Assembly (NCBI GenBank): GCA_043778225.1
Contig: JAYWGM010000028.1
Span: 44,560 to 108,559, forward strand
Length of the DNA stretch: 64,000 nucleotides
Direction of reading: 5' to 3'
Source of the DNA: Deinococcales bacterium
GTDB taxonomy: Bacteria; Deinococcota; Deinococci; Deinococcales; JAAFIG01
Each line of letters begins with the position of its first letter. Positions within the stretch are counted from its first letter, which is position 1. Below, piece after piece: positions 1 to 64,000 of the stretch. Below the pieces are notes generated by a model. That model was not told the DNA's origin. It was given only the letters and a program-made list of their open reading frames with translations, and ran no database searches. The translations under genes were made by a program, and so were the position numbers.

Positions 1-905
1 AAGGTGTGCAGTCCGACTTCTAAGGCAGACTCGAGTTTGCCATCCAAAAACAGCGCACCTTGGTGATATTCTGGCACAAGCGCATACTCAATCAGTGGCT
101 CAAGCGGCGTGCCTTTGGCAGCTTTGGCAAGCGCAAGCGGCACGTTCAGGTTAGCGGTCTCGAGCATTTCAACTCGAGTAGCCGCATCGAGCATCAAAAG
201 CGTATTGCTGTTGGGCGCAAAAACCGCCACAATTGCCGCACTGCGGCGAACGATGGCAATTTCAGTATCGCCCAATTCAAGTCGGGTCAATTGCACCAAC
301 CACGCTGGATTGGCTGCCAAAATCGCTTCGGCAAGCGGCTTTGGCAGTGGCATCGCCACACCTTGTAGCGCCACTACAATTTCCTCGAGTCCACGCCAGT
401 AAATACGGCGCTGCCCACTTTGCACCAAGTCTTGTACCACTCCGCCGCGAGTCACGACTGCAAATTGCAAGGCAGCAGGGGCAACTTCGACAAAAAATTT
501 ATTCAGCACAACTTTATTTCGCACTTGTGCCAAACGCATTCCAGCCTCGATCATCAAGCCATGTTCGATTTTGAATAGCTCAATTTGCATGGCAGCAAAA
601 CCTTTCCAGTACAAAACTTGGCTGTTTGGCGCAACCACCTCAAGAATTTCATCGCCTCGAGAAACCAGTGCCACTTCAAGTGCGCCCGTTTGCACCACCG
701 CAAAGTGCTTGTTGACCACATCGGAACGCCGCTCGAGTAAAAAATTGGTCAGTTCGTGTTCAAATCGAGTCTCGAGGGCAAAACGCTGGACAGCATAACC
801 TGTGCCATAAACTGTATTCGCACCAGCCTCGAGAATCCGAACAAAACGCCCATGACGGGTCAGAATACCTTTTTCCGTGTCTTTAATCGCAAAATTTTGA
901 ATCAT
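1..905 (-). CDS. Slipin (SPFH/band-7) family protein, N-terminal part; runs off the window edge
   Basis: Not in the ORF track because no stop falls inside the window. Manual translation from the ATG at 905 (GAGG RBS upstream) gives 301 open codons: MIQNFAIKDTEKGILTRHGRFVRILEAG...LVPEYHQGALFLDGKLESALEVGLHT. The repeated V/IxxxExGLLxxxGxxxxxLxxG units match the N-terminus of rtcB-associated slipins. The SPFH domain itself would lie beyond the edge. Confidence 0.75.
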   Translation of the reverse strand, partial: MIQNFAIKDTEKGILTRHGRFVRILEAGANTVYGTGYAVQRFALETRFEHELTNFLLERRSDVVNKHFAVVQTGALEVALVSRGDEILEVVAPNSQVLYWKGFAAMQIELFKIEHGLMIEAGMRLAQVRNKVVLNKFFVEVAPAALQFAVVTRGGVVQDLVQSGQRRIYWRGLEEIVVALQGVAMPLPKPLAEAILAANPAWLVQLTRLELGDTEIAIVRRSAAIVAVFAPNSNTLLMLDAATRVEMLETANLNVPLALAKAAKGTPLEPLIEYALVPEYHQGALFLDGKLESALEVGLHT

Positions 906-925
906 ATAAAACCTCTGGGGTGAAA

Positions 926-1001
926 GCGACCATGCCCGATAGCGACCCAGCCCGTCAGGTGCATCTTTAGGGTCAAGAAGGTGCGTGCTTATGGTCAAGA
1001 A
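926..1001 (+). mobile_element. Two nested copies of a ~38-nt hairpin mini-element (outer 926-941 plus 980-1001; inner 942-979)
   Basis: Outer copy GCGACCATGCCCGATA|GGTGCGTGCTTATGGTCAAGAA is interrupted at its loop by GCGACCCAGCCCGTCAGGTGCATCTTTAGGGTCAAGAA. The same motif recurs at 1334, 53398, 53487 and 53515. Confidence 0.75.
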
Positions 1002-1060
1002 AGGGTTAAAAGGTTAAAAGGTTAAAAGTTAAGGGCAGAACAGTTACTTTTTCCCTTTTT
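1002..1060. repeat. Short tandem AAAAGGTT octamer array with a degenerate complementary arm
   Basis: agggtt aaaaggtt aaaaggtt aaaagtt ... ttactttttcccttttt; same family as 37734-37811. Confidence 0.6.
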
Positions 1061-1067
1061 CTTCTTG

Positions 1068-1259
1068 CCAACCTTATCTCGAGTATTTCGAGTTTCGCAT
1101 GAGCTTTTGGGCGCGTGTTCACTGGCTTGAAGGCGGCTCGAGCCGACGTTCACTCGAGGGTGGCGGTTCAGGTGGGCGAATCGGTGCTTTGTGCCGATAG
1201 GAGACTCGAGGCTTTTGGCTGTACACCCTTAAAGGGCAAGCAACTCGAGACAAAGCTGG
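1068..1259 (-). ncRNA. Candidate ~190-nt structured ncRNA (possibly Y-RNA-like)
   Basis: In minus sense CCAGCUUUGUCUCGAGU (1259-1243) pairs with ACUCGAGAUAAGGUUGG (1084-1068), giving 17 bp with three G-U pairs. Internal hairpins are GCCCUU/AAGGGU, AUCGG/CCGAU and CGGC-UCGA-GCCG. Confidence 0.5.
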
Positions 1260-1291
1260 TGGTGCTTGGGTCAACGATTTTGCTTATCGTT

Positions 1292-1401
1292 TGGTGATTT
1301 ATGGGAGTCGAACCCATTACCGTCAGTTTATAAGCGACCCTGCCCGCGAGGTGCGTCTTAGGGTCAAGAAGACTGATGCTCTAACCAGTTGAGCTAAAAC
1401 C
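1292..1401 (-). tRNA. tRNA-like gene 3 (Ile-UAU-like), with a 37-nt insertion in the anticodon loop and a 5-bp acceptor stem
   Basis: GGTTT-TA-GCTC AACTGGTTA GAGC-A-TCAGT C[37 nt]TTATAA ACTGA-CGGTA-ATGGG TTCGACT CCCAT-AAATC-A-CCA. Confidence 0.8.
1334..1370 (+). mobile_element. 37-nt mini-element inserted in the anticodon loop of tRNA-like gene 3
   Basis: GCGACCCTGCCCGCGAGGTGCGTCTTAGGGTCAAGAA; removing it restores the 7-nt loop CTTATAA. Confidence 0.8.
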
Positions 1402-1402
1402 T

Positions 1403-1507
1403 TGGTAAAAGATGCAGGATTTGAACCTGCTTGCCCGTTTGGGCGCTCGAACAGTCGTTTGTGCGACTGCAACCCGAGTGCGTTTATCCAGTATCCGCCA
1501 ATCTTTT
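1403..1507 (-). tRNA. tRNA-like gene 2 (class II, Leu-like body) with an extended hairpin in place of the anticodon loop
   Basis: 7-bp acceptor AAAAGAT/ATCTTTT plus A-CCA; D arm GCG GATACTGGATAAA CGC; anticodon stem CTCGG/TCGAG enclosing 23 nt (GTT GCAGTCG CACAAA CGACTGT); variable arm GCCC AAAC GGGC; T arm GCAGG TTCAAAT CCTGC. Confidence 0.8.
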
Positions 1508-1508
1508 G

Positions 1509-1591
1509 TTTGATGAAAGGAATCGAACCTTTGACCTCTCGAGTGGTCAGTCAAATGACCAGCCAAGCGCTCTACCCCTGAGCCACATCAA
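1509..1591 (-). tRNA. tRNA-like gene 1 with an extended anticodon arm and no encoded CCA
   Basis: 6-bp acceptor TTGATG/CATCAA; D arm GCTC AGGGGTA GAGC; stem CTTGG/TCGAG enclosing 20 nt (C TGGTCA TTTGAC TGACCA C); AGGTC; T arm AAAGG TTCGATT CCTTT. Confidence 0.75.
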
Positions 1592-1607
1592 TTTATCTTT
1601 GTGCGAT

Positions 1608-1677
1608 ATGCAAGGTAAGCAGGGCTTATTTGCATCAGCGAGGCTATGCAAACCTCTGACCACGGCACGTGATGCAA
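1608..1677. promoter_or_regulatory. Candidate operator: four ATGCAA/TTGCAT half-sites upstream of the tRNA-like array
   Basis: ATGCAA at 1608, TTGCAT at 1630, ATGCAA at 1646 and 1672; includes ATGCAA-N16-TTGCAT and TTTGCAT-N10-ATGCAAA. Confidence 0.4.
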
Positions 1678-1801
1678 AAAGTGTACTCGAGAAGTCAAAA
1701 AAGTCCATGACTGATTTGGCTTACGCCAATGTGCCAATCGTCACGTTTAGCAAGCTGGTTTTTTCACGTCTGACAGAGGTAGTATACCGTATACTCGAGC
1801 C

Positions 1802-4552
1802 ATGCTTGAACGATTTTTTAGCTTGTTGGCTTGCAGCATAGGCTTGGTGGCTTGTCAGGACAAACCAATTTTAATTGTCAATCCGCCAGACAACAGCAGC
1901 CCAGCCTTACTTTGGTCAAATGCTGCCACATGGGGCGGGAGTGTACCAAGCGACAACAGCAGTGTGGTCATTCCAGACGGCAAACGCATTGTTTTAGATG
2001 TCAATGCCAATGTCAAAAACATTACCGTACTTGGAACGCTCGAGTTTAAGGACACCAACCTCAATCTTCAAACCGATTATATTGCTGTCCATGGTGCAAT
2101 GCGCTTAGGCAGTGCGATTAACCCATTTGCCTCCAGAGCCACCATTACCTTAAAAGGCAGCAATACCGAAGACATCATGAAGATGGGGTCTCGAGGTATT
2201 TTGGTGATGGGCGGCGAATTGTCGGTCTACGGCACAGCCCCCAAAGTTATCTGGACTAAATTAGCCGACCACAGCGCGGCTGGAGCTTTAAGTCTGAGTT
2301 TACTCGAGAATACAGCTTGGAAAACTGGCGACCAGATTGTGATTGCACCGACCGATTTTTACAACGATGGAAATTTCCAAAAATCCCCAGAGACCGAAAT
2401 GCTCGAGGTACAAAGTGCCAACGGCTCGAGTATCGGCTTAAAAAATGCTTTAAGTGGGGCGCGTTGGGGTAAATTGCAGTATGCCACCGAAAGCGGCATG
2501 AGTTTGAGTCAAGGCAGTATTACGCTGCCAAGTACATCGGCTCGAGACACGGGTGGCACTACCATTCCAACAGTGCTGGATGAACGGGCAGAAGTTGGCA
2601 ATGTCAGCCGCAACATTGTGATAGAAGCTGCCGACGACAACCTCTGGAAAGAACAAGGATTTGGCGCTCAGGTCATGATTATGGGCGAAACTGCCAAGAC
2701 CCATCTCGAGGGCATCGAACTACGGCGGGTTGGGCAAGCTGGCAAATTTGGGCGTTATCCGGTGCATTTTCATAATTTAAGTTACGACAGCACGGGCAAG
2801 GAATTAGCCGATGCAAACGCCACCCTCAAAAACTCGAGCATTTGGAATTCAAGTCAACGTTGTGTGGTGATTCATGGCTCGAACGGTGTTAAAGTGCAAA
2901 ATAATATTTGCTACAACATCAAAGGTCATGCAATTTTTCTCGAGGATGCAGTCGAGCGGCGCAACTTAATCGAAAATAATCTGGTATTGCGGGTACGCGA
3001 GCCTAAAAAAGCCCAAGCACTTTTGAAGCACGAAATTGGCGAAGCCTTTGGCGGTACGAGTTCTGGCTTTTGGATTGTTAATCCTGACAACACGCTGCGT
3101 GGCAATGTCGCCGCCGATGTTGTTGGGCATGGGTACTGGTTGGCTTTTCCAAAGACCACGCTTGGAGTCAACAACAACGTCAAGCTCAATCCGTACGCTG
3201 ACCAAGGAAAAATCATAGGCGCTCGCCCTGAAAGAATGCCGTTTGGGATTTTTGAAAACAACGTGGCGCACAGCATCCAAGACAATGGTGTGTTTATAGA
3301 TGCCGCTCCAACCGATGCTCGAGACGCAAGTGGCAACCAAATTGGCGAAACCGAAGGCGCAAAGTATGTCCCCATGCAGGGAGGTAAAGACTGGGATTAC
3401 GATTTTAGCAAGTGGGAACGCTTTACTTTGGCTAGAGTCACGACCTATAAAACAGGTTCGTACTGGGGCGGTGGTGGCGGCATCTGGAATCGTAACAGTT
3501 ACCCCAATTTTCTCGAGTGGGTTTCGGCAGACCATCAGGGCGGTTGGTTCGCTGGGGCTGGCGACGATGGCTTAATTGCCCGTAGCCTGATGGTTGGCAC
3601 AAGCCTCAATATTGGTGTGGCTCGAGCCAGCACCCAGCCTTTGGCAGCCTTAGCGAGTTATCACAGCACTTTTGACATGACCCAAAACATTATCCTCGAG
3701 TTTCCATTTGCCCAAGGCACGGAAAACAACCCAAGTGGTGTATTTATGACTGCCGATTATTACATCACACCAGTAGACAAAGGCTTAAAACGCAATCCAG
3801 ACAACAAGTTAGTCAATGCTCACCCCGGACGACGTGTACAGCCTTTTACAACCGAAAACTGGGCTTTGGCTGGCGCACTTTGGGATTACAACGGCTATTG
3901 GGGGAAGGCAGGCAATTATTGGGTTTATGACCAAGCCTTCTTTACATCTGGCACAAGCTGCACCCAAGTTGCACCAGTCGGCAAAAACGGCGCAAGTTGT
4001 GTTGGTCCATACTATGGCATTGGCGATTTTGTAACCAATTTTGACACCGACCGCTACGGTTTTAAGCACCCCATAGAAGCTACTCGAGTTGACTCGAACG
4101 GCACAACTTTGGACACTTGGAGTGTGGGCGACGGCAATACTGCCCCAAAATTGGGCAATATGCGCCATTTTGCAGCCGTCAAGAATGGGCGCTTTATGCT
4201 GCGTTTTCCTAAGCGCTCGGGTTCTGGGTACGAAATTCCACAGCGTTTTGAATCCACCGTGGATAACTTTCTGAGTGCCAGCGACGAAACTTTATTGGCG
4301 GTACAGTTTGATGGCACAAAAAACCCAAGCATTAGCCTCGAGAACGGCACAGAGACTCGCGCAATCAACTCGAGTGGGATAAATCTGGCAGCCGTAACAG
4401 CCGACTCGAGTGGCAAAACCTTTTTCTTTGACCGTGGCAATAACTTACTTTGGCTGAAATTAAAAGGTGGGCTGACCAAAAACCCCAATTGGAATCAAGA
4501 CCCGAAATCCAACGACCAGTTGTATCAATCTATGCGGCTCGAGATTAAGTGA
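1802..4552 (+). CDS. G8-domain beta-helix lipoprotein (CEMIP/TMEM2/fibrocystin-like)
   Basis: Lipobox GLVAC; G8 motif WSNAATWGGSVP...VVIPDGKRIVLD; DERAEVGNVSRNI; GRYPVHFH; RCVVIHGS; GHAIFLED; TATACT 6 nt before the ATG. Confidence 0.85.
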   Translation: MLERFFSLLACSIGLVACQDKPILIVNPPDNSSPALLWSNAATWGGSVPSDNSSVVIPDGKRIVLDVNANVKNITVLGTLEFKDTNLNLQTDYIAVHGAMRLGSAINPFASRATITLKGSNTEDIMKMGSRGILVMGGELSVYGTAPKVIWTKLADHSAAGALSLSLLENTAWKTGDQIVIAPTDFYNDGNFQKSPETEMLEVQSANGSSIGLKNALSGARWGKLQYATESGMSLSQGSITLPSTSARDTGGTTIPTVLDERAEVGNVSRNIVIEAADDNLWKEQGFGAQVMIMGETAKTHLEGIELRRVGQAGKFGRYPVHFHNLSYDSTGKELADANATLKNSSIWNSSQRCVVIHGSNGVKVQNNICYNIKGHAIFLEDAVERRNLIENNLVLRVREPKKAQALLKHEIGEAFGGTSSGFWIVNPDNTLRGNVAADVVGHGYWLAFPKTTLGVNNNVKLNPYADQGKIIGARPERMPFGIFENNVAHSIQDNGVFIDAAPTDARDASGNQIGETEGAKYVPMQGGKDWDYDFSKWERFTLARVTTYKTGSYWGGGGGIWNRNSYPNFLEWVSADHQGGWFAGAGDDGLIARSLMVGTSLNIGVARASTQPLAALASYHSTFDMTQNIILEFPFAQGTENNPSGVFMTADYYITPVDKGLKRNPDNKLVNAHPGRRVQPFTTENWALAGALWDYNGYWGKAGNYWVYDQAFFTSGTSCTQVAPVGKNGASCVGPYYGIGDFVTNFDTDRYGFKHPIEATRVDSNGTTLDTWSVGDGNTAPKLGNMRHFAAVKNGRFMLRFPKRSGSGYEIPQRFESTVDNFLSASDETLLAVQFDGTKNPSISLENGTETRAINSSGINLAAVTADSSGKTFFFDRGNNLLWLKLKGGLTKNPNWNQDPKSNDQLYQSMRLEIK

Positions 4553-4553
4553 T

Positions 4554-6290
4554 TTAGGGATAGACATTGGCATTGGTGGCTGCGCCCATACTGCCCATTT
4601 GGGCGGGTGGGCAAACACCGCCAGGAGCGCCAAAGTTGCCCAGTAACCCAGCTATTAGCGTGTTGTTGCTGGCAGAAAAAACCATATGGCCAGAGGCTAA
4701 TGAATAAACCCCGCCACCAATCGCATCGCCACCGTTACCGCCATTGGTGGCTTGAACAAGACATTGGGTTGGTGAGGAAACCGAATTAAAACCAGTCCCA
4801 CCATTGCCGCCCCAAGCCAAATTATCTTTGATTTCTGAAGCAATGATTTTTAAGGCACTGCTCGAGGTTGCCGCACTATAAATGCCAGCCCCATAGGCAT
4901 GACCGCCATTTTGACCCGCCACACTCAGCGATCCATTCGCCCCGTTGCTCCCTGTAGCCGTGTTATTGCTGATTTGGCTGTACTCAATACTCAAAGCCCC
5001 ATTGGTGGTGCTAAAAATTCCGCCGCCTCGAGCCACTAAAAGCGCAGCAGGCAGACCAAGAACCGCAGTTGTGCCTTTGACTTGGTTTGAAGTTATTTTC
5101 ATCCCAATCAAGCGCGTGGTGGTATCAACTAAAATTCCCGCCCCACCAAAGTTAGTGCCATTGTGGGTGAGTCTGCCATCTTTAATTGTAAAACCACCCA
5201 GCACCACAGTTTTTCCAGTGCCTGTGGTCTCGAGAACCCGAGAAGCAAAACTTCCAGACAGTGACACATTCGCCCCGCCATACAACCCAATGGACTTATT
5301 GATCACCAGTGGGCTACCAACCCCGATGGTGGTATCAAAACAAATGCCATCCCCTTGGGTCGCATTGGCAACAGCATTGGTCAGTGCGTTCACACCCGAC
5401 ACAATTATATTCACGGCTGGCACGGTTAAATGGGTGCTGACGGCATCTGAACCTATTCCGCCCAATTTACCCGCCACCCTAAGGTCATGAATAAATTTGA
5501 GGTTCGTAGTGGTATCACCACACGCCTGTCCACCCAGCATCGTGACTTTACGAGTGCCGCTCGGCACAGCACTTAAACCCGCCACTGTCCCCGCAATCTG
5601 TTCCTCGAGACTCTGGACAAGTTCGTTGACCCCGCCTTCGGAAAATAAAAAAGTCAGGCTAAAACCATATGTACCAGAAGTTTGGTTTGGCACACTCAGG
5701 GAAAGGGTGACTGTGGCTGTTTCGTTTGGGGCAATGGTTCTTGGATTGCTGTCCAAGTTCGTATCGCCAACCCGTTGCTGCATTAAATAACCAAATCCAA
5801 GCGGGTATTCGCCAACCCCAAGGGCAGCCCCAGCTTCGGTGGCTCGAGTATTGATTTCACTTTGATTAAAAAGTTGTAAATCGGCGGCATTTGAATCCAC
5901 TGTACTCGCATTGCAATCCATACCGTGACTCGACACGATGGCTCGAGGGTTAGGCGTAGTTGCACCACCAAAATTAACAATCGCTTTGAGGGCTGTACCA
6001 TCGGCATTACCAGATTTGTGATAGGCATGAAGCAGCAGATTATTGAGGGTTGAGTTGGTGTTGTTGGTGAACCGAAAACTGCGTCGTAAATAGCGCAAGC
6101 CCTTGGTCATGTCATCGCAGACTGCCACGGCTGCCAGTGGCACAAAACTCAAGGCGGTATCGGGCAGGACTGCCGCTTGGGTCAAGACATTGGACATTGG
6201 TAACTCGAGTGCGCCAAGTGTTTGCGGACTCGGTTGTGGGTTTTGCTGACAAGCCAAGAGACCAACAAAAAGAACAATCAACCGCTTCAT
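4554..6290 (-). CDS. Lipoprotein with a C-terminal Gly-rich beta-helix/Pmp-like repeat region
   Basis: Lipobox LLAC; GGAGI/GGGIF/GGGVY and GGNGG repeats; 578-aa ORF. Confidence 0.7.
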   Translation of the reverse strand: MKRLIVLFVGLLACQQNPQPSPQTLGALELPMSNVLTQAAVLPDTALSFVPLAAVAVCDDMTKGLRYLRRSFRFTNNTNSTLNNLLLHAYHKSGNADGTALKAIVNFGGATTPNPRAIVSSHGMDCNASTVDSNAADLQLFNQSEINTRATEAGAALGVGEYPLGFGYLMQQRVGDTNLDSNPRTIAPNETATVTLSLSVPNQTSGTYGFSLTFLFSEGGVNELVQSLEEQIAGTVAGLSAVPSGTRKVTMLGGQACGDTTTNLKFIHDLRVAGKLGGIGSDAVSTHLTVPAVNIIVSGVNALTNAVANATQGDGICFDTTIGVGSPLVINKSIGLYGGANVSLSGSFASRVLETTGTGKTVVLGGFTIKDGRLTHNGTNFGGAGILVDTTTRLIGMKITSNQVKGTTAVLGLPAALLVARGGGIFSTTNGALSIEYSQISNNTATGSNGANGSLSVAGQNGGHAYGAGIYSAATSSSALKIIASEIKDNLAWGGNGGTGFNSVSSPTQCLVQATNGGNGGDAIGGGVYSLASGHMVFSASNNTLIAGLLGNFGAPGGVCPPAQMGSMGAATNANVYP

Positions 6291-6294
6291 GGAT

Positions 6295-7230
6295 TTATGC
6301 TAACACTTGCTGTAAAAAACTTGGGTCATAATTACCACCAGAGACAATACACACGGTTTTACCCCTTGGCGTAAACACCCCAGAGCGAATTGCCGCCGTG
6401 GTCAGTGCGCCGGTTGGTTCAACTGCCAGTTTGGTCTCGAGAAACAAATGGCGCATGGCTTCAAGAACCGCATCTTCGGATACAGTCATCATATCGTCCA
6501 CCAAGCTCGAGATGATTTCGTAATTCAACACGCCAAGCCCTTGGGTTCGCACCCCATCGCAGATGGTTCTTGTCACCAGACTGGCATCCCACGAACGGCG
6601 CTCTTTGGCATAAAACGATTCTTTGGCATCAGCCGCCAATTCTGGTTCGACCCCAATCACTTTGGTTTTGGGCGATAGCGCTTTAATCGCCACCGCGATT
6701 CCAGCCAGTAGTCCACCGCCACCAACACAAACCAGAACCGTATCCACATCGGATAAATCCTGCACAATCTCAAGTCCGATTGTGCCTTGCCCGGCAATCA
6801 TTCTGGCATCATCGAATGGCGCGATGTACTCGAGACCACGTGAATCCCGAAGATTCATGGCGACCTGCATCCGCAAATCCGAGGCATTTGGGCAACGCAC
6901 GATTTCTGCTCCCCAAGCGGCTGTTCGGTCTACTTTAATTTGTGGGGCATTGTGTGGAATTACAATTGTGCTTAGAATACCGTGCATAAAAGCTGCCGCC
7001 GCCACACCTTGGGCATGGTTGCCGCTCGAGTCTGCCACAACACCCATAGCCCTCGTTTCGGCACTCAGGCTCGAGATGGCATTGTATGCACCACGGAACT
7101 TAAAACTGCCCGTGACTTGCAGATTCTCGGGTTTGAGCCAGATTCCAGCCTCGAGCGGTAAGAGTGGGGTATGCCGCGCCACACCCACAATTCGAGCGGC
7201 TGCCGCTTGCACATCGGATAAGCCCACCAT
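6295..7230 (-). CDS. Threonine/serine dehydratase (PLP, fold type II)
   Basis: KPENLQVTGSFKFRGA, SSGNHAQG, VGGGGL, VSGGN motifs. Confidence 0.92.
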   Translation of the reverse strand: MVGLSDVQAAAARIVGVARHTPLLPLEAGIWLKPENLQVTGSFKFRGAYNAISSLSAETRAMGVVADSSGNHAQGVAAAAFMHGILSTIVIPHNAPQIKVDRTAAWGAEIVRCPNASDLRMQVAMNLRDSRGLEYIAPFDDARMIAGQGTIGLEIVQDLSDVDTVLVCVGGGGLLAGIAVAIKALSPKTKVIGVEPELAADAKESFYAKERRSWDASLVTRTICDGVRTQGLGVLNYEIISSLVDDMMTVSEDAVLEAMRHLFLETKLAVEPTGALTTAAIRSGVFTPRGKTVCIVSGGNYDPSFLQQVLA

Positions 7231-8354
7231 CAGATTCGGTACTCCGTGAATGGTGCAGCATCGGGTTGACCATCACTGACGTGTAGGGTGCGCGTCTCGA
7301 GGTTCATAATCACGCCACAAATCGTGGCAACGCGGTCTTCAGGCGGTTCTTCTTGGTTTGGATAACGACAAATTCCGTCGGGGTCGTCGTCGCGGTCAGA
7401 TAAAAATTCCTTAAAATCCTCAAGTTTTAACGGGCGGCGATTCTCGAGCAATTCGGTCATGCGTTTTTGTCGGTGATAACTGTGCGGACGACGCTCAGAT
7501 GGCGGCTCGACTAAGTTCATGCTTTTTGGGTCTAAAAAGTGATTGGTATGCGCCATACTGCCTAAATTGCACGAGACGGTACGAATACCATGTGGCGCAG
7601 TTTCAAAATCAATCACTTGGTCGGGTGCATGACCCACCATAAAATTGGTACTACAGGCTTTTGTGCCATCATCTATAACGGCTCGAGCCGCTTCAAGACT
7701 GGTGGAACGCAAAATTTCCCAGCAACGTGCATGGGTTGGTCGGGCAATTCGCGCCCAGTCGTCGTCCATGCTGGTCAAGCCACTGATACACAAGCCCAGT
7801 CCAGCACTGTTTAGCCCAAGTTTTGATGCAAAAATACCAGCTTCGGTAAAACCCAACGTCTCGAGACCATCAAGGTGCTTAGTGTGCAGCAGCGCCCCTT
7901 TAACGCCTTCAATCCAATCCCAGTTTTGACCAATGGTTAATTGCCCGCTTGCCGTGGCTTCAGGCAGCGCCGCAAACAAAGTACAACCATCCGGGCGACG
8001 ATGCTCTGGGCTGGCAGTCACTCGGGTCAAACCCGCATTCTCGAGACCGACCGTGCCGTATTGGTAATACAAAATCTCGTAACGCGCATTGAGGGCAGCA
8101 ATCTCAAAAAAATTACGCCCAGAGCTTTGAGAAATGCCGCGCATCCCTTCAGAATAGGCTGGCGAAAACTTCTCGAAGTGCCGTGCTACCTTGGCTGCCA
8201 TTGAAAGGGTTTGTTCTCGAGTCAGCTTAGCTTCTTTTTCAAAACGGTAAAAATACAACTCGAGGTTGTACTCGATTAAATCTTTGAGGGCTTCGCCGTG
8301 CTGCTGCCCCTGCTCGAGCGGTGTGCCAGAAAGTTCTACCAGTCTAAAGGTCAT
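7230..8354 (-). CDS. C45 family autoproteolytic acyltransferase/peptidase
   Basis: DGCT nucleophile motif, GQNWDW, HTNHF. Start moved to MTFRL (8354), which has TATGCT 6 nt upstream and avoids overlap with recQ. Confidence 0.88.
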   Translation of the reverse strand: MTFRLVELSGTPLEQGQQHGEALKDLIEYNLELYFYRFEKEAKLTREQTLSMAAKVARHFEKFSPAYSEGMRGISQSSGRNFFEIAALNARYEILYYQYGTVGLENAGLTRVTASPEHRRPDGCTLFAALPEATASGQLTIGQNWDWIEGVKGALLHTKHLDGLETLGFTEAGIFASKLGLNSAGLGLCISGLTSMDDDWARIARPTHARCWEILRSTSLEAARAVIDDGTKACSTNFMVGHAPDQVIDFETAPHGIRTVSCNLGSMAHTNHFLDPKSMNLVEPPSERRPHSYHRQKRMTELLENRRPLKLEDFKEFLSDRDDDPDGICRYPNQEEPPEDRVATICGVIMNLETRTLHVSDGQPDAAPFTEYRI

Positions 8355-8407
8355 GCTCTGAGCATACCGAATTTTCAGACTCGAGAAGTAATACAAATGG
8401 CGTAAAG

Positions 8408-10315
8408 TTATAGGGCTTCGCACCACTCCAAGACTCGAGGGAAAGAAACAGCTTCGCAGCTTCCGAAAAGCGCATTTTTCGAGAGTTTGGCTCGAGTCGT
8501 TTTGGGGCTGGTCATGCCGCATAAAAATCGTGCCAGTTGACGCGGCTCGGATAAGGCATCTGGGTTAGCTTGGACAAGGGCTTTGATGCTTCTTGGCTCG
8601 AGAATTTGCTCGAGCCTCGGGCTGGATTGGGCTGGTGGCAATCGGATTTCTTGCCCAAGGCAGTAGCTACATTGACCACAGTTTTGCACGTCAATGTCGC
8701 CAAAATAATTGGCTAAAGCATCGGTGTAGCAATGCTGATTCTCAAAAAACTTTGGGATGCTGTGCAAGCGTTCTAAATCGGCTTGTTCGCGTTTGGCAAA
8801 GCGTTGCTCGAGACTGGCAACCAGTTTGGGGATGTGGCTAAATTCTTTGACTCGAGTGAATTGATTGATAACATTGGAAACTTTTAATTCAACAAGTTTT
8901 TGCTCGGATAAATAATTGAGAGCAGTCACGATTCGCTCTCGAGGTTGGGCTATTTTTTCGCTTATCACACGTGGCTCGAGGGTCAGCCAATCGCGCCCCA
9001 TTTTGCCATTTTGTAAGACTGTCTCGAGAAAATCATAGCGCTCACCGCTAAATCTGGTCATGATTGTTTTGAGCGGTGTTAAGAATTTGAGGGCATATGT
9101 TTCGTATTGTGGTGTGCCTTGGTACAACATATCCTCGAGTTCCAGATAAGTGATCGCTGTTCGCAGCACAAGCGGGCGCAAATCGGTCTCGCCAGATAAA
9201 TTGTAAAGGTTGACGAGCATCTGTTCTGGCTGTGCCGCAAAGAAGCTCACAAGGCGCGTCAGGGCATCGGCGCTTGGCGTATCGCCATAAATAAATTGCT
9301 CGAGGGTTGCAGCATCCTCTAGGCTGCCAAACATCATGCCGATGGCTGGCAAATCATCGCGCCCAGCCCGTCCGACTTCTTGGGCATAGCCCTCGAGACT
9401 TTTGGGCAGTTGATAATGATAAACGCCACGCACATTGGCTTTGTCTATGCCCATGCCAAAGGCAATGGTTGCCACGACAATTGCATTTGGAGTGGTCATC
9501 CACCAGTGCTGCACGTCGGAACGCAGTTCGTCAGGCAGACCAGCATGATAGGCTCGAGCCTCAAGACCAGAGGCAATCAAAAAATCGGCAACCCGTTCAG
9601 CATCTCGCTGCAAGGTCGCATAAACAATACTTGTCCCGATATTTTGTTGCAGCGCTTTGAGTAACGCCGCATCTCGAGCCGCCAGTTTGGTTGGTTGCGC
9701 CAAAAGTTGCAGATTATCGCGGCGAAAACCAGAAATCACGGCTGCCGAATTAGGAATCTTAAAAGCCTCGCAAATGTCTTGCACCACACTTGGCGTGGCT
9801 GTGGCGGTCAACGCCAAAATTCGTTCCGCCCCAATATCTTCGGCAACTCGAGCCAGTTTTAAGTAGTCTGGACGGAAATTATGCCCCCACTGAGAAACAC
9901 AGTGGGCTTCATCCAAAGCAAACAGCGCAATTTTGGCGGACTTTATTAAGGCATAAAATTGTTCGTTGTTAAAGCGTTCAGGCGAAACATAGAGGATTAA
10001 ACTTTCGCCGTTTCGGATTGCCGCATTGACCCGCAAAAGTTCCTCGCGCCCCAAACTCGAGTCGAGTCGAGCCGCCGCAATTCCCAAGGCTTGCAAGGTC
10101 TGGACTTGCTCGCGCATCAAAGCCAGAAGCGGCGAAACCACAAGCGTGATTCCCTCGAGCATCAGGGCTGGCAACTGATAACACAAAGACTTGCCACCAC
10201 CCGTTGGGAAAACTGCCAAGGCGCGGTTAGAGGTAAACAGATGATGCAGCACGGCTTCTTGCCCAGCCCGAAATTTTGAATGACCGAATTTTAGCAACGC
10301 CGTCTCGAGGTTCAT
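8408..10315 (-). CDS. recQ: RecQ family ATP-dependent DNA helicase (no evident HRDC domain)
   Basis: PTGGGKSLCYQLPA, DEAHCVSQWGHNFRPDY, TATAT, ATIAFGMGIDK, QEVGRAGRD, Zn-binding CGQCSYC. Confidence 0.9.
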   Translation of the reverse strand: MNLETALLKFGHSKFRAGQEAVLHHLFTSNRALAVFPTGGGKSLCYQLPALMLEGITLVVSPLLALMREQVQTLQALGIAAARLDSSLGREELLRVNAAIRNGESLILYVSPERFNNEQFYALIKSAKIALFALDEAHCVSQWGHNFRPDYLKLARVAEDIGAERILALTATATPSVVQDICEAFKIPNSAAVISGFRRDNLQLLAQPTKLAARDAALLKALQQNIGTSIVYATLQRDAERVADFLIASGLEARAYHAGLPDELRSDVQHWWMTTPNAIVVATIAFGMGIDKANVRGVYHYQLPKSLEGYAQEVGRAGRDDLPAIGMMFGSLEDAATLEQFIYGDTPSADALTRLVSFFAAQPEQMLVNLYNLSGETDLRPLVLRTAITYLELEDMLYQGTPQYETYALKFLTPLKTIMTRFSGERYDFLETVLQNGKMGRDWLTLEPRVISEKIAQPRERIVTALNYLSEQKLVELKVSNVINQFTRVKEFSHIPKLVASLEQRFAKREQADLERLHSIPKFFENQHCYTDALANYFGDIDVQNCGQCSYCLGQEIRLPPAQSSPRLEQILEPRSIKALVQANPDALSEPRQLARFLCGMTSPKTTRAKLSKNALFGSCEAVSFPRVLEWCEAL

Positions 10316-10359
10316 AAAAGCAGTCTATCCTGCGCTTTGAAGTGGTAGAGTCATTACGG

Positions 10360-11385
10360 ATGCAACGTAATCTTCGCCTTACCCTCGAACCTTGGAGTCC
10401 GGAATACGACACCAGTCTTCATGCCGACCCAAACGAAACCAAATCGCTCGAGGATGTCGAACTTGAAGTTGAATTTAGCCTCTGGGGCAAGGTTCGCCCT
10501 GCCGATTACCGCGTGGATTTTAGCCAATTGTTTTTTATAGATGGGCGGCGCAGACTGGAAGGGCGGGTCTGGAACACCCTCGAGAAGGGAATTATTGCAC
10601 CCGGTTTACTTGGCACTTTGGCGGTTGGTGCAGTCACCACCAAGCACGACACGCTGACCCCAGCCAAAGTCGTGGACCGAGTTCTCGAGCGAATTTTGAT
10701 TTTGTCGGGCGGCACGGGAGAGGATTTAATCATTGAAAACCGTGGTCACGAATACGGGCGGCTCGAGTACCGTTACGAAGCCCTGAACGACACCCAAAAC
10801 CTCGAGAATGCCCTAATTCAGCGTTTGCAATTTTTAATGCGCGATGCCGAAGATAAACTGGCGGCTGGTTTAGCGCTCGAGAAGGCGCTTTTGATTTTGG
10901 ATGGTCCGTTGCAACGCCGCGCCCCAGACCGCAGCCTAGGCTATGTCAAAACGATGCACACCTTGTATGTCTCGGGGGCAGAACTCGAGGTTTTACGCCA
11001 ACTCGAGAAAGGCGAACGCACCCCAATTTTTCGGATTGGCAGCCGAATTTTGCCGCGTTATTCGTGGTACATCCGACTCGAGGACACGCCAGAGTATATT
11101 CAGCCCTTTGCGGGTTTGGTGCGGCTCGAGGTGCGCGACAGCATGGGTTTGGAGTGGGCAAAAGAAATTGCCGATTGGAGTTGCCGAATTTTACCGCGTT
11201 ACAGCGCCAAAGCCTTCCGAGACCCCAGAGCGCCGCAACAATTGATGCCGATTGCTTTTCTCGAGTCGGATTTGGGTCGGCGCATGGGCGACATGAGTAT
11301 TATCCGCCGTAGAATCCAAGCCCACTTAAAAGGACTGAATGCTCGAGAAGAAGATAGGCTCGAGGCTCGAGAAGTCAGTAATTGA
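10360..11385 (+). CDS. nurA: NurA-family 5'-3' nuclease
   Basis: FIDGRRR, LILDGPL, GYVKT, DPRAPQQLMPIAFLE motifs; lies directly upstream of HerA. Confidence 0.82.
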   Translation: MQRNLRLTLEPWSPEYDTSLHADPNETKSLEDVELEVEFSLWGKVRPADYRVDFSQLFFIDGRRRLEGRVWNTLEKGIIAPGLLGTLAVGAVTTKHDTLTPAKVVDRVLERILILSGGTGEDLIIENRGHEYGRLEYRYEALNDTQNLENALIQRLQFLMRDAEDKLAAGLALEKALLILDGPLQRRAPDRSLGYVKTMHTLYVSGAELEVLRQLEKGERTPIFRIGSRILPRYSWYIRLEDTPEYIQPFAGLVRLEVRDSMGLEWAKEIADWSCRILPRYSAKAFRDPRAPQQLMPIAFLESDLGRRMGDMSIIRRRIQAHLKGLNAREEDRLEAREVSN

Positions 11386-11399
11386 GTCACCTCTCAGGC

Positions 11400-11513
11400 A
11401 CTCCCCCCGCAGCGAAGCTGCGACCCCCTCTTCGAGGGGGTTCAAAACCTTAGAGCCTTGAACTTAAACCCCCTCGAAGAAGGGGAAACGCGAGTACAAC
11501 AAGCGTGGGGAGT
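11400..11513. repeat. REP-like inverted-repeat doublet between nurA and herA
   Basis: CCCCTCTTCGAGGGGG / CCCCCTCGAAGAAGGGG and ACTCCCC / GGGGAGT form a long hairpin. Confidence 0.65.
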
Positions 11514-11532
11514 TCCCACAAATTGGAGAAAC

Positions 11533-13338
11533 ATGAATTCAGCAATTCAATCCGTCGGCATGGTACTTGGCACAAAAGACAGCGCTCCGCTCGAGTTTTG
11601 GGTTGGGGTCAACGAAGGGCAGATGTTGCAACTCGATGATTTTGTGGTGGTCAAGACCAAAAAGCCGCTCGAGGGAACAAACGATGTTATTTCCTTTTAT
11701 GGCGTGGTGGACAGTGTGCGAAAACTGCACGAAGGCGTACAGTTTGATTCTGATACCCGCCTAGCGATCGAAGGAACAATTCCAGTCAATGTCAGTTACG
11801 CCGCCCATGTGATTGTGACTCGAGTTGAACCCGAAGAATTTGTGCCACCACATCCCGGCGACGAAGTTTGGCACGCGGTTGGCGAAGAACTGAAAATGGC
11901 GCTTTACCAAGACCGCATGGAGTCGGTCACACCCGCCGGTGTGCTGCGGAACGGTCAGCCGGCTTACCTCAATTTTGCTTTTTTGAACGGCGAAAACGGC
12001 GCACACGTCAATATCTCGGGCGTGTCTGGCGTGGCAACCAAAACCAGTTATGCGCTTTTTTTGTTGTACAGCATTTTTAACTCAAATGCCCTTGGACTCG
12101 AGAAAAGTAATTCTCGAGCCGTTATTTTTAACGTTAAAGGCGAAGATTTACTTTTCCTAGACCAAGAAAACAATAAATTCAGAGACCGCGAAGCCAAACA
12201 AAGCGCGGCTCGAGGTTTAGCCACCGACCGCTATACGGTTTGTGGCTTGCCTGCCACACCTTTTACCGATGTCCAGTTTTTAGCTCCCAACATTGGCACA
12301 GAAGGCGTGATTACCCACGGGGCTTCACAGCGAGGACAGGGGATTACGCCCTACCTCTGGACACTCAAACAATTTGCCCTCGAGCGGCTATTGCCGTATT
12401 GCTTTACCGACCGCGACGGCAGCCTCAATCTAGGGTTTTTGATTGGTCAAATCGAAGAGCGCTTGGTCAAACTGGTCTCGAGCCAAGATGCCAGCGCCCC
12501 GCATATTTTGGTAGACGACTGGTCTCGAGAAGACATTGCCGAGATAGACGACTCTATCGAATTTAATCAGATCGGCAAAGCAAAATTAACCAGTTTTACG
12601 CAGTTAATCGCCTACCTCGAGTACAAGCTGATAGACCAAAACGATGGCGAAGGCGACCCGCGCTGGGCTGGCAAGCAACCATCTGGCACACGTCAGGCTT
12701 TTGTGCGCCGTTTACGTGGTGTGGTCAAGCACCTCAATCCGCTCATTCGTGGCGATTTAGATTCGGCTCGAGCCGCCGCTTACCGCCCAGACCCAATGCG
12801 AAACCAGTTGAGTGTAGTGGATATTCACGGCTTGCACAGCCACGCCCAGATGTTTGTGGTCGGCGTGATTTTGAAGCAGCTTTTTGAAGACAAAGAACGC
12901 AAAGGGCGCACGCCATATGTTTTTGTGGTGCTGGATGAGCTTAACAAATACGCTCCGCGAGATGGCGAAAGCCCAATCAAAGATGTGCTGCTCGATATTG
13001 CCGAACGTGGGCGCAGCCTTGGGATTATTTTAATTGGCGCACAGCAAACGGCTTCTGAAGTTGAACGGCGGATTGTATCTAACGCCAGCATTCGTGTGGT
13101 CGGGCGCTTAGACCCCGCCGAAGCCGAACGCCCAGAGTACCGCTTTTTACCAGCCGCTTTTAGAATGCGCTCTGGGATTTTGCAACCTGGCACAATGATT
13201 GTGAGTCAGCCCGAAGTGCCAAGCCCCGTAATGATAACTTTTCCGTTTCCAGCATGGGCAACTCGCCGCGATGAGGTTAAGGATTTACCAACCACAAGGG
13301 AAGAATCTGAGAAAGCGGCGGCTGATTGGTTATCGTAA
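11533..13338 (+). CDS. herA: HerA/FtsK-family ATPase (HerA)
   Basis: N-terminal HAS barrel; Walker A variant [33 protein letters not shown]. Start at 11533 after a GGAG RBS; the longer ORF start lies inside the REP. Confidence 0.88.
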
Positions 13339-13363
13339 CTCGAGAATCGTGTACACTAATTGT

Positions 13364-13624
13364 ATGAACGCCATTACTACCCAAGAAGCAGTCAAAGACC
13401 TTGAAGCCTTGGTGCGTTCTGTGATTCAAGGCATTGAACCTACCATTGTCATTGCTAAAGATGGTTCAAAAGTTGTGGTCATGCCAATGGAAGAATACAA
13501 TTCGCTGAGCGAAACAGATTATTTACTCTCTAACCAAAAAACCGCCACCAAACTCCGCCAAGCGCTCGAGCAAGTGGCGAGTAACCAAGTGGTTAGTAAA
13601 ACCTTAGCCGAACTTGATTTATGA
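13364..13624 (+). CDS. yefM: Phd/YefM family antitoxin
   Basis: VVVMPMEEYNSLSETDYLLS motif; ATGA overlap with the toxin; TACACT 6 nt before the ATG. Confidence 0.88.
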   Translation: MNAITTQEAVKDLEALVRSVIQGIEPTIVIAKDGSKVVVMPMEEYNSLSETDYLLSNQKTATKLRQALEQVASNQVVSKTLAELDL

Positions 13625-13878
13625 ACTTTGTTTTTACCGACGATGCTTGGCAAGATTATTTGTGGTGGCATGGTCAAGATATTGTGATTTGGCAACGAAT
13701 CAACAGCCTCATAAAAGAATGCTCGAGAACTCCGCACCAAGGAATAGGAAAGCCAGAACCCTTAAAGCACGACCTCAAAGGCTATTGGTCAAGACGAATT
13801 ACCAAAGAGCATCGTTTGGTGTACACGTTTAACAACGAACGGCTGCTGATTTTATCGTGCAAAGGTCATTATGATTGA
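13621..13878 (+). CDS. yoeB: Txe/YoeB family toxin
   Basis: AWQDYLWW, GIGKPEPLKHDLKGYWSRRITKEHRLVY, C-terminal HY. Confidence 0.95.
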   Translation: MNFVFTDDAWQDYLWWHGQDIVIWQRINSLIKECSRTPHQGIGKPEPLKHDLKGYWSRRITKEHRLVYTFNNERLLILSCKGHYD

Positions 13879-13953
13879 ATTTCTAGCTCGGGCAGCACAG
13901 AGATAGCACTATCTTTTGCATCTCTTAAACTTTCGTTTGGCATTTGGTGGGTT

Positions 13954-14742
13954 TTAACTAGGTTCAAAATTAATCACTTCAACCCACAATTTGCGAAACT
14001 CATCAGGCTTTACTTTTAACGCTTTCATTTTTGGCGAAGCAGCAATTATTTGCAAAAGTAGTGAATCAGATGGATTAGCTAATGTTGCTTCCATCACTTC
14101 CGAAACCTGAGATTCTCGAATTGATATTTTTGCGAGCTTTTTTCTAGGTACGACATACTCTTCACATAGCTTTCGTGAAAGTTTTTTAACGTGATCATCA
14201 TTTGAAGTATTTTTCAATTGATTAAACAACTTTGTGATTTCAGAAACATCGGAAATTGTAAGATCAACCTTTTTTACAGCAAATAAACTTAAATCTAAGT
14301 CTGGCATTTTGATTTTTTCTTCATCTGAAATAGCCTCGCAGATGTCGGATATAAAGAAGTGTTCAGGATTAAGTAATACATAAGCCCATTTTCCGCCCAA
14401 AAGCACCCCTAAGCACATTTTCTCATGCCTTAAATAGCTTTGCATTTGCTCAATGTGCTTATTGATTTTTGTAATTTCTGTAGGTTTTTTTAGGTCTAAA
14501 AACCATCGATTTTCATTTCTACCTACTAAAAAATCAACTTTTATTATCGTTGTACCTATACGAATTGCATATTGTGAAATCACAGACGTTTTATCATACC
14601 CCAAACACTGCAAAAGCGTTTTACCGCGTCCCCAACCTGATAATGGCAACTCGACAGTCATACTAAGCTCGCGTTCGCTGACAATCTCGTGAGCATCTAT
14701 ACTTTCAAAAAGACGTTCAAAGTAATTCTTCACTGATGACAT
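13954..14742 (-). CDS. AT-rich putative PD-(D/E)XK nuclease (HsdR N-terminal-like)
   Basis: LQCLGY...KVDFLV...LDLKK...QMQSYL...GVLLGGK pattern; low GC. Confidence 0.55.
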   Translation of the reverse strand: MSSVKNYFERLFESIDAHEIVSERELSMTVELPLSGWGRGKTLLQCLGYDKTSVISQYAIRIGTTIIKVDFLVGRNENRWFLDLKKPTEITKINKHIEQMQSYLRHEKMCLGVLLGGKWAYVLLNPEHFFISDICEAISDEEKIKMPDLDLSLFAVKKVDLTISDVSEITKLFNQLKNTSNDDHVKKLSRKLCEEYVVPRKKLAKISIRESQVSEVMEATLANPSDSLLLQIIAASPKMKALKVKPDEFRKLWVEVINFEPS

Positions 14743-14884
14743 AATGAGCTAATTATATCCCCAATTCGTACACATAAGGACTCAACAACTACCTTTTCAG
14801 ACTATCTCGAGCTTTTGCTTATGCCACGGCTTGGCTTGCCCAAGGGTCGTGCAGCACTTCCGTAGGTTCTCATAGCAGTGCCAG

Positions 14885-15050
14885 TTATCAAACTTATGGC
14901 TTGCTCGAGAATGGCTAGACCCTCGTCTATTTCAGAGTCGCTGATGGTTTGCAATTCTAAAGACTCCACCCATGTCTGGACGCTGCACGATATTCATCGA
15001 TAAATACGGATTAAGCAGCTATTGGCGATTTCCCAAAACTGATCATTCAT
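14885..15050 (-). pseudogene. Remnant of a class III aminotransferase-like gene (large internal deletion)
   Basis: MNDQFWEIANSCLIR at the 5' end and, in another frame, TISDSEIDEGLAILEQAI, resembling the two termini of class III PLP enzymes. Confidence 0.45.
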
Positions 15051-15099
15051 GGGCTAGTTTAAGGAAAAACTCGAGGATTTACGAGTGCCTTGCACCCAC

Positions 15100-15132
15100 G
15101 CGACGCTGATGCGACGCTAGTCGTTATATACT
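15100..15132 (+). promoter_or_regulatory. Direct repeats GCGACGCT x2 (11-bp period) ending 8 nt before a TATACT -10 box
   Basis: Repeats at 15100-15107 and 15111-15118; -10 at 15127-15132; ATG at 15140. Confidence 0.55.
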
Positions 15133-15139
15133 TTGCTTC

Positions 15140-17017
15140 ATGAAAAAGATTCTGTGTGGATTGCTGTTTTTTCTCTTCTCGAGCGCTTCGGCATTTAATT
15201 TGCTACCACCAGTTCAAAATCTCGAGGTGGCTCGAGCCGCCCAGAGTCCCGCCAATTCTTGGACAATTTTGGTCTATTTGCACGCCGACCATAACCTCGA
15301 CCCAAGCAGTGTCGTGGATATGCAGGAAATGCAGAAAATTGGCTCGAGCAACACCTTTAATATCGTGGTACAGTGGGATAGAAGCGAAGTTTCTGGGGTG
15401 CAGCGCGGTCTGGTTGGTCAGGGCAAATTTAATGTGGTACAAAAAATGCCCGAGCTAAATTCCGACGACCCCAAAGTGCTTGCCGATTTTGTTTCGTGGG
15501 GGATTCAAAAATATCCAGCCCGACGTTACGGCTTAATCATGTGGGACCACGGCGGACAATGGGATGGCGGCTTTGGTGGCGACGAAACCAGTAAAGGAAA
15601 CGGCTTGAGTGTGGCGGATATGCGCCGTTCGATTCAAGCTGGATTAGCCCAAAGCCAACAAAAAAAGCTTGAGTTTTTGTCGTTTGACACCTGTTTGATG
15701 GGCGGTCTCGAGTTACTTGGCAGTTTTGCTGACCTAGCAAATATTTACATTGCCAATCCAGAACTCGATTTTGGCGATGGTTGGGAATACACCAACACCT
15801 TTGGATATTTAAAAAATAACCCAAGTGTGCCAATGAATCTTTTTGCTGCTAAAGAAAACGAATACTGGGCGAAACACCACAGTATTGATGAAGCCGATAT
15901 TTTGTACCGCGCCCACACCGCTTATGACTCGAGCAAACTGCCAGCCCTACTCACTGCCAGTAAAAGTTTCTCGAGCGCCCTGACCAACGTCTGGAAAAGC
16001 GAAACCGACAAACTCGCCACCCTTCGCAGTAAAGTTCTCGAGTACAACATCGATACCGACGAACCACGCGCTCCAAAAAACTATGTGGACTTAGGTCATT
16101 ATGCTGCCCTGATTGGAAAAACCACTTCGGATGCTGCCCTAAAAACGGCGGCTGCCAATTTACAAACCGCAATCAAAAATTCGGTCTTAGCCAAAACCTT
16201 GGGTAAAAACAATCAAGCCGCCAGTGGCATCAGCATTTGGATGCCAGCCGACAACAGCGAACTGCCCGAAGAAAGTGTCCTGACAGCTTACTCAAGCCTT
16301 TATAAAGTCAGCGATAGCGGTTGGAATGATTTTCTCGGGACTTGGTTTGGCACAGTTGAGCAAAACCAAGAAGCCCCAACCCTCGAATTGCTCGAGAGCC
16401 GAAATTTGACTTCACCCAATGCTAATCGTCCTGCCGAAGTCGATTTTCGGGTGGCTGGCACAGATTTAGATGGTGTCTATGCCAGCATCGGGCGCGAAGT
16501 CGGCACAACCTTTAATCTGTACGGCGATTTATTCTTTGACCGAGCCGAAGAAGGCGAATTTACCGCCGAGTGGGATGGCAGTCTAATTTACTTGTCGGAC
16601 GGTAAAAACCGCGATTTGTTCACTGGTTTTTTCCAAGATGTCGGCGATACGCTGCTGGCGGCGACGGCTCAGTATTCTGAACCCAGAGACCTCGAAACCA
16701 CGCCAGTAATTGTCTTGATGAACGCCGAGACACTGCGGATTACCGCCATGCTCGATGATTCTGGCTCGAGTCCACGAGAAATGACCGCCAAGCCGGGCGC
16801 GACCCTCGAGTTTGAGTATTTACGCTACGACAGCATAGACGACGAAGACCCCGATTTTGCTGCCACGGGTGGCAAAGTGATCATTCCGGCGGCGGGCATA
16901 AAAGCCCTAAGAAGCAGTTTATCACCTGCCCCAAAAGGCAACTATGTGCTGCTTTTTGGTGTGACCGACTGGGCTGGCAACGAACAAAATGACGAAGTAG
17001 CCGTCCGAATTCCATAA
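15140..17017 (+). CDS. Secreted clostripain-related (C11) cysteine peptidase
   Basis: Signal peptide; WTILVYLHADHNL, YPARRYGLIMWDHGG (His), FDTCLMG (Cys). Confidence 0.88.
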   Translation: MKKILCGLLFFLFSSASAFNLLPPVQNLEVARAAQSPANSWTILVYLHADHNLDPSSVVDMQEMQKIGSSNTFNIVVQWDRSEVSGVQRGLVGQGKFNVVQKMPELNSDDPKVLADFVSWGIQKYPARRYGLIMWDHGGQWDGGFGGDETSKGNGLSVADMRRSIQAGLAQSQQKKLEFLSFDTCLMGGLELLGSFADLANIYIANPELDFGDGWEYTNTFGYLKNNPSVPMNLFAAKENEYWAKHHSIDEADILYRAHTAYDSSKLPALLTASKSFSSALTNVWKSETDKLATLRSKVLEYNIDTDEPRAPKNYVDLGHYAALIGKTTSDAALKTAAANLQTAIKNSVLAKTLGKNNQAASGISIWMPADNSELPEESVLTAYSSLYKVSDSGWNDFLGTWFGTVEQNQEAPTLELLESRNLTSPNANRPAEVDFRVAGTDLDGVYASIGREVGTTFNLYGDLFFDRAEEGEFTAEWDGSLIYLSDGKNRDLFTGFFQDVGDTLLAATAQYSEPRDLETTPVIVLMNAETLRITAMLDDSGSSPREMTAKPGATLEFEYLRYDSIDDEDPDFAATGGKVIIPAAGIKALRSSLSPAPKGNYVLLFGVTDWAGNEQNDEVAVRIP

Positions 17018-17024
17018 GCCGAAC

Positions 17025-17048
17025 GAGGGCAGGCAATGCCAGCCCTCG
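17025..17048. repeat. REP-like hairpin / possible terminator
   Basis: GAGGGCAGGC AAT GCCAGCCCTC between convergent genes; similar to the GGGCAGGC REP at 53481. Confidence 0.45.
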
Positions 17049-17111
17049 AGAATCAAATTTTGGTGGGTTTTATGGTCGTCGCGTTTCTTACAAATGTGAT
17101 GCTTTGAACAC

Positions 17112-18716
17112 CTATGGTGCGTCTATCGCTCGAGCCGCATTTAACAATCCAGCCCCACATTTCTCGAGCGGGCAAACCTCGAGCGCGGTGCGTGAAGCTC
17201 CAGCCAGAATTTTATTTTTAATCTCGAGCGGTGTCGCACTTGGGTTTATGGCTTTGAGCATCGCGGCAACCCCACTTACCCAAGGCGCAGCAAAAGACGT
17301 ACCCATAAATAGGTTATAACCAAAGCCATCTGCGCCACTCGAGTTAAACGAAGCACTTTGGGTCACACCGGGCGCAACCAAACTGACCCAAGCACCCGGC
17401 ACACTAAAATCTGAGGCAAAGTATTTTGTGCCATTCCATTTGACACTGCCAACGGCAATAATCGGTAACTCGAGGCTGTAGGCGGCTGGGTAATTTGGCA
17501 CTGTGCCTCTGTTCCCCGCCGAGGCAACCAGCACGATTTTGGCTTGGGTCACAGCTTCTATAACTTGCTTAACAATACTCGAAGGTTGCTGAGTTCCCAG
17601 CGAAAAGTTAATCACATCTGGGGCTTGACTAATCGCATAGCAAAGACCTTCGATGACATCTATGCCTTTACATTTTGTGGTTTCATCGCAGACTTTGACG
17701 GGCAAGATTTTTGCTCCATCTGCGCCATTTGGTCCACTCTGATTATTATTTCGAGCAGGCAGCACCCCAACTTGCCAAAATTGGGTGAAGTTCGTGCCAA
17801 TTTCTGAATCCCGCGCCGCAATAATGGCGGCGACTGCCGTACCGTGTCCGACTAATTTTCCAGTGGCATCTTTGGCATTATCGCCAGTGTCGGACTCGAG
17901 TTCAATTGCCAAGTTGGTGCGTTCGGTGGTGAAATTTTTTCCTGCTAACAGATTGGAGTCTACAAGATTAAAAAGATTCCTAAAATCGTAATGTTTAGAA
18001 ACTCCAGTATCCAGTACCGCCACTCGAGGGGAGCGGTTTTGCATATTGGGCAGGAGGGTTTTCCAGTGCGTATAAGCGCGATCTAGCTCAAGGGTGGTAA
18101 ATTCGTTTTTATGTTCTACGGTAGGTCCTGAATCGGAATAACTTGCTCCTGTGCTAATTGTGTGTGGATTTGCTTCAAGAGTTTCAGGTATGTCACTGGC
18201 TGTGTCTACCGCTCGAGAAGTGCTGCCTTGTTGCTCGAGAACAGCTAGGGTTTTACTACAAATACCTGTTGTTGAAGGATCGGCTGGTTTGAAGTCTACT
18301 AGGGTCATGCCTCCACGTTGAGCAGCCTGTGTGGCTTTACCTAAGTCCAGATTTTCCCTAAAAGTTACCAATGCTTGGTCTGCGAAATAATTATCTGGAC
18401 TCGCAAGGATGTTTAAGTCTTTGCTACTTGCGAAGTCTTGAGGCGAGTTGGTTACAACAACATCATAAGAACCTGCTTGTATGTTTGGTGCTTTCACTTT
18501 TAGTTCTGTGGTTTGAAACGAATTAACACTGACTGTTTGATTGCCAATCATAACTATGGAACTGCTCGAGAAACCTTTCCCAGTAATAATAATTTCTTCT
18601 AATGGTGCAACGAATCGGGGTCGTACTTTCTGAATCTCGAGTAGGGCAGGCGGACTTGTAGGATTACAAGCAACACAGAATGCTAGGGTACTGAGGAATA
18701 GTAAAAAGCGTTTCAT
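17112..18716 (-). CDS. S8 (subtilisin-like) serine peptidase lipoprotein with an IPT/TIG domain
   Basis: Lipobox CVAC; VAVLDTG, GHGTAVAAII, ASAGN, GTSFAAPWVSG catalytic triad motifs. Confidence 0.9.
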   Translation of the reverse strand: MKRFLLFLSTLAFCVACNPTSPPALLEIQKVRPRFVAPLEEIIITGKGFSSSSIVMIGNQTVSVNSFQTTELKVKAPNIQAGSYDVVVTNSPQDFASSKDLNILASPDNYFADQALVTFRENLDLGKATQAAQRGGMTLVDFKPADPSTTGICSKTLAVLEQQGSTSRAVDTASDIPETLEANPHTISTGASYSDSGPTVEHKNEFTTLELDRAYTHWKTLLPNMQNRSPRVAVLDTGVSKHYDFRNLFNLVDSNLLAGKNFTTERTNLAIELESDTGDNAKDATGKLVGHGTAVAAIIAARDSEIGTNFTQFWQVGVLPARNNNQSGPNGADGAKILPVKVCDETTKCKGIDVIEGLCYAISQAPDVINFSLGTQQPSSIVKQVIEAVTQAKIVLVASAGNRGTVPNYPAAYSLELPIIAVGSVKWNGTKYFASDFSVPGAWVSLVAPGVTQSASFNSSGADGFGYNLFMGTSFAAPWVSGVAAMLKAINPSATPLEIKNKILAGASRTALEVCPLEKCGAGLLNAARAIDAP

Positions 18717-21574
18717 GATTTTACTCCTTGTTGCGATAAGTAATTGTTGATTTCTGCATGGTATGCCATAAAAGACTCGTTGGCTGCGAATGGTTTAATT
18801 TGCTCGAGCCAGACAGTAGAATCTGTTTTAAGAACTTGACCTACTTCAAGTAAGTTGAGTAGTGCCAATAATTGATTTTCTGAATCGTGTAAAGAGTTAG
18901 CTTTTTCAAGTGCCAATTCATAATGCTCTTTAGCAGTTGTATAATCTGCACGATAATAATGAGTTACACCAATGTTTAGGTGCGCTCGAGCTTCAGCCCA
19001 CGGGTCGTGAAGAACTTGATTTAGGTGCAAGGATTCTTCATATGATTTGAGTGCTTTTTGAAAGTTTGCGTTTCGAGTATGAAATTCCCCTAAATTATTA
19101 AGCGTGCGAGCCATTCGGGTTTCATCACCTAGTTTTTTAAACAACATAAAACTACGTTGATGTATCTCTTCTGCTCGAGGATGATTGCTGTGCGTATAAG
19201 TCACAGCTAAATTCATTAAACTATCAGCTATTTTCACATCTTCCTCGAGCGCTTGGCGGATGCTTAGGCTGGCTTCAAAGGCTTGTGCTGCTTCAACAAA
19301 TTTCTTCTCGAGCCTATAAATCGTGCCTTGGATATTGAGCGCATCAGACCGTGCCAATTGGGCAGCGCTGTAACTTAGCCCCTCGAGTGCCGTAAATGCT
19401 TGATTGACCAAGACTTGCGCTTCCTCGAGTCGGTGCATTTTCAGTGCCAATAAGTTGGCTCGAGCTAACCATGCGTTGCTGCGTAAAACAGAGTCAGTCA
19501 CACTACCTTCAAGTATCGCCAATTTGTCGAGCGTCTCGAGGGCAGCCTCGTGTCGTCCGTATCGCTCGAGTGCCGAAGCACGTTCGGTCAGGGCTTGGAG
19601 GCGTTCGGTGGCGTTGCGGCTGTGCTGGTCGGCGTGTTCAAACCACTCGAGGGCGGCGGCTAAGTCACCGCGAATGCTGTGCTGTTTACCTGTCTCGAGA
19701 AACGCCAAGAGCATTTTGGCAGTGTCGGTGTCTTCCCAAGCGTTTACGGCAGCCAGCGCATGAACCGCCGCTTGGTTAGGTTGTAAAGCTCGAGCCGCCC
19801 GCAGGTGCAGAATTTGTTTTCTGGCTGGGCGAATCTGATGTAAGACCACTTCGCGGATTAAATCGTGCTTAAAATGCGTGCCATCGGTTTCTAAATGCAG
19901 CACATCGGAGACTGCCAATTCATCGAGGTTTTGGCTGATTTCCTCCAAACTGCGCCCAGAGACGGCACGTAAGATGCCAATGGTACTGCCGTCACCCAGT
20001 AGGGCGGCAACCTCGAGCAATTGCTGGGCGGTTTCGGGCAGATTGGCTAAACGACTTTTTACCAAGTCGTGCAGTCGGCTGCTGTCTAAATTGGTGCGTA
20101 GTAGCTCGAGCAGATAAAATGGGTTTCCACCGCTTTTTTTGTGCAGCAGCGCCGTATCGGTGCTTTGTCCAAATGAAAGGCTCAGGTCAGTCACGGCTTT
20201 GGGGGTCAGTCCTTGAAGCTCGAGTTTGATGCCAAGCTGTTCTCGAGTTATCAATTCTAAAAGGTCGTGTAAATCGCTGCGCGGTGTTTCGGTATCGCGT
20301 AAAGTTGCCAGCAGCAGCAGCCCATGGGGGTTGGGTTGGTGCATCAGGTGCAGCATCAATTCTATCGATGTTTTATCTGCCCATTGCAAATCATCCAAGA
20401 TTAAAACCGTGGTTTGGGTCGGATGGGTTAAAAGCGCCGTTAATGCCGCAAAAAGATGTTCTTTGCTCGGCTCGAGTTGGGTACTGCTGAGGCTGTCTGG
20501 AACAAATGCTGCCAGCGCTTGTTGCCATAACCGATTAAAGTCAGCCAAGCTGCGTTGGGTTAAAGCCAGTCTGACCAAGCGCTCAAACAACCCAAGTGAT
20601 ACCCCAGTAGGGGCTGCCACACCAGACAGCACCCACAAATTGGCGGTTTCTTGGGCGGCTTCTTGGGTTAATCGGGATTTGCCGACACCCGGTTCACCGG
20701 TCAAAAGCACCAAGCGGGCTGTTCCTTGGGCGGCTCGAGCCAGTTCGATGCGAATCAATTGTAATTCGTATTCCCGTCCAAACAGTGGCACGTTGGTTTC
20801 CTTGGCTTGCACAATTGCTTTGACTTGGAATTCTTGTTGAATCGCAGCCAAACAACCTGCTGCATCACCTCGAGCCAAAACTAAAGCATCTCGAGTCGGA
20901 CGACTTGGACCAAGTTCGAGTTCTTCTTGTAAACGCCGCTCGAGCTTAGAAAAAGCCGTTTGCGCCCGAATTTCACGCTTTAATGCCCCAGCCGTCAACA
21001 TCAGTAAGCGAGTGGCATCTTCGCGGGGTGGCAAATGCTGACTTTGGGTCTTCTCGAGTAAACTTAAAGCAGTTTCAAGGTTAAGTTGCTGCAATTCAAA
21101 CCTTGCTAAACGCCAACTCAGTTCGGCATGGATTTCCTCGAGTTTTTCGCGCCAAGTCAGCAGCCACTCTTCAAAATCTGCCCCAAAGCCATCATCCCAC
21201 TCTGGGAGGCGCACCCCCTCGAGCAATGCTCCACGGTAAAGCTCGAGCGCTGGCTGCCAATCGGTGGCTTGGTTGGACTCGAGGGCGGCGGTAAAAACTT
21301 CTATATCGCAATAAAAACCCTTTTGTAAAGACAGGGTTTCGTTGTCGCCCTCGAGCCATTTTTTGAGAACATCGCGGATGCTGATTCTGGCTGCCGAAAG
21401 GCTGTTGAGTGGGTCGGTGGCGCTCGACCACAGCAAATGTGCCAAGTCGCGCCGTGTGGCTCGCCCCTCGAGGGCTAAATATGCCAGCACCAGCATCGGT
21501 TTGATGCCCAGTTTTATTGCCCGTCCGCGAAGCTCGAGACGTGGTGTACCTAGCAAATGGAGTGCCAGTGTCAT
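18713..21574 (-). CDS. SARP/BTAD transcriptional activator with AAA (STAND) ATPase and TPR domains
   Basis: LHLLGTPRL, LYRGALLEG, GEPGVGKSRL, LDDLQWAD, SGGNPFYLLE, FKHDLIRE, C-terminal TPRs. Confidence 0.88.
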   Translation of the reverse strand: MTLALHLLGTPRLELRGRAIKLGIKPMLVLAYLALEGRATRRDLAHLLWSSATDPLNSLSAARISIRDVLKKWLEGDNETLSLQKGFYCDIEVFTAALESNQATDWQPALELYRGALLEGVRLPEWDDGFGADFEEWLLTWREKLEEIHAELSWRLARFELQQLNLETALSLLEKTQSQHLPPREDATRLLMLTAGALKREIRAQTAFSKLERRLQEELELGPSRPTRDALVLARGDAAGCLAAIQQEFQVKAIVQAKETNVPLFGREYELQLIRIELARAAQGTARLVLLTGEPGVGKSRLTQEAAQETANLWVLSGVAAPTGVSLGLFERLVRLALTQRSLADFNRLWQQALAAFVPDSLSSTQLEPSKEHLFAALTALLTHPTQTTVLILDDLQWADKTSIELMLHLMHQPNPHGLLLLATLRDTETPRSDLHDLLELITREQLGIKLELQGLTPKAVTDLSLSFGQSTDTALLHKKSGGNPFYLLELLRTNLDSSRLHDLVKSRLANLPETAQQLLEVAALLGDGSTIGILRAVSGRSLEEISQNLDELAVSDVLHLETDGTHFKHDLIREVVLHQIRPARKQILHLRAARALQPNQAAVHALAAVNAWEDTDTAKMLLAFLETGKQHSIRGDLAAALEWFEHADQHSRNATERLQALTERASALERYGRHEAALETLDKLAILEGSVTDSVLRSNAWLARANLLALKMHRLEEAQVLVNQAFTALEGLSYSAAQLARSDALNIQGTIYRLEKKFVEAAQAFEASLSIRQALEEDVKIADSLMNLAVTYTHSNHPRAEEIHQRSFMLFKKLGDETRMARTLNNLGEFHTRNANFQKALKSYEESLHLNQVLHDPWAEARAHLNIGVTHYYRADYTTAKEHYELALEKANSLHDSENQLLALLNLLEVGQVLKTDSTVWLEQIKPFAANESFMAYHAEINNYLSQQGVKS

Positions 21575-21779
21575 GTGGTGCTATTCTACTCGCCAAACGC
21601 CAATTGTGTTCCATAAGATAATCTACAAGGGCTTAGCTGAAAAGGGTCTGATTGCAATCTAGCCGTTGATTACAAACTCGAGTTGTGCGTTTGCGAATTT
21701 GTAGTGGCGGCGCGTATCATAAGGGCAAGAAACTCGTTTATCGGTCTTGGTTCAAATTTTTTTAGGAGATGTGAAACGT

Positions 21780-23132
21780 ATGCCACCACTTGAAATCACC
21801 ACAGATACGGTGATTGTCGGTGCGGGAATATCTGGTTTGATTGCAGCCCATAAGCTGATTGAAGCTGGAGTGGATGTGGTGGTTCTCGAGGCAGCGCCGC
21901 GAGTTGGTGGGCGCTTACTGACCAAGGTGCTGCCAGACGGTACAGCTTTTGATTTGGGCGGACAGTGGCTTGGTCCAGAAATGTGGCGCGTGACTCGGCT
22001 AGTACAAGAATTGGGACTCGAGACCTTTGCCCAAAACGAAACTGGACGAATGGATTTAAGCGCCCAACCACTCTCGAGCATGGATCAACTGACCCAAGCC
22101 GAATGGGCGTGGTTTACGGCTAAAATCTCTTGGCTGGTCGAGCAAGTCAATGTCGAGCGCCCAGCCGAAACGCCCAATGCCTCGCAGTTGGATGTGATGA
22201 GCGTTGAGGAATGGAAATGTCAAAACCTCGAGTCAGAGTATCTGCGGCACTTATTTGACCAGTTAATCCGCACCGAGTACACGATTGAACCCAAAGATTT
22301 TTCGATGCTGTTTTTACTCTACAGCGTTCGCAGCGCTGGCGGCTTTGAGGATTTAATAGACTTGGATGGTGGCAATCACACCATGCGCTTGACCCAAGGA
22401 ATGCAAACGATTTGCACTAAACTTGCCGAAGAACTTGGGGACAAATTGCACCTCAATTCTCAAGCCTACGAACTCGAGCATTCTGAAAATGGGGTACGGG
22501 TTATTTCTGAGGGCTTTAGTGTGACTGCCAAGCACGCCATTGTGGCGATTCCGCCCAACCAAGCCCAACGCATTGACTTTGATCCAGTGCTGCCGCGCCG
22601 CCGAATGAAGTTAATGCAGCGCCTCGAGATGGGCAGTGTGATTAAGTGCTTTGCGATTTACGACCGTCCGTTTTGGCGCACCCAAACCTTAAAAGCCGTA
22701 GACCCCGACAACCTGATTTTTGACCACGCCATGGATGCCTCGAGCCACGACGACAAGCACCCAGCCTTGGTGGCTTTTATTGGCGGTGACGATGCGGTTT
22801 TTTGGTCTGACCGTCCGGCTGGAACACGCCGTCGGGCAGTGCTGGAAAATTTAGCGATGATTTACGGCGACGAAGCACTGTACCCACGCGATTACTTTGA
22901 CCACGACTGGATGACCGAGCCATTTATTGGCGGTGGCTACCAGTGTTACGCTCCGCCCGGCGTGATGACCAATGGCTTTGAAGAATTGCGCGAACCGATT
23001 GGTAGAATTCACTTTGCGGGGACAGAAACCGCCGTTTGGTACTATGGTTATGTTGAAGGCGCAATCGAAGCTGGTGAACGGGCGGCGCTCGAAGTACAAA
23101 AAGCCTTAGGCAAAGAACATAAAGAAGAATAG
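21780..23132 (+). CDS. Flavin monoamine oxidase family protein
   Basis: IVGAGISGL, EAAPRVGGR, DLGGQW, HFAGTET, GYVEGAIEAGERAA. Confidence 0.9.
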   Translation: MPPLEITTDTVIVGAGISGLIAAHKLIEAGVDVVVLEAAPRVGGRLLTKVLPDGTAFDLGGQWLGPEMWRVTRLVQELGLETFAQNETGRMDLSAQPLSSMDQLTQAEWAWFTAKISWLVEQVNVERPAETPNASQLDVMSVEEWKCQNLESEYLRHLFDQLIRTEYTIEPKDFSMLFLLYSVRSAGGFEDLIDLDGGNHTMRLTQGMQTICTKLAEELGDKLHLNSQAYELEHSENGVRVISEGFSVTAKHAIVAIPPNQAQRIDFDPVLPRRRMKLMQRLEMGSVIKCFAIYDRPFWRTQTLKAVDPDNLIFDHAMDASSHDDKHPALVAFIGGDDAVFWSDRPAGTRRRAVLENLAMIYGDEALYPRDYFDHDWMTEPFIGGGYQCYAPPGVMTNGFEELREPIGRIHFAGTETAVWYYGYVEGAIEAGERAALEVQKALGKEHKEE

Positions 23133-23148
23133 GTGCTAGACTTTTTCT

Positions 23149-23745
23149 ATGTCGTATAGTCAGTTTTCTTTGAGCGAAATCCTCGAGCAATTCGAGCTTC
23201 ATCTTGTGGATTCAAAGCCATTATTTGTAGCCATAGCACCTCGAGCGCCATCGGTTTTGTTGCGCGATTGGTTGGCAGAAAGTGTCCCCTTGGCACTCAA
23301 TTTATCCACCGAAAAAGCCCGCTCTGAAGGCATTATCGCACCAATTCTGCTCGAGGTTCGCCGCACCTTAGCGCATCGGGTTTCTTTATTCTCGGGTATA
23401 GATTTTACGGTGGACTCGAGCTTGGGCTTGAATGGCGAATGTGATTTTTTATTCTCAAAATCACCAGAGCAACTGTTGCTCCGTGCGCCAGTGGTGAGCG
23501 TGGTAGAAGCGAAAAACGAGAATTTTAGAAATGGTATTGCCCAAGCCTGTGCTGAAATGATTGCAGCTCGAATTTTTAACGAGCGCAAAGGGCAACCGCT
23601 TGAACGGGTTTTTGGAGCAGTGACCACCGGCGATATGTGGCGCTTTTTGATTCTCGAGAAAAATACACTGTATGCCGACAGTAACCGTTATGACCTAGAT
23701 GACCTAGACAAAATTATTGGCATATTTTGTTCAATGCTCGAGTAA
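23149..23745 (+). CDS. Conserved restriction-endonuclease-fold protein (PD-(D/E)XK)
   Basis: TEKARSE, GECDF, VVEAKNEN, QACAEM, GAVTTG motifs. Confidence 0.6.
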   Translation: MSYSQFSLSEILEQFELHLVDSKPLFVAIAPRAPSVLLRDWLAESVPLALNLSTEKARSEGIIAPILLEVRRTLAHRVSLFSGIDFTVDSSLGLNGECDFLFSKSPEQLLLRAPVVSVVEAKNENFRNGIAQACAEMIAARIFNERKGQPLERVFGAVTTGDMWRFLILEKNTLYADSNRYDLDDLDKIIGIFCSMLE

Positions 23746-23759
23746 GGTATGCTCAAAGC

Positions 23760-24569
23760 ATGGATTTTGCCCAAACCCTGCATGCCCGAATACTCGAAAA
23801 AAACACCCGCCTTTGCCTAGGCTTAGACCCGCGTCTCGAGTTCTACCAGACGACCCAACAAGCTGGGCAGCACTGTTTAGATGTTCTCGAGGCTTGCAGT
23901 GAACTGATTGCTTGCGTTAAACCTCAAGTGGCTTTTTATGAAGCCATAGGCATGGCTGGAATGCAACTGCTCGAGCAAATTTGTGCCACGGCTCGAGGCT
24001 TGGGAATACCGATTATTTTGGATGCCAAACGCGGTGATTTTCCAAGTACCGCCCAAGCCTACGCTAAGGCATGGCTGACTGGGCAACACGCTGGCAGTGC
24101 TTTAACCATCAATCCGTATTTGGGATTTGAAACGATCGAACCTTTTTTAAGCACGGCTCGAGAAAATAACGGCGCGGTTTTTGTGTTGGTCAAAACCAGT
24201 AATCCCGGTTCAAAAGACCTTCAAGACCTCGAAACGAAAAACGGCACTGTCGCCCAAGTTATCGCCACCCACCTCGAGACCCTGACCGATGCTTATGGTG
24301 CGGTTGGGGCAGTGGTTGGTGCAACCCACACATCCGAACTCGAGGCTTGGCGCAAGCTCATGCCAAATGTCTTGCTGTTATTGCCGGGGCTTGGCGCTCA
24401 GGGTGCAAAAGCCAGCGACTTAGCGGCAGCCTTTGACCAACATGGCTTAGGTGCAGTTGCCAGTGCCTCGAGAGGTGTTCAATATGCCAGTGCTGACCTA
24501 AGTGTACTCGCGGCTCGAGCAGCTGCGCTTAGTTTGCGCGACCAACTTAACCGCGCCCTTCGTTTATGA
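23760..24569 (+). CDS. pyrF: Orotidine-5'-phosphate decarboxylase
   Basis: LCLGLDP, KPQVAFYE, ILDAKRGD, VKTSNPGS, GAVVGAT, PGLGAQG. Confidence 0.95.
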   Translation: MDFAQTLHARILEKNTRLCLGLDPRLEFYQTTQQAGQHCLDVLEACSELIACVKPQVAFYEAIGMAGMQLLEQICATARGLGIPIILDAKRGDFPSTAQAYAKAWLTGQHAGSALTINPYLGFETIEPFLSTARENNGAVFVLVKTSNPGSKDLQDLETKNGTVAQVIATHLETLTDAYGAVGAVVGATHTSELEAWRKLMPNVLLLLPGLGAQGAKASDLAAAFDQHGLGAVASASRGVQYASADLSVLAARAAALSLRDQLNRALRL

Positions 24570-25045
24570 TTCGCGCTGCTGTTACTGCCGATATTCCCAG
24601 ACTGGCTCGAGTTCATGTCCAGTCGTGGACTGAAACCTATACTGGTCTAATTCCCGACGATGTACTGTACAACATCATCACGCTCGAGTCTCGAGAATTG
24701 CAATGGCAGCGCACACTGGCAAGTCCTAAAATAGCGGTTTTTGTGGTAGAAGTTTCCGAAGCTGTGGTTGGTTTTTGTAGCGTGACTGTTACGGGCAATC
24801 AAGCCGAAATTTACACGCTGTATTTACTTAAAGCCAATCAGGGTTCTGGCATCGGCAAGCAGCTTTTTAAGGCTGGACTCGAGTATGCAAAATCAAATGG
24901 CGCAAAAAGCCTGACGCTCTGGGTTTTAGCAGATAATCCAAGCCGCAAATTTTATGAACACATGGGCGGGAATCTCGAGGATGAGCGGATTGAAAAAGTC
25001 GGCGGGGTAAATCTACTCGAGATGATGTACGAGTTTTGGCTTTAG
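24566..25045 (+). CDS. GNAT family N-acetyltransferase
   Basis: QGSGIGKQL acetyl-CoA motif; LWVLADNPSRKFYE. Confidence 0.88.
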   Translation: MIRAAVTADIPRLARVHVQSWTETYTGLIPDDVLYNIITLESRELQWQRTLASPKIAVFVVEVSEAVVGFCSVTVTGNQAEIYTLYLLKANQGSGIGKQLFKAGLEYAKSNGAKSLTLWVLADNPSRKFYEHMGGNLEDERIEKVGGVNLLEMMYEFWL

Positions 25046-25061
25046 GTTATTCTGGTTTGGT

Positions 25062-25421
25062 ATGAACAAAATCAACCTACAAGAAAAACTTGGGCTTTTT
25101 ACTGACCACTGGAATCCTCGGATGCTTGGGCAAGTCAACGACACCGCCATTAAATTAGTTAAATTCCAAGGCGAATTTGTTTGGCATAGTCACGAACTCG
25201 AGGATGAAATGTTTTTGGTGATTTCAGGCAATTTCGAGATGCACTTTCGAGACAAAATTGTGAATCTCGAGGCGGGTGAGTGTTTAATCGTGCCGCGAGG
25301 TGTGGAACATAAACCTGTGGCTCTTGAGGAAGTTTGTGTCATGTTGATTGAACCTAGCAGCACGGTCAATACTGGCGCAGTTCTCGAGCAGCGCACCAGA
25401 AACGTTCTCGAAAAAATTTAA
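25062..25421 (+). CDS. Cupin domain protein
   Basis: GEFVWHSHELEDEMF, VPRGVEHKP. Confidence 0.88.
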   Translation: MNKINLQEKLGLFTDHWNPRMLGQVNDTAIKLVKFQGEFVWHSHELEDEMFLVISGNFEMHFRDKIVNLEAGECLIVPRGVEHKPVALEEVCVMLIEPSSTVNTGAVLEQRTRNVLEKI

Positions 25422-25718
25422 TTATTCTGGCTCGAGGGTGCATTGAAGCGGATGCCCTTCTGAACGCGCCATATCCTCGGTTTGCATGACTTTGGTTTCG
25501 GCAATCTCGAAGGTGTAGACCCCAGCTAACCCCGCCCCCGCGTGGTGAACCATCAGCATGATGCGCTCGGCTTCGGGTTCGGATTTACGAAAAACCTGTG
25601 TCAGGACATCCACCACAAATTCCATTGGGGTGTAATCGTCGTTTAAGAGCATCACTTTCCACAATTTTGGTGTGGCAGTCTGGCTTTTTTCTCGAGTTAA
25701 GGTACGGGTGTCGCTCAC
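25422..25718 (-). CDS. clpS: ATP-dependent Clp protease adaptor ClpS
   Basis: LLNDDYTPMEFVV, MLMVHHAG, EIAETK, HPLQCTLE. Confidence 0.95.
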   Translation of the reverse strand: MSDTRTLTREKSQTATPKLWKVMLLNDDYTPMEFVVDVLTQVFRKSEPEAERIMLMVHHAGAGLAGVYTFEIAETKVMQTEDMARSEGHPLQCTLEPE

Positions 25719-25865
25719 AAGAAGATATTGTACCAGCTTTGCGCCTTGAGATAAAATTCGGCTGCTGAATAATGGAATACGGGGTACTGTTTTCGTTTCA
25801 GTTTCGCATCAGCCGAACCATTGATAATCAGCGTTCGCCCCACAAGGAGCGACGGAGGTTCAACC

Positions 25866-27227
25866 ATGAGTCAGCAAAACTTAGAATTTACACCAGGGTT
25901 GCAAACAAACGAGGTTGAACTAACACAATCGCACCTCGAGACCAGTCGAGCCATTGTTGAATTGCTGGCAGGTGCAGTAACACAGCGCGATTTCACAGTA
26001 CGCTGGTGGAATGGCATCGAGGACGCGCCGCCTAAAATTTCGCGCTTTACATTGACGCTGGGTCACCCCGGCGCACTGCGGCGAATGCTCATGCCGCCGA
26101 CAGAACTCGCATTGGCTGAAGCCTTTATCCGCAAAGACTGGGATGCTGATGACTTGAGCGCAGCCCTTGGGTTTCAGGAAGCCTTTGCCACTGCCTCGAG
26201 TCCAGCCAAGCTCGCCCGACTTGTGCCTTTGCTGCGCTCCTTGCCAACCGACGACCTCCCCCCAGAAGCGCGTCTCGAGCGTCCCAAGCCAAACCTGAGC
26301 AGTGGTCGGGTACACACCAAAGCCCAAGATGCCAGCGATGTTAGATCGCATTACGACCTTGGTAACGACTTTTATCAACTTTTCTTGGATGCCAAAATGG
26401 TTTACAGTTGTGCCTATTTCGAGACTCCAAAGGTATCGCTCGAGGCAGCCCAAACCGCAAAACTTGATCTTATCTGTCGAAAATTGAGACTGCATTCTGG
26501 TGAGCGGCTGCTTGATATTGGTTGCGGTTGGGGTGGTCTGTTGATTCACGCGGCACAGCATTACGGCGTGCGTGGTATGGGAATAACGCTCAGTAGACAG
26601 CAAGCCGACCTTGCGCGTGAGCGCATCAAAGCAGTTGGTCTCGAGAATCAAATTGAGATTGCAGTCAAGGATTACCGCGACCTGTCCAAACTGACTGCGT
26701 TTGATAAAATTGCCTCGGTCGGCATGGTGGAACACGTCGGACGCGCCAACATTCGCCCATACTTTCAGACTGCCTATCGATTGCTCGTGCCAGGTGGTGT
26801 GTTTTTATGCCACAGCATTGTGGAAATCCGAACACCGCAAGCCTTCGTGCCAAAGTTGGTTCATGCGCTGACTTGGCGTAATACCTCTTTCTTACACCAT
26901 TACATTTTTCCGGGTGGTGAAACACCATACCCAAGCCAATTACTCAGTGCCGCCGAGGGGGCTGGCTTTGAAACACGAGATGTCGAGAGTCTGCGTGAGC
27001 ATTATGGACTGACCGCGCAGCACTGGGCAGAGCGTCTTGAAGATAATCACAAGACTGCCATCAGTTTAGTAGGAGAGCCAACCTACCGAGCTTACCGCTT
27101 GTACCTAAGAGCCGTGATTCGCACCTTTAAGACTCGTGTCAACGGCTTAAACCAGATTTTGTTGTCTAAACCATTGGCGGATGGCTCGAGTAATCTGCCA
27201 TTGCAGCGCACAGATTGGTATGAATAG
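25866..27227 (+). CDS. cfa: Cyclopropane-fatty-acyl-phospholipid synthase family methyltransferase
   Basis: HYDLGNDFY, MVYSCAYF, LDIGCGWG, SVGMVEHVG, YIFPGG; GGAGG RBS before 25866. Confidence 0.88.
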   Translation: MSQQNLEFTPGLQTNEVELTQSHLETSRAIVELLAGAVTQRDFTVRWWNGIEDAPPKISRFTLTLGHPGALRRMLMPPTELALAEAFIRKDWDADDLSAALGFQEAFATASSPAKLARLVPLLRSLPTDDLPPEARLERPKPNLSSGRVHTKAQDASDVRSHYDLGNDFYQLFLDAKMVYSCAYFETPKVSLEAAQTAKLDLICRKLRLHSGERLLDIGCGWGGLLIHAAQHYGVRGMGITLSRQQADLARERIKAVGLENQIEIAVKDYRDLSKLTAFDKIASVGMVEHVGRANIRPYFQTAYRLLVPGGVFLCHSIVEIRTPQAFVPKLVHALTWRNTSFLHHYIFPGGETPYPSQLLSAAEGAGFETRDVESLREHYGLTAQHWAERLEDNHKTAISLVGEPTYRAYRLYLRAVIRTFKTRVNGLNQILLSKPLADGSSNLPLQRTDWYE

Positions 27228-27251
27228 CGATTACTTTGACCCAAACCAACA

Positions 27252-29072
27252 TTAAGGCAATGCCAAGACGGTGTACGCCACCAACCGCAAGCCGGGTGGT
27301 CCAAACGCCAAATCCAGACCAAAGCCAAAAGGTAAGAAACCAAACCAAGCCCCCGGAAAATTGATACCAACGCCAGCGCTCCATAAAAACTGGCTCGAGT
27401 TGGCATTGAGCGTTAATGCCCAACCAGCATCAAAAAAAACACGGATTTCTGGGCTGGCGCTGATGATTCCAGCCACACTGGGAAGCTCGAGCCGATAACC
27501 AAATTCAAGGTTGGCAATCACAGCTTGGCGCGAGACCGTAAAATTAGCTGGGTACGCCCTTAAAAAGCTGTGATAACCAAAGCCAAAGCCTTGTGCGCCG
27601 CCAGTAGTCAGACCCAATAAACCTCGAGCGCGAATAAAAAATGGCGCAAACCGAGTCTCGAGTCCGAGTGTGGTTTGTAAGCGCAAACTTGGAGCATAAC
27701 CAAAACGGGTCTCGAGGCTGGCGGTCAGGCTGGTGCTGCCGATTTCGAGTTTGCTTTGGGTATTCAGCCCAATTGCAAGGCTGTCGAGGCTGATTTGAAT
27801 CCTAAAAGCTGGATTTTGATAATTGCCCGGACGGTACTCGAGTCCGATTTCCCAAGGTGTCCCTTCTGGACGACGCACAGGGTCAAAGGCTGCGTATGCC
27901 CTGAGTGGTGCAAAGTCAAAACTGGCTCGAGCAAAAATACTGTCGTTGCTGTCGTTTAGGCGTTCGACATAGCCAACCCCAAAACCCAAGTTACCAAGTA
28001 CCCCACCGCTTATATCCAGCCCTAAGCCAAGGCTCGAGTAAGCACTGGGTTGGGCTGGGCGAGTATTCCAGTCAAAGGCACTCGGGGTCAGTTCGATGGC
28101 TGGGGCGATGGTCAGTGGGCGTGGCAAATTACGGGCTTGTTGTACACCGAGTTCTAAACGTTCACGCCAATTTTGGTTAATGGCGTTTTTTTCATGTGGG
28201 TCGCCTTTGGGATTTAAAGTCACACCTTTTTTTTGCAGCATCTCGAGAATCGCGGGCAATTCGGCTCGAGCCGTCACCCGACCACGCTCCATTAACTCCG
28301 AGACTTTAGAAAAATCAAAGTAGAGCGTGTCAAAAGTCTTAACCCGAATCCATGCCTCGGGTTGGGTTTGCTCGAGTGGCACGGTCAGCGCACCGACCAG
28401 AAACGAAACAGCATTGAGTAAATTATCGGGTTTTACGCCCGGCTCTGGCAGCGCCCGAATACCAATCACCACCTCCGAGCCAAGTGCTTTGGCAACACCA
28501 ACCGGAAAAGGGTCGCGCAGACCACCATCGGCATAATATGTACCATCTATTTGTGCAACCGGAAAAATAACTGGCAAACTGATGCTGGCACGAATTGCCG
28601 TGGCAGTATCGCCCTCGAGCAAGGCTTTTGGTGGGGCTGGGCGCAACTCTGTGACCATCACCGCCAGTTTTGGCGAGGTATGCTCGAGTCTGCCGTTTGC
28701 CACCAAGGCTCGGTAAACCGTTTCAAAACCAGTCGGGTCAAGAATGCCCTGAATTGGTGGGAACAAGACCCGCACCAAATCGCCTTGAACAAAACGCAAT
28801 TCGTTAAGCATAGATTCAATCGTCTTAAAACTGTAACCAGAGGCGTACAAACCGCCGACCAATGCCCCTGCCGAAGTTCCAACAATGCTGTCCACGGGTA
28901 CGCCTTCGGTAATCAGTACCTCGAGCGCTCCCAAAAATGCAAAGCCTCGAGCCACGCCACCCGCCAGCGTGACCGCCACCTGAGGGCGCGGTGCGGCTTG
29001 AGTAGTATTTTGGGCTACGGCAATAGGTGCAAACAACAGCAGCAGGACACAGCAAATTCTCGAGGTTTTCAC
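27252..29072 (-). CDS. Secreted patatin-like phospholipase with a C-terminal beta-barrel-like region
   Basis: Signal peptide; GGVARG, GTSAG, DGG motifs; alternating Gly/aromatic beta-strand C-terminal half. Confidence 0.8.
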   Translation of the reverse strand: MKTSRICCVLLLLFAPIAVAQNTTQAAPRPQVAVTLAGGVARGFAFLGALEVLITEGVPVDSIVGTSAGALVGGLYASGYSFKTIESMLNELRFVQGDLVRVLFPPIQGILDPTGFETVYRALVANGRLEHTSPKLAVMVTELRPAPPKALLEGDTATAIRASISLPVIFPVAQIDGTYYADGGLRDPFPVGVAKALGSEVVIGIRALPEPGVKPDNLLNAVSFLVGALTVPLEQTQPEAWIRVKTFDTLYFDFSKVSELMERGRVTARAELPAILEMLQKKGVTLNPKGDPHEKNAINQNWRERLELGVQQARNLPRPLTIAPAIELTPSAFDWNTRPAQPSAYSSLGLGLDISGGVLGNLGFGVGYVERLNDSNDSIFARASFDFAPLRAYAAFDPVRRPEGTPWEIGLEYRPGNYQNPAFRIQISLDSLAIGLNTQSKLEIGSTSLTASLETRFGYAPSLRLQTTLGLETRFAPFFIRARGLLGLTTGGAQGFGFGYHSFLRAYPANFTVSRQAVIANLEFGYRLELPSVAGIISASPEIRVFFDAGWALTLNANSSQFLWSAGVGINFPGAWFGFLPFGFGLDLAFGPPGLRLVAYTVLALP

Positions 29073-29123
29073 GAGCTTTATTCTAAAGACAGGGCTGGGC
29101 GGACTGTCCCACGTAGACGAACA

Positions 29124-29543
29124 TTAGGGACAAATCACATCAAAAGCAATTTGGTCTTTCCAACGGTACACATGGAAGTCTCGAGTATCTATCGTAAAAA
29201 TACGCTTACAATTTAGGCGTTCTGCAAGGGCGACGAGGGTTGCATCGGCAAAATCCATCGGTGAGTCAAGATATTTTTTCATCAGCACAGCAATTCTTTG
29301 AAAATCGCTTAAACTGGTGTGTTGCACGATAATATCGCCACGGTTGACCAATTCCAACAATTTCTCGGCTGCATACCAACCAAGTCGGTCTTGAGTCAGA
29401 TACATGGCTTCGGTCATGACTGCCACTGTGGTTGTAAAAGGCTGGTTATACTGACGCATGGTTTCTACGGCAAAACGATGGTGTTTGTCTTGCCGATTAA
29501 GTGCCGCTAAAAGCGGTCCAGTATCAATCAGAATTTCAATCAT
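29124..29543 (-). CDS. vapC: PIN domain (VapC) toxin
   Basis: LIDTG, TEAMY, MDFADATL, FTIDTRDF. Confidence 0.9.
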   Translation of the reverse strand: MIEILIDTGPLLAALNRQDKHHRFAVETMRQYNQPFTTTVAVMTEAMYLTQDRLGWYAAEKLLELVNRGDIIVQHTSLSDFQRIAVLMKKYLDSPMDFADATLVALAERLNCKRIFTIDTRDFHVYRWKDQIAFDVICP

Positions 29544-29769
29544 GCTTTTGTGTCATGAGTAACCCAAATTCTTGGCTGACTTGGCTCGATAATTCTGGCG
29601 AACCTTCGGCAATACCAAACATATCCTCAAATCGGCTTTGTGGGATTGTATTTTGTTGGCAATACAACTCGAGCGCCCGGCGATGCAATTCTGACTGGGT
29701 AATATTTTGCAACTGCGCCAGTCTCTGGATTTTGCTTTTAAGTTCAGGCTCAAGACGTACTGTGTTCAT
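29536..29769 (-). CDS. Ribbon-helix-helix antitoxin (VapB-like)
   Basis: TVRLEPEL...SELHRRALE; overlaps vapC. Confidence 0.75.
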   Translation of the reverse strand: MNTVRLEPELKSKIQRLAQLQNITQSELHRRALELYCQQNTIPQSRFEDMFGIAEGSPELSSQVSQEFGLLMTQKHD

Positions 29770-29801
29770 ACCTTCGATTGTACCACAAAGTTACTTTTGT
29801 A

Positions 29802-30419
29802 TTACCACCACTCGAGTAAATCAGTCGGAAACGCTAGTGGCGCAATTTTTTGCCCAAGTTCAAGAATAACAGGTGCATCGTAAGCCCAGCCACTCGAGAC
29901 CAAGCGCGGATTGCGGTAGACCTCGAGCGTATTGTTGTTGAGGTTGTGAATCCACACTTCGGGGATATTATGTTGGGCGTACATTGGGAGTTTATCGGCA
30001 CGGTTTGTCTCGAGTGTAGATTTTGCTATTTCAATCACCAAAAGTACATCTTCTGGTTCTGTCACGCCTCGAGAAGTCATATTGATTAACATAAAATCGG
30101 GTTCTGGTTCGCCAAATGCAGCACTTAAACGCACTGGTGTTTGCGAGGTAATCTGAGCCTTAGCGGCATAAGCCAAGACCAACCGCACCAAAATTGTTTT
30201 GATTGAATCCACGTGTGCATTCCCCATAGCTGGCATAGCGGTAATTGCTCCTTTTATCAGTTCGACTCGCGGCGGTAACAAACCTTGTTCAAAAAGTGCC
30301 TCATACTGCACGACACTAATTGGCAAAACTCGAGAACCCTCAAATCGGGCTTCTGGCTTTGACTCAGGCTTAACTTTTAGCTCGAGTTGGCTGATTGGTC
30401 GCTCTAAGGTTTGGGTCAT
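29802..30419 (-). CDS. Uma2 family endonuclease
   Basis: RVELIKG, EPEPD, LVIEIA, KLPMYA, IPEVWI. Confidence 0.88.
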   Translation of the reverse strand: MTQTLERPISQLELKVKPESKPEARFEGSRVLPISVVQYEALFEQGLLPPRVELIKGAITAMPAMGNAHVDSIKTILVRLVLAYAAKAQITSQTPVRLSAAFGEPEPDFMLINMTSRGVTEPEDVLLVIEIAKSTLETNRADKLPMYAQHNIPEVWIHNLNNNTLEVYRNPRLVSSGWAYDAPVILELGQKIAPLAFPTDLLEWW

Positions 30420-30486
30420 GTCAAAAGTTTACTCCAAAAGCGTTAAAATAAAGCGTTGCTCGAGTTTTCGAGCCAAGGAGATAATC

Positions 30487-31890
30487 ATGCGTTACGACGT
30501 GTTTGTAATTGGGGCTGGACCTGGTGGCTATCATGCGGCAATTCGAGCCGCACAACTGGGGCTTAAAGTGGCAATAGCCGAACGCGAATTTTGGGGCGGG
30601 GTCTGCTTAAACATCGGTTGTATTCCAACCAAGGCGCTGCTGCACGTTGGGCAAGAAGTTTATAACGCTCAACACGGCAAAGAATTTGGCTTAAATATCC
30701 TCGAGATGAATCTAGACTTAAAAGCCGTCAACAAATACCGCGAAGGCATTGTCAAAAAACTTTCGGGTGGCGTTTCTGGCTTACTCAAAGGCAATGGCGT
30801 GACCATGCTCGAGGGCGAGGCTAAAATTGTTGGTCGTAACAAAGCTGTGGTAACTGGAAAAAAAGGCACAGAAGAAATCGAATTCGATAAACTGATTATC
30901 GCTACAGGCGGCGCACCAAATCACCTCAAAACTTTTCCAGTAGACGGCACAGACATCACCGACAGCACCAGTGCGCTGCAAATTCCTGAGACGATTCCAC
31001 CAAGGGTCTTGTGTATTGGCGGCGGCGTGATTGGTCTCGAGTTCGCCACCATCTATAACCGTCTTGGCAGTAAAGTCGTGGTGGTCGAGCCATTTAAGGT
31101 ACTGGGGATGGTGGACGATGAAATTGCCAAAGTTGCCCAGAAAGCCTATAAAAAACAAGGCATCCAGATTTTTAGTCAGACTGGGGTGGTCAGTTTTGAG
31201 AAAAAACCCGATGGCTTACACGTCGTCATCGAAAACCTCGAGACCAAAGAAAAACGCACCGAGATTTTTGATCGAATCATCAGTGCAGTTGGTCGTCATG
31301 CGGTTGGGCAGGGCATTGGTTTAGAAGAAATCGGTGTTAAATTTGACCCCAAAGGCACAATAGATATTAATCCGCAAACCCTCGAGACCAGTGTGCCAAA
31401 TGTCTATGCGATTGGCGATGTGGTGCAAGGTGTTTGGCTGGCACACAAAGCCATGAAGGATGGCATTGTAGCAGCCGAGCGCTGCGCTGGTAAAACCAGC
31501 CTCAACGATGCGGTAGCCGTGCCAGGCGTGATTTACACCAGTCCAGAAGTGGCATGGGTCGGACCAAGCGAGGAAGAACTCCGCGCCAAAGGCTATAATT
31601 TAAGAATTGGCACATTTCCGTTGGCAGCCCTTGGGCGGGCATTGACCCTAGGCTCGACCGAAGGCATGGTCAAAATGATTGCTGACCAAGAAACCGATGT
31701 GGTCTTGGCGGTTCATGCGGTTGGACCAAATGCCTCGGACATCATTGGCGAAGCCTGCCTGGCGCTCGAGATGGGCGCAGTGGTAGACGACATTGCATTA
31801 ACAATTCACCCACACCCGACCCTTTCAGAACTGATGCTCGAGGTTGCCGAAGCCACCCATAAGCGCAGTATTCATGTGTTGAATAAGTAA
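30487..31890 (+). CDS. lpdA: Dihydrolipoyl dehydrogenase
   Basis: GAGPGGY, GGVCLNIGCIPTK, GGGVIGLE, HPHPTLSE; AGGAG RBS before 30487. Confidence 0.95.
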   Translation: MRYDVFVIGAGPGGYHAAIRAAQLGLKVAIAEREFWGGVCLNIGCIPTKALLHVGQEVYNAQHGKEFGLNILEMNLDLKAVNKYREGIVKKLSGGVSGLLKGNGVTMLEGEAKIVGRNKAVVTGKKGTEEIEFDKLIIATGGAPNHLKTFPVDGTDITDSTSALQIPETIPPRVLCIGGGVIGLEFATIYNRLGSKVVVVEPFKVLGMVDDEIAKVAQKAYKKQGIQIFSQTGVVSFEKKPDGLHVVIENLETKEKRTEIFDRIISAVGRHAVGQGIGLEEIGVKFDPKGTIDINPQTLETSVPNVYAIGDVVQGVWLAHKAMKDGIVAAERCAGKTSLNDAVAVPGVIYTSPEVAWVGPSEEELRAKGYNLRIGTFPLAALGRALTLGSTEGMVKMIADQETDVVLAVHAVGPNASDIIGEACLALEMGAVVDDIALTIHPHPTLSELMLEVAEATHKRSIHVLNK

Positions 31891-31892
31891 TT

Positions 31893-32141
31893 ATGGATTT
31901 TTTTGCTTTCCAGATGTTCGCTTCGCTTGCACCTTTTTTAGGGATTGTGCCATGGGTCGTGAATTTGATTGTTCACCTCACCTGTGCAGTTGTTATTTCC
32001 GACGATGCAACGAATCTCGAGCGCAGTAATGGTCAGACTAAATTGTTAGGGCGAATTCAATGGAGCTTGATTGGATTATGCACTGGTTTACTCGGCTTGA
32101 TTGCATATTGGGTTGTTAATCGGCTCGAATCAAAACCTTAA
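31893..32141 (+). CDS. Small membrane protein, function unknown
   Basis: 82-aa ORF with two hydrophobic segments, starting 2 nt after lpdA and followed by a terminator. Confidence 0.6.
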   Translation: MDFFAFQMFASLAPFLGIVPWVVNLIVHLTCAVVISDDATNLERSNGQTKLLGRIQWSLIGLCTGLLGLIAYWVVNRLESKP

Positions 32142-32144
32142 ATC

Positions 32145-32170
32145 AAAAACCCGCCAATTGGCGGGTTTTT
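32145..32170. terminator. Bidirectional intrinsic terminator
   Basis: AAAAACCCGCCAATTGGCGGGTTTTT between convergent genes. Confidence 0.9.
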
Positions 32171-32184
32171 TGTGTACTCGAGAA

Positions 32185-32955
32185 TTAACGCAAAATGCCA
32201 GTCAAGGTGATATAAAAACCACCGTTGTAACCCGTGGTCAAACGAGCTGCAAAAGCATTTGAGAGGTTGTAGCGTAAACCAGCATAAACACCGAGAAAAT
32301 CATCCCCATAAAGTCCATTGGAATCAAGGTAGAAGCCAGTAAAATCAGTGTTAAACGCTAAACCACCAAAGACTCGTAAAGGGCTGCTGATGTCATAGTT
32401 AGCATGAATGTAACCGTAGATACCGTCAAAGCGGAAACTCGGAATGATTTGGAAATCTGCCTCGAGACCAAAGTCCACACCCAAAGCGCCCATGCCATAA
32501 GAAGCATCAACAGCAAACCATGGTTGAAACTTAAAAGTTGGAATGATCGGAACATTAAGATACAATGTTCCAGCCACAAAAAATGTATTCGTTTCGACTA
32601 AAGTGAGACTGGCATATGGGCGCAAAGTTGCCTTAAAGGTGTTCAGTGTACCAATGCTTACAAGTTCAAGAATTAAAGTGCCGCCAATAGCGAGTTTGTC
32701 GTTGATGTTGGAATTAACCTGAGCGAAGACAAGTGCGCTAGATTCAAACGTAAAATTAAAATTGTAACGCAGCCCGAAAGTTGCCGCAGTGGAGTTATTC
32801 AAATCCAAGCCATAATTCAAGCCCACACGAGCGCCGAAGGCTGGTCCAGGCAAAAAAGTATCCAAAGAAAGAAAGCCACTCAGTTGAGCCGAAGCTGGAC
32901 TCGAGATGGCAACGGTGGCGGCTAATACGGTTAATGCTTTTAGAAATTTATTCAC
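32185..32955 (-). CDS. Putative outer-membrane beta-barrel protein
   Basis: GTG start after GGAGG; signal peptide ending PASA; amphipathic aromatic-rich beta strands. Confidence 0.7.
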   Translation of the reverse strand: MNKFLKALTVLAATVAISSPASAQLSGFLSLDTFLPGPAFGARVGLNYGLDLNNSTAATFGLRYNFNFTFESSALVFAQVNSNINDKLAIGGTLILELVSIGTLNTFKATLRPYASLTLVETNTFFVAGTLYLNVPIIPTFKFQPWFAVDASYGMGALGVDFGLEADFQIIPSFRFDGIYGYIHANYDISSPLRVFGGLAFNTDFTGFYLDSNGLYGDDFLGVYAGLRYNLSNAFAARLTTGYNGGFYITLTGILR

Positions 32956-33148
32956 TGGGTAAATCCTCCGTGGCGTATGTAAACACATTTTGTTTTCATC
33001 TGGCTACCATCAAATTTAGTCACTCAAGTGGGGAATTTGGATTGTGTCAGGGTATTATCATGTGAGCCACAAGATAATTGTCAGCCAAAACTTATTTTTA
33101 GACTTTGGTCTATACTCGTTGTGTTGGGCTTGTGACAAAGCAGCACAT

Positions 33149-34870
33149 TCAAAAAGATGGCTCGAGTAGCCTAAACTGTTCAACATCAAATAAACCCTGC
33201 TCGGTGATTTTCAGGCTTGGAATGACCGTTAATGCTAAAAACGCTAGGGTGATAATTGGATGCGGCAGGGTGCAACCCAATTCGTGAGCGGCTGACTCGA
33301 GTTTGCGTTGGGCAGCAACCACCTCTAAAGCTGGGGCATCGGACATCAGACCCGCCACAGGTAACTCGAGAACCGCCAGAACCACACCATCTGCTACCAA
33401 AACCACGCCGCCTTGGATTTTCTCGAGTTGCAAAATCGCAAGTTCCATGTCCGAGTCTAAAACCCCTGCACAAATAATATTGTGGGCATCATGGCTGATG
33501 GTTTGGGCAATCGCGCCGCGCTTTAGCCCAATACCTTTGGCAAAACCAACCCCCGTTTTGCCCAGCCCAGAGTGCCGCTCGACTACTGCCAGTTTTACAA
33601 GGTCTTGACTTGGGTCGGCTGCTCCTAGCTCGAGACTTGGCAGATGCTCGGTGCGGATTTGAGTCGGATGAACCCCAATAATTGGCTGAGTCCTAAGGCG
33701 GCTCTCGAGGGCAATCTGAACTGGTAAATGCACACTTTTCAGGGCGGCATCTGGAAAAACATAGGCTTGGGGCGATTCAAGCAGCGCTCCATCTCGAGCC
33801 ACGATTTTGCCGAAGCGCCAGACAACTTGGGCGTTGGCAGCTTCTAAACTGTCGAACAGCACCAAATCGGCAATTTGTGAGGCAGCAACTGCGCCACGAT
33901 TGGGAATGCGCCAATACTCGGATGGGGCGAGGGTCAGCATTCGTACTGCTAACGGGGCTGGAATACCGCAAGCGATAGCAGTTCGCAGTAAGCGATCGCA
34001 GTGTCCATACTCAAGCAATTCGGCAGCATCGGCATCATCGGTAATTAGCATGGCTCGGGTTGGTTTGAGGCGAGTAATCAGTGGCGCAAGCGTCTCGAGG
34101 TTTCGCGCAGCACTGCCATCGCGCACCATCAACCATGCGCCAGAGCGCAGGCGTTCAAAGGCTTCGGCTTGGGTCACGGCTTCATGGTCGGACTCGAGTC
34201 CAGCCGCAACATAGGCTTGCCATGCGTCCCCAACCAGACCGGGTGCATGACCATCTTGGCGCTTTCCTTGGGCGGCTGCTAAAATTTCCCAGACCTTTGG
34301 CTCGAGCTTTAAGACCCCCGGATAATTCATCATCTCGCCCAACCCAAGTACACCCTGTAACTCGAGCGCAATTTTAATTTCGGCTGCGCCAAGGTTTGCC
34401 CCAGATGCCTCAAAAGCACTGGCTGGCACACACGATGGCACACTTGCCCAAACCGAAAGTGGCGTGGCTGCTCCCGCCTCGAGCATGGCTTTGATTCCAG
34501 CCAAACCAATCACATTGGTAATTTCGTGGGGTTCACAGACCACGCCAACTGTGCCGCGAGGCACAACTGTTTGGGCAAAACGGCGCGGGGTAAGCAACGA
34601 ACTTTCGATGTGAATATGGGCATCTATCAGTCCGGGCGTGAGGTACATCCCTTGGGCATCGAAGGTCTCGAGGGCGGGCAGGGCTGCACCAACCGAGGCA
34701 ATAAAACCATCAGTAATATTGACCGCTCCTAAAAAAATCGTCAGGGTATGAACATCCACAATTCGGGCATTAAAAATACATAAATCACTTGGCTCGAGAC
34801 CCTGAGCCACCCGCACCAGCCTTTGACGAGTAGCGAGACTTGGAATCGTATCCGAAGGTAGTAGTGGCAT
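33149..34870 (-). CDS. ade: Adenine deaminase
   Basis: PGLIDAHIHIESS, EPHEITNV, LGEMMNYPG, DGHAP, SDHE, ISHDAHN. Confidence 0.92.
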   Translation of the reverse strand: MPLLPSDTIPSLATRQRLVRVAQGLEPSDLCIFNARIVDVHTLTIFLGAVNITDGFIASVGAALPALETFDAQGMYLTPGLIDAHIHIESSLLTPRRFAQTVVPRGTVGVVCEPHEITNVIGLAGIKAMLEAGAATPLSVWASVPSCVPASAFEASGANLGAAEIKIALELQGVLGLGEMMNYPGVLKLEPKVWEILAAAQGKRQDGHAPGLVGDAWQAYVAAGLESDHEAVTQAEAFERLRSGAWLMVRDGSAARNLETLAPLITRLKPTRAMLITDDADAAELLEYGHCDRLLRTAIACGIPAPLAVRMLTLAPSEYWRIPNRGAVAASQIADLVLFDSLEAANAQVVWRFGKIVARDGALLESPQAYVFPDAALKSVHLPVQIALESRLRTQPIIGVHPTQIRTEHLPSLELGAADPSQDLVKLAVVERHSGLGKTGVGFAKGIGLKRGAIAQTISHDAHNIICAGVLDSDMELAILQLEKIQGGVVLVADGVVLAVLELPVAGLMSDAPALEVVAAQRKLESAAHELGCTLPHPIITLAFLALTVIPSLKITEQGLFDVEQFRLLEPSF

Positions 34871-34878
34871 GGTCTATG

Positions 34879-35015
34879 ATACCAAATTGTGTTAATCAGT
34901 CGCGTATTTTGACTGATTAACCGACTAAAAGGAGTAACAACGAAACCGAATTAACGCCTGAACGGCAGTTTGACCGTTTTTTGGTCAAACTAGAGTGATT
35001 AAGTTAATTCGGTAT
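34879..35015. mobile_element. 137-nt MITE-like repeat with terminal inverted repeats
   Basis: Ends ATACCAAATT / AATTCGGTAT; internal hairpins; core CCGACTAAAAGGAGTA shared with the copy starting at 63903. Confidence 0.7.
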
Positions 35016-35024
35016 GATACCCCA

Positions 35025-35603
35025 ATGATTTTATTAACTGGCTTTGAAGCTTTTGGCAGTGATGCCCACAATCCAAGTGCAGCCGTGGCAGAGGCACTAG
35101 ACTCCAAAAACGTAGCAGTGCGAATTTTACCTGTGGATGGCGCAAAAATACAAGCAGCGCTTGAGGCGGCTGTTGCCCAAACCCAACCCAAAGCACTTGT
35201 CATGCTTGGACTCGCCAGAGGAAAAACCTGTTTGACGCTCGAGAAAGTTGCCTTAAATTGGCTCGAGTACCGAATTCCAGACAATGCTGGAATCACCAAA
35301 AGTAACCAGAAAATACTCGAAGAAGCCCCAGATGCCCACTTCTCGAGCCTGCCACTCGATGCGATTACAACTGCACTTAAAGCTCAAAAAATTCCGCATG
35401 AACTCTCGTACTCGGCAGGAGCATTCTTGTGTAACCAAGTATTTTTCTTGGCTCGAGCCTTGTACCCGAGTTTAATGGCTGGTTTTCTGCACTTACCGAG
35501 TGATGAAACACTAGCGCAAAGCAAATCCGAACCATTTTTGCCACTCGAGTACCAGATAAAAGCAGTGCGTTTGGTTCTTGAGACGATGCAAAAAATACTT
35601 TAG
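35025..35603 (+). CDS. pcp: Pyroglutamyl-peptidase I (C15)
   Basis: ILLTGFEAFG...NPS, LEKVALN, SAGAFLCN, GFLHLP. Confidence 0.92.
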   Translation: MILLTGFEAFGSDAHNPSAAVAEALDSKNVAVRILPVDGAKIQAALEAAVAQTQPKALVMLGLARGKTCLTLEKVALNWLEYRIPDNAGITKSNQKILEEAPDAHFSSLPLDAITTALKAQKIPHELSYSAGAFLCNQVFFLARALYPSLMAGFLHLPSDETLAQSKSEPFLPLEYQIKAVRLVLETMQKIL

Positions 35604-35755
35604 GCTGGCTTTTCTTTAGCTGGCATTTAACTGGCTTTACTTTTCTTTACGAAGTGCTTAATTTCTCATGTCATACGCCAAAATCGTGCTAATGTTCTCC
35701 TTGGAGCATCCCAAGACCACCAAGCGTGGATTCCGCCGTGAAAATGGGTATCACC

Positions 35756-36340
35756 ATGAAAAAACTAATCATCGTTGTTATCGGGTTCTTGACTTCCCTC
35801 GCTTTGGCTGCATCATTTGCGGTCAGTGGAACAGTCAAAAGTAATTCGGCAATTCAAAACTTACGGATTGGCGCGTTTTTGGTAGACCGAAACGGCAATC
35901 CTACCCGTGAAATGGTTTCGGTTGTCCCCAACAGCGCTAATTTTGCGCTTTCGATTCCAGATACCGCACCACCCGCCAACAGCATCAATCCACTCTCGAG
36001 CGATTCCTTAGATTGGCCCGGTTTACTTGGTGAAGTCAAAATTACTGGGACTGCCCGTGCGGCTCGAGCCATGCTGCGTGGTTTTCAAGATACTGATAAA
36101 AACGGCTCGTTTAACGCTGGCGATAAATTACTCGAGACCACCCTGACCCGTGGACGTGGCAATATGGTGCTGATTTACGCCGAAAACCGTTTTCGGGTGC
36201 AAGGCGACCGCGGTTTTGACCTGACCCTCGAAACTGGCTGGAATTTGGTAGCCATCGAACTTGGTAAAACCATCGAGACCAAACGCCTTGACCGCATGGA
36301 AAATCTGCAACTCGAGGTTTTTGCATCGCAAGGCTATTAA
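35756..36340 (+). CDS. Secreted hypothetical protein
   Basis: Signal peptide MKKLII...ALA; DTDKNGSFNAGD and LETGWN motifs. Confidence 0.7.
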   Translation: MKKLIIVVIGFLTSLALAASFAVSGTVKSNSAIQNLRIGAFLVDRNGNPTREMVSVVPNSANFALSIPDTAPPANSINPLSSDSLDWPGLLGEVKITGTARAARAMLRGFQDTDKNGSFNAGDKLLETTLTRGRGNMVLIYAENRFRVQGDRGFDLTLETGWNLVAIELGKTIETKRLDRMENLQLEVFASQGY

Positions 36341-36379
36341 AAATGTATCTCATCTGAGTAAAGTCAATAATCTTTTGGT

Positions 36380-37066
36380 ATGAATCGTTTTGTTCCAGCC
36401 GTTGTGATTGTCCTTGCGTTGGTGGTTGCGTTTTTCTTGAGTCGCCCAAAAGCCTCAAACGAACCCCAAGCACTCAGCACCACTGTAAAAGCCCGCGTTC
36501 TCGAGGGAACTGCTAACTCCCCCCAAGCGGTTGAAAACCTGCGGGTGGTGTTAGTCGCAGATGGGCTGGCACTTGCCGATAGTGCGGTCACGGCTGGGCG
36601 TTATCGGCTCGAGCTACCCAGTCAGATTATTTCGACGCTTGAGTCCCTAAAGGATGTCCAACTGGTGCATGGCGATGGACGCTTGCCAGAAAATGTCTTG
36701 GGGACAGACACCAAAATTTTAATGTACGACGACCAAAATAAAAGTGGGGCGCTCGACAGTGGCGAACCACAACTCGAGGCAGCCCTTTTTCCACCCAAAA
36801 CCGACCCAAATTTACGCACCTTTTTTAAGTATAAAGTCTTGTTGTTGGGGTCTGCCAGTCGCTTTATCGAGACCCAAGACACCGCCACAGGTACAAAAGG
36901 GTATTATCGCTATAACCTGCCATTGCAAAGTGGTTGGAACATTCTCGAAGGCGAACTTGCCAGCAATGGTTACGATGTTCGTTTGCGCCCAGAGAATTCG
37001 TGGGATATTTTTGCGGCGCTGCCCGCCGGCGGGAAAGCCACACCACCCGCCTTTACCCCACAATAA
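36380..37066 (+). CDS. Membrane-anchored hypothetical protein, distant paralog of the preceding gene
   Basis: N-terminal TM segment; DDQNKSGALDSGE and LQSGWN motifs. Confidence 0.7.
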   Translation: MNRFVPAVVIVLALVVAFFLSRPKASNEPQALSTTVKARVLEGTANSPQAVENLRVVLVADGLALADSAVTAGRYRLELPSQIISTLESLKDVQLVHGDGRLPENVLGTDTKILMYDDQNKSGALDSGEPQLEAALFPPKTDPNLRTFFKYKVLLLGSASRFIETQDTATGTKGYYRYNLPLQSGWNILEGELASNGYDVRLRPENSWDIFAALPAGGKATPPAFTPQ

Positions 37067-37077
37067 ATAAGGAGCAT

Positions 37078-37722
37078 ATGCCCAAAATTATTATTCTTGC
37101 TGCCATGGGTTCAGAGACCGAACCCCTGACTCGAGTCCTGCCCGATATACCTGTAATCGGTACAGGTGTTGGCAAAGTAGCGGCTGCCAGCAACACCACC
37201 AAAGCGATTCTTGAACATCGTCCAGATGGGATTATTTTTGTTGGTGTGGCGGGTGGATTAGCCCCGGATTTAGCCCAGCTAAGTGTTTTAATTGCCCAAG
37301 ACGCGCTGCAATGGGATGTGGATTTGACCCCAATCAATGGCGGTCAGCTTGGTACACTCAACGATGGTCGCGGCGCAATTGCACTCGACCCCAAAGGAAC
37401 AGCACTGGCACTCGAGGCAGCCCGAGAACTGGGGTATCACTCGAGGCTCGGGCGGGTTGTGACGGGCGATGTTTTTCTTGCAGATAGCCAAAAAAGTGCA
37501 TGGTTACACCAGACCTTTGCCGCCGATGCGGTCGAAATGGAAGGTGCAGCCGCGCTTCAGGTGGCACACGACTATCAAATCCCGATGGTTTTACTGCGCG
37601 TCATTTCCGACAGCGCCAATGACCAAGCGGCACTGACGTATGCCGATTTTTTACCCAAAGCCGCCGAGCGAGCGGCTTTGGTGACCGAGCATTTTTTACC
37701 GCGTTGGCTCGAGACGTTATGA
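37078..37722 (+). CDS. mtnN: 5'-methylthioadenosine/S-adenosylhomocysteine nucleosidase
   Basis: AMGSE, GVGKVAAA, GVAGG, TGDVF, VEMEGAA, RVISD; AGGAG RBS. Confidence 0.85.
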   Translation: MPKIIILAAMGSETEPLTRVLPDIPVIGTGVGKVAAASNTTKAILEHRPDGIIFVGVAGGLAPDLAQLSVLIAQDALQWDVDLTPINGGQLGTLNDGRGAIALDPKGTALALEAARELGYHSRLGRVVTGDVFLADSQKSAWLHQTFAADAVEMEGAAALQVAHDYQIPMVLLRVISDSANDQAALTYADFLPKAAERAALVTEHFLPRWLETL

Positions 37723-37733
37723 AGTGCAAGGAG

Positions 37734-37811
37734 AAAAGGTCAAAAGGTTAAAAGGCTAAGAGGTTAAAGTTTTTTACTTTTTACCTTTTTACCTTTTAAC
37801 CTTTTGACCCT
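37734..37811. repeat. Inverted pair of AAAAGGTY octamer tandem arrays
   Basis: GGTCAAAAGGTTAAAAGG and its exact reverse complement CCTTTTAACCTTTTGACC. Confidence 0.75.
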
Positions 37812-37817
37812 CGTTTT

Positions 37818-38285
37818 ATGCCAGATGACCGTATTGTTGTTCAACTCGAGCGTGCTTTAGGGCAGCTTCCAGAAGTGGTCGAGGAAGTCTATGAGCGTCG
37901 CTTACTCGAGCGAATTTTGGGCGAGACCGATGAAGTCAGCACTGCCCAATTACGCACCCTGCGTTTTCTTGCCAGCTTGCCAGATGGCAAAGTTGGCTTT
38001 CCGGTTGGGCAGATTGCTCAAGGTTTACATATCTCCTATCCGGCTGCTACCAAAGCTGTAGACCGCCTGACCGAGCGTTTACTTGCTGAACGTCACCGCG
38101 ACTCGGACGATGCCCGAAGTATCCATGTGCGCTTGACCCAAAAGGGGCGGGAACTGAACGAGCGCCTTGGTTTTGAACGGCGACAAACTTTGTTGCGGGT
38201 ATTGGAGCGCTTAGGTGGCGAAAAGCCCGCCGTGGTTTTGTTGGCACTGCTCGAGACATTTATTGCCGAAAGTCTAACGGAGTGA
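37818..38285 (+). CDS. MarR family transcriptional regulator
   Basis: ISYPAATKAVDRL, DARSIHVRLTQKG winged helix. Confidence 0.88.
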   Translation: MPDDRIVVQLERALGQLPEVVEEVYERRLLERILGETDEVSTAQLRTLRFLASLPDGKVGFPVGQIAQGLHISYPAATKAVDRLTERLLAERHRDSDDARSIHVRLTQKGRELNERLGFERRQTLLRVLERLGGEKPAVVLLALLETFIAESLTE

Positions 38286-38286
38286 T

Positions 38287-39471
38287 TCACCCCATACCTA
38301 AAGGTAGGGGCTTCTGAAGTCGTTGGGGACGCACAACTGCGTTCCCCTCGTTCAAGGGCAAATCCTGCCCTAATCTAAGAATGTTCAAAGCTGCATTAAC
38401 ATCACGGTTAATCTCGAGGTTACACTTGGCGCACACATACCCTTTACCAATAGCAACCTTTTGCCGATGACCGCAACTAGAACAATCTTGAGATGTAAAT
38501 CTAGGGTCTACACCCTGTACTCTCCGACCAGCTTCTACCGCTTTGTTGGAAAGGATACTTAAAAACATTGCCCAGCCTGAATCTAAAACACCTTTAGCTG
38601 TTCTCGAGCGAGCCAAGCCAATGATGTTAAGGTTCTCATGGTAAATCACATCATGCTTGTTAATCAGTTTACGGGCGGTCTTATGGTGAAAGTCTTTGCG
38701 CTGGTTGGCAGTCTTTCGGTGCAACTTTGCGACTCGAGTTTTAGCTTGTTTACGACCTCTCGAGCCTCGTTTCTTCTTGGACAGGCTGCGCTGTGCAGTT
38801 CGTAAGTTACGTTGTGCTTTAACATAGTACCGTGGTGCAGCCTCAAATTCAGCATCGGAAGTAATCAAGAAATTAGGATTCGTTCCAAGGTCAATACCAA
38901 TGACTGACCCTGTAGACTCGAGTGGCTTGTTCTCTATCTCGCAAGTGTAAACCGTGTACCAATGATTAGCTTCCCGTTTGATGGTAAGAGTCTTAGGTTT
39001 GCCCTCGAGTGGACGGTGAAACTTGATTTTGACTTCACCGATTTTAGAAAGTTGGATACGGTTATGCTTAATTGGTTTGCCAACACCAGCCCAAGTATTT
39101 CTCTTGTTATCCCAAAGTTGGGGATAGGTGAAACTATCCCATCTATCAGCACTCTTAAATCTTGGAAAACCAGCAGCACCACCTTTTTTAACTCGAGAAA
39201 AGAAACCTTGAAATGCTTTGTCCAAGCGTTTTAACGTATCTTGCAAAGTTTGGGAAAACACATTTTTGAACTCAGGACGCGCCTCTTTAATCTCAGGAAG
39301 ACTGTTAATTTGCTCATAGGCTGATACGCTTTTCTTGCATTTTTTGTATGCCTCTTTGCGTTCCTCGAGTGCTGCGTTATACAACTCCCTCGTTAAGTAC
39401 AAGGTGTCTACCAAAGCCTTTTCTTGGGCTTTGGTAGGGTAGATACGGTACTTAAACGCCTTGACAATCAC
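38287..39471 (-). CDS. tnpB: RNA-guided endonuclease TnpB
   Basis: KAFKYRIYPT; RuvC motifs GIDLG / HENL / NRDVNAA; Zn finger CSSCG...CAKC. Confidence 0.95.
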   Translation of the reverse strand: MIVKAFKYRIYPTKAQEKALVDTLYLTRELYNAALEERKEAYKKCKKSVSAYEQINSLPEIKEARPEFKNVFSQTLQDTLKRLDKAFQGFFSRVKKGGAAGFPRFKSADRWDSFTYPQLWDNKRNTWAGVGKPIKHNRIQLSKIGEVKIKFHRPLEGKPKTLTIKREANHWYTVYTCEIENKPLESTGSVIGIDLGTNPNFLITSDAEFEAAPRYYVKAQRNLRTAQRSLSKKKRGSRGRKQAKTRVAKLHRKTANQRKDFHHKTARKLINKHDVIYHENLNIIGLARSRTAKGVLDSGWAMFLSILSNKAVEAGRRVQGVDPRFTSQDCSSCGHRQKVAIGKGYVCAKCNLEINRDVNAALNILRLGQDLPLNEGNAVVRPQRLQKPLPLGMG

Positions 39472-39502
39472 GATTTATGATCCTTCTCGAGTATACCAAA
39501 GA

Positions 39503-39910
39503 CTAAACATCTTTTTGATTCTCGATGTACTGCTTCACAATACTTAAAGGCGCTCCACCAACCGTGGATACGAAGTAACTATTTGTCCAGAGTGTGGGTA
39601 ATCTACTTTTTAACCACTCGAATTCTTGTCTTAAATACCGACTGGAACGCCCTTTTAATTGTTTTACAACTCGGTGGATTCCAAATTGTGGGTCTACCTC
39701 GAGTAGAATATGCACATGATCAGGCATTATCTCGAGTACCAGAATCTCGCACTGCATCTCTGCACAATTCTCTCTGAGAATCATTGCTAGTCGTGTTTCC
39801 ACACCATTGACAAGCACTTTACGACGATACTTTGGACAGAACACAACATGGTACTTACAAGAGTACGTGATATTGTTATTTGACTTGTACTGCACATGGC
39901 TATTCTTCAT
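39503..39910 (-). CDS. tnpA: IS200-type Y1 (HUH) transposase TnpA
   Basis: YHVVFCPKYRR, PDHVHI, KGRSSR, LWTNSYF, YIENQ; TATAAT 6 nt before the ATG at 39910. Confidence 0.95.
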   Translation of the reverse strand: MKNSHVQYKSNNNITYSCKYHVVFCPKYRRKVLVNGVETRLAMILRENCAEMQCEILVLEIMPDHVHILLEVDPQFGIHRVVKQLKGRSSRYLRQEFEWLKSRLPTLWTNSYFVSTVGGAPLSIVKQYIENQKDV

Positions 39911-40175
39911 TTGTATATTATACAACACAATGCTATCTAATGTGCAAAAGAAGTTGATTGGTCTTTCTCGAGAGCTTCGCCCTCGTATGCGTCGCTACGC
40001 GACGAAACCTGTCCATCCCCATAGCTAAAGCTAGGGGTTTTTCGGTTTTTTCAGATAAAATCATGAGTGATTTTTAGATACTGTATGAGGGACAACAGCT
40101 TAGTGTCATAACCTTGCAACTTTTCTAGGCTTAATGGCGTACAATAGCCTGTTGCCTTTTGGCATCCGGAGTAAA

Positions 40176-42155
40176 ATGAGTGAACAAAAACACGATTCTG
40201 CGGCAGCGACATCCGAACACCCTCATGGCTTAAAAGAGTGGTTGCTCGAGGGCGCAAAAGAACCCGAAGGGGCATTTGAATCTGAATCTGAGGTGGCGGC
40301 GCAGCATCACACCCAGCCTTGGTGGAAAGTGATGTGCTTAACAGGGGTGGATTACTTTTCCTCGCTGGGCTATCAGCCAGCCTTGGCGGCTTTGGCGGCT
40401 GGTGCTTTATCGCCCTTTGCGACCCTTATTCTGGTTTTGGTAACGCTTTTTGGGGCATTGCCAATGTACCGTCGTGTGGCTGAGGAAAGCCCACATGGGC
40501 AGGGCAGTTTATCCATGCTCGAGTCGCTATTGACGTGGTGGGCTGGCAAATTAACAGTTTTGGTGTTGCTTGGTTTTGCGATGACCGGTTTTATTATTAC
40601 CATCACCTTGTCGGCTTCGGACGCAGCCGCCCACATCATCGAAAACCCATTTGTACATCAATATGTTGAAGGTAAAGCCGTGATTATCACCTTGGTCTTG
40701 ATTTTACTGCTTGGTGCGGTTTTCTTAAAAGGATTTTCGGAAGCGATCGGAATTGCAGTCGTCTTGGTGATTGCCTTCTTGAGCCTCAATGCCGTGGTTC
40801 TGGTTCGGTCGGCAGTCGAAGTGATTGGACACCCCGAGTACATTCCAAATTGGCAAAACTTGGTGAGTTTACGAGTTGATAACCCAGTCATGCTTTTTGC
40901 AGTGTCTTTTATGTTGTTTCCACAGTTAGCCCTTGGTCTGTCTGGGTTTGAAACAGGTGTAGCAGTCATACCTTTGGTTCGTGGTAATGCTAATGACAAC
41001 GCCAAAAAACCACTGGGAAGAATTCGCAATGCGAAAAAACTCTTAACAGGAGCGGCAATCATCATGAGTGTTTACTTGATGGCTTCGAGTATTGTCACGA
41101 CGCTTATTATTCCAGCCGCAGAATTTCAAAAAGGCGGCGAAGCCAGTGGGCGAGCCTTGGCATACCTTGCCCATAAATTCTTTGGTGATGGTTTTGGAAC
41201 GCTCTATGATGTCAGTACGATCCTGATTCTGTGGTTTGCTGGGGCAAGTGCAGTGGCAGCCCTCTTAAATCTTGTGCCTCGCTATTTGCCTCGCTATGGA
41301 ATGGCACCCGATTGGGCGCGAGCCAACCGTCCGCTGATTTTGGTCTTTACCTCGATTAGTGTAGTGGTGACGATTTTATTTAATGCTGATGTTGAAGCTC
41401 AAGCAGGAGCTTATGCCACAGGGGTTCTGGCGTTGTTCTCGAGTGCTGCCATTGCCGTCACGCTTTCGGCACGAAAAAAAGGACAAACAGGTGCAACAAT
41501 CATGTTTGGCATCGTGACGCTCATCATGTTGTATGCCACCATCCTTAATATGGTGCAACGCCCAGACGGACTGAGAATTGCGGGGGTTTTTATTGCTGGG
41601 ATTGTAATTATCAGCTTACTCTCGAGAACCTTTCGTAGCTTAGAGCTTCGCGCAACCAAAATTGAGCTTGATGCCACCGCTCAAAAATTTATTGATGACC
41701 TTGCCCACGGCGAACTGCGAATTATTGCCAACCGCAAACAAACAGGTTTAGAAGCCGAGTATTACGACAAAGAACTGCGCCAACGTGAAGACCACCACAT
41801 CGAAGAACGCGAACCTGTGGTTTTTCTCGAGGTCGAAATTTCTGATGCTTCGGATTTTGAAGATGTCTTACGCATTAAAGGGATTGAAGTGGTGGGTGAA
41901 TGCGGCAAATACCGAATCATGCGGGTCAAAGCCCCGGCAGTACCAAACGCCATTGCCGCATTTTTACTTTATATCCGCGATGAAACACATTTGCAACCAC
42001 ATTGCTACTTTACTTGGTCAGACGGCAACCCTTTGCGCCACTTAATGCGCTATGTATTGTTTGGCGAAGGCGATACCGCGCCGATTACTCGAGAAATCCT
42101 GCGCCGCAGTGAACCCAATGCCAAACTGCGCCCGATGATTCATGTTGGCGGTTAA
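40176..42155 (+). CDS. APC-superfamily transporter (amino acid / KimA-like)
   Basis: [36 protein letters not shown]; about 12 TM segments plus a cytoplasmic C-terminal domain. Confidence 0.8.
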
Positions 42156-42180
42156 AGCCACGATTCATGCTAATAAAATT

Positions 42181-42204
42181 AAGAATAAGCTCGAGCTTAT
42201 TCTT
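42181..42204. terminator. Perfect 24-nt palindrome between convergent genes; probable terminator
   Basis: AAGAATAAGCTCGAGCTTATTCTT followed by TTT. Confidence 0.55.
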
Positions 42205-42215
42205 TTTGGTGAAAT

Positions 42216-43202
42216 TCAGGCTTTTTCCGCCAGCGCCCACAAAAAACTTTCTCGAGCGCGGGTTTTCATGGCTTCTACGGCGTTCCAGTTGGGTTCATAA
42301 CGCCCTACAATGGCTTGCTCAAGAACATCTATATCAAAAGTTGGCGGTAACTCGAGGGCGCTGGCATCGCGGCAAAACCCTTGGACTTTGGGGTCATAGC
42401 TAATGCCATAAAATGGAACTCGCGCCGCCGCCGCCAGAATGACGGCATGAAGTCGAACACCGATAACCGCCCCACTGCCAGCAATCAATTCTAAGGCTCG
42501 AGTTGGGTCGGCGGTATTTTCGATGCGGGTCTTGGCAATTCCCTCAAAAGCCTTTAACTCGTCGTCATCCCAGCCGGGCTGGAAACCAAGCACCAGAATT
42601 TCTTTGCCTTGCTTGACTAAGCGCTTGGCGAGTTCGACCAAGCAATCGGTGGCTGCACTTTGTCCTTCTCGAGGGGCAATCAAGACCTGATTTGGGTTAG
42701 AAACAATACCGCTTGGGGCTTCGAGCAGCAGCGCAGGGTCGCCGCCAAGTTTGACCGATAAGCCCAGTTGCTCGAGCAAGGCTTGACTTCCGGTATCGCG
42801 CACAATGTTGGTCACACCACGTAAAGCGGCGGCGACTTTGGTCTGCCCGTTTTCAGAAAGTGGACCAATGCTCTGGTTAAAAACCGCTACTCGTTTACCC
42901 AACATTTTAGCCAAGCCAATAATCCCAAGGTAATACGACAAAGTGCGGCTCGAGGTTTTATCTTGGAGTAAGCCGCCACCGCCCGACAAGACCACATCCG
43001 AATTCAAAATTGCCAAAGGTGTCAAGACTGGATTCATGCGCTGCGTGGCTTTAACTTGGTACAACTGAGCAGTTTGGGCTGGATTGGCGCTGAGTACCGT
43101 AACCGAATGCCCAAGGCGGGTCAGTTCTCGAGTGATTGCCAAACAAATGGCTTCATCGCCAGTATTCAAAAAGCCATAGTAGCCACAGAGCAGGATTTTC
43201 AT
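42216..43202 (-). CDS. csaB: Polysaccharide pyruvyl transferase CsaB
   Basis: GYYGFLNTGDEA, SGGGGLLQDKTS, QSIGPL, RLHAVI, SYDPKV. Confidence 0.9.
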   Translation of the reverse strand: MKILLCGYYGFLNTGDEAICLAITRELTRLGHSVTVLSANPAQTAQLYQVKATQRMNPVLTPLAILNSDVVLSGGGGLLQDKTSSRTLSYYLGIIGLAKMLGKRVAVFNQSIGPLSENGQTKVAAALRGVTNIVRDTGSQALLEQLGLSVKLGGDPALLLEAPSGIVSNPNQVLIAPREGQSAATDCLVELAKRLVKQGKEILVLGFQPGWDDDELKAFEGIAKTRIENTADPTRALELIAGSGAVIGVRLHAVILAAAARVPFYGISYDPKVQGFCRDASALELPPTFDIDVLEQAIVGRYEPNWNAVEAMKTRARESFLWALAEKA

Positions 43203-44680
43203 TTGACCTTTTTCTTACGGCGGCGTTTGCGTTTTGGGTCAAAAACAGGTGGCAATGGCACAGCATTGGGCTTTTCTCGTGCAGGGTTAGCGTTCTCGAG
43301 TTTTGGTAATTGTGCCAACCAAGGCTGGCTGGGCTGTGCCAAGACCTCGAGAACATTTTTTCCATAGCGCTCGAGTTTTTTTGCACCAATGCCTTTGATT
43401 AAAGCTAAAGTTTCTGGGCTGGTTGGACAGATTTTGGCAATCTCGGCTAGAATCGTGTTGCTCATGACCAAGAAGCGGCTGATGTTCTGGCTGGCAGCAT
43501 TCTGGTCGCGCCACTGGCGCAGTTGGATAAAGCGCTCCAAAACATCGTTGTCCATACCCAAAGTCGGGTCTTCAAGGGCTGGAAGGAGCGGATGAGCCAC
43601 TGTTTCGGGTTCGTCTGGCTCGAGCGGCTCGGGTTCTGGGGTAACGTCAAAAGCGGCATTTAAGGCAACGTCGAGAACCCGCCACGTGTCGGTCACATCT
43701 TCTAGACCAAGAGACAAACGCACGATCGTATCCGATAAACCCAAGCCCAAAGGCTCGAGCGCCCGATGACTTGAGCGACTTGGAATACAAACGGTGTTGT
43801 CGGCTGCACCAAACCAATCGAGTGCGTCAAAATAGCGCAAGCGCTCGAGGAAGACCTTGGCGGCTTCTGAAACAGCAAATTCGATAGCAATCAGCGAACC
43901 GTTCATTTCGCGCCCATCACGGGTCAGGTTGCTGGCTGCATTGGGATACGAAACCCCAACCACAGCCGCATGAGCCTCGATTTTAGCCAGTACCGTCAGC
44001 GCCGAAGCAGTCTGGCGCTCGAGTCGCACCGAAAGACTTTTTAAGCCACGTAAGGCACTACCACAAACTTGGGCATTGGGACGCGCCCCAACGGTATCGC
44101 GGTGTCCTCGCAGACGTTCGAGTAAATCTTCAGAACGCCCCATGATTGCGCCCAAGGCAAGCGTGCTGTCGCCAGTTAAGGCAGCTGCACTCGAATACAC
44201 AACCGCATCTATGGCAAATTCGAGCGGACGACAAGCAAACATCGTTAAAATCGAATTGTCGACCACCAACAGCGCCCCAGCCTCGTGGACTCGTGTTGCT
44301 AAACCACTTAAATCAAAGGCGGTTAAAGTGGCACTGCTTGGATTCTCGAGAAAAACCAGACTCGCGCCTTCAAAACGCACATCGGCTTGGGTCAGGTCGT
44401 TGAATTCGATTTCGATTTCCCATTCGGCAAGTGCCGAAAATGCCCGCACCGCAAACCCCGAGGCTTCTTGGTGCAGCATCACTTTGTCGTGCGGACGCAA
44501 TAAACGCCCCAAAGCATCCAAGGCGGCTCGCCCAGAAGCAAAAGCCACACACCACGCGCCACGCCCAGACAGACCACTGCCCTCGAGTGTACCAAGGCGA
44601 GCTTCTAACTGCGCCAAAGGGTTCGGGAGGTGATTCTCGGCGCGGACAGCCAAACTATCAAAACGTAAACCATCATCCAT
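43199..44680 (-). CDS. Cystathionine gamma-lyase/synthase-like domain fused to an HRDC domain; probably catalytically inactive
   Basis: FASGRAA, LENPSS, LVVDNS, VRLSLGLED; YSSAAALTG replaces HSATKYLGG; HRDC motif LRQWR...VMSNTILAEIA...IKGIGAKKLERYG; basic tail. Confidence 0.8.
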   Translation of the reverse strand: MDDGLRFDSLAVRAENHLPNPLAQLEARLGTLEGSGLSGRGAWCVAFASGRAALDALGRLLRPHDKVMLHQEASGFAVRAFSALAEWEIEIEFNDLTQADVRFEGASLVFLENPSSATLTAFDLSGLATRVHEAGALLVVDNSILTMFACRPLEFAIDAVVYSSAAALTGDSTLALGAIMGRSEDLLERLRGHRDTVGARPNAQVCGSALRGLKSLSVRLERQTASALTVLAKIEAHAAVVGVSYPNAASNLTRDGREMNGSLIAIEFAVSEAAKVFLERLRYFDALDWFGAADNTVCIPSRSSHRALEPLGLGLSDTIVRLSLGLEDVTDTWRVLDVALNAAFDVTPEPEPLEPDEPETVAHPLLPALEDPTLGMDNDVLERFIQLRQWRDQNAASQNISRFLVMSNTILAEIAKICPTSPETLALIKGIGAKKLERYGKNVLEVLAQPSQPWLAQLPKLENANPAREKPNAVPLPPVFDPKRKRRRKKKVK

Positions 44681-44729
44681 GCAGCCGACATCATAACATG
44701 GCAGCCTCGAGATATTACATAATAGCCGC

Positions 44730-46958
44730 ATGAAACTTTCGGAATTTAATCCCTTAACTTGGAAGCCCGAACGATGGGCAAGTTATGCACCGTTTGGTAT
44801 TGGGCAGCAACGCCCGAATAATTATTTTGAGGTCTTTCGGGCAGCATGGGAATCCAAAGATAACCTAAGCTACGCTTGGAAAGTCCTGAATGAAGGTGTC
44901 TGTGATGGCTGCGCCCTTGGCACAAGTGGCTTAAAAGATTGGACTTTGGATGGCATTCATCTGTGTAATATCCGGTTGCGCTTGTTGCGCCTGAACACCA
45001 TGCCCGCGCTCGAGACTGCCTGGCTTGAGGATATTTCGGCGCTTAGGGCGCTCTCGAGTCAAGAACTGCGCGACTTGGGCAGGTTGCCCTTTCCGATGCT
45101 CCGAAAACGTGGTGAGCGTGGTTTCTCGAGGATTTCTTGGGATGACGCGCTCGACAAAATTGCGACAGCCATCAAACAAAGTTCGGCACGGCAGATGGGC
45201 TTTTTTTTGACTTCTCGAGGCATGACCAATGAAGGCTACTATGCGGTGCAAAAAGCAGTGCGGGCGTTTGGCAGCAACAGCATCGACAATGCAGCACGGT
45301 TGTGCCACAGCCCGAGTACAGTCGCCCTCAAAGAAACGCTCGGTATTGCTGCCACAACCTGTTCGTACAGCGATTGGATTGGCTCAGAGGTAGTGGTTTT
45401 TATTGGCAGCAATGTGGCGACCAACCAACCCGTTGCCACCAAGTACCTGCACCATGCCAAAGTGGCTGGTACAAAAGTGGTCTGTGTCAATGCCTACCGT
45501 GAACCGGGGATGGAGCGCTATTGGGTTCCAAGTGCGCCCGAAAGTGCGGTTTTTGGCACAAAAATCACCGATGATTTTTACTTGGTCAACACGGGCGGCG
45601 ATGCAGCCTTTTTGAGTGGAGTCCTGAAGCATATTTTGTCCTTAAAACTCGAGAATCAAGCCTTTATTGTAGCTCACACCAACGGCTTTGAAGCCTTACA
45701 AGCCCATTTAGAAGCCTTGGATTGGCTCGAACTCGAAACACAAAGTGGCTCGAGTCAACAACAAATGCAAGCCCTAGGGCAGCAACTTGGAACTGCCAAG
45801 ACTGGGGTGCTGGTCTGGAGCATGGGCGTGACGCAGCATTTGAGTGGCGAAGATACAGTACGGGCGATTGTCAATCTGGGTTTGGCACTTGGCTGGGTCG
45901 GGCGAGACCACTGTGGACTGATGCCGATTCGAGGACATTCGGGGGTGCAAGCTGGGGCAGAAATGGGGGCATACAGCACGATGCTGCCAAACGGCGCAAC
46001 CCCAACCGAAGCCAATTATCTTGCACTCGAGGCGCAGTATGGTTTTGAACTAACTCGAGAAGTCGGGCTGACTGTGCCAGAAATGATTGATGCTGCTGCT
46101 TTCCAAAAACTCGATTTGCTGTTTGCGGTCGGTGGCAATTTTTTAGAAGTTTTACCCGACCCTACCTATGTGGCTCAGGCGCTCGAGCAAGTGCCATTGC
46201 GGGTGCATATGGATTTGGTTTTATCAAGTCAAATGCTTGTGGATGGCGAAGAAGTAATTGTACTGCCCGCCACCACCCGTTATGAAATTGCTGGCGGTGT
46301 GACCGAAACCAGCACCGAACGGCGGGTGATTTTTAGCCCAGAAATTATCGGGCATCGGATCCCCCAAGCCAAAAGCGAACTCGATGTCTTTATGGATTTA
46401 GCCCGCCGTGTGCGTCCAGAACTGAGTCAGTTACTCACTTTCTCGAGTACCGCCGCCATCCGTCAAGAAATTGCCAAAGTCATTCCAAGTTACGATGGCA
46501 TTCAGCATCTGCAAAAACAAGGCGACCAATTCCAAATCGCGGGGCGGCACTTATGCCAAGATGGAATTTTTAAGACTCCAGACTCGAGGGGGCGCTTTAG
46601 TCTGGTACAACCCGTCAGCAGTGCCATTCCCGATGGGTATTTTCGACTCTCGACCCGACGCGGTAAGCAATTTAACAGCATGATTCACGAACAGAAGGAC
46701 AGCATCAATGGAGCAAGCCGCGATGCGGTGCTGATCAACCCCTTGGATGCTGCCAAAATTGGGGTGCAAAATGGCGACGCGGTGCGGCTGACCTCGAGTT
46801 TTGGCAGTCTCGAGCTGCGGATTTGTTTTGCACCCGTCAAGCCAAGCAATCTGCAAGTGCATTTCCCAGAAGGCAATGTGCTGCTCGATAAAGCCAAGCG
46901 CTCGAGCCAAAGTCATATTCCCGATTACAATGCGCTGGTGCAAATTGAAGTGATTTGA
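44730..46958 (+). CDS. FdhF/YdeP family molybdopterin oxidoreductase
   Basis: CDGCALG, DNAARLCHSPS, MPIRGHSGVQ, STRRGKQFNS. Confidence 0.88.
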   Translation: MKLSEFNPLTWKPERWASYAPFGIGQQRPNNYFEVFRAAWESKDNLSYAWKVLNEGVCDGCALGTSGLKDWTLDGIHLCNIRLRLLRLNTMPALETAWLEDISALRALSSQELRDLGRLPFPMLRKRGERGFSRISWDDALDKIATAIKQSSARQMGFFLTSRGMTNEGYYAVQKAVRAFGSNSIDNAARLCHSPSTVALKETLGIAATTCSYSDWIGSEVVVFIGSNVATNQPVATKYLHHAKVAGTKVVCVNAYREPGMERYWVPSAPESAVFGTKITDDFYLVNTGGDAAFLSGVLKHILSLKLENQAFIVAHTNGFEALQAHLEALDWLELETQSGSSQQQMQALGQQLGTAKTGVLVWSMGVTQHLSGEDTVRAIVNLGLALGWVGRDHCGLMPIRGHSGVQAGAEMGAYSTMLPNGATPTEANYLALEAQYGFELTREVGLTVPEMIDAAAFQKLDLLFAVGGNFLEVLPDPTYVAQALEQVPLRVHMDLVLSSQMLVDGEEVIVLPATTRYEIAGGVTETSTERRVIFSPEIIGHRIPQAKSELDVFMDLARRVRPELSQLLTFSSTAAIRQEIAKVIPSYDGIQHLQKQGDQFQIAGRHLCQDGIFKTPDSRGRFSLVQPVSSAIPDGYFRLSTRRGKQFNSMIHEQKDSINGASRDAVLINPLDAAKIGVQNGDAVRLTSSFGSLELRICFAPVKPSNLQVHFPEGNVLLDKAKRSSQSHIPDYNALVQIEVI

Positions 46959-47114
46959 GGTTTGTATTCTAAAGTTTTCAGACTCGTACTCAAATTGAAT
47001 TTTACTCGAGTAATTTTCTATTGTCTTTCACAGCTTGATTCGATTCAGGCAGCTTTCAGAGGGGTGCGCCTAAATTATATCCATCAGCGAAACAATCGCT
47101 TAAAGGAGTAATTT

Positions 47115-49940
47115 ATGAAAAATCTGATTCTCGGCTCGAGTCTTGTTGTTCTCACGGCAGCGTTGGCAAGTTGTAATCCAACCACCCCAGAAGTTCCGTT
47201 GGCAGCCCCACAAAATATCCTGACCATCCCGGACGATAAAAACGTGACGGTACTTTGGGATGCGGTAGACGATGCTCGAGTGACTGGCTACAACGTTTAT
47301 CAAGACGGTAAAAAAGTCAATGCCACGCCAATCGCCGCTAAATCTCAAATCGTGCTTCAAGCCCTCAGCCCACGGCGTTTACAGTTTTTGGTCAGCAATG
47401 TCGCTAATCTTTCAAAATTCTCGGTGCGAGCCATCGGCACAAGCGGCGAAGGCACAACCAGTCCAGAATCGCCCAGTCGCCCAGTGGTTTGCTCGAGGTA
47501 CTTGGTCAAAGGCACGGACATGGGCGCACAATCACAAAATGTCGGGCTGACTCGAGCCGCGACTGCCTTGGGTACTGCAACTGTGCGGGTCAACGGCACA
47601 AACATTCCATTTACGGGCAGTATTTTTCAAGGCAATTTACCGAGCAGTGTGGCAGTTGGCGCTAACCTCGAGATTTTAACCGCCGACGGCGATTGCTTGG
47701 TCTATGCCCGCGACACACTACCCGAGCAGCCCGTGGTGACTGCTCCAGCCGCCGCTATTAACGTCTCGAGCGCTGTGGCGCTGCCTGTTGCTTGGACGAG
47801 CGTCACCGACCCAGACCGCTTTGTGGTCTCGGCGACTTGGCTTGAGGGGAGTGGCGGCACAGGTTGGAATTCGGTAGATTTACTTGGCACAGCCAGAACT
47901 TTTAGCATCCCAGCCAACACCTTACCAAGCAACAAAAGCGTCAAAATTCGGGTTTATGCCTATAACGATGGCACAGAAACCTTTATTGGGGCTTTTGAGA
48001 CTGGCTCGAGAATGGCAATTCGCAACGGCAACGAAACTGGCAAAGACATCACCACCACACCAGCCGCTACCGCCACCAATCCGGGGGTCAGTTGGGGCGA
48101 CCCACACCTGATTACCTTCGATCAACTCGGCTACGAATTTCAATCGGTGGGCGAATATGACCTTGGTTTCTCGAGCGACAACAAACTGCGTGTCCAAGCG
48201 CGGCATCAACCTTGGGGCAGCAGCAGCTATGTCAGTGTCAACACCGCAATCGCCACACAAATGAACGGTCAAAAAGTTGGTTTGTACTTAAATCCACCTG
48301 CCGGTCAAAGCCCATTGCGCCTTGGCAATACGGGAGTTCGCACGGTTGTACCCGCCACTGGACTGGATTTAGGAGCAGGGTTCAAAGTCACCCTAGCTGG
48401 CTCGAGCTACACATTTAGCTACCCAGACGGCGACAAAATGGTGGTTGACATGGCTGGTAGCTACATCAATGTTAAAGTCTATCCAATCACAACTCGAGCG
48501 GGCAGCATGAAAGGTTTACTTGGTAACTTCGATGGCAACCTCAGCAACGAATTTATCAAGCGCGATGGTGGTGCTTTCCCACCGCTCACAACCCTTGCTT
48601 TAATCCAAGAATACGCCACTTCATGGAAAATCCCGACGGTTGCAGATTCACTGTTTGTCTACGATGGCACAGAAGCCTTTGGTGGTTTTAACAACGCCAG
48701 TTTCCCGAGTGCCACACCGCCAGCCGACCCAACCGCCTTTGCGGCTGCCCAAGCTGAATGCACCAGAGCAGGTGTGCAGCCAAAAAATATCGATGGTTGT
48801 GCCACCGATAAAACCCAGACTGGCAACAACGACTTTGTGACTGGTGCAGCCACGATTCAACAACCCGCCGATGTGATTGCCGTGACACCAACTGCTAAAC
48901 CCGATTTAATCATCCAAAGCGCGACCCTCAGCCTTGGCAACGTCTGCCGCCCGTACAATACTTTTGTCAGTGGCAGCGTTGTGGTCAAAAATATCGGTGC
49001 TGCCACCGCCGCCGCTCGAGCCGATGTCGGTGTGGTGCAACTGGTGGATGCTCGAGACGAACTGCTCGGGGCTGGCTACCGAGGCAACGGCGTGGGCATT
49101 CCAGAACTTGCTGCGGGTGCTTCGGCTACCGTGTCCGTCAATATCTTCTATCCGATTAGCACCCCAGAAGACACCGAAGGGCTGCGTCAGTACATTGCTC
49201 GAGTAGACATTGGCAACTGGTACGACGAATCTGTAGAGACCAACAACCGTTTTGCCACGACCCTCGAGATAACCATTCCAAATGGACACTGCAAAAACCG
49301 TGTTGGGCTGATTCACGGTGTAACCACCAGCGCCGCCACCGCTTACAAAACGGGTTTAGAGAATAAAGGAATGCGCATTAGCCTACTGCCAATCTCTGGC
49401 TTAAACGCCAACAGCGCCGCCACCTTAGCCACTTACGATATGCTGATGGTGGATACCAACACTGGCAATTTGAACACTTGGGAAGGCAGCAGCGATGTCC
49501 AAAACGCCATCCGCACGGCTGGTCGTCCACTACTTGGCATCGGTGAAGGTGGCTATGCCTACCTTGGCAAGTTCGGTTCGCCAATCGGCTGGGCAAATGC
49601 TTGGCACATCCCAACTGGCGCAACCAGCTTTGCGATTCCTAGTCCAGCCCACCCGACCAACAGTGGCATCTTCTCAATCATCAGCAGCGCTGGCAGTGTG
49701 ACCGTCTCGAGCAGCAATATGCCCTACTTGGCAATTAACCTTCCACCCACAGTTGCCTCGACCCTACAATTGGTCGCCCGTCAACCAGACGATGCCACCC
49801 ATTACATCAGCGTTCTCAACACCAAGCCAACCGCAACCACAGGCGCAACCGAAGCCATTTGGGGCTTTGACGGAATGCCGAGCTACACCGACAATGGGTG
49901 GAATGCACTGGCAAACTTAGGTTGGTTTATGCTCCCATAA
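47115..49940 (+). CDS. Multidomain lipoprotein with FN3-like, VWD and CARDB domains
   Basis: Lipobox LASC; VTGYNVY; WGDPHLITFD and GLLGNFDG (VWD); KPDL...VKNIG...ESVETNN (CARDB); AGGAG RBS. Confidence 0.8.
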   Translation: MKNLILGSSLVVLTAALASCNPTTPEVPLAAPQNILTIPDDKNVTVLWDAVDDARVTGYNVYQDGKKVNATPIAAKSQIVLQALSPRRLQFLVSNVANLSKFSVRAIGTSGEGTTSPESPSRPVVCSRYLVKGTDMGAQSQNVGLTRAATALGTATVRVNGTNIPFTGSIFQGNLPSSVAVGANLEILTADGDCLVYARDTLPEQPVVTAPAAAINVSSAVALPVAWTSVTDPDRFVVSATWLEGSGGTGWNSVDLLGTARTFSIPANTLPSNKSVKIRVYAYNDGTETFIGAFETGSRMAIRNGNETGKDITTTPAATATNPGVSWGDPHLITFDQLGYEFQSVGEYDLGFSSDNKLRVQARHQPWGSSSYVSVNTAIATQMNGQKVGLYLNPPAGQSPLRLGNTGVRTVVPATGLDLGAGFKVTLAGSSYTFSYPDGDKMVVDMAGSYINVKVYPITTRAGSMKGLLGNFDGNLSNEFIKRDGGAFPPLTTLALIQEYATSWKIPTVADSLFVYDGTEAFGGFNNASFPSATPPADPTAFAAAQAECTRAGVQPKNIDGCATDKTQTGNNDFVTGAATIQQPADVIAVTPTAKPDLIIQSATLSLGNVCRPYNTFVSGSVVVKNIGAATAAARADVGVVQLVDARDELLGAGYRGNGVGIPELAAGASATVSVNIFYPISTPEDTEGLRQYIARVDIGNWYDESVETNNRFATTLEITIPNGHCKNRVGLIHGVTTSAATAYKTGLENKGMRISLLPISGLNANSAATLATYDMLMVDTNTGNLNTWEGSSDVQNAIRTAGRPLLGIGEGGYAYLGKFGSPIGWANAWHIPTGATSFAIPSPAHPTNSGIFSIISSAGSVTVSSSNMPYLAINLPPTVASTLQLVARQPDDATHYISVLNTKPTATTGATEAIWGFDGMPSYTDNGWNALANLGWFMLP

Positions 49941-50305
49941 GAAATAGTATCTCGAGAAAGCGTGACCAAATAGGTCACGCTTTTTCTTTGGAGAACGCGA
50001 GAATTTACGCTCGAGCGCTCCTCGTAATTCCTTGGCTTTCTCGAGTACCAATGTCTGCGCCTGTTCTAAACTCGTGCCATGGCTAAAGCCCTCACCTGCT
50101 AAATATGCTTTGCTGCGTTCATCATCTGGAATTAAAAAATGAATGTGCCAGTCTCCGCCTGTGGAACGGCTTTGCCCGCCTGTGCTGCGCTGTTTTTTTG
50201 TTTACGCCTTGAGGCATCTATTGGCTCGAGCCGCAAAAAAACAATGTAATCCTCGAGTATCGCACGGTAAGAGGTGTCGTTATCCGTTTCTATTTCAGTC
50301 CACAT
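49917..50305 (-). pseudogene. Small frameshifted hypothetical gene
   Basis: MWTEIETDNDTSYRAILEDYIVFLRLEP... continues in the -1 frame as ...DWHIHFLIPDD...LVLEKAKELRGALERK; an A7 run sits at 50193-50199. Confidence 0.35.
49957..49985 (+). terminator. Intrinsic terminator
   Basis: AAAGCGTGACC AAATA GGTCACGCTTTTT. Confidence 0.88.
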
Positions 50306-50331
50306 CCTAAGACTTTACCGCAAGCCCTAAT

Positions 50332-52569
50332 TTAGTGCGCTGCGCCTGGTTGTTCGTCACGTAGGATTACTTTAGGCAGAAATATCGTGATGAAACAACC
50401 CAGTAAGGCAATCAAAACCGCAATTTGAAACATTTTTGAGATGGCTAATGTAAATCCGTCTTTGAGCGCAATGCCAACTTGGTCAATGCTCTTAAACGCC
50501 AATACTTGCGCTTGGTTCAGTCCGTTTAGAGCAGCTTCTAAGGCGCTTCTGGTGGCTGTTTTTATAGCGCTGACTTCTCCACGCTCGAGTCCGTCGAGTG
50601 CAGATGTCAAGGCGGTTTGGGTAGCCGTTTTAATGGCTATTTTTTGGGCAGTCTCGAGTTGTGTTTTTATAGCACTCAGGGTTTGTGGTGCGCCTAAGGC
50701 TTGGAATGGAATGCGCTGTAAACCTATTCGCAGTTGCTCGGGTAATCTCGAGTCGTTTAGTAATCCCTGCCATGCTTGTGGGCTGCGGCTCGAGATGACG
50801 GCTTCTATGGCTTTGAGTTGGGCGTTGAAGCCAGTTGCGATTTGGCTTTGAATACTGCCGTTTGCAAATCTGGTTTTGATTTCAGATGATGTATTCTGAT
50901 CTTTTAATAAGGTGTTAATTGCCTTCTGGTCAGCGTTTTGAATGGCTCGAGTGGTCAAGTCACGCTGAACCTTAAATACTTGGCTGATTTGATTTTGAAT
51001 GCTGCCTTGTGCAAATCTTTCTTTGGTTTCTGGTGGTGTATTCTGGTCAGCCATTAACGTGGCAATGGCTTTAATATCTCCATTTTGAATCGCAGCCGTA
51101 ACTAAGGTTTTTTGCAACTCGAGGTTGGTGGCAATTTCGCGTTTGATGGTTTCTGGTTCAAATTTTGTAACACTTGCACCTTTGCCTCCGCCCGAGCCTG
51201 TGTTGGCAAATTGGGCTTTGAGGTTGGCTGGTAAGGCTGCGGTAGCTGCCTCAAGTCGTGGTTGTAATTCTTTGGTGATGCCGTCTGCAAAAACACTTCC
51301 TAAAACTGCCAGTCCAATGGTTAAGCCGATTTGTCTAAAAAAACCATTTGCTCCTGTTGCCTCACCTATTCTCGAGGGTTCGACAGCGCTTTGGACAGCC
51401 AGTGTAAACAATGGAATGGCTGGTCCTAGTCCAAATCCGAGCAAAACCATTTTCCAAGTGAGTTCTAAGGTACTGCTTTGGGCGCTCAGGGTTGTGCCAA
51501 GTAACAAGTACCCTATAACGCACAACACTCCTGCGCCTATTAAAATACCTTTGACACTGCCAAGTCTGGATGCCAATGCACCACTGACAATGTTACCCAG
51601 AACAATTCCAAAACTGAGCGGTAGGATTGTTAAGCCCGAGTTGGTGGCGCTTAAACCAACCACATTGACCATAAAAACAGGTAGGAAAATAATTGCCCCT
51701 AAAAAAACACCACCAAACACAAACGATCCAAGGTTAGCAATGGTAAACGTCTGATTGCGAAATAAGCGCAACTCGAGAATCGGTTCTTGGACACGTAATT
51801 CTGTGACAATAAACGCAATTAAACCAACCACGCTGAGTGCAAACAAACCTAGAATTTCGATGGATAACCAAGCAAAGCTAAGTTCATTTGCAATTGGGTT
51901 ACTCGAGCCAAAACTCAGGGCTAGAAGTAACGGAAAGACAAAGACTGCCAGCCAGAAAACGCCAAGCCAATCTATTTTGCCGTTTGGATTACCAAATCGC
52001 AATTCGGGCATTTTACTGGCAATAAATGCTAAGGCAATTAAACCAATCGGTAGGTTCACAAAGAAAATCGATTGCCAGCCAAAAGTATCAGTTAGCCATC
52101 CTCCCAAAAGTGGTCCAACAACACTGGACATTCCAAAAGTTGCACCAAAAATCCCTTGGTATTTGCCGCGTTCGCTGGGTGGGAAAATATCGGCTATTAC
52201 GGCAAAACACGTGTTAATCAGCGCCCCTGCGCCAAGTCCTTGAATCAGCCTCGAGACAATCAGGGTTATTGCACTGTTAGAAATTCCGCAGAGCATCGAG
52301 CCAATTAAAAACAGTACAATGCCAATCAGTAATACGCGTCGCCGTCCAAAAATATCACCCATTTTACCGTAAATCGGCAATGTCACCACTTCACCGACCA
52401 GATAGGCGGTGGTGATCAGGGTGTAAAACGCACTGTTAATCTCGAGTTTTTGTTGAATAACTGGTCCAGCACTCGAGACAATGGTTGAGTCTAGGGCAGC
52501 CAGTAAAAGTGCAAGCAATGAGCCTATGACAGTAAATGTTTTTTGTTGCGTGGTTAAAGTTGTTATCAT
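50332..52569 (-). CDS. DHA2 (EmrB/QacA) MFS efflux transporter with a large repeat-containing insertion
   Basis: AALDSTIV, GKMGDIFGRR, GPLLGG, WQSIFFVNLPIG; AGGAG RBS before 52569. Confidence 0.9.
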   Translation of the reverse strand: MITTLTTQQKTFTVIGSLLALLLAALDSTIVSSAGPVIQQKLEINSAFYTLITTAYLVGEVVTLPIYGKMGDIFGRRRVLLIGIVLFLIGSMLCGISNSAITLIVSRLIQGLGAGALINTCFAVIADIFPPSERGKYQGIFGATFGMSSVVGPLLGGWLTDTFGWQSIFFVNLPIGLIALAFIASKMPELRFGNPNGKIDWLGVFWLAVFVFPLLLALSFGSSNPIANELSFAWLSIEILGLFALSVVGLIAFIVTELRVQEPILELRLFRNQTFTIANLGSFVFGGVFLGAIIFLPVFMVNVVGLSATNSGLTILPLSFGIVLGNIVSGALASRLGSVKGILIGAGVLCVIGYLLLGTTLSAQSSTLELTWKMVLLGFGLGPAIPLFTLAVQSAVEPSRIGEATGANGFFRQIGLTIGLAVLGSVFADGITKELQPRLEAATAALPANLKAQFANTGSGGGKGASVTKFEPETIKREIATNLELQKTLVTAAIQNGDIKAIATLMADQNTPPETKERFAQGSIQNQISQVFKVQRDLTTRAIQNADQKAINTLLKDQNTSSEIKTRFANGSIQSQIATGFNAQLKAIEAVISSRSPQAWQGLLNDSRLPEQLRIGLQRIPFQALGAPQTLSAIKTQLETAQKIAIKTATQTALTSALDGLERGEVSAIKTATRSALEAALNGLNQAQVLAFKSIDQVGIALKDGFTLAISKMFQIAVLIALLGCFITIFLPKVILRDEQPGAAH

Positions 52570-52597
52570 TTTTTCTCCTGAGTTCATTTAAGTTTCC

Positions 52598-52615
52598 TTA
52601 CCAACCGCTCGGTAA
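52598..52615. promoter_or_regulatory. Probable TetR operator upstream of the MFS gene
   Basis: Palindrome TTACCAACCGCTCGGTAA; a second copy lies at 53231. Confidence 0.7.
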
Positions 52616-52630
52616 TCTAATAGGCAAATG

Positions 52631-53221
52631 TTAAGGCATCTTGACCTCTTGACTGTAAATCCCATACCCCAAGAGTTCGATAACTTTTTCAGGCAAAGCG
52701 TCAAAGGTTTGCCATTGTGTAATGGTGGCAAATTCGGAGACCAAACCCATAAATGCCCAAGTTGCAAATTGAGTGTCCAGAATTCGTAATTCGCCACTTT
52801 GAATACCAGCTTCAAAAACGGCTTTGACTTGGGCGAATAATCGATCTTGAAAATGCCTAAAAAGTTGATCTTGGTGGTCTTGGCTCATAAATCGCAAAGC
52901 ATCCCGCAGCATTCGTTGGGTGTGATGCTGCTCGGTAAAAACCCATCTTGCAATCGCCGTCAGTTGAGCTTGAACACCAGAATTTGTGCCTACCGCAGTG
53001 CTAAAACCTATTTCGTCTCGAGCCAAAACCTGCTCGGCAATGTCGAGCATCATTTCTTCTTTGCCCTTTGGAAAATGATGATACAAACCCGCTTTTTTTA
53101 AGCCAGCCCCTCGAGCCACTTGTTCCATTGAAACGCCCAAGTAACCTTGGTCACGCAATAATGCTTCGGCGACCTCGAGAATTCGTTGGCGTTTACTGAT
53201 TGGCTGGGTTATTTGTTTCAT
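52631..53221 (-). CDS. TetR/AcrR family regulator
   Basis: RILEVA...GYLGVSMEQVARGAGLKKAGLYHHF. Confidence 0.92.
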   Translation of the reverse strand: MKQITQPISKRQRILEVAEALLRDQGYLGVSMEQVARGAGLKKAGLYHHFPKGKEEMMLDIAEQVLARDEIGFSTAVGTNSGVQAQLTAIARWVFTEQHHTQRMLRDALRFMSQDHQDQLFRHFQDRLFAQVKAVFEAGIQSGELRILDTQFATWAFMGLVSEFATITQWQTFDALPEKVIELLGYGIYSQEVKMP

Positions 53222-53230
53222 CAGATTTCC

Positions 53231-53248
53231 TTACCGAACGGTTGGTAT
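53231..53248. promoter_or_regulatory. Probable TetR autoregulatory operator
   Basis: TTACCGAACGGTTGGTAT, 10 nt upstream of the tetR start. Confidence 0.7.
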
Positions 53249-53380
53249 CTTAACGACCCAAGCTAAAAGAGATATAATCGCAAAGCACAATTCATACCAA
53301 ATTATTTATGGTCATGCTCGATAGAACCTCCGACAGGTCTTGATTTTAGAATTTTTCATCGAATCTACAAACGGAAAAAC

Positions 53381-53567
53381 AGGGCGAACACGGGGGTCTC
53401 TTGACCATAAACCATATACGCGCACCTGATGGGCATAGTCGCTCGCCCCTACCCAACGTATTTTCATACCCTTTTTGTAGGGGCAGGCGACCCAGCCCAT
53501 CAGGTGCATCTTTAGCGACCCAAGCCCGTTAGGTGCTGCTTTGAGGGTCAAGAAGCTGTGTCTGTCC
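53381..53567. repeat. Pair of GTAG-type REP hairpins, each interrupted by mini-elements
   Basis: AGGGCGAACACGGGGGT|TCGCCCCTAC with an insert at 53398-53442 (minus); GTAGGGGCAG|GCTGTGTCTGTCC with inserts at 53487-53554. Confidence 0.75.
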
Positions 53568-53701
53568 AGTCACAACGATGATGTTTCATTCTTTCGGAGG
53601 CTCTAATGCTCGAGATGACACGGAATTCTAATTAATCATCGCAAGGACACATCCATTTTGGTCACGCCTTTTTTTGGTTCAACTCGAGTATTCTAAAAAG
53701 C

Positions 53702-55228
53702 ATGGATGTTATTTGGGTTGGGGCTGCTTATGTCACAGGATGGCTCGGTATGCGCCTTGGATTCCCGCCTTTGGTTGGGTATTTGCTGGCTGGTTTTGGG
53801 CTGTATTTGTTTGGCATTCGCAGCAATGATGCGCTGCATAACTTAGCCGATATTGGTGTCTGGTTGCTGCTATTTACGGTTGGCTTAAAGTTGCGCTTAC
53901 AAAATTTAATCCGCCCAGAAGTCTTAGGGGTCGGTGGAATCCATGTGGTGGTCTCGAGCGCAATTATGGTTGGCGTGATGGTGGCTTCCTTGGGTTTTGG
54001 CAGTGCGCTCTATGTGGCGGCTGGCTTAGCCTTCTCGAGTACGGTCTTAGCCATTAAACTGCTCGAGGACAAACGCGAACTCAATTCCTACCATGGGCGG
54101 GTGGTGGTTGGAATTTTAATTTTGCAAGACCTTGTAGCGATTGGCTTACTTATTTTTGCAGGCGCAAAACAACCGACCCTCTGGGCATTTGGCTTTTTAG
54201 CTGTGCCACTACTGCGCCCAATGGTGCTGCGCCTCCTTTCTAAAAGTGGTCACGATGAATTGCTATTACTTTTTGGCTTATCGTTGGCTTTGGCTGGCGG
54301 CACATTGGCAAAAGAGGTGGGCATCAGCCCAGAACTTGGGGCATTGGTTTTTGGCGCGGTTCTGGCTGGACACGAGCGCACCAGCGAACTCAGTCGGGTG
54401 TTGTGGGGCTTAAAAGAAGCCTTTTTGGTGGCGTTTTTCTTGACCATTGGCTTAGGCGGATTGCCGCCGCTCGAGTTAATTGGCTGGCTGCCGATTTTTT
54501 TATTGGTGCTGCCGTTGCAAGGCATTTTATTTTTCTTTTTGTTTATTCGCTTTGGACTTCGCGCCCGCACCGCTTTTGTTGCCAGTGCCGCCTTAGCCAG
54601 TTACGGTGAATTTGCTTTAATTGTAGTGAAACCCTTAATCGAGACTGGGCAACTCGAGCCGGGCTGGGTCAGTTTACTTGGGGTGACAATTGCTATTTCC
54701 TTAGCCATTGCCGCACCTTTTAATCGAGCCGTTCACATGATTTACGAGCGCCTCGAGCCGTGGTTGCTGACCTTTGAGGGCAAAAACACCAAAATTGACC
54801 GTGAACCGACCAGTTTAGGTAAAGCCAAATGGCTGGTGATTGGCATGGGACGCACCGGCGGAGCAGCTTACAAGCAACTTGAGTTAGGCGGACAACGGGT
54901 GATTGGTTTAGATTCCGACCCCGAAAAACTCGAGCGACACCGCGCCAAAGGCAGACGGGTTCTATACGGCGATGCCGAAGACCCTGAATTGTGGGAACGG
55001 CTTGAGTTAAGCGGGCTAAGTGGCATCATTGTGACTGCACCAGACTTTGAAGCGCGAATTCGATCTTTGGAAGGCTTAAAGCGCCGTCGTTTTGCTGGCA
55101 AAATTGCGGTCTTATCGCACCACACCGAAGAAGAAGCCAGCCTCGAGCAAGCTGGCGCAACCCTGATTTTTAGACCGTTTTCCGAAGCTGGCGAACGCCT
55201 TGCTCAACGCGCCCTCGAGATGGTCTAA
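53702..55228 (+). CDS. CPA2 cation:proton antiporter with a TrkA-N domain (Kef-like)
   Basis: PPLVGYLLAG, FSSTV, GILILQD, IGMGRTG, YGDAED. Confidence 0.88.
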   Translation: MDVIWVGAAYVTGWLGMRLGFPPLVGYLLAGFGLYLFGIRSNDALHNLADIGVWLLLFTVGLKLRLQNLIRPEVLGVGGIHVVVSSAIMVGVMVASLGFGSALYVAAGLAFSSTVLAIKLLEDKRELNSYHGRVVVGILILQDLVAIGLLIFAGAKQPTLWAFGFLAVPLLRPMVLRLLSKSGHDELLLLFGLSLALAGGTLAKEVGISPELGALVFGAVLAGHERTSELSRVLWGLKEAFLVAFFLTIGLGGLPPLELIGWLPIFLLVLPLQGILFFFLFIRFGLRARTAFVASAALASYGEFALIVVKPLIETGQLEPGWVSLLGVTIAISLAIAAPFNRAVHMIYERLEPWLLTFEGKNTKIDREPTSLGKAKWLVIGMGRTGGAAYKQLELGGQRVIGLDSDPEKLERHRAKGRRVLYGDAEDPELWERLELSGLSGIIVTAPDFEARIRSLEGLKRRRFAGKIAVLSHHTEEEASLEQAGATLIFRPFSEAGERLAQRALEMV

Positions 55229-55230
55229 AG

Positions 55231-55313
55231 TTTCGTTGCGAAATCTAATGCTTTCGCAAACCTTTCGTATTTAGTCTCAAAACTTGACAAATGAAAGTCT
55301 GATTCCTTAGACT
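55231..55313 (+). promoter_or_regulatory. Sigma70-type promoter of the iol operon with upstream TTTCG repeats
   Basis: TTGACA (55284)-N18-TAGACT (55308); three TTTCG motifs upstream, plausible DeoR-family sites. Confidence 0.6.
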
Positions 55314-55344
55314 GCTCAAAATTTAACCTAACCTTTGGAGAACC

Positions 55345-56346
55345 ATGAGTATTGGAGTCGCATTTATTGGCGCAGGACGGATGGGCTTAACCCACGCACA
55401 AACCCTTGGCAACATTGCAACCGCAAAAGCCATTGTGGTTGCCGACGCAAACCTAGAGGCTGCCCAACGCGGTCAAACCTTGGCTCGAGCCGAGCGTGCC
55501 AGCACCGACATTGAAGCCGCGATTCACGACCCAGCCGTCGAGGCGGTGATGATTGTCACACCGACCGACACCCACGCCAAGCTGATTCAAATGGCAGCCA
55601 AAGCTGGCAAAGCGATTTGGTGCGAAAAACCAATTGCCTTAACTTTAGAAGAAACCAAAGCCACGCTCGAGGTTGTGAAAGCGGCGGGTGTGCCGTGCCA
55701 GATTGGTTTCCAGCGCCGTTTTGACCCCGGATACATCAAAGCCAAGCAGTTAATAGAAGAAGGCAAGCTGGGCAAGCTCGAGACTTTCAGGTCTTTGGGG
55801 CGCGATACTTATCTGCCCAACCCAAACAACATTCGTCCCGGCGGAGGAACGTTTTTGGACATGACGGTTCATGATTTTGACCTTGCCAGATTTTTGATTG
55901 GCGAAGTTCTCGAGGTCAGCGCTTGGGGGGCGGTCTTGGCGCACGAAATGTTTGCCGAAGCCGAAGATTGCGACACAGCCGTATGTATGCTTCGCTTTGA
56001 AAACGGGGTGCTGGGGGTGGTTGAGAGCGCTCGGCATTCCAATTGGGGCTACGACATTCGCACCGAAGTGGCTGGGGCAGAAGGCAAAGTGGTGATTGAA
56101 GCACCGCACAAAACGCCGTTGCAACATTTTACTGGTTTTCAGAACCAGACCGATGTCTATATCAATTTCCCAGACCGTTTTGCCGATGCCTACCGAATCC
56201 AGATGGAGGCTTTTTTTGCCGCCCTCAAGAGTGGCACAACCCCAAGTCCCGGTCCAGAAGATGCACTCGAGACCTTAAAAATCTGTTTGGCAGCCAAGCA
56301 AAGCTGGCAACAAGGTAAGCCAATCAAAGTCCAAGAAGCGATATGA
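55345..56346 (+). CDS. iolG: Inositol 2-dehydrogenase (Gfo/Idh/MocA)
   Basis: GAGRMG, CEKP, GFQRRFD, DMTVHDFD, GYDIRTE; iol operon context. Confidence 0.8.
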   Translation: MSIGVAFIGAGRMGLTHAQTLGNIATAKAIVVADANLEAAQRGQTLARAERASTDIEAAIHDPAVEAVMIVTPTDTHAKLIQMAAKAGKAIWCEKPIALTLEETKATLEVVKAAGVPCQIGFQRRFDPGYIKAKQLIEEGKLGKLETFRSLGRDTYLPNPNNIRPGGGTFLDMTVHDFDLARFLIGEVLEVSAWGAVLAHEMFAEAEDCDTAVCMLRFENGVLGVVESARHSNWGYDIRTEVAGAEGKVVIEAPHKTPLQHFTGFQNQTDVYINFPDRFADAYRIQMEAFFAALKSGTTPSPGPEDALETLKICLAAKQSWQQGKPIKVQEAI

Positions 56347-57350
56347 TTCGTGTCGCCATTGTTGGTGCTGGACGCATGGGCTGGATTTTTGCTAATGCGA
56401 TTAACGAATTACGCGCCGAGGCTCGAGTCAGTTATGTGGTCAGCCGCAGTTTAGAAAGCGCTCAAAAAATGGGTCAGTATTTTGATTGCCCTTATAGCAC
56501 CGAACTCGATCAGGCACTGCCCAAAATAGACGCGGTCGTGATTGCCGCCGCCACACCAGCCCATACCGAACTTGCACTGACGTGTGCAAATGCCAAAAAA
56601 CCGTTCTTTGTCGAGAAACCAATTGCCGATACGCTCGAGAATGGGCGCAAAATTGTTGAAGCAACCAAAAAAAATGGCGTGCAAAATATGGTTGGCTTCC
56701 ACCGCCGCTTTGACCCAGCTTATGCAGCCGCTAAACAATATATTGAGGCTGGCAATCTAGGCTCGCTTGAGGTTTTTCGGTCAATCTCGAGAGATGCCAA
56801 CATGGACTCCTCGAGCCTCGAGTTTCATTTATCAAGTGGTGGCTTAATCGTGGATTTAGGGGTTCACGACATGGATTTAGCCCGTTGGTACATGGGCGAA
56901 GTTCTTGAGGTGCAAGCCCTTGGTGGGGCATTGACCGACCCAAGTTTGGCGCAGCACGGTTTACACGATACAGCCGTCGCCATTATACGTTTTGAAAGTG
57001 GTGCATTTGGGACAGTCGAGATGGCACGCAGCACGGCGTATGGTCACGAAGTTCGCAGCGAAATTTTGGGCGCTTTGGGCAAAGTCAGCATCGAGCGCGA
57101 CCAGCGTGGCGACCTCAAAATCTATAATTCGAGCGGCGGACAATTTGACCGACCACGCGGCTTTGAGGAGCGCTTTGCCGATGCTTACAAAGCCGAAATG
57201 AAAGCCTTTGTGACTGGCATACAAAGTCAAAAACCACTGATGCCTGATGCTCGAGATGCTTGGTATTCTTTGCGTTTAGCCTTGGCAGCCCAAGAAGCCT
57301 TACAAACAGGAAAAACTGTGCAAGTTGGTCAATTTGGAGGCATTTTATGA
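56343..57350 (+). CDS. Second Gfo/Idh/MocA inositol-type dehydrogenase
   Basis: GAGRMG, VEKP, GFHRRFD, DLGVHDMD. Confidence 0.85.
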   Translation: MIRVAIVGAGRMGWIFANAINELRAEARVSYVVSRSLESAQKMGQYFDCPYSTELDQALPKIDAVVIAAATPAHTELALTCANAKKPFFVEKPIADTLENGRKIVEATKKNGVQNMVGFHRRFDPAYAAAKQYIEAGNLGSLEVFRSISRDANMDSSSLEFHLSSGGLIVDLGVHDMDLARWYMGEVLEVQALGGALTDPSLAQHGLHDTAVAIIRFESGAFGTVEMARSTAYGHEVRSEILGALGKVSIERDQRGDLKIYNSSGGQFDRPRGFEERFADAYKAEMKAFVTGIQSQKPLMPDARDAWYSLRLALAAQEALQTGKTVQVGQFGGIL

Positions 57351-59242
57351 GTACCATTCGTTTGACCGTTTCCCAAGCCATCATTCGTTTTTTAGCGGCA
57401 CAGTATTCAGAGCGCGACGGGCAGCAAACACGGCTGATTCCGGGGGTCTGGGGAATTTTTGGGCATGGCAATGTGGCTGGGCTGGGGCAAGCCCTCGAGC
57501 AATTGGGCGACGAACTCGAGATGCCAACTTACCGCCCACAAAATGAACAAGCGATGGTGCATTTAGCCGCCGCTTTTGCCAAGCACAGCAACCGCGCCAG
57601 TACCTTTGCCTGTACTGCTTCGATTGGACCCGGCTCGACCAATATGCTCACCCCTGCGGCTGGCGCAACGATCAACCGCTTACCAGTGCTGCTTTTAGCC
57701 TCGGATTACTTTGCCAGCACCTTACCCAACCCAGTTTTACAGCAACTCGAGCATGGCACAGAATTTGACAGCAGCGTCAACGATACCTTTCGTTTGGTCA
57801 GTAAGTTTTATACCCGCATCACTCGAGCCGAGCAGCTTTTATCGGCGTTGCCAGAAGCCATGCGGGTTTTGACCGATGTCTGCGAGACTGGCGCAGTCAC
57901 GCTGTCTTTGCCCGAAGATGTCCAGACCCATGCTTATGATTTTCCACTCGAGTTTTTTGAAAAGCGCCTCTGGCGGATTCGCCGCCCTGTGCCAGAACCT
58001 GAAACACTCGAGGCAGTCATCAAGCTCATTAAAAAAGCCAAACGCCCACTGATTATCGCCGGTGGCGGCGTGATGTATTCGGTTGCCAACGCCGAACTGG
58101 CAGATTTTGCCAGCCACTTTGGAATTCCGGTCTGTGAATCGCAAGCTGGCAAGGGGGCTATCCCGTGGAATCACGCCATGAACGTTGGTGCTATTGGTTC
58201 TTCGGGCGGTCTGGCAGCCAACCTTTTGGCTCGAGATGCCGATTTAATTATTGCGATTGGCACACGCCTAGCCGATTTTGTGACTGCTTCTAAGACTGCT
58301 TTTCAGCATCCAGAGCTGCAAATTATTGGCTTAAATGTGGTGGCAATGGATGCCGCCAAACTTGGTGGATTGAGTTTGATTGCCGATGCCAAACGTGGAC
58401 TCGAGGCAATGCAAGTGGCGCTTGGGGCTTTCAAAGGCACATCTGCCAGTTACCAAAAAGAAATTTCTAAACTTAAACTCGAGTGGGAAACAATAGTAAC
58501 AACCTACCGCACCCCAGACTCGAGCCAAGCCGTTCTGTCGCAAACTGCTGTCATTGGCATGGTCAACGAATTTGTTGGTGGCAACGCAACCGTGATTTGT
58601 GCGGCAGGCAGCCTGCCGGGCGATTTACTCAAACTCTGGCGACCAACCGACCCCAAGGCATACCATGTTGAGTATGGTTTTTCGTGTATGGGCTACGAAA
58701 TTCCAGCCGCATTAGGCATTAAACTTGCCGACCCAAAGCGCGAGGTCGTGGTTTTTATTGGCGATGGGACTTACTTAATGATGAACTCCGAGATTGTCAC
58801 GGCAGTGGCAGAAGGCTTAGATTTTACCGTCATTCTGGTGGATAACCAAGGTTATGGTTCGATTCGGCGCTTGCAGATGGAGACTGGCTCGCCGTCCTTT
58901 AACAACGAATTGCGCTACCGCAACCCAAAGACCAAGCGCACCGATGGTAAACCAGTATTGGTAGATTTTGTGCAGCACAGCGCCGCCATGGGCGCAACTT
59001 CATGGTATGCCCCAAGTTATGCCGAACTCGAGGACAGCTTACAAAAAGCCAAAGCCACCAAAGGGGTCAAAGTGATTGTTGTGCCGGTCTCGCTCGAGGA
59101 AAGCGCCCGAGGCTTTGAGAGTTGGTGGGATGCCCCAATTGCGGCGGTCTCGAGTCAAAAGAAAGTCCAAACTGCCCGCAAAAATTACGAAAGTAAACTC
59201 GAGCAACAACGCCTTTTTGTTAAGCCACAAAGGAAAGTATGA
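57347..59242 (+). CDS. iolD: 3D-(3,5/4)-trihydroxycyclohexane-1,2-dione acylhydrolase
   Basis: TIRLTVSQA, IFGHGNVAG, NEQAM, HVEYGFSCMGYE, GDGTYLM; GGAGG RBS. Confidence 0.95.
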   Translation: MSTIRLTVSQAIIRFLAAQYSERDGQQTRLIPGVWGIFGHGNVAGLGQALEQLGDELEMPTYRPQNEQAMVHLAAAFAKHSNRASTFACTASIGPGSTNMLTPAAGATINRLPVLLLASDYFASTLPNPVLQQLEHGTEFDSSVNDTFRLVSKFYTRITRAEQLLSALPEAMRVLTDVCETGAVTLSLPEDVQTHAYDFPLEFFEKRLWRIRRPVPEPETLEAVIKLIKKAKRPLIIAGGGVMYSVANAELADFASHFGIPVCESQAGKGAIPWNHAMNVGAIGSSGGLAANLLARDADLIIAIGTRLADFVTASKTAFQHPELQIIGLNVVAMDAAKLGGLSLIADAKRGLEAMQVALGAFKGTSASYQKEISKLKLEWETIVTTYRTPDSSQAVLSQTAVIGMVNEFVGGNATVICAAGSLPGDLLKLWRPTDPKAYHVEYGFSCMGYEIPAALGIKLADPKREVVVFIGDGTYLMMNSEIVTAVAEGLDFTVILVDNQGYGSIRRLQMETGSPSFNNELRYRNPKTKRTDGKPVLVDFVQHSAAMGATSWYAPSYAELEDSLQKAKATKGVKVIVVPVSLEESARGFESWWDAPIAAVSSQKKVQTARKNYESKLEQQRLFVKPQRKV

Positions 59243-60171
59243 AAAAAATTCAACTCGCCAACGCCCCGTGTTCGTGGGGAACAATCGAAGGCTGGGGGCA
59301 AAGTATTAGTTATGCCCAAATGCTCGATGAACTTCTTGCAACTGGCTACACTGGTACAGAACTTGGCGATTATGGTTTTATGCCGACTGACCCCCAAAAA
59401 CTGGGCTTAGCATTAAGCTCGAGAAACCTGACGATGCTTGGGGCATACGAAGGGGTCTATTTCAAAGACTCGAGTTGCCACGCGGCTGGCACAGCAAAAA
59501 TTCTTCGCAATGCACGGTTATTAAAAGCGGTGGCACACCTCGGCGACCCCAATACCCAACCTTTTGTGGTGATTGCCGACGAACACAGCCGCGATGCCCC
59601 ACGGTTTGAAAACGCTGGACGAATTGATAAAAGTTTAAGCCTCTCCAAAGCTGATTGGGCGACTTTTGCGACTGGCGTAAACAACGCCGCCAAAGTGGTT
59701 TATGATGAAACTGGTTTACGCAGCGTTTTTCACCATCACTGTGGTGGTTATATCGAAGCTCCGTGGGAAATCGAGGAATTGCTGGCTCGCACCGACTCGA
59801 GCTATTTGGGCTTGGTTTTTGACACTGGGCATTTTTTGTACGGCTCTGGCACAAACGATGGCAATCTGGTTTTGGAAGCGCTCGAGACCTTCAAAAGTCG
59901 GCTCTGGTATGTGCATTATAAAGATTGTAGCCCAAGTGTGGCGACACAGGCTCGAGAACAGCACTGGAATTATAAGCAAGCGATTGGACAAGGTATTTTT
60001 TGCGAACTGGGGCTAGGCAGTGTGGATTTTGCGTCCGTCACCAAAAAACTCGAGGTATTGGGCTATGAAGGTTGGATTTGTGTCGAGCAAGACGTACTGC
60101 CCGGCATGGGCGAACCTAAAGCCAGCGCTCAGCGCAACCGCCAGCATTTAGCAAAGGTGGCGGGATTATGA
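59239..60171 (+). CDS. iolE: Myo-inosose-2 dehydratase-like TIM barrel protein
   Basis: ANAPCSWG, GTELG, FHHH, DTGH, HYKD, VEQD. Confidence 0.85.
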   Translation: MKKIQLANAPCSWGTIEGWGQSISYAQMLDELLATGYTGTELGDYGFMPTDPQKLGLALSSRNLTMLGAYEGVYFKDSSCHAAGTAKILRNARLLKAVAHLGDPNTQPFVVIADEHSRDAPRFENAGRIDKSLSLSKADWATFATGVNNAAKVVYDETGLRSVFHHHCGGYIEAPWEIEELLARTDSSYLGLVFDTGHFLYGSGTNDGNLVLEALETFKSRLWYVHYKDCSPSVATQAREQHWNYKQAIGQGIFCELGLGSVDFASVTKKLEVLGYEGWICVEQDVLPGMGEPKASAQRNRQHLAKVAGL

Positions 60172-60260
60172 AGCTCGAGAATTACAAAAAATCTCTAGGG
60201 GTAGACACAGGGGTCATGTACTTCAACTCAATCAAGAAATTCAGATACAAGGCAACAAAT

Positions 60261-60376
60261 CCTCCCTTGCGACGTAGGGAGTGCTGGCTAAGCGGTGGGG
60301 GTCGCGTACCTCGTGACCTTGGTGCGCGACCCCTCCGACGCGCTTCACTCGCCACCTCCCCTGCTTCGCTGGGAGG
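60261..60376. repeat. Large REP-like hairpin inside the iol operon
   Basis: CCTCCC...GGGGTCGCG / CGCGACCCC...GGGAGG nested inverted repeats. Confidence 0.65.
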
Positions 60377-60423
60377 ACAAACAACAAGTACCACGTCAAA
60401 AACATTTGACTCGAGGTATTGCC

Positions 60424-61425
60424 ATGTTTGATTTAATCACCATGGGTCGGTCTTCGATTGATTTGTACTCCAATGATGTTGGCGCAAGTTTTAGCCAAAT
60501 CAGTTCCTTTGGTGCGTCCATTGGCGGCAGTCCGTTGAACATTGCGGTTGGCTCGAGTCGCTTGGGCTTAAAGGTGGCACTTCTAACCGCCGTGGGCGCA
60601 GATAAGGTCGGGGAATTTATCCTCGAGCGGCTAAAAAAACAAAAGGTCGAGACCAAATTTATACCTGTTATCGCTGGCACAAAAAGCAGCGCCGTGGTGG
60701 TCGGTATCGAGCCGCCAGACCGCTTTCCAACAATGTTTTACCGCGAGAATGCCGCCGATATTCAGATTGGCATAGATGATGTGCTGGCGCTGCCACTTGC
60801 CCAGACTCGAGCGGTGCAATTATCTGGAGCAGCCTTAGCCAAAGAACCAAGTCGCAGTGCGGTTTTTTTCTTAGCAGAAGAAGCCAAAGCGCTCGGATTA
60901 ACAGTTTTTTTGGATTTAGACTTTCGGGCTGACCAATGGCACGACCCTCGAGCTTATGGAGTACAAATTCGAGCGCTGCTGCCGATGGTGGACGTGGCTT
61001 TTGGCACAGAGGAAGAAATTAACGCCGCAATGCTACGTCAAAAAGAAGATTTAATCATCCATAATTCACAAATCACCGCTCCAGAAATTAAGGGCGACCT
61101 TGAAGCCAATATCAAGGCTTTAATGTCCAAGGGTCTCGAGGCATTGGTGGTCAAGCGCGGCGCAAACGGAGCGGATGTCTATTTGGCAAACGCCGAGGTT
61201 ATCGAGGCTCGAGGTTTTCAAGTCGAGGTGGTCAGCGTGCTTGGGGCTGGCGATGCTTTTGCGGCTGGCTTTATTTATGGGCATTTACAAGGCTGGGATT
61301 GGTACAAAAGCACCCGGCTTGCCAACGCTTGCGGCGCAATTGTGGTGACACGAATTGGCTGTAGCGAATTTAGTGCGTATCTGCCCGAAGCCTTAGATTT
61401 TATCGAGTCTCGAGGTGGTTTTTAG
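60424..61425 (+). CDS. iolC: 5-dehydro-2-deoxygluconokinase
   Basis: GRSSIDLY, GGSPLNIAVG, FYRENAAD, VLGAGDAF; GAGG RBS before 60424. Confidence 0.92.
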   Translation: MFDLITMGRSSIDLYSNDVGASFSQISSFGASIGGSPLNIAVGSSRLGLKVALLTAVGADKVGEFILERLKKQKVETKFIPVIAGTKSSAVVVGIEPPDRFPTMFYRENAADIQIGIDDVLALPLAQTRAVQLSGAALAKEPSRSAVFFLAEEAKALGLTVFLDLDFRADQWHDPRAYGVQIRALLPMVDVAFGTEEEINAAMLRQKEDLIIHNSQITAPEIKGDLEANIKALMSKGLEALVVKRGANGADVYLANAEVIEARGFQVEVVSVLGAGDAFAAGFIYGHLQGWDWYKSTRLANACGAIVVTRIGCSEFSAYLPEALDFIESRGGF

Positions 61426-62240
61426 TGCCGTACATCGAGGATGGGCGAAAACTGATTCGCCACGCTTACCAGCATGGTTATGCCTTGCCGTCTTTTAACA
61501 TCTGTAGCCTCGAGATGGCGCAAGGCTGCATAGATGCCGCCCAAGAATTACAAGCCCCGATTATTCTACAAACTTATCAAGCCGATTTGACCTTTGGCTC
61601 GCCTCGAGTCATGGTAAATATGGTCAAAGCCTTGGCTGAGGCAGTCAGTGTACCCATCATGCTGCACCTTGACCACGGCTTAGGGCAGCGTGTGGCAATC
61701 GAGTGTTTAGAGGCTGGCTACTCGAGTGTCATGCTCGATGGTGGGGCGCTGGATTTCGAGCAGTTGGTGCAGTCCACCCAAGAAATGGCAGCCATAACCC
61801 GCAACCACAGCGCCAGTCTCGAGGTCTCGAGCGAACGTTTTAACCAAGGCGAATCTGAGCCAACTGACCCACTCGAGGCACGGCGTTTACTCGAGGCTGG
61901 GGCAGACATGATTGCTTGTTCGGTCGGTTCGGAGCATGGGCAGACTTCGCGCTTAGATTTGGTGCGGCTCGAGTTGATTGCCCAGACGGTTCAAGCCCCT
62001 TTGGTGCTGCACGGCGGCAGTGGGATTCAAGAAACCGATTTACGGGCAGCAACAAGCCTAGGCGTGGTTAAAGTCAATGTTGGTTCGGCTTTGTATCGGG
62101 CTTTACTTGGTGTTTGGAATAAAAACTCGAGCCTCAGCCATCGGGCGGTCTATTCCGAAGCTCGAGCCGCCATTTGTGAGGTTGCCAAGCATTTTATTCA
62201 GCTATTAGGAGCGGACAAAGCACCCGCTTGGAGGGAATAA
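61425..62240 (+). CDS. Class II aldolase (IolJ-like)
   Basis: HLDHG, SSVMLDG, GSEHG, LVLHGGSG, KVNVGS. Confidence 0.8.
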   Translation: MPYIEDGRKLIRHAYQHGYALPSFNICSLEMAQGCIDAAQELQAPIILQTYQADLTFGSPRVMVNMVKALAEAVSVPIMLHLDHGLGQRVAIECLEAGYSSVMLDGGALDFEQLVQSTQEMAAITRNHSASLEVSSERFNQGESEPTDPLEARRLLEAGADMIACSVGSEHGQTSRLDLVRLELIAQTVQAPLVLHGGSGIQETDLRAATSLGVVKVNVGSALYRALLGVWNKNSSLSHRAVYSEARAAICEVAKHFIQLLGADKAPAWRE

Positions 62241-63070
62241 TGAATTCACCAAATCAATTTAAGCCAAAAGATGGGGTTGTCGAGGTCTCTCCTGCTTCAT
62301 TTGGCTGGCAGTATTTATCGTTTAAGACCGTTGTTCTAAAAGCTGGCGAACAATTGAGCAATCAGCAGACCGAAAACCAAGAAGTGGCACTTGTACCGAT
62401 TTCGGGTTGGCTCGAGGTCGAGGTTGATGGGCAAAAAATTACTTTGAAGCGCACCAGTGTCTTTGAAGAACTGCCCCATGTGCTGTATATGCCGCCTAAA
62501 ACCGCCTACAGCGTGGTGGCTCAGACCAATTGCCACTTTGCACTTGGCAGCGCTCCCGCAAGCGGCTTATATCCATTTCGGGTTTTTACGCCGCCCGAAA
62601 TGAAAATCGAGCTTCGCGGTGGCGCAAATGCGGTGCGCCAAGTCAATCATATCCTTGGACCAGATTTACCCGCCGAGCGCTTGGTGCTGTTTGAAGTTTA
62701 CACGCCATCGGGCAATTGGTCAGGAATTCCACCGCATCGTCATGATGGTCTGCGCGGTTCAAAGTATGTCGAAGAGACCTATTTTTATCAGATTGAGCCT
62801 AAAGATGTTGGCTGGGCAGTGCATCGCAATTACAGCCCCGAACACGATTTAGATGAATTACTGCTGGTTAAAAATGGGGATTTGGTTTTAACTCCCGTGG
62901 GTTTTCACCCCGTTTCTGCACCACCCGGCTCAAATGTTTATTTCTTAAACTTTTTGGCTGGCGATACCACCCCAGAAGAGCGAGCTTTTGCGCCCGTAGA
63001 CGATACCGATTGGGCTTGGTTACGTCAAGATTGGGCGGGCAAACCTTTGAAAATTCCATTTGGCAAATAA
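62240..63070 (+). CDS. iolB: 5-deoxy-glucuronate isomerase
   Basis: EVYTPSGNWSGIPPHRHD, EETYFY, GFHPV, YFLNFLAG. Confidence 0.92.
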   Translation: MNSPNQFKPKDGVVEVSPASFGWQYLSFKTVVLKAGEQLSNQQTENQEVALVPISGWLEVEVDGQKITLKRTSVFEELPHVLYMPPKTAYSVVAQTNCHFALGSAPASGLYPFRVFTPPEMKIELRGGANAVRQVNHILGPDLPAERLVLFEVYTPSGNWSGIPPHRHDGLRGSKYVEETYFYQIEPKDVGWAVHRNYSPEHDLDELLLVKNGDLVLTPVGFHPVSAPPGSNVYFLNFLAGDTTPEERAFAPVDDTDWAWLRQDWAGKPLKIPFGK

Positions 63071-63095
63071 TGATCAAAGCCGATTGGAACATCGT

Positions 63096-63863
63096 ATGAA
63101 ATCAGAAACACGGCGCAGCCAGATTATTCAACTGCTCGAGCAACAAGGTTCGGTACTGGTCGAGGACTTGTCGCCGCTTTTATCGGTCAGTCAAGTCACG
63201 ATTCGCAAAGATTTAACCCAACTCGAGGAACGTGGGCTTTTGCATCGCACCCACGGCGGGGCAACCTATGCCCACAAAAGTTTATTCAATCCTTCTTTTG
63301 GTGAAAAAATAAATTTACAGCAAGCGCAAAAAGAAGCGATTGCTAAAGCCGCGCTCGAGTACATCGAAGATGGCGATTCGATTATCCTTGGGGCAGGCAG
63401 TACGATTTTGACCTTAGCACGGCTGATTAAAAAGCGCTTTCGCTCGCTCTACATCATCACCAATTCGATTCCAGTGGCGATTGAACTGACCGACAGTGGC
63501 TGGGATATTTTATTGACCGGCGGACAAGTTCGCCAACACAGCATGGCACTGATTGGACCTGCGGCGGTCAGAACGCTCGAAGTTTACCAAGCCGACAAAG
63601 CCTTTTTTGGCGCAACCGGGGTCAGCCTGTCCAAAGGCTACACCACCCCAAATCCCGATATGTCCAACATCACCAAAGCCATAATTGAAGCCGCCAACAT
63701 GAGTTATGCACTGGTGGACAGCAGTAAACTAGAACGCGCCACCTTGGTCAGTTTTGCCAAGCTAGAAGAAGCATCGGTACTGATTACCGATGCCGATGCA
63801 CCTCGAGAATTTGTAGCTGCAATGCGTGCCAAAAACCTCGAAGTTCAACTGCTCGAGACGTGA
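63096..63863 (+). CDS. DeoR/GlpR family transcriptional regulator
   Basis: VSQVTIRKDL, RTHGGA, GAGST, ITNS, DSSK. Confidence 0.92.
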   Translation: MKSETRRSQIIQLLEQQGSVLVEDLSPLLSVSQVTIRKDLTQLEERGLLHRTHGGATYAHKSLFNPSFGEKINLQQAQKEAIAKAALEYIEDGDSIILGAGSTILTLARLIKKRFRSLYIITNSIPVAIELTDSGWDILLTGGQVRQHSMALIGPAAVRTLEVYQADKAFFGATGVSLSKGYTTPNPDMSNITKAIIEAANMSYALVDSSKLERATLVSFAKLEEASVLITDADAPREFVAAMRAKNLEVQLLET

Positions 63864-63902
63864 ACCCTCACCCAATTCGGTTTGGGTTGTTATTCCAATT
63901 TA

Positions 63903-64000
63903 ATACCAAATTGAGGAAGTTCGTAGAACTTCCCGACTAAAAGGAGTATCAACAAATATCGTCTTTGACAGGTACGAAGCAATCCGCGTTTTTTGCGGAT
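63903..64000. mobile_element. Second copy of the MITE-like repeat, cut by the window edge
   Basis: ATACCAAATTG, hairpin GGAAGTTC GTA GAACTTCC, CGACTAAAAGGAGTA, then ATCCGC GTTTTTT GCGGAT; same layout as 34879-35015. Confidence 0.65.

Follow-up and report, generated by a model that had tools for sequence, protein, structure and literature searches.

The pairing of a Band-7 gene with a tRNA mimic was reportedly predicted in 2016. A tRNA-like RNA of this type, b7a-tRNA, which adjoins Band-7 and RtcB genes, is presented as predicted and unvalidated in a 2018 preprint (bioRxiv 10.1101/312249), the single paper using this name in the literature searched. In Anabaena PCC 7120, according to another study, TrcR represses the slipin gene alr0740, rtcB and an array of 26 tRNAs, and chloramphenicol induces all of them (PMC10272220). 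By analyzing a 64,000-nt stretch of a Deinococcales genome (hereafter, the window), we delineate a slipin-associated RNA cassette that we assign to the predicted b7a-tRNA/Band-7 system as a stand-alone three-unit variant, and for which a function may be suggested.

Layout of the cassette

The cassette is read on the minus strand in the order element 0, t1, t2, t3, 3' domain and slipin gene. Its features, listed in the direction of reading, are:

1718..1736, minus strand: operator-like spaced inverted repeat with the core GCKTA-N6-9-TAMGC, kept upstream of the relatives' cassettes
1680..1685, minus strand: likely -10 hexamer TACACT, invariant in 7/7 same-genus genomes
1599..1669, minus strand: element 0, a two-helix structured RNA of ~70 nt heading the cassette (profile match, covariation)
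1509..1591, minus strand: t1 (unit A), tRNA mimic with an extended anticodon arm (Rfam tRNA, 44.6 bits)
1403..1507, minus strand: t2 (middle unit), tRNA mimic with a long variable arm (Rfam tRNA, 31.0 bits)
1292..1401, minus strand: t3 (unit B), tRNA mimic with a 5-bp acceptor (Rfam tRNA, 39.9 bits)
1333..1369, minus strand: 37-nt copy of a mobile hairpin repeat within the t3 loop (genome-wide repeat search)
1068..1259, minus strand: 3' structured domain (7-genome consensus fold)
925..1000, minus strand: nested mobile-repeat copies in the slipin leader (repeat searches)
1..905, minus strand: 5' part of the slipin gene, which runs beyond the window edge (Pfam Band_7)

The three tRNA-shaped genes lie on the minus strand where a first-pass annotation had placed them, and all three exceed the gathering score of the Rfam tRNA model (29 bits). 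Our parsing reproduces its values exactly: the loops measure 20, 23 and 44 nt, and the uninterrupted acceptor stems 6, 7 and 5 bp. The t1 loop (1562-1543) belongs to an arm lengthened by a hairpin, the t2 loop spans 1473-1451, and the t3 loop (1371-1328) consists of a canonical 7-nt loop plus the 37-nt repeat. CCA ends had been claimed for two units and are indeed encoded by t2 and t3, t1 being without one; the t3 CCA was produced by a deletion of ~8 nt and is missing in 6/6 relatives. The cloverleaf of t2 is significant (z = -3.95, 0/200 shuffles), while t1 and t3 folded alone are not (z = -1.33 and -1.59).

Element 0 (1669-1599), located upstream of t1 and absent from the first-pass annotation, has a profile (model R1) that matches 69/90 slipin upstream regions, none of the shuffles and a single site within the window. 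Its 13 base pairs are 96.8% paired, with two-sided changes in seven (0/500 shuffles), compared with 30-52% pairing in slid controls. No Rfam family was found for element 0, and no b7a-tRNA-type family in Rfam matches the cassette. The structured segment proposed on the 3' side of the tRNA-shaped genes is confirmed (z = -2.63, 3/200 shuffles). A long-range helix of 17 bp pairs 1259-1243 with 1084-1068 and closes the segment; two-sided changes affect 9/56 pairs of the seven-genome consensus fold, three of them in the closing helix; one small hairpin found in six relatives is missing from this strain.

Conserved cloverleaf, drifting anticodon and local arms

The same order of parts is found upstream of slipin genes in Deinococcota, cyanobacteria and proteobacteria, with the t2-type middle unit seen in Deinococcota loci only. 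Some proteobacterial cassette loci adjoin tRNA arrays. Among the last units, 93% of aligned cells are paired and 15 of 21 pairs have two-sided changes (0/500 shuffles); the D stem is nearly invariant, and the outer two acceptor pairs are broken in 25 and 19 of 40. Only 4/64 last units have a full 7-bp acceptor. A 7-nt loop is present in 59/64, and these 59 loops carry 19 different triplets (most commonly CAU, 20 cases), with U33 in 52, U36 in 46 and A37 in 45. First-unit loops range from 4 to 20 nt, and CCA is encoded by 23/48 first units. The normal tRNA order noted earlier for this locus holds across 35 loci, where normal-order acceptors form 6.2 of 7 pairs on average versus 2.3 for the permuted hairpin, as scored by a parser that slightly favours the normal order.

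Within the genus, six different t3 anticodons occur in seven genomes, and their pairwise identity is 48% versus 54% at 4-fold degenerate slipin sites (102 sites), whereas the t3 body is 91% identical and loop positions 32, 33, 37 and 38 are 100% identical in the same genomes. Array tRNAs compared in six same-genus genomes keep their anticodons. Since the t3 anticodon drifts neutrally while the cloverleaf covaries, comparison of these sequences indicates that the last unit, t3, likely does not decode. The combination of a 7-nt loop and a conserved anticodon that marks decoding tRNAs is found in none of the three units, with their 20-, 23- and 44-nt loops and the variable t3 triplet, and a 7-bp acceptor together with CCA is found in t2 only; 62/68 ARAGORN tRNAs of this genome encode CCA. 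The earlier proposal of non-decoding tRNA mimics tied to a slipin gene is supported, and the strong selection acting on the cloverleaf contradicts its fallback, namely that the units would be decayed pseudogenes if their arms proved unconserved.

The enlarged arms, which the first-pass annotation had treated as the functional and defining feature to be checked in homologous loci, are not a conserved property of the cassette. The t3 arm is present in 0/6 same-genus relatives, all with 7-nt t3 loops. The t1 extension occurs in 2/6 (20 and 14 nt), the others having a 7-nt loop (three) or a degenerate unit (one), and its stem is kept in one relative through an A-U to G-C change. The t2 extension is shared with the sister genome G189 alone (22 nt, stem kept), the other five relatives being short-looped. 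Over all phyla, loops longer than 8 nt are found in 4/48 first units and 1/64 last units. The proposed GUC/GAC core has this order in t1 and t2 but is reversed in t3 (GAC then GUC), where it lies inside the mobile repeat. The oversized arms are strain- or lineage-local: those of t1 and t2 are tolerated variation by hairpin growth, and that of t3 is a recent lesion from a mobile repeat, not an adaptation.

The 44-nt arm of t3 exists because a dispersed repeat inserted there. The repeat profile has 127 matches in this genome, and 60 copies are within 7 mismatches of a 38-mer query, compared with 0 for three shuffled queries. CT directly precedes 61/86 parsed copies, and the t3 copy is inserted behind the C-U that opens the loop, i.e. 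after U33; BLAST alignments to five relatives break at this insert. Contigs from two DNA runs, possibly the source of this genome, match positions 949-1800 without difference, so an assembly error does not account for the insert; they also contain an additional 36-nt nested piece in the leader repeat. The leader copies (925..1000) were not seen in the relatives' leaders displayed. We presume that the repeat resembles REP-like or miniature mobile repeats, with which it shares a short hairpin, more than 100 dispersed copies, nesting and insertion into other hairpins. A single Y1 transposase was found, and the repeat was not seen in its displayed flanks.

Candidate operator, slipin and RNA-repair genes

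A strict sigma-70 scan found no site. The left half of the operator-like repeat is degenerate in this strain, and a conserved CATG follows at 1709-1706. The full operator pattern, written after inspection of both promoter sets, has 11 matches in eight genomes, all of them at promoters of slipin cassettes or of a 26-tRNA array; both the window's slipin promoter and the genome's rtcB promoter miss the strict core. By an unbiased slipin-promoter profile, the array promoter ranks second in the genome with an E-value of only 0.087, and a profile built in the reverse direction, from three array promoters, missed the slipin promoter. A weaker version of the motif precedes rtcB in 2/5 relatives with the original core and in 4/5 after one position was widened. 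Judged from these patterns, the motif is a candidate operator. Through it, the cassette would be connected with both rtcB and the spare tRNA array, even if these genes lie at separate loci.

The slipin-type gene on the same strand was correctly recognized (Pfam Band_7 PF01145, E 2.8e-26, ~390 nt downstream of t3). It starts with ATG at 905, encodes 504 aa and ends at C28:43951 of the genome. The protein consists of N-terminal beta-rich repeats, an SPFH domain and a long C-terminal helix, with no membrane helix or anchor predicted. Its AlphaFold2 model (pLDDT 87) gives stomatins as top Foldseek matches, over the SPFH part. Alignments to major vault proteins extend across 563-657 columns (best E 2e-11, 12-13% identity, TM ~0.3, rmsd ~15); the predicted architecture fits their plan of N-terminal beta repeats, a shoulder resembling SPFH and a long helix in the cap, although the TM-score is weak and no vault Pfam family was found in slipin.

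The expected RNA-repair genes do not follow on the contig within 14 kb downstream; the sole rtcB copy of the genome is on contig C80 and rsr on contig C19. Among 76 homologous loci, the fetched flanks contain rtcB in 15 and rsr in none. Because rtcB is adjacent in this minority of loci and not here, the locus is a stand-alone variant, not a canonical operon. In genome L079, rtcR and slipin-rtcB-rtcA flank a cassette whose last unit has a GNRA cap, and a GNRA tetraloop caps the last-unit arm in four rtcB-linked loci. The suggested tie to RNA repair, and one to translation-stress genes, is supported through homologous loci and the shared promoter motif; RNA-repair genes following at the locus itself are not. 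Together with its slipin gene, the cassette likely assists RNA repair in bacteria and is induced by stress.

Possible roles and relation to described systems

On balance, we favour the reading that this is a stand-alone three-unit Deinococcales band-7-associated tRNA cassette, transcribed with slipin under stress and providing non-decoding RNA partners of the slipin oligomer. The structured leader, comprising element 0, the three mimics and the 3' helical domain, would likely be co-transcribed with slipin under translational stress. Upon translation damage, a regulator acting at the shared motif would turn on the cassette along with the 26-tRNA array and the Y-like RNAs and rsr that belong to this array, and would probably switch on rtcB as well. 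The RNA, whole or cut to tRNA-sized pieces, might display tRNA elbows on a vault-protein-like slipin cage, where they would dock or titrate elbow-binding enzymes such as tRNA nucleases and RtcB, helping to preserve the tRNA pool. An elbow role is proposed because what stays invariant in these RNAs is the D and T arms; binding by the elbow alone would not require the last unit to retain its 7-nt U-turn loop anywhere near as often as it does. In a bolder and rather doubtful version, a Deinococcales regulator would co-induce RtcB, the array and the Ro/Y-RNA unit along with a vault-like slipin cage carrying a polycistronic mimic RNA, and the last mimic, a decoy with a free anticodon, would absorb anticodon nucleases; if true, bacteria would have their own equivalent of the vault ribonucleoprotein, with tRNA protection as its defined job.

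The conserved loop frame of the last unit also invites the tentative alternative that this unit is a sacrificial anticodon-nuclease decoy with a cleavable CU-NNN-AA loop, re-sealed by RtcB, whose triplet tracks or ignores the nuclease and which the repeat has destroyed here. The high frequency of 7-nt loops, the prevalence of U33, U36 and A37 and the genus-invariant loop flanks are consistent with it, as is the cleavage of Anabaena array tRNAs, which were proposed to be nuclease sponges (PMC8421152). It is weakened by the GNRA tetraloops on this arm in rtcB-linked loci, by the widely varying first-unit loops and by a triplet divergence that matches the neutral rate and does not exceed it; moreover, the SOS nuclease did not cut Salmonella YrlA, according to another study (PMC7790460). 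That all 600 nt act in cis as a leader, sensing translation stress or a tRNA-binding protein to control slipin and never released as separate RNAs, appears improbable to us. The stretch from a single likely promoter to the slipin start does contain all parts, the sole match of a minus-strand terminator scan is the T arm of t2, and short acceptors would be poor processing substrates; but the acceptor stem of every unit is self-contained and covaries, about half of the first units encode CCA, both as expected if the RNAs were released, the distance to the start codon differs by hundreds of bases, and no attenuator was seen.

Three further readings fare worse. Decay of an old tRNA array into pseudogenes would suit the lesions of this strain (the t3 repeat, the deletion after t3, the lost hairpin and the degenerate operator half) and the arrays beside some proteobacterial loci; the identity of the t3 body, far above that of neutral sites, and the compensatory changes across phyla largely refute it for the family and leave it very improbable, with decay perhaps applying to this strain's t3 alone. 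We give equally little credence to tandem circularly permuted YrlA-type Y RNAs that bind Rsr and are tRNA-like with giant loops by appearance only. A YrlA match of 21.7 bits, against a gathering score of 69, covers the T arm of t2 and the D arm of t3, but ordinary tandem tRNAs score as high; the acceptor pairing argues for normal order; and the Ro-binding Y signature is absent from the cassette and present twice at tRNA-like genes beside rsr on C19. The earlier Ro-ligand idea is not sustained by these data, even with rsr in the genome. Finally, the arms could be mini-introns, nuclease-removed and RtcB-sealed to yield working tRNAs, which we find barely conceivable. Excision of the t3 insert after U33 restores a canonical 7-nt loop, and ARAGORN, which at default settings calls t1 alone among the three units, names Gly, Cys and Ile when introns are allowed; however, what was inserted is a DNA repeat that is dispersed over the genome and targets CT, and insert-free relatives show scrambled anticodons on a near-identical 5-bp acceptor, so that a spliced product would be no faithful decoder. 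An insert of 37 nt is also too short for a group I intron core.

The favoured cassette reading can be placed among the described systems as follows. YrlA (RF02553; PMC4201824, bioRxiv 10.1101/312249) likewise mimics the tRNA elbow, conserves the D and T arms, does not decode and is linked to RNA repair; it differs in its permuted order with a closed acceptor, its Ro-binding stem and its position beside rsr, none of which is found here. With the Anabaena TrcR regulon (PMC10272220, PMC8421152), in which the slipin gene is alr0740, the locus shares the apparent co-control of slipin, a spare 26-tRNA array and rtcB, and the cyanobacterial slipin loci retrieved carry the same cassette. The TrcR motif is described there as direct repeats over the -10, whereas the motif found here is a spaced inverted repeat upstream of the -10, and the RNA cassette of the Deinococcales locus does not appear in the passages on TrcR.

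Programs that call tRNAs present these mimics as normal tRNAs and assign them arbitrary anticodons, and such annotations should be treated with caution. The closest relative is the b7a-tRNA/Band-7 system, with which the locus shares a normal-order tRNA-like RNA immediately preceding a Band-7 gene, related cassettes in rtcR-slipin-rtcB-rtcA operons and a likeness to vault protein that is weak in TM-score here. It differs in having i) three units versus one, ii) element 0 and the 3' domain, unmentioned in the available part of the 2018 description, and iii) rtcB on another contig, a motif in common with a tRNA array that resembles an operator, and strain-specific arm insertions. To this system the present analysis adds the full cassette boundaries from element 0 to the 3' helix, the neutrality of the last-unit anticodon within a selected loop frame and elbow, and a candidate operator that may link the cassette, the spare tRNA array and rtcB across separate loci.

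Anatomy of the cassette and origin of the enlarged anticodon arms

The slipin gene is preceded on the minus strand by a cassette of a structured RNA (element 0), three tandem tRNA mimics and a 3' domain:

1669-1599, minus strand: element 0, about 70 nt
1591-1509, 1507-1403 and 1401-1292, minus strand: tRNA mimics t1, t2 and t3
1369-1333: 37-nt mobile hairpin repeat within the t3 loop
1259-1068, minus strand: structured 3' domain
from 905, minus strand: slipin (Band_7) gene

The positions of the tRNA-shaped genes proposed in the first-pass annotation were confirmed in the sequence, and our parser reproduced its loop lengths (20, 23 and 44 nt) and acceptor stems (6, 7 and 5 bp). The Rfam tRNA model scores t1, t2 and t3 at 44.6, 31.0 and 39.9 bits (cut-off 29). 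The window region 949-1800 is identical in contigs of two DNA runs, a possible source of the genome; these contigs have one nested repeat piece more at 956-958 than the assembly.

The enlarged arms proved not to be conserved: the t3 loop has 7 nt in all six same-genus relatives aligned (8 loci from 7 distinct genomes; L102 is the same as L021 and was counted once). Within the 44-nt loop of t3 lies a 37-nt element that is also present in the slipin leader and throughout the genome, with 60 copies at ≤7 mismatches (none for three shuffled queries) and 127 profile matches. CT directly precedes 61 of 86 parsable copies, and the C-U at the opening of the t3 loop is this preferred target; BLAST alignments are interrupted at the insert in five of the six relatives. 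The CCA end of t3 derives from an ~8-nt deletion private to the window strain, whose t3 may be a damaged allele. As read by eye from the alignment, the t1 arm is extended in two relatives (20 and 14 nt), has 7 nt in three and is degenerate in one, and the t2 arm is extended only in the sister genome in the slipin tree (73% support). These shared extensions retain stems, so an additional helix is tolerated. At 925-1000 and at >100 other sites, the 37-39-nt repeat is nested both in itself and in further palindromic repeats, in most cases behind a CT.

Conservation of the cassette and decoding capacity of its units

Comparison of 15 Deinococcota loci (15 of 301 sampled genomes, including the window's own) and the top 80 among the 421 confirmed loci of a species collection revealed a recurring order upstream of slipin genes in Deinococcota, cyanobacteria and proteobacteria: first the 70-nt element, then between one and three tRNA-like units in tandem, then a structured 3' domain. 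Of 90 upstream regions, 69 matched element 0, against none of the shuffled sequences, and the element corresponds to no Rfam family. Its 13 pairs are 96.8% paired across 46 diverse copies, with two-sided changes in seven; this exceeds 500 of 500 shuffles and, by far, slid controls, a figure possibly inflated by kinship. A model of element 0 also gave weak matches (E 0.007-0.04) in four rtcB-linked loci outside its building set, one having the order rtcR, cassette, slipin, one ORF, rtcB, rtcA. A 17-bp helix closes the 3' domain and, among the same-genus genomes, shows compensatory changes. Element 0 occurs 2-3 times per locus in L063, L080 and L092, and in several proteobacteria (L031, L042, L054, L059, L068, L082, L087, L088, L096) a long tRNA array ends in the cassette. 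In Burkholderiales (L079, L083, L097, L099), upstream of slipin and rtcB, a sigma-54-type promoter motif is present, the element 0 loop is expanded, and the last unit's anticodon arm is capped by a GNRA tetraloop.

The units adopt normal tRNA order, as the first-pass annotation had it: across 35 loci, 6.2 of 7 acceptor pairs form in this order versus 2.3 in the permuted YrlA order, which was rejected, and the YrlA model gives the cassette 21.7 bits versus 69 needed. The unit counts cover the 69 loci with element 0, with 21 slipin loci omitted and half of the last units cyanobacterial; units were assigned partly by hand, with one loop hand-corrected. Among first units, 21/48 have a 7-nt loop and 32/48 a full acceptor stem; among last units, 59/64 have a 7-nt loop, with 19 different triplets, but 4/64 a full acceptor. 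A GNRA tetraloop caps the arm in four of the 21 omitted loci. The last-unit cloverleaf (40 units) shows strong covariation, being 93% paired with two-sided changes in 15 of 21 pairs (0/500 shuffles); its D stem is nearly invariant, and of the outer two acceptor pairs one is disrupted in 25 units and the other in 19. Within the genus the last-unit body is 91% identical and loop positions 32, 33, 37 and 38 are invariant, whereas the t3-position anticodon is neutral, its 48% pairwise identity lying near the 54% at 102 four-fold slipin sites (a rough comparison, the anticodon having three sites only). Anticodons of the 26-tRNA array described below are kept in the genomes compared. The cassette units are thus likely not to decode. 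In cyanobacteria (L028, L029, L039-L047, L051, L052, L058, L093), both tandem mimics mostly have near-identical anticodon arms with CAU, possibly through gene conversion or as a VapC-type decoy, and the last unit is often 1:72-mismatched, recalling initiator tRNA.

Associated genes and a candidate regulon

The slipin gene encodes a 504-residue Band_7 protein ending 609 bases past the window edge and facing a convergent MarR gene; its closest named relatives are from Deinococcales metagenome genomes (81%). RNA-repair genes had been anticipated past that edge; no RtcB is among the ORFs listed for the 14 kb that follow, which include protein kinase and cytochrome-type genes. The relevant features lie on two other contigs of the genome, C80 and C19:

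C80, 46466-49252 (L004): the sole RtcB, carrying an MJ1316 domain at its N terminus and, within its sequence, an intein-like insertion
C19, 9937-14525: array of 26 tRNA genes, its promoter having an operator-like motif in common with the slipin cassette
C19, 9213-9476 (L143): a pair of tRNA-shaped genes whose anticodon inserts are very large, just upstream of rsr

The RtcB insertion appears strain-specific, the relatives' open frames having ~570-590 aa. The sole TROVE/Rsr gene lies behind the array, which has orthologs in five same-genus genomes. The two tRNA-shaped genes bear a Y-RNA-like signature and are themselves conserved in relatives, and it is these, instead of the slipin-cassette RNAs once proposed, that are the genome's candidate Ro ligands.

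Cassette promoters of the relatives share a spaced inverted repeat, CATG and a -10-like hexamer that does not vary; the window itself carries a degenerate copy. A profile from six relatives' slipin promoters only ranks the array promoter second in the genome (E 0.087), after the cassette's own; by a weight matrix it comes first. The reverse profile, from array promoters, did not recover the slipin promoter. The motif is retained in the relatives' array promoters. A pattern from both promoter sets, written post hoc and applied to kin genomes that are not independent, gives 11 matches in 8 genomes (5 cassette and 6 array promoters, no others), versus one for the reversed pattern. Upstream of rtcB the motif core is found in 2/5 relatives, or 4/5 once one position is widened (~0.001 expected per 130 nt).

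Proposed role and relation to known systems

The AlphaFold2 slipin model (pLDDT 87) comprises beta-rich repeats over ~310 residues, an SPFH domain and a long helix, with no apparent membrane helix. In Foldseek, stomatins rank top over the SPFH part, and major vault proteins give alignments 563-657 columns long, with a best E of 2e-11 and a TM of ~0.3. This picture agrees with a second-hand statement, in an excerpt of PMC13404743, that bacterial vault-protein homologues, together with the RNAs of their operons, were implicated in RNA repair.

We consider it reasonably probable that stress would induce one transcript carrying element 0, the three mimics, the 3' domain and slipin, whose processed RNAs would present tRNA elbows both to slipin, as a soluble oligomer, and to tRNA-handling enzymes; bound in this way, they would benefit the cell by helping to buffer or repair the tRNA pool, together with the spare array and RtcB. 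The main rival, that the last unit is a nuclease decoy, seems unlikely to us, and a purely cis-acting leader role for the cassette is more doubtful still.

The same grouping of slipin, rtcB and a 26-tRNA array is found, under a different motif, in the Anabaena TrcR regulon: as given in excerpts of PMC10272220 and PMC8421152, loss of TrcR derepresses the slipin gene 42-fold, rtcB 77-fold, and the array as well, and chloramphenicol induces all three. The cassette-slipin pair also corresponds to a 2016 prediction by Burroughs and Aravind, the band 7-associated tRNA, as far as summarized in bioRxiv 10.1101/312249: two of its defining features are present, whereas rtcB is not adjacent at the window locus. 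The window cassette is therefore a variant of a previously predicted system whose function is predicted only, to which this work adds the three-unit form, the anticodon rate test and the candidate regulon.

Follow-up and report, generated by a model that had tools for sequence, protein, structure and literature searches.

A probable non-autonomous mobile mini-element of 37–39 nt in an uncultured Deinococcales family

The repeated hairpin described here is, with a probability of about 0.9, a mobile and non-autonomous mini-element of 37–39 nt, confined to a single uncultured Deinococcales family. The element is dispersed and non-coding and is therefore taken to be non-autonomous. It has inserted repeatedly and independently, and its junction rule (G...A into A^G) is new here. 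The analysis started from a stretch of 64,000 nucleotides from one genome of the family (G000), called the window below, and was extended to that genome and its relatives.

Results

Copies in the window

An earlier note, made from the window's sequence alone, had listed six copies of the element; all six were confirmed (Table 1). The strict search pattern recovers four uninterrupted copies in the window, compared with a mean of 0.00 in 100 dinucleotide-preserving shuffles, while the interrupted outer copy and the truncated copy are unmatchable by this pattern and were confirmed by eye. Two further statements of the note are also correct: copies 52 kb apart are identical at 27 of 28 nt (942–969 and 53487–53514 differ at one base), and removal of the element restores a recognizable host (in fact the exact target), whether this is the tRNA-like loop, a REP or the element's own hairpin.

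Table 1. Copies of the mini-element and associated features in the window
Feature	Positions	Strand	Details
Outer copy, GACCAT/ATGGTC stem type	926..1001	+	Tetraloop (GATA) split by nested copy
Nested copy, GACCCA/GGGTC type	942..979	+	38 nt added, AG at both junctions; 59.5 bits
tRNA-like host gene split by element	1296..1401	-	Rfam tRNA 39.9 bits, gathering score 29
Copy within tRNA-like anticodon loop	1334..1370	+	37 nt added; 54.6 bits
tnpB next to IS200/IS605 tnpA	38287-39471		OrfB_IS605 and Cas12f1-like_TNB
IS200/IS605-type tnpA (Y1 HUH transposase)	39503..39928	-	Y1_Tnp 150.5 bits
Copy with 7-nt internal duplication	53399..53442	-	24.6 bits, E 6.9e-4
Truncated copy without 3′ GGGTCAAGA	53487..53514	+	Head-to-tail with copy 53515..53554
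Full copy, GACCCAA type	53515..53554	+	49.7 bits

The two halves of the outer copy (926–941 and 980–1001) rejoin into a canonical copy, and the entire intergenic insert is missing from the orthologous spacers of G010 and G055. The tRNA-like gene is not called by ARAGORN in its interrupted form (1296–1401), and its uninterrupted orthologues are called as tRNAs by the same program. Among the Rfam families only tRNA matched, both for the whole window at the gathering score and for positions 880–1420 at E ≤ 1. At the far end of the window, the copy with the internal duplication sits inside a GTAG-headed REP hairpin (arms 53380–53398 and 53443–53452), and the truncated and full copies lie together in a second one (arms 53477–53486 and 53555–53567); the junction type between these two copies is seen four times in the genome.

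Element anatomy and stem covariation

Read from 5′ to 3′, the element consists of GC, an outer stem arm, an inner hairpin, a T-rich stretch of 4–7 nt that is found on the 3′ side only, the second outer arm, AAGA and 0–2 variable bases. The inner hairpin is constant (GCCC-GNNA-GG(T)GC, with the T bulged), as are the ends GCGA (5′) and CAAGA (3′), which are asymmetric and are not inverted repeats; the motifs are the same in five genera. The bulged T had been noticed before, together with a variable tetraloop; the loop is GNNA in 131 of 133 distinct copies, although it was left unconstrained in the search. A classical MITE derived from a DDE transposon is rejected, terminal inverted repeats being absent and only AG recurring at the ends of inserts of 37, 38 and 39 nt.

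The outer stem, of 5–6 bp, varies in sequence among subfamilies with its pairing kept, and at least ten stem variants occur among the 133 distinct copies. In an alignment of 73 distinct rows, pair 8–31 is A-U in 34, C-G in 22 and otherwise in 17, and pair 9–30 is U-A in 33, C-G in 10, A-U in three and U-G in two. The covariation score of the outer stem (0.096, compared with 0.038 for shuffles) was reached by none of 500 shuffles, which bears out the covariation originally read from the copies in the window. That the inner stem and GGTCAAGA do not vary in this alignment is a product of the search pattern; three rows from unrelated taxa that had passed the head filter were removed by hand, and the window copy at 53399–53442 is omitted owing to its internal duplication. 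The predicted folding energy of the element as single-stranded DNA is no better than that of shuffles (z of -0.4 to -1.5). Stem mismatches are G.T in 14 cases and A.C in 14, and these equal counts give no sign of a structure formed by one strand in particular.

Distribution in the genome and the family

The proposed genome-wide search gave 67 matches to the strict pattern and at least 131 matches to a covariance model at E ≤ 0.01, exactly four of the latter being in the window; the model count is a lower bound, with 150 of about 4256 first-look candidates scored. The element is present in 17 of 18 genomes of the family, the congener G030 being without it, compared with two weak single matches in 132 genomes of four sister families. 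Single matches in unrelated taxa, among the matches listed, lack the head motif and are rejected as chance; viral contigs gave nine pattern matches, and these are likewise attributed to chance since none of the nine has the GCGAC head.

Within crude ORF calls lie 14 of 96 copies, and 21 of 101 stand in tandem with another copy, including head-to-tail arrays with spacers of 1–2 nt. Identification of the element as a CRISPR repeat is rejected, adjacent copies being 1–2 nt apart or nested. The genome also has companion short tandem repeats and a hyper-abundant palindrome. The window stretch is contained in two DNA contig sets from one study, from which the assembly may derive, and no RNA set is among those listed. 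Contigs of X1–X3 compared with positions 300–2300 of the window gave no joint that skips an element; as such contigs lose rare variants, this has no bearing on polymorphism.

Empty and filled sites

Mobility is shown by five filled/empty orthologous sites among congeneric genomes, the comparison with close relatives that the earlier note had called for. G000 has the element in its tRNA-like gene, where all four congeners compared (G010, G055, G005 and G015) have an empty site, with an exact gap of 37 nt. In dnaE two independent insertions, each of 39 nt and in frame, are found, one REP being filled in G000 only and a second in G015 only, with the REPs themselves shared. A 241-aa ORF carries an in-frame 39-nt insertion that is missing in G055. 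Finally, one spot in the REP upstream of the syntenic RAYT gene holds copies of different subfamilies in G000 and G005 and is empty in G055 and G015. All five empty sites bear AG at the insertion spot.

The landing sites include REP loops, the element's own tetraloop (up to three deep), the tRNA-like anticodon loop, octamer tandem repeats and a 150-nt MITE-like repeat. In-frame landings in coding sequence are found in dnaE, dnaX, the large purL and nuoC- and nuoI-like tails, and copies in genes are often within a REP that is itself inside the gene. Insertions of 13 codons are thus tolerated in linkers of core replication proteins.

These sites bear on the possibility that the element is not independently mobile and is carried as a passenger of REPs, REPINs and the 150-nt MITE-like repeat, its numbers being raised by gene conversion, slippage and tandem amplification. 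Many copies do lie in other repeats with common flanks, as repeated composite units, and the tandem copies counted above would be expected under such a process. However, clean single insertions occur in unique sequence (the tRNA-like gene and the 241-aa ORF), and because of these the passenger reading is largely refuted. It also conflicts with the filling of different dnaE REPs in different species that share the REPs, with the filling of one REP site by different subfamilies and with nested pairs whose inner and outer copies belong to different subfamilies. It is regarded as highly improbable.

It could also be that the element is kept for a cellular function, with its mobility secondary; in line with proposals made for REPs, it could for instance bind a nucleoid, gyrase-like or RNA-binding protein. 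Copies are 95–100% identical between congeners whose genes are only 69–85% identical, and the constancy of the motifs across genera points in the same direction. Such conservation would, however, follow just as well if mobilization were limited to intact copies, and low-scoring decayed copies are found with the covariance model. Copies occur in both orientations, within coding linkers and a tRNA-like gene, and nested within each other, a pattern that fits a selfish element, and a functional role as the primary reason for the element's persistence appears improbable.

Junction rule and target choice

The inserted piece runs G...A and is placed between a target A and a target G, with AG at both junctions; on the other strand, a piece T...C is inserted at C^T. 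The arrangement A^G...A^G is found in all 31 distinct nested insertions. More generally, A directly precedes GCGA in 51 of 92 copies in G000 and in 73 of 97 copies in relatives (background 5956/29367, 20%), and AG follows within 0–1 nt of CAAGA in 59 of 92 and 78 of 97, respectively (background 1201/10072, 12%), although copies spread within larger composite repeats are not independent counts. Exceptions occur: in relatives, seven of 97 copies are flanked by T before and A after, and in G000 no AG lies within 0–2 nt in 20 of 92 copies. Beyond A^G the target holds little information, the strongest position contributing 0.6 bit.

The absence of a consistent target duplication and the purine–purine junctions reported previously can thus be sharpened to a piece G...A at A^G. 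With the boundaries drawn at GCGA...CAAGA, a fixed target duplication was rejected: a 2-nt identity is seen in 46 of 189 copies (shuffles: mean 22.7, maximum 35), and this partial signal is explained by the G of GCGA belonging to the AG junction.

The element had also been described as targeting structures. This holds for self-nesting and for REP loops, but much less for its other sites: a folding test on 65 other distinct sites in G000 found strong hairpins at 12, compared with 40 of 600 positions drawn at random and 37 of 600 A^G steps drawn likewise. Outside self-nesting, hairpins are therefore only moderately enriched at the targets. A cruder test for flanking stems was uninformative, 645 of 3000 random positions passing it, and the folding test was used instead. 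At several sites the target is ordinary coding sequence or an A-rich tandem repeat. A search by eye for pairing between a guide and the cleavage site in the style of IS200/IS605 gave nothing consistent. Orientation showed no bias relative to GC skew (37 of 66 copies on the G-rich strand, the skew being a noisy proxy on draft MAG contigs) or to the majority gene strand (31 of 56).

Discussion

A RAYT or another Y1 HUH enzyme as a possible mover

The C^T junction is the same as the published cleavage site of RAYT (TnpA_REP), which favours a RAYT-like HUH enzyme as the mover. According to the available text of PMC3479197, TnpA_REP cuts inside a CT dinucleotide (C^T) that may lie before or after the hairpin, at variable distance. 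The most likely mover would be a RAYT-like Y1 enzyme acting in trans on single-stranded DNA. Such an enzyme would recognize the constant hairpin together with the GCGA/CAAGA ends, cut at the closest C^T to each side of them and rejoin the piece into any exposed C^T; the variable tail of 0–2 nt would be a stretch of donor flank taken along as far as that cut. The low information of the target fits a specificity for the dinucleotide only.

The genome encodes one RAYT (contig C32 of G000, 27219–27881; Y1_Tnp 36 bits, cut-off 23), which is syntenic across the genus. The co-occurrence of RAYT and element, a check proposed in the earlier note, was examined within the family, homologues of this RAYT being found in 16 of 18 genomes and absent from the likewise element-free G030. 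Outside the family, 28 of 132 sister-family genomes encode RAYT homologues without the element, so that RAYT is not sufficient. At the syntenic RAYT locus the element is found only as a guest in the upstream REP, in two of six genomes. No enrichment was seen beside Y1 genes (six model matches across 26 Y1/RT loci that total 80,771 bases), and the model found no copy at four loci of non-syntenic RAYT paralogues. The element is also without a GTAG tag, the bases before the stem being (A)GC and the two bases before AG being variable. In the RAYT system the AG of GTAG acts as a guide for TnpA_REP (PMC3479197, in the part available); the AG found one base before the stem of the element can also be explained as a product of the junction.

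The other Y1 gene of the genome is the tnpA in the window, a possible trans-acting enzyme on the element. No strong IS200-type TnpA was found in G010, the only Y1 match there being weak and RAYT-like (23 bits). The unremarkable folding energy as single-stranded DNA and the equal G.T and A.C mismatches argue against a Y1 mover, as does the lack of orientation bias, such a bias being typical of IS200/IS605 single-strand transposition, although skew in MAG contigs is noisy. An HUH enzyme, as suggested at the outset, is a reasonable mover that is not singled out by the data, and its chance is put at somewhat less than even.

Other candidate movers

The A^G rule does not by itself single out HUH enzymes because IS110 bridge recombination also leaves a CT core. 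In the main rival reading, the element would be a miniature non-autonomous relative of IS110, excised as a circle and inserted at a CT core by a bridge-RNA-guided DEDD recombinase. The AG (equivalent to CT) at both of its junctions agrees with this, a CT core common to donor and target being the canonical IS110 signature in the available text of PMC11208160. Moreover, TCAAGA(N)AG and CGAC, the most conserved parts of the element, would be contiguous in a circle or tandem junction, where the donor site would be, and head-to-tail arrays with short spacers are present. An intact IS110-family element in the genome, with its recombinase at 30459–31466 of contig C26, specifically targets the loop of the mini-element, integrating at the same tetraloop A^G as the mini-element itself. 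However, the targets of the mini-element have little in common beyond A^G, whereas IS110 targeting involves about 11 specified target positions (PMC11208160, in the part available), and the ends of the genome's only IS110 element are unlike those of the mini-element. DEDD_Tnp_IS110 is found in only nine of 19 family genomes; neither the single-contig G025 nor three congeners that are 94% complete and rich in copies of the mini-element gave a match, and many IS110 copies carry stop codons. An IS110-type mover is accordingly considered quite unlikely.

An RNA route, in which an RNA intermediate is reverse-transcribed and integrated, had been named as the other possibility. An RNA fold would readily accommodate the GNNA loop, the bulge and the few G.T pairs, and the extra bases that vary at the 3′ junction could have been added without a template. 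The co-occurrence check with reverse transcriptase speaks against it, RVT_1 being found in only five of 19 family genomes and not in G025. The mismatch counts show no strand asymmetry, orientation is inconsistent relative to neighbouring genes and no Rfam family matches the element at E ≤ 1. The RNA route is therefore disfavoured and is a very remote prospect.

No candidate enzyme tracks the element well, Y1/RAYT genes being widespread outside the family and the IS110 and RVT_1 genes being found in the minorities of family genomes given above. The mover could instead be an enzyme or host process that has gone unrecognized, candidates being an unannotated family-specific nuclease or recombinase, or the capture of small single-stranded fragments at nicked A-G steps during replication or repair. 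The element is without the defining tags of known HUH substrates, and the variable tail together with the exceptions to the A^G rule would fit imprecise joining. The sharp recurrent boundaries, the constant hairpin and the conservation of the ends across genera, on the other hand, point to a sequence-specific protein rather than to repair noise, and no candidate gene was found. An unrecognized mover is judged unlikely. A serine recombinase of the IS607 kind is rejected, no Resolvase domain having been found in the 89%-complete genome.

Implications

It is conceivable, if doubtful, that the element represents a minimal transposable unit (one hairpin of 37–39 nt and a two-base target) that is moved in trans by a vertically inherited, 'domesticated' RAYT or by an undescribed recombination system. 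As part of the same tentative reading, and with either kind of mover, there would be a stack of parasites at three levels: genes hold REPs, both REPs and the mini-element hold copies of the mini-element, and the loop of the mini-element is in turn the homing site of an IS110 element. On this evidence, a bridge-type IS110 element can become specialized for insertion into a different mobile element.

The mobility of REP-like repeats and others of very small size is a problem of several decades' standing. In vitro, REP DNA is cut and joined by RAYTs, but the available part of PMC3479197 describes the mechanism of propagation as still unclear. The present element offers clean material for this question, with dozens of exact junctions, self-nesting that reveals the target unambiguously and independent in-frame dnaE insertions in sister species. 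The simple rule of G...A into A^G also makes a precise prediction that can be tested on an enzyme encoded once in a small genome. Should a RAYT prove responsible, the element would show for the first time, at the level of sequence, how such an enzyme moves DNA.

Comparison with known systems

A literature search, most subscription journals lying outside it, found no described counterpart of the element. REP and REPIN repeats are 20–65 nt in length and occur in hundreds of copies. The mini-element resembles the REP/REPIN–RAYT system in being a short, GC-rich and mostly extragenic hairpin of high copy number in a genome with a single vertically inherited RAYT gene, and its junction rule matches C^T cleavage at variable distance (PMC3479197, in the part available), though an IS110 enzyme would leave the same pattern. 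REPs inside replication and repair genes and in small palindromes are documented in the accessible part of PMC3733652, and a RAYT-substrate REP has GTAG or GTGG 0–2 nt 5′ of the hairpin foot in that of PMC6006769. In contrast, the mini-element has neither GTAG nor GTGG, which the true REPs of this genome do carry as GTAG; it forms no inverted pairs and does not border the RAYT gene. Further differences are its nesting in its own loop, its parasitism of genuine GTAG-headed REPs and its asymmetric conserved ends.

The small dispersed repeats (SDRs) of Nostoc and other filamentous cyanobacteria, the subject of Elhai et al. (2008, Genome Res 18:1484), are reportedly very small (21–27 nt), nested, located in tandem repeats and hairpins, free of target duplications and moved by an unknown agent. 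The likeness to them drawn in the earlier note is apt as regards behaviour but not as regards the organism, the present host belonging to a Deinococcales lineage in the phylum Deinococcota. The mini-element further differs in its length, in its two-tier hairpin and in its explicit A^G rule.

The IS200/IS605 elements and their palindrome-associated miniatures are similar in lacking terminal inverted repeats and true duplications, in precise excision and in the recognition of a hairpin with an extrahelical base, and a tnpA–tnpB element is present in the window. In IS200/IS605 elements the left hairpin differs from the right one, and insertion takes place 3′ of a conserved tetra- or pentanucleotide (PMC6006769, in the part available), whereas the mini-element has one hairpin and a dinucleotide-only target, with no replication-strand bias seen by the noisy measure of skew. 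REPs and similar repeats are natural targets of IS110 according to the reference list of PMC11208160. IS110 bridge-RNA elements are comparable in having a CT core at both junctions and no inverted repeats, but they are autonomous, of about 1.2–1.5 kb, and have a long specific target, while the target of the mini-element is near-random and its ends are unlike those of the resident IS110.

Rickettsia palindromic elements (RPEs) are several times longer than the mini-element, each copy of which adds only 13 codons. What RPEs and in-gene REPs have in common with it is that essential proteins can accept their in-frame insertion in linkers (PMC3733652, in the part available).

Copies and architecture

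All six copies of the mini-element, a non-coding hairpin repeat, that an earlier note had read from the sequence lie where it had placed them (see table), and the 27 of 28 bases that it had counted as shared by 942–969 and 53487–53514 are confirmed. Its pattern has four uninterrupted matches in the window and none in 100 shuffles. A strict pattern gives 67 matches in the whole genome (G000; 4.03 Mb in 107 contigs, 48.7% G+C, 89% completeness), and a covariance model built from 71 copies from relatives and three window copies, a search that the note had proposed, gives at least 131 matches with E ≤ 0.01, a lower bound, as the scoring covered 150 of about 4256 first-look candidates. Many copies are found no more than 200 nt from a contig end, so assembly has probably lost others.

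Positions of mini-element copies and associated genes (window positions unless a contig of the window's genome, C15, C26 or C32, is named)
Feature	Position	Strand	Details
Mini-element pattern match	942–978		uninterrupted copy
Mini-element pattern match	1334–1369		uninterrupted copy
Mini-element pattern match	53399–53442	minus	
Mini-element pattern match	53515–53553		uninterrupted copy
Outer mini-element copy	926–1001		tetraloop split by copy 942–979
Truncated mini-element copy	53487–53514		without 3' end; directly abuts next copy
IS200/IS605-family element	38287–39928	minus	single copy; tnpA 141 aa, Y1_Tnp 150.5 bits
tnpB of this element	within 38287–39928	minus	394 aa; OrfB_IS605, Cas12f1-like TNB
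RAYT-like Y1 gene	C32:27219–27881 (locus L153 3217–3882)		one in genome; Y1_Tnp 36 bits
IS110-family element	C26:30447–31608		one in genome; 336-aa DEDD transposase
dnaE gene	C15:4273–8337		orthologues L171–L176

From 5' to 3' the mini-element consists of GC, an outer-stem arm of 5–6 bp, GCCC-GNNA-GG(T)GC, 4–7 mostly T bases, the second outer arm and AAGA. Covariation of the outer stem, also claimed from the sequence, holds with a score of 0.096 compared with 0.038 in shuffles, a value reached by none of 500 shuffles. The two variable pairs are A-U or C-G at one position and U-A, C-G, A-U or U-G at the other; among 133 distinct copies there are at least ten stem versions, including GACCAT/ATGGTC, GACCAC/GTGGTC, GACCCC/GGGGTC, GATTCC/GGAATC and GATGCC/GGCATC; one class of variants has an outer helix of another kind. 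The loop, which the search left unconstrained, is G-N-N-A in 131 of the 133; its third base can be any of the four, ruling out a GNRA loop. Constancy of the inner stem in the alignment (A1) is imposed by the search pattern. The predicted single-stranded DNA stability is ordinary (z of −0.4 to −1.5), and G.T and A.C mismatches in the stems are equally frequent (14 each), giving no hint that one strand only, or RNA, folds.

Some copies are carried within coding sequence: dnaX holds four tandem 39-nt units in frame, and in-frame copies occupy two linkers of a 1280-residue FGAM synthase and the C-terminal tails of a Complex1_30kDa protein and a 4Fe-4S protein. Of 142 loose pattern matches, 21 fall in long open frames, 11 of these being true copies and the remainder chance look-alikes. 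The C-terminal extensions of the Complex1_30kDa (nuoC-like) and 4Fe-4S (nuoI-like) proteins (63418–64488 and 67136–68284 of contig C86) resemble each other. Each is about 100 residues long, combines the mini-element and a second element variant with a CCCC(A/C)TCAACGAG hairpin repeat, and ends in ...KIKRWEPKS.

Tandem octamers of the GGTTAAAA/GGTCAAAA/GGTAAAAA type adjoin or surround mini-element copies at 1002–1030 and in many other places. CTCGAG occurs 24,877 times in the 4.03 Mb (about once per 162 bp, ∼25 times the expectation from composition; for example at 1080–1260), and several other six-base palindromes are nearly absent (GGCGCC 3, GACGTC 1, CGGCCG 7, CTTAAG 8 and TGCGCA 11). CTCGAG is a highly iterated palindrome alongside strong restriction-site avoidance.

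Distribution

Model matches are present in 17 of the 18 other genomes of the family, whereas in four sister families of the order only two of 132 genomes have one weak match each (E of 8.6 × 10−6 and 7.9 × 10−5). Copies in congeners are 95–100% identical to those of the window, while the genes are just 69–85% identical. When prokaryotes were scanned with one genome for each species, the matches listed with the GCGAC head included records whose titles name uncultured Deinococcales or Deinococcota MAGs; the single matches listed from other taxa lack this head, and their number fits chance for an 18-base pattern. None of nine pattern matches in viral contigs is real, and a search of Rfam found no family matching the mini-element. 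The congener G030 (2.3 Mb, 82% complete) has no model match; nor were a RAYT (REP-associated Y1 HUH nuclease) or other Y1 gene, IS110 or the dnaE REPs (GTAG-headed hairpin repeats distinct from the mini-element) found in it. Either the lineage is free of repeats or the MAG has lost its repeat-bearing contigs.

Junctions and target sites

With the boundaries set as GCGA...CAAGA, the flanks look irregular and insertions add 37, 38 or 39 nt; a 2-nt flank repeat accompanies 46 of 189 copies (shuffle mean 22.7). Nested copies, whose target sequence is known, settle the junction question. There are 31 distinct cases, and each shows A as the last base of the left half-loop, G as the first of the insert, and CAAGA followed by zero or one base, an A and the host GGTGC. 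The inserted piece therefore runs G...A between A and G (A^G), leaving AG at both junctions, and its removal restores the loop. The purine–purine junction of the earlier note is thereby narrowed to one dinucleotide. Over all copies, A precedes GCGA in 51 of 92 in the window's genome and 73 of 97 in relatives (20% at other GCGA sites), and AG lies 0–1 nt after CAAGA in 59 of 92 and 78 of 97 (12% at other CAAGA sites); the few bases that separate CAAGA from AG track the subfamily.

Target information beyond A^G is almost nil, the strongest being 0.6 bit at position +2 (G 55%, C 33%). By rough classes, 101 copies with 40-nt flanks include 13 nested in the loop of another copy, 21 in tandem, seven in GGTYAAAA-type repeats and five in a MITE-like repeat. 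When the flanks of the 65 remaining distinct sites were joined in silico and folded, strong hairpins (−8 kcal/mol or better) formed at 12, compared with 40 of 600 random and 37 of 600 random A^G positions, and the mean energy was −5.3 compared with −4.1 kcal/mol. Hairpin loops are thus preferred but not needed: the proposed targeting of structure holds in part, as a preference and not as a rule.

The MITE-like repeat is about 150 nt long (∼34,866–35,045 in the window), has at least 35 copies genome-wide, often at contig ends, and has ends ATACCRAATT... and ...AATTCGGTAT and two internal hairpins. It contains two or three mini-element hot spots, empty in the window copy, and a central portion (GCGAC...TTTTTGGGTCAAAC) is similar to both mini-element ends.

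Comparison with relatives, also suggested by the note, revealed five orthologous filled and empty sites. The first is a tRNA-like gene (1296–1401; Rfam tRNA, 39.9 bits) with the mini-element in its anticodon loop; in the congeners G010, G055, G005 and G015 the gene lacks exactly these 37 nt and is called a tRNA by ARAGORN. The second is the spacer of the nested pair; in G010 and G055 it is short and contains no element. The third is dnaE, identified by Pfam PHP, DNA_pol3_alpha and other domains; its coding sequence, where it passes from the PHP domain to the polymerase domain, holds two inverted REPs that five congeners share and G030 lacks. Only the window's genome has the first filled, in its loop, and only G015 the second, both by 39 nt in frame. 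REPs within replication genes are known from other systems, as an excerpt of PMC3733652 describes. The fourth is a 39-nt in-frame insertion in a 241-residue ORF of no Pfam family, missing from G055. At the fifth, a REP just upstream of the syntenic RAYT gene, the same position is filled in the window's genome and G005 by different stem subfamilies and empty in G055 and G015. The A^G rule holds at all five empty sites, with the exception of one left junction in the dnaE REPs that reads GG.

The interrupted gene belongs to a conserved trio of tRNA-like genes (1296–1592, minus strand). Its orthologues are alike in the body, but each congener has its own anticodon: G055 tct, G010 tgt, G005 tga and G015 tag; that of the window is apparently tat. 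Neighbouring genes differ as well, being caa, gaa, tac and tcg in congeners, with a four-base 'ggtc' call in the window.

Candidate movers

The mini-element encodes nothing; candidate movers in the window's genome comprise the IS200/IS605 element of the window with its tnpA and tnpB, the RAYT-like Y1 gene, the IS110-family element and a weak RVT_1 match. A RAYT-like enzyme is favoured as its mover, mainly because the rule, read on the complementary strand, describes a T...C piece inserted at C^T, the same CT between whose bases Escherichia coli TnpA_REP cleaves; as given in excerpts of PMC3479197, this cut can fall on either side of the hairpin at variable distance, the AG of the GTAG tag recognizing the CT. 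Variable distance to the nearest CT would give the heritable 0–2-nt tail. However, the mini-element has no GTAG tag, copies do not cluster at RAYT paralogues and no orientation bias is seen (37 of 66 relative to GC skew, which is a noisy measure in a draft MAG, and 31 of 56 relative to gene strand). Homologues of this RAYT occur in 16 of 18 family genomes and not in element-free G030, but also in 28 of 132 sister-family genomes without the mini-element, co-occurrence being compatible with this enzyme but weak.

The RAYT coding sequence itself holds two inverted GTAG-headed REPs between its HUH and Y motifs, a trait listed for RAYT subclass 2.4 in the excerpted PMC6006769; paralogues in G010 and G055 have a DHDQNPV(R) repeat run there. 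Six genomes have the same gene immediately upstream of this RAYT, putatively anthranilate synthase-like by eye.

A CT core at both ends is also the product of IS110 recombination (excerpt of PMC11208160), which weighs against relying on the RAYT cut and would suit movement by an IS110 recombinase. That alternative is weakened by the nearly sequence-free targets, the unrelated ends of the resident IS110 element and the presence of the recombinase in just nine of 19 family genomes. Where three mini-element copies are nested in one another, the resident element has entered the innermost, precisely at its tetraloop; as with the mini-element itself, each of the two junctions carries AG, or CT when read on the transposase strand. 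Homologous copies, many with stop codons, occur in eight of 19 family genomes. At ten loci in eight genomes of three genera (among the resident one and L183–L195), each readable junction is at the same tetraloop spot in the same orientation; all eight left junctions end ...GCCCG(N)NA and all nine right junctions begin AGGTG, the right flank running on into the mini-element 3' half in seven, being too short to tell in one and diverging in one. This IS110-family element is thus specialized on the mini-element hairpin as a landing site.

The RNA route also raised by the note is unlikely and the weakest reading: RVT_1 is found in five of 19 family genomes, as one weak match in the window's genome, and not in the single-contig family genome G025. 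A search of the window's genome (89% complete) for Resolvase domains found none.

Comparison with known families

The note's interpretation was largely right, with the hairpin rule and RNA route amended. Unlike REPs, the mini-element has neither the GTAG tag nor the flanking position at RAYT genes; unlike IS200/IS605 derivatives, it has no conserved tetranucleotide target and no paired hairpins; unlike IS110 derivatives, it has no long, specific target and no matching ends; and unlike MITEs, it shows neither inverted repeats nor a fixed target-site duplication. These defining tests having failed for each family tried, it is classed as a lineage-specific, self-nesting mini-element with a dinucleotide junction rule. 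The closest behaviours are those of REPs with their RAYTs and of the small dispersed repeats of filamentous cyanobacteria, which reportedly behave in a similar manner; the likeness to Nostoc that had been drawn is one of behaviour, the host here being a Deinococcales lineage.
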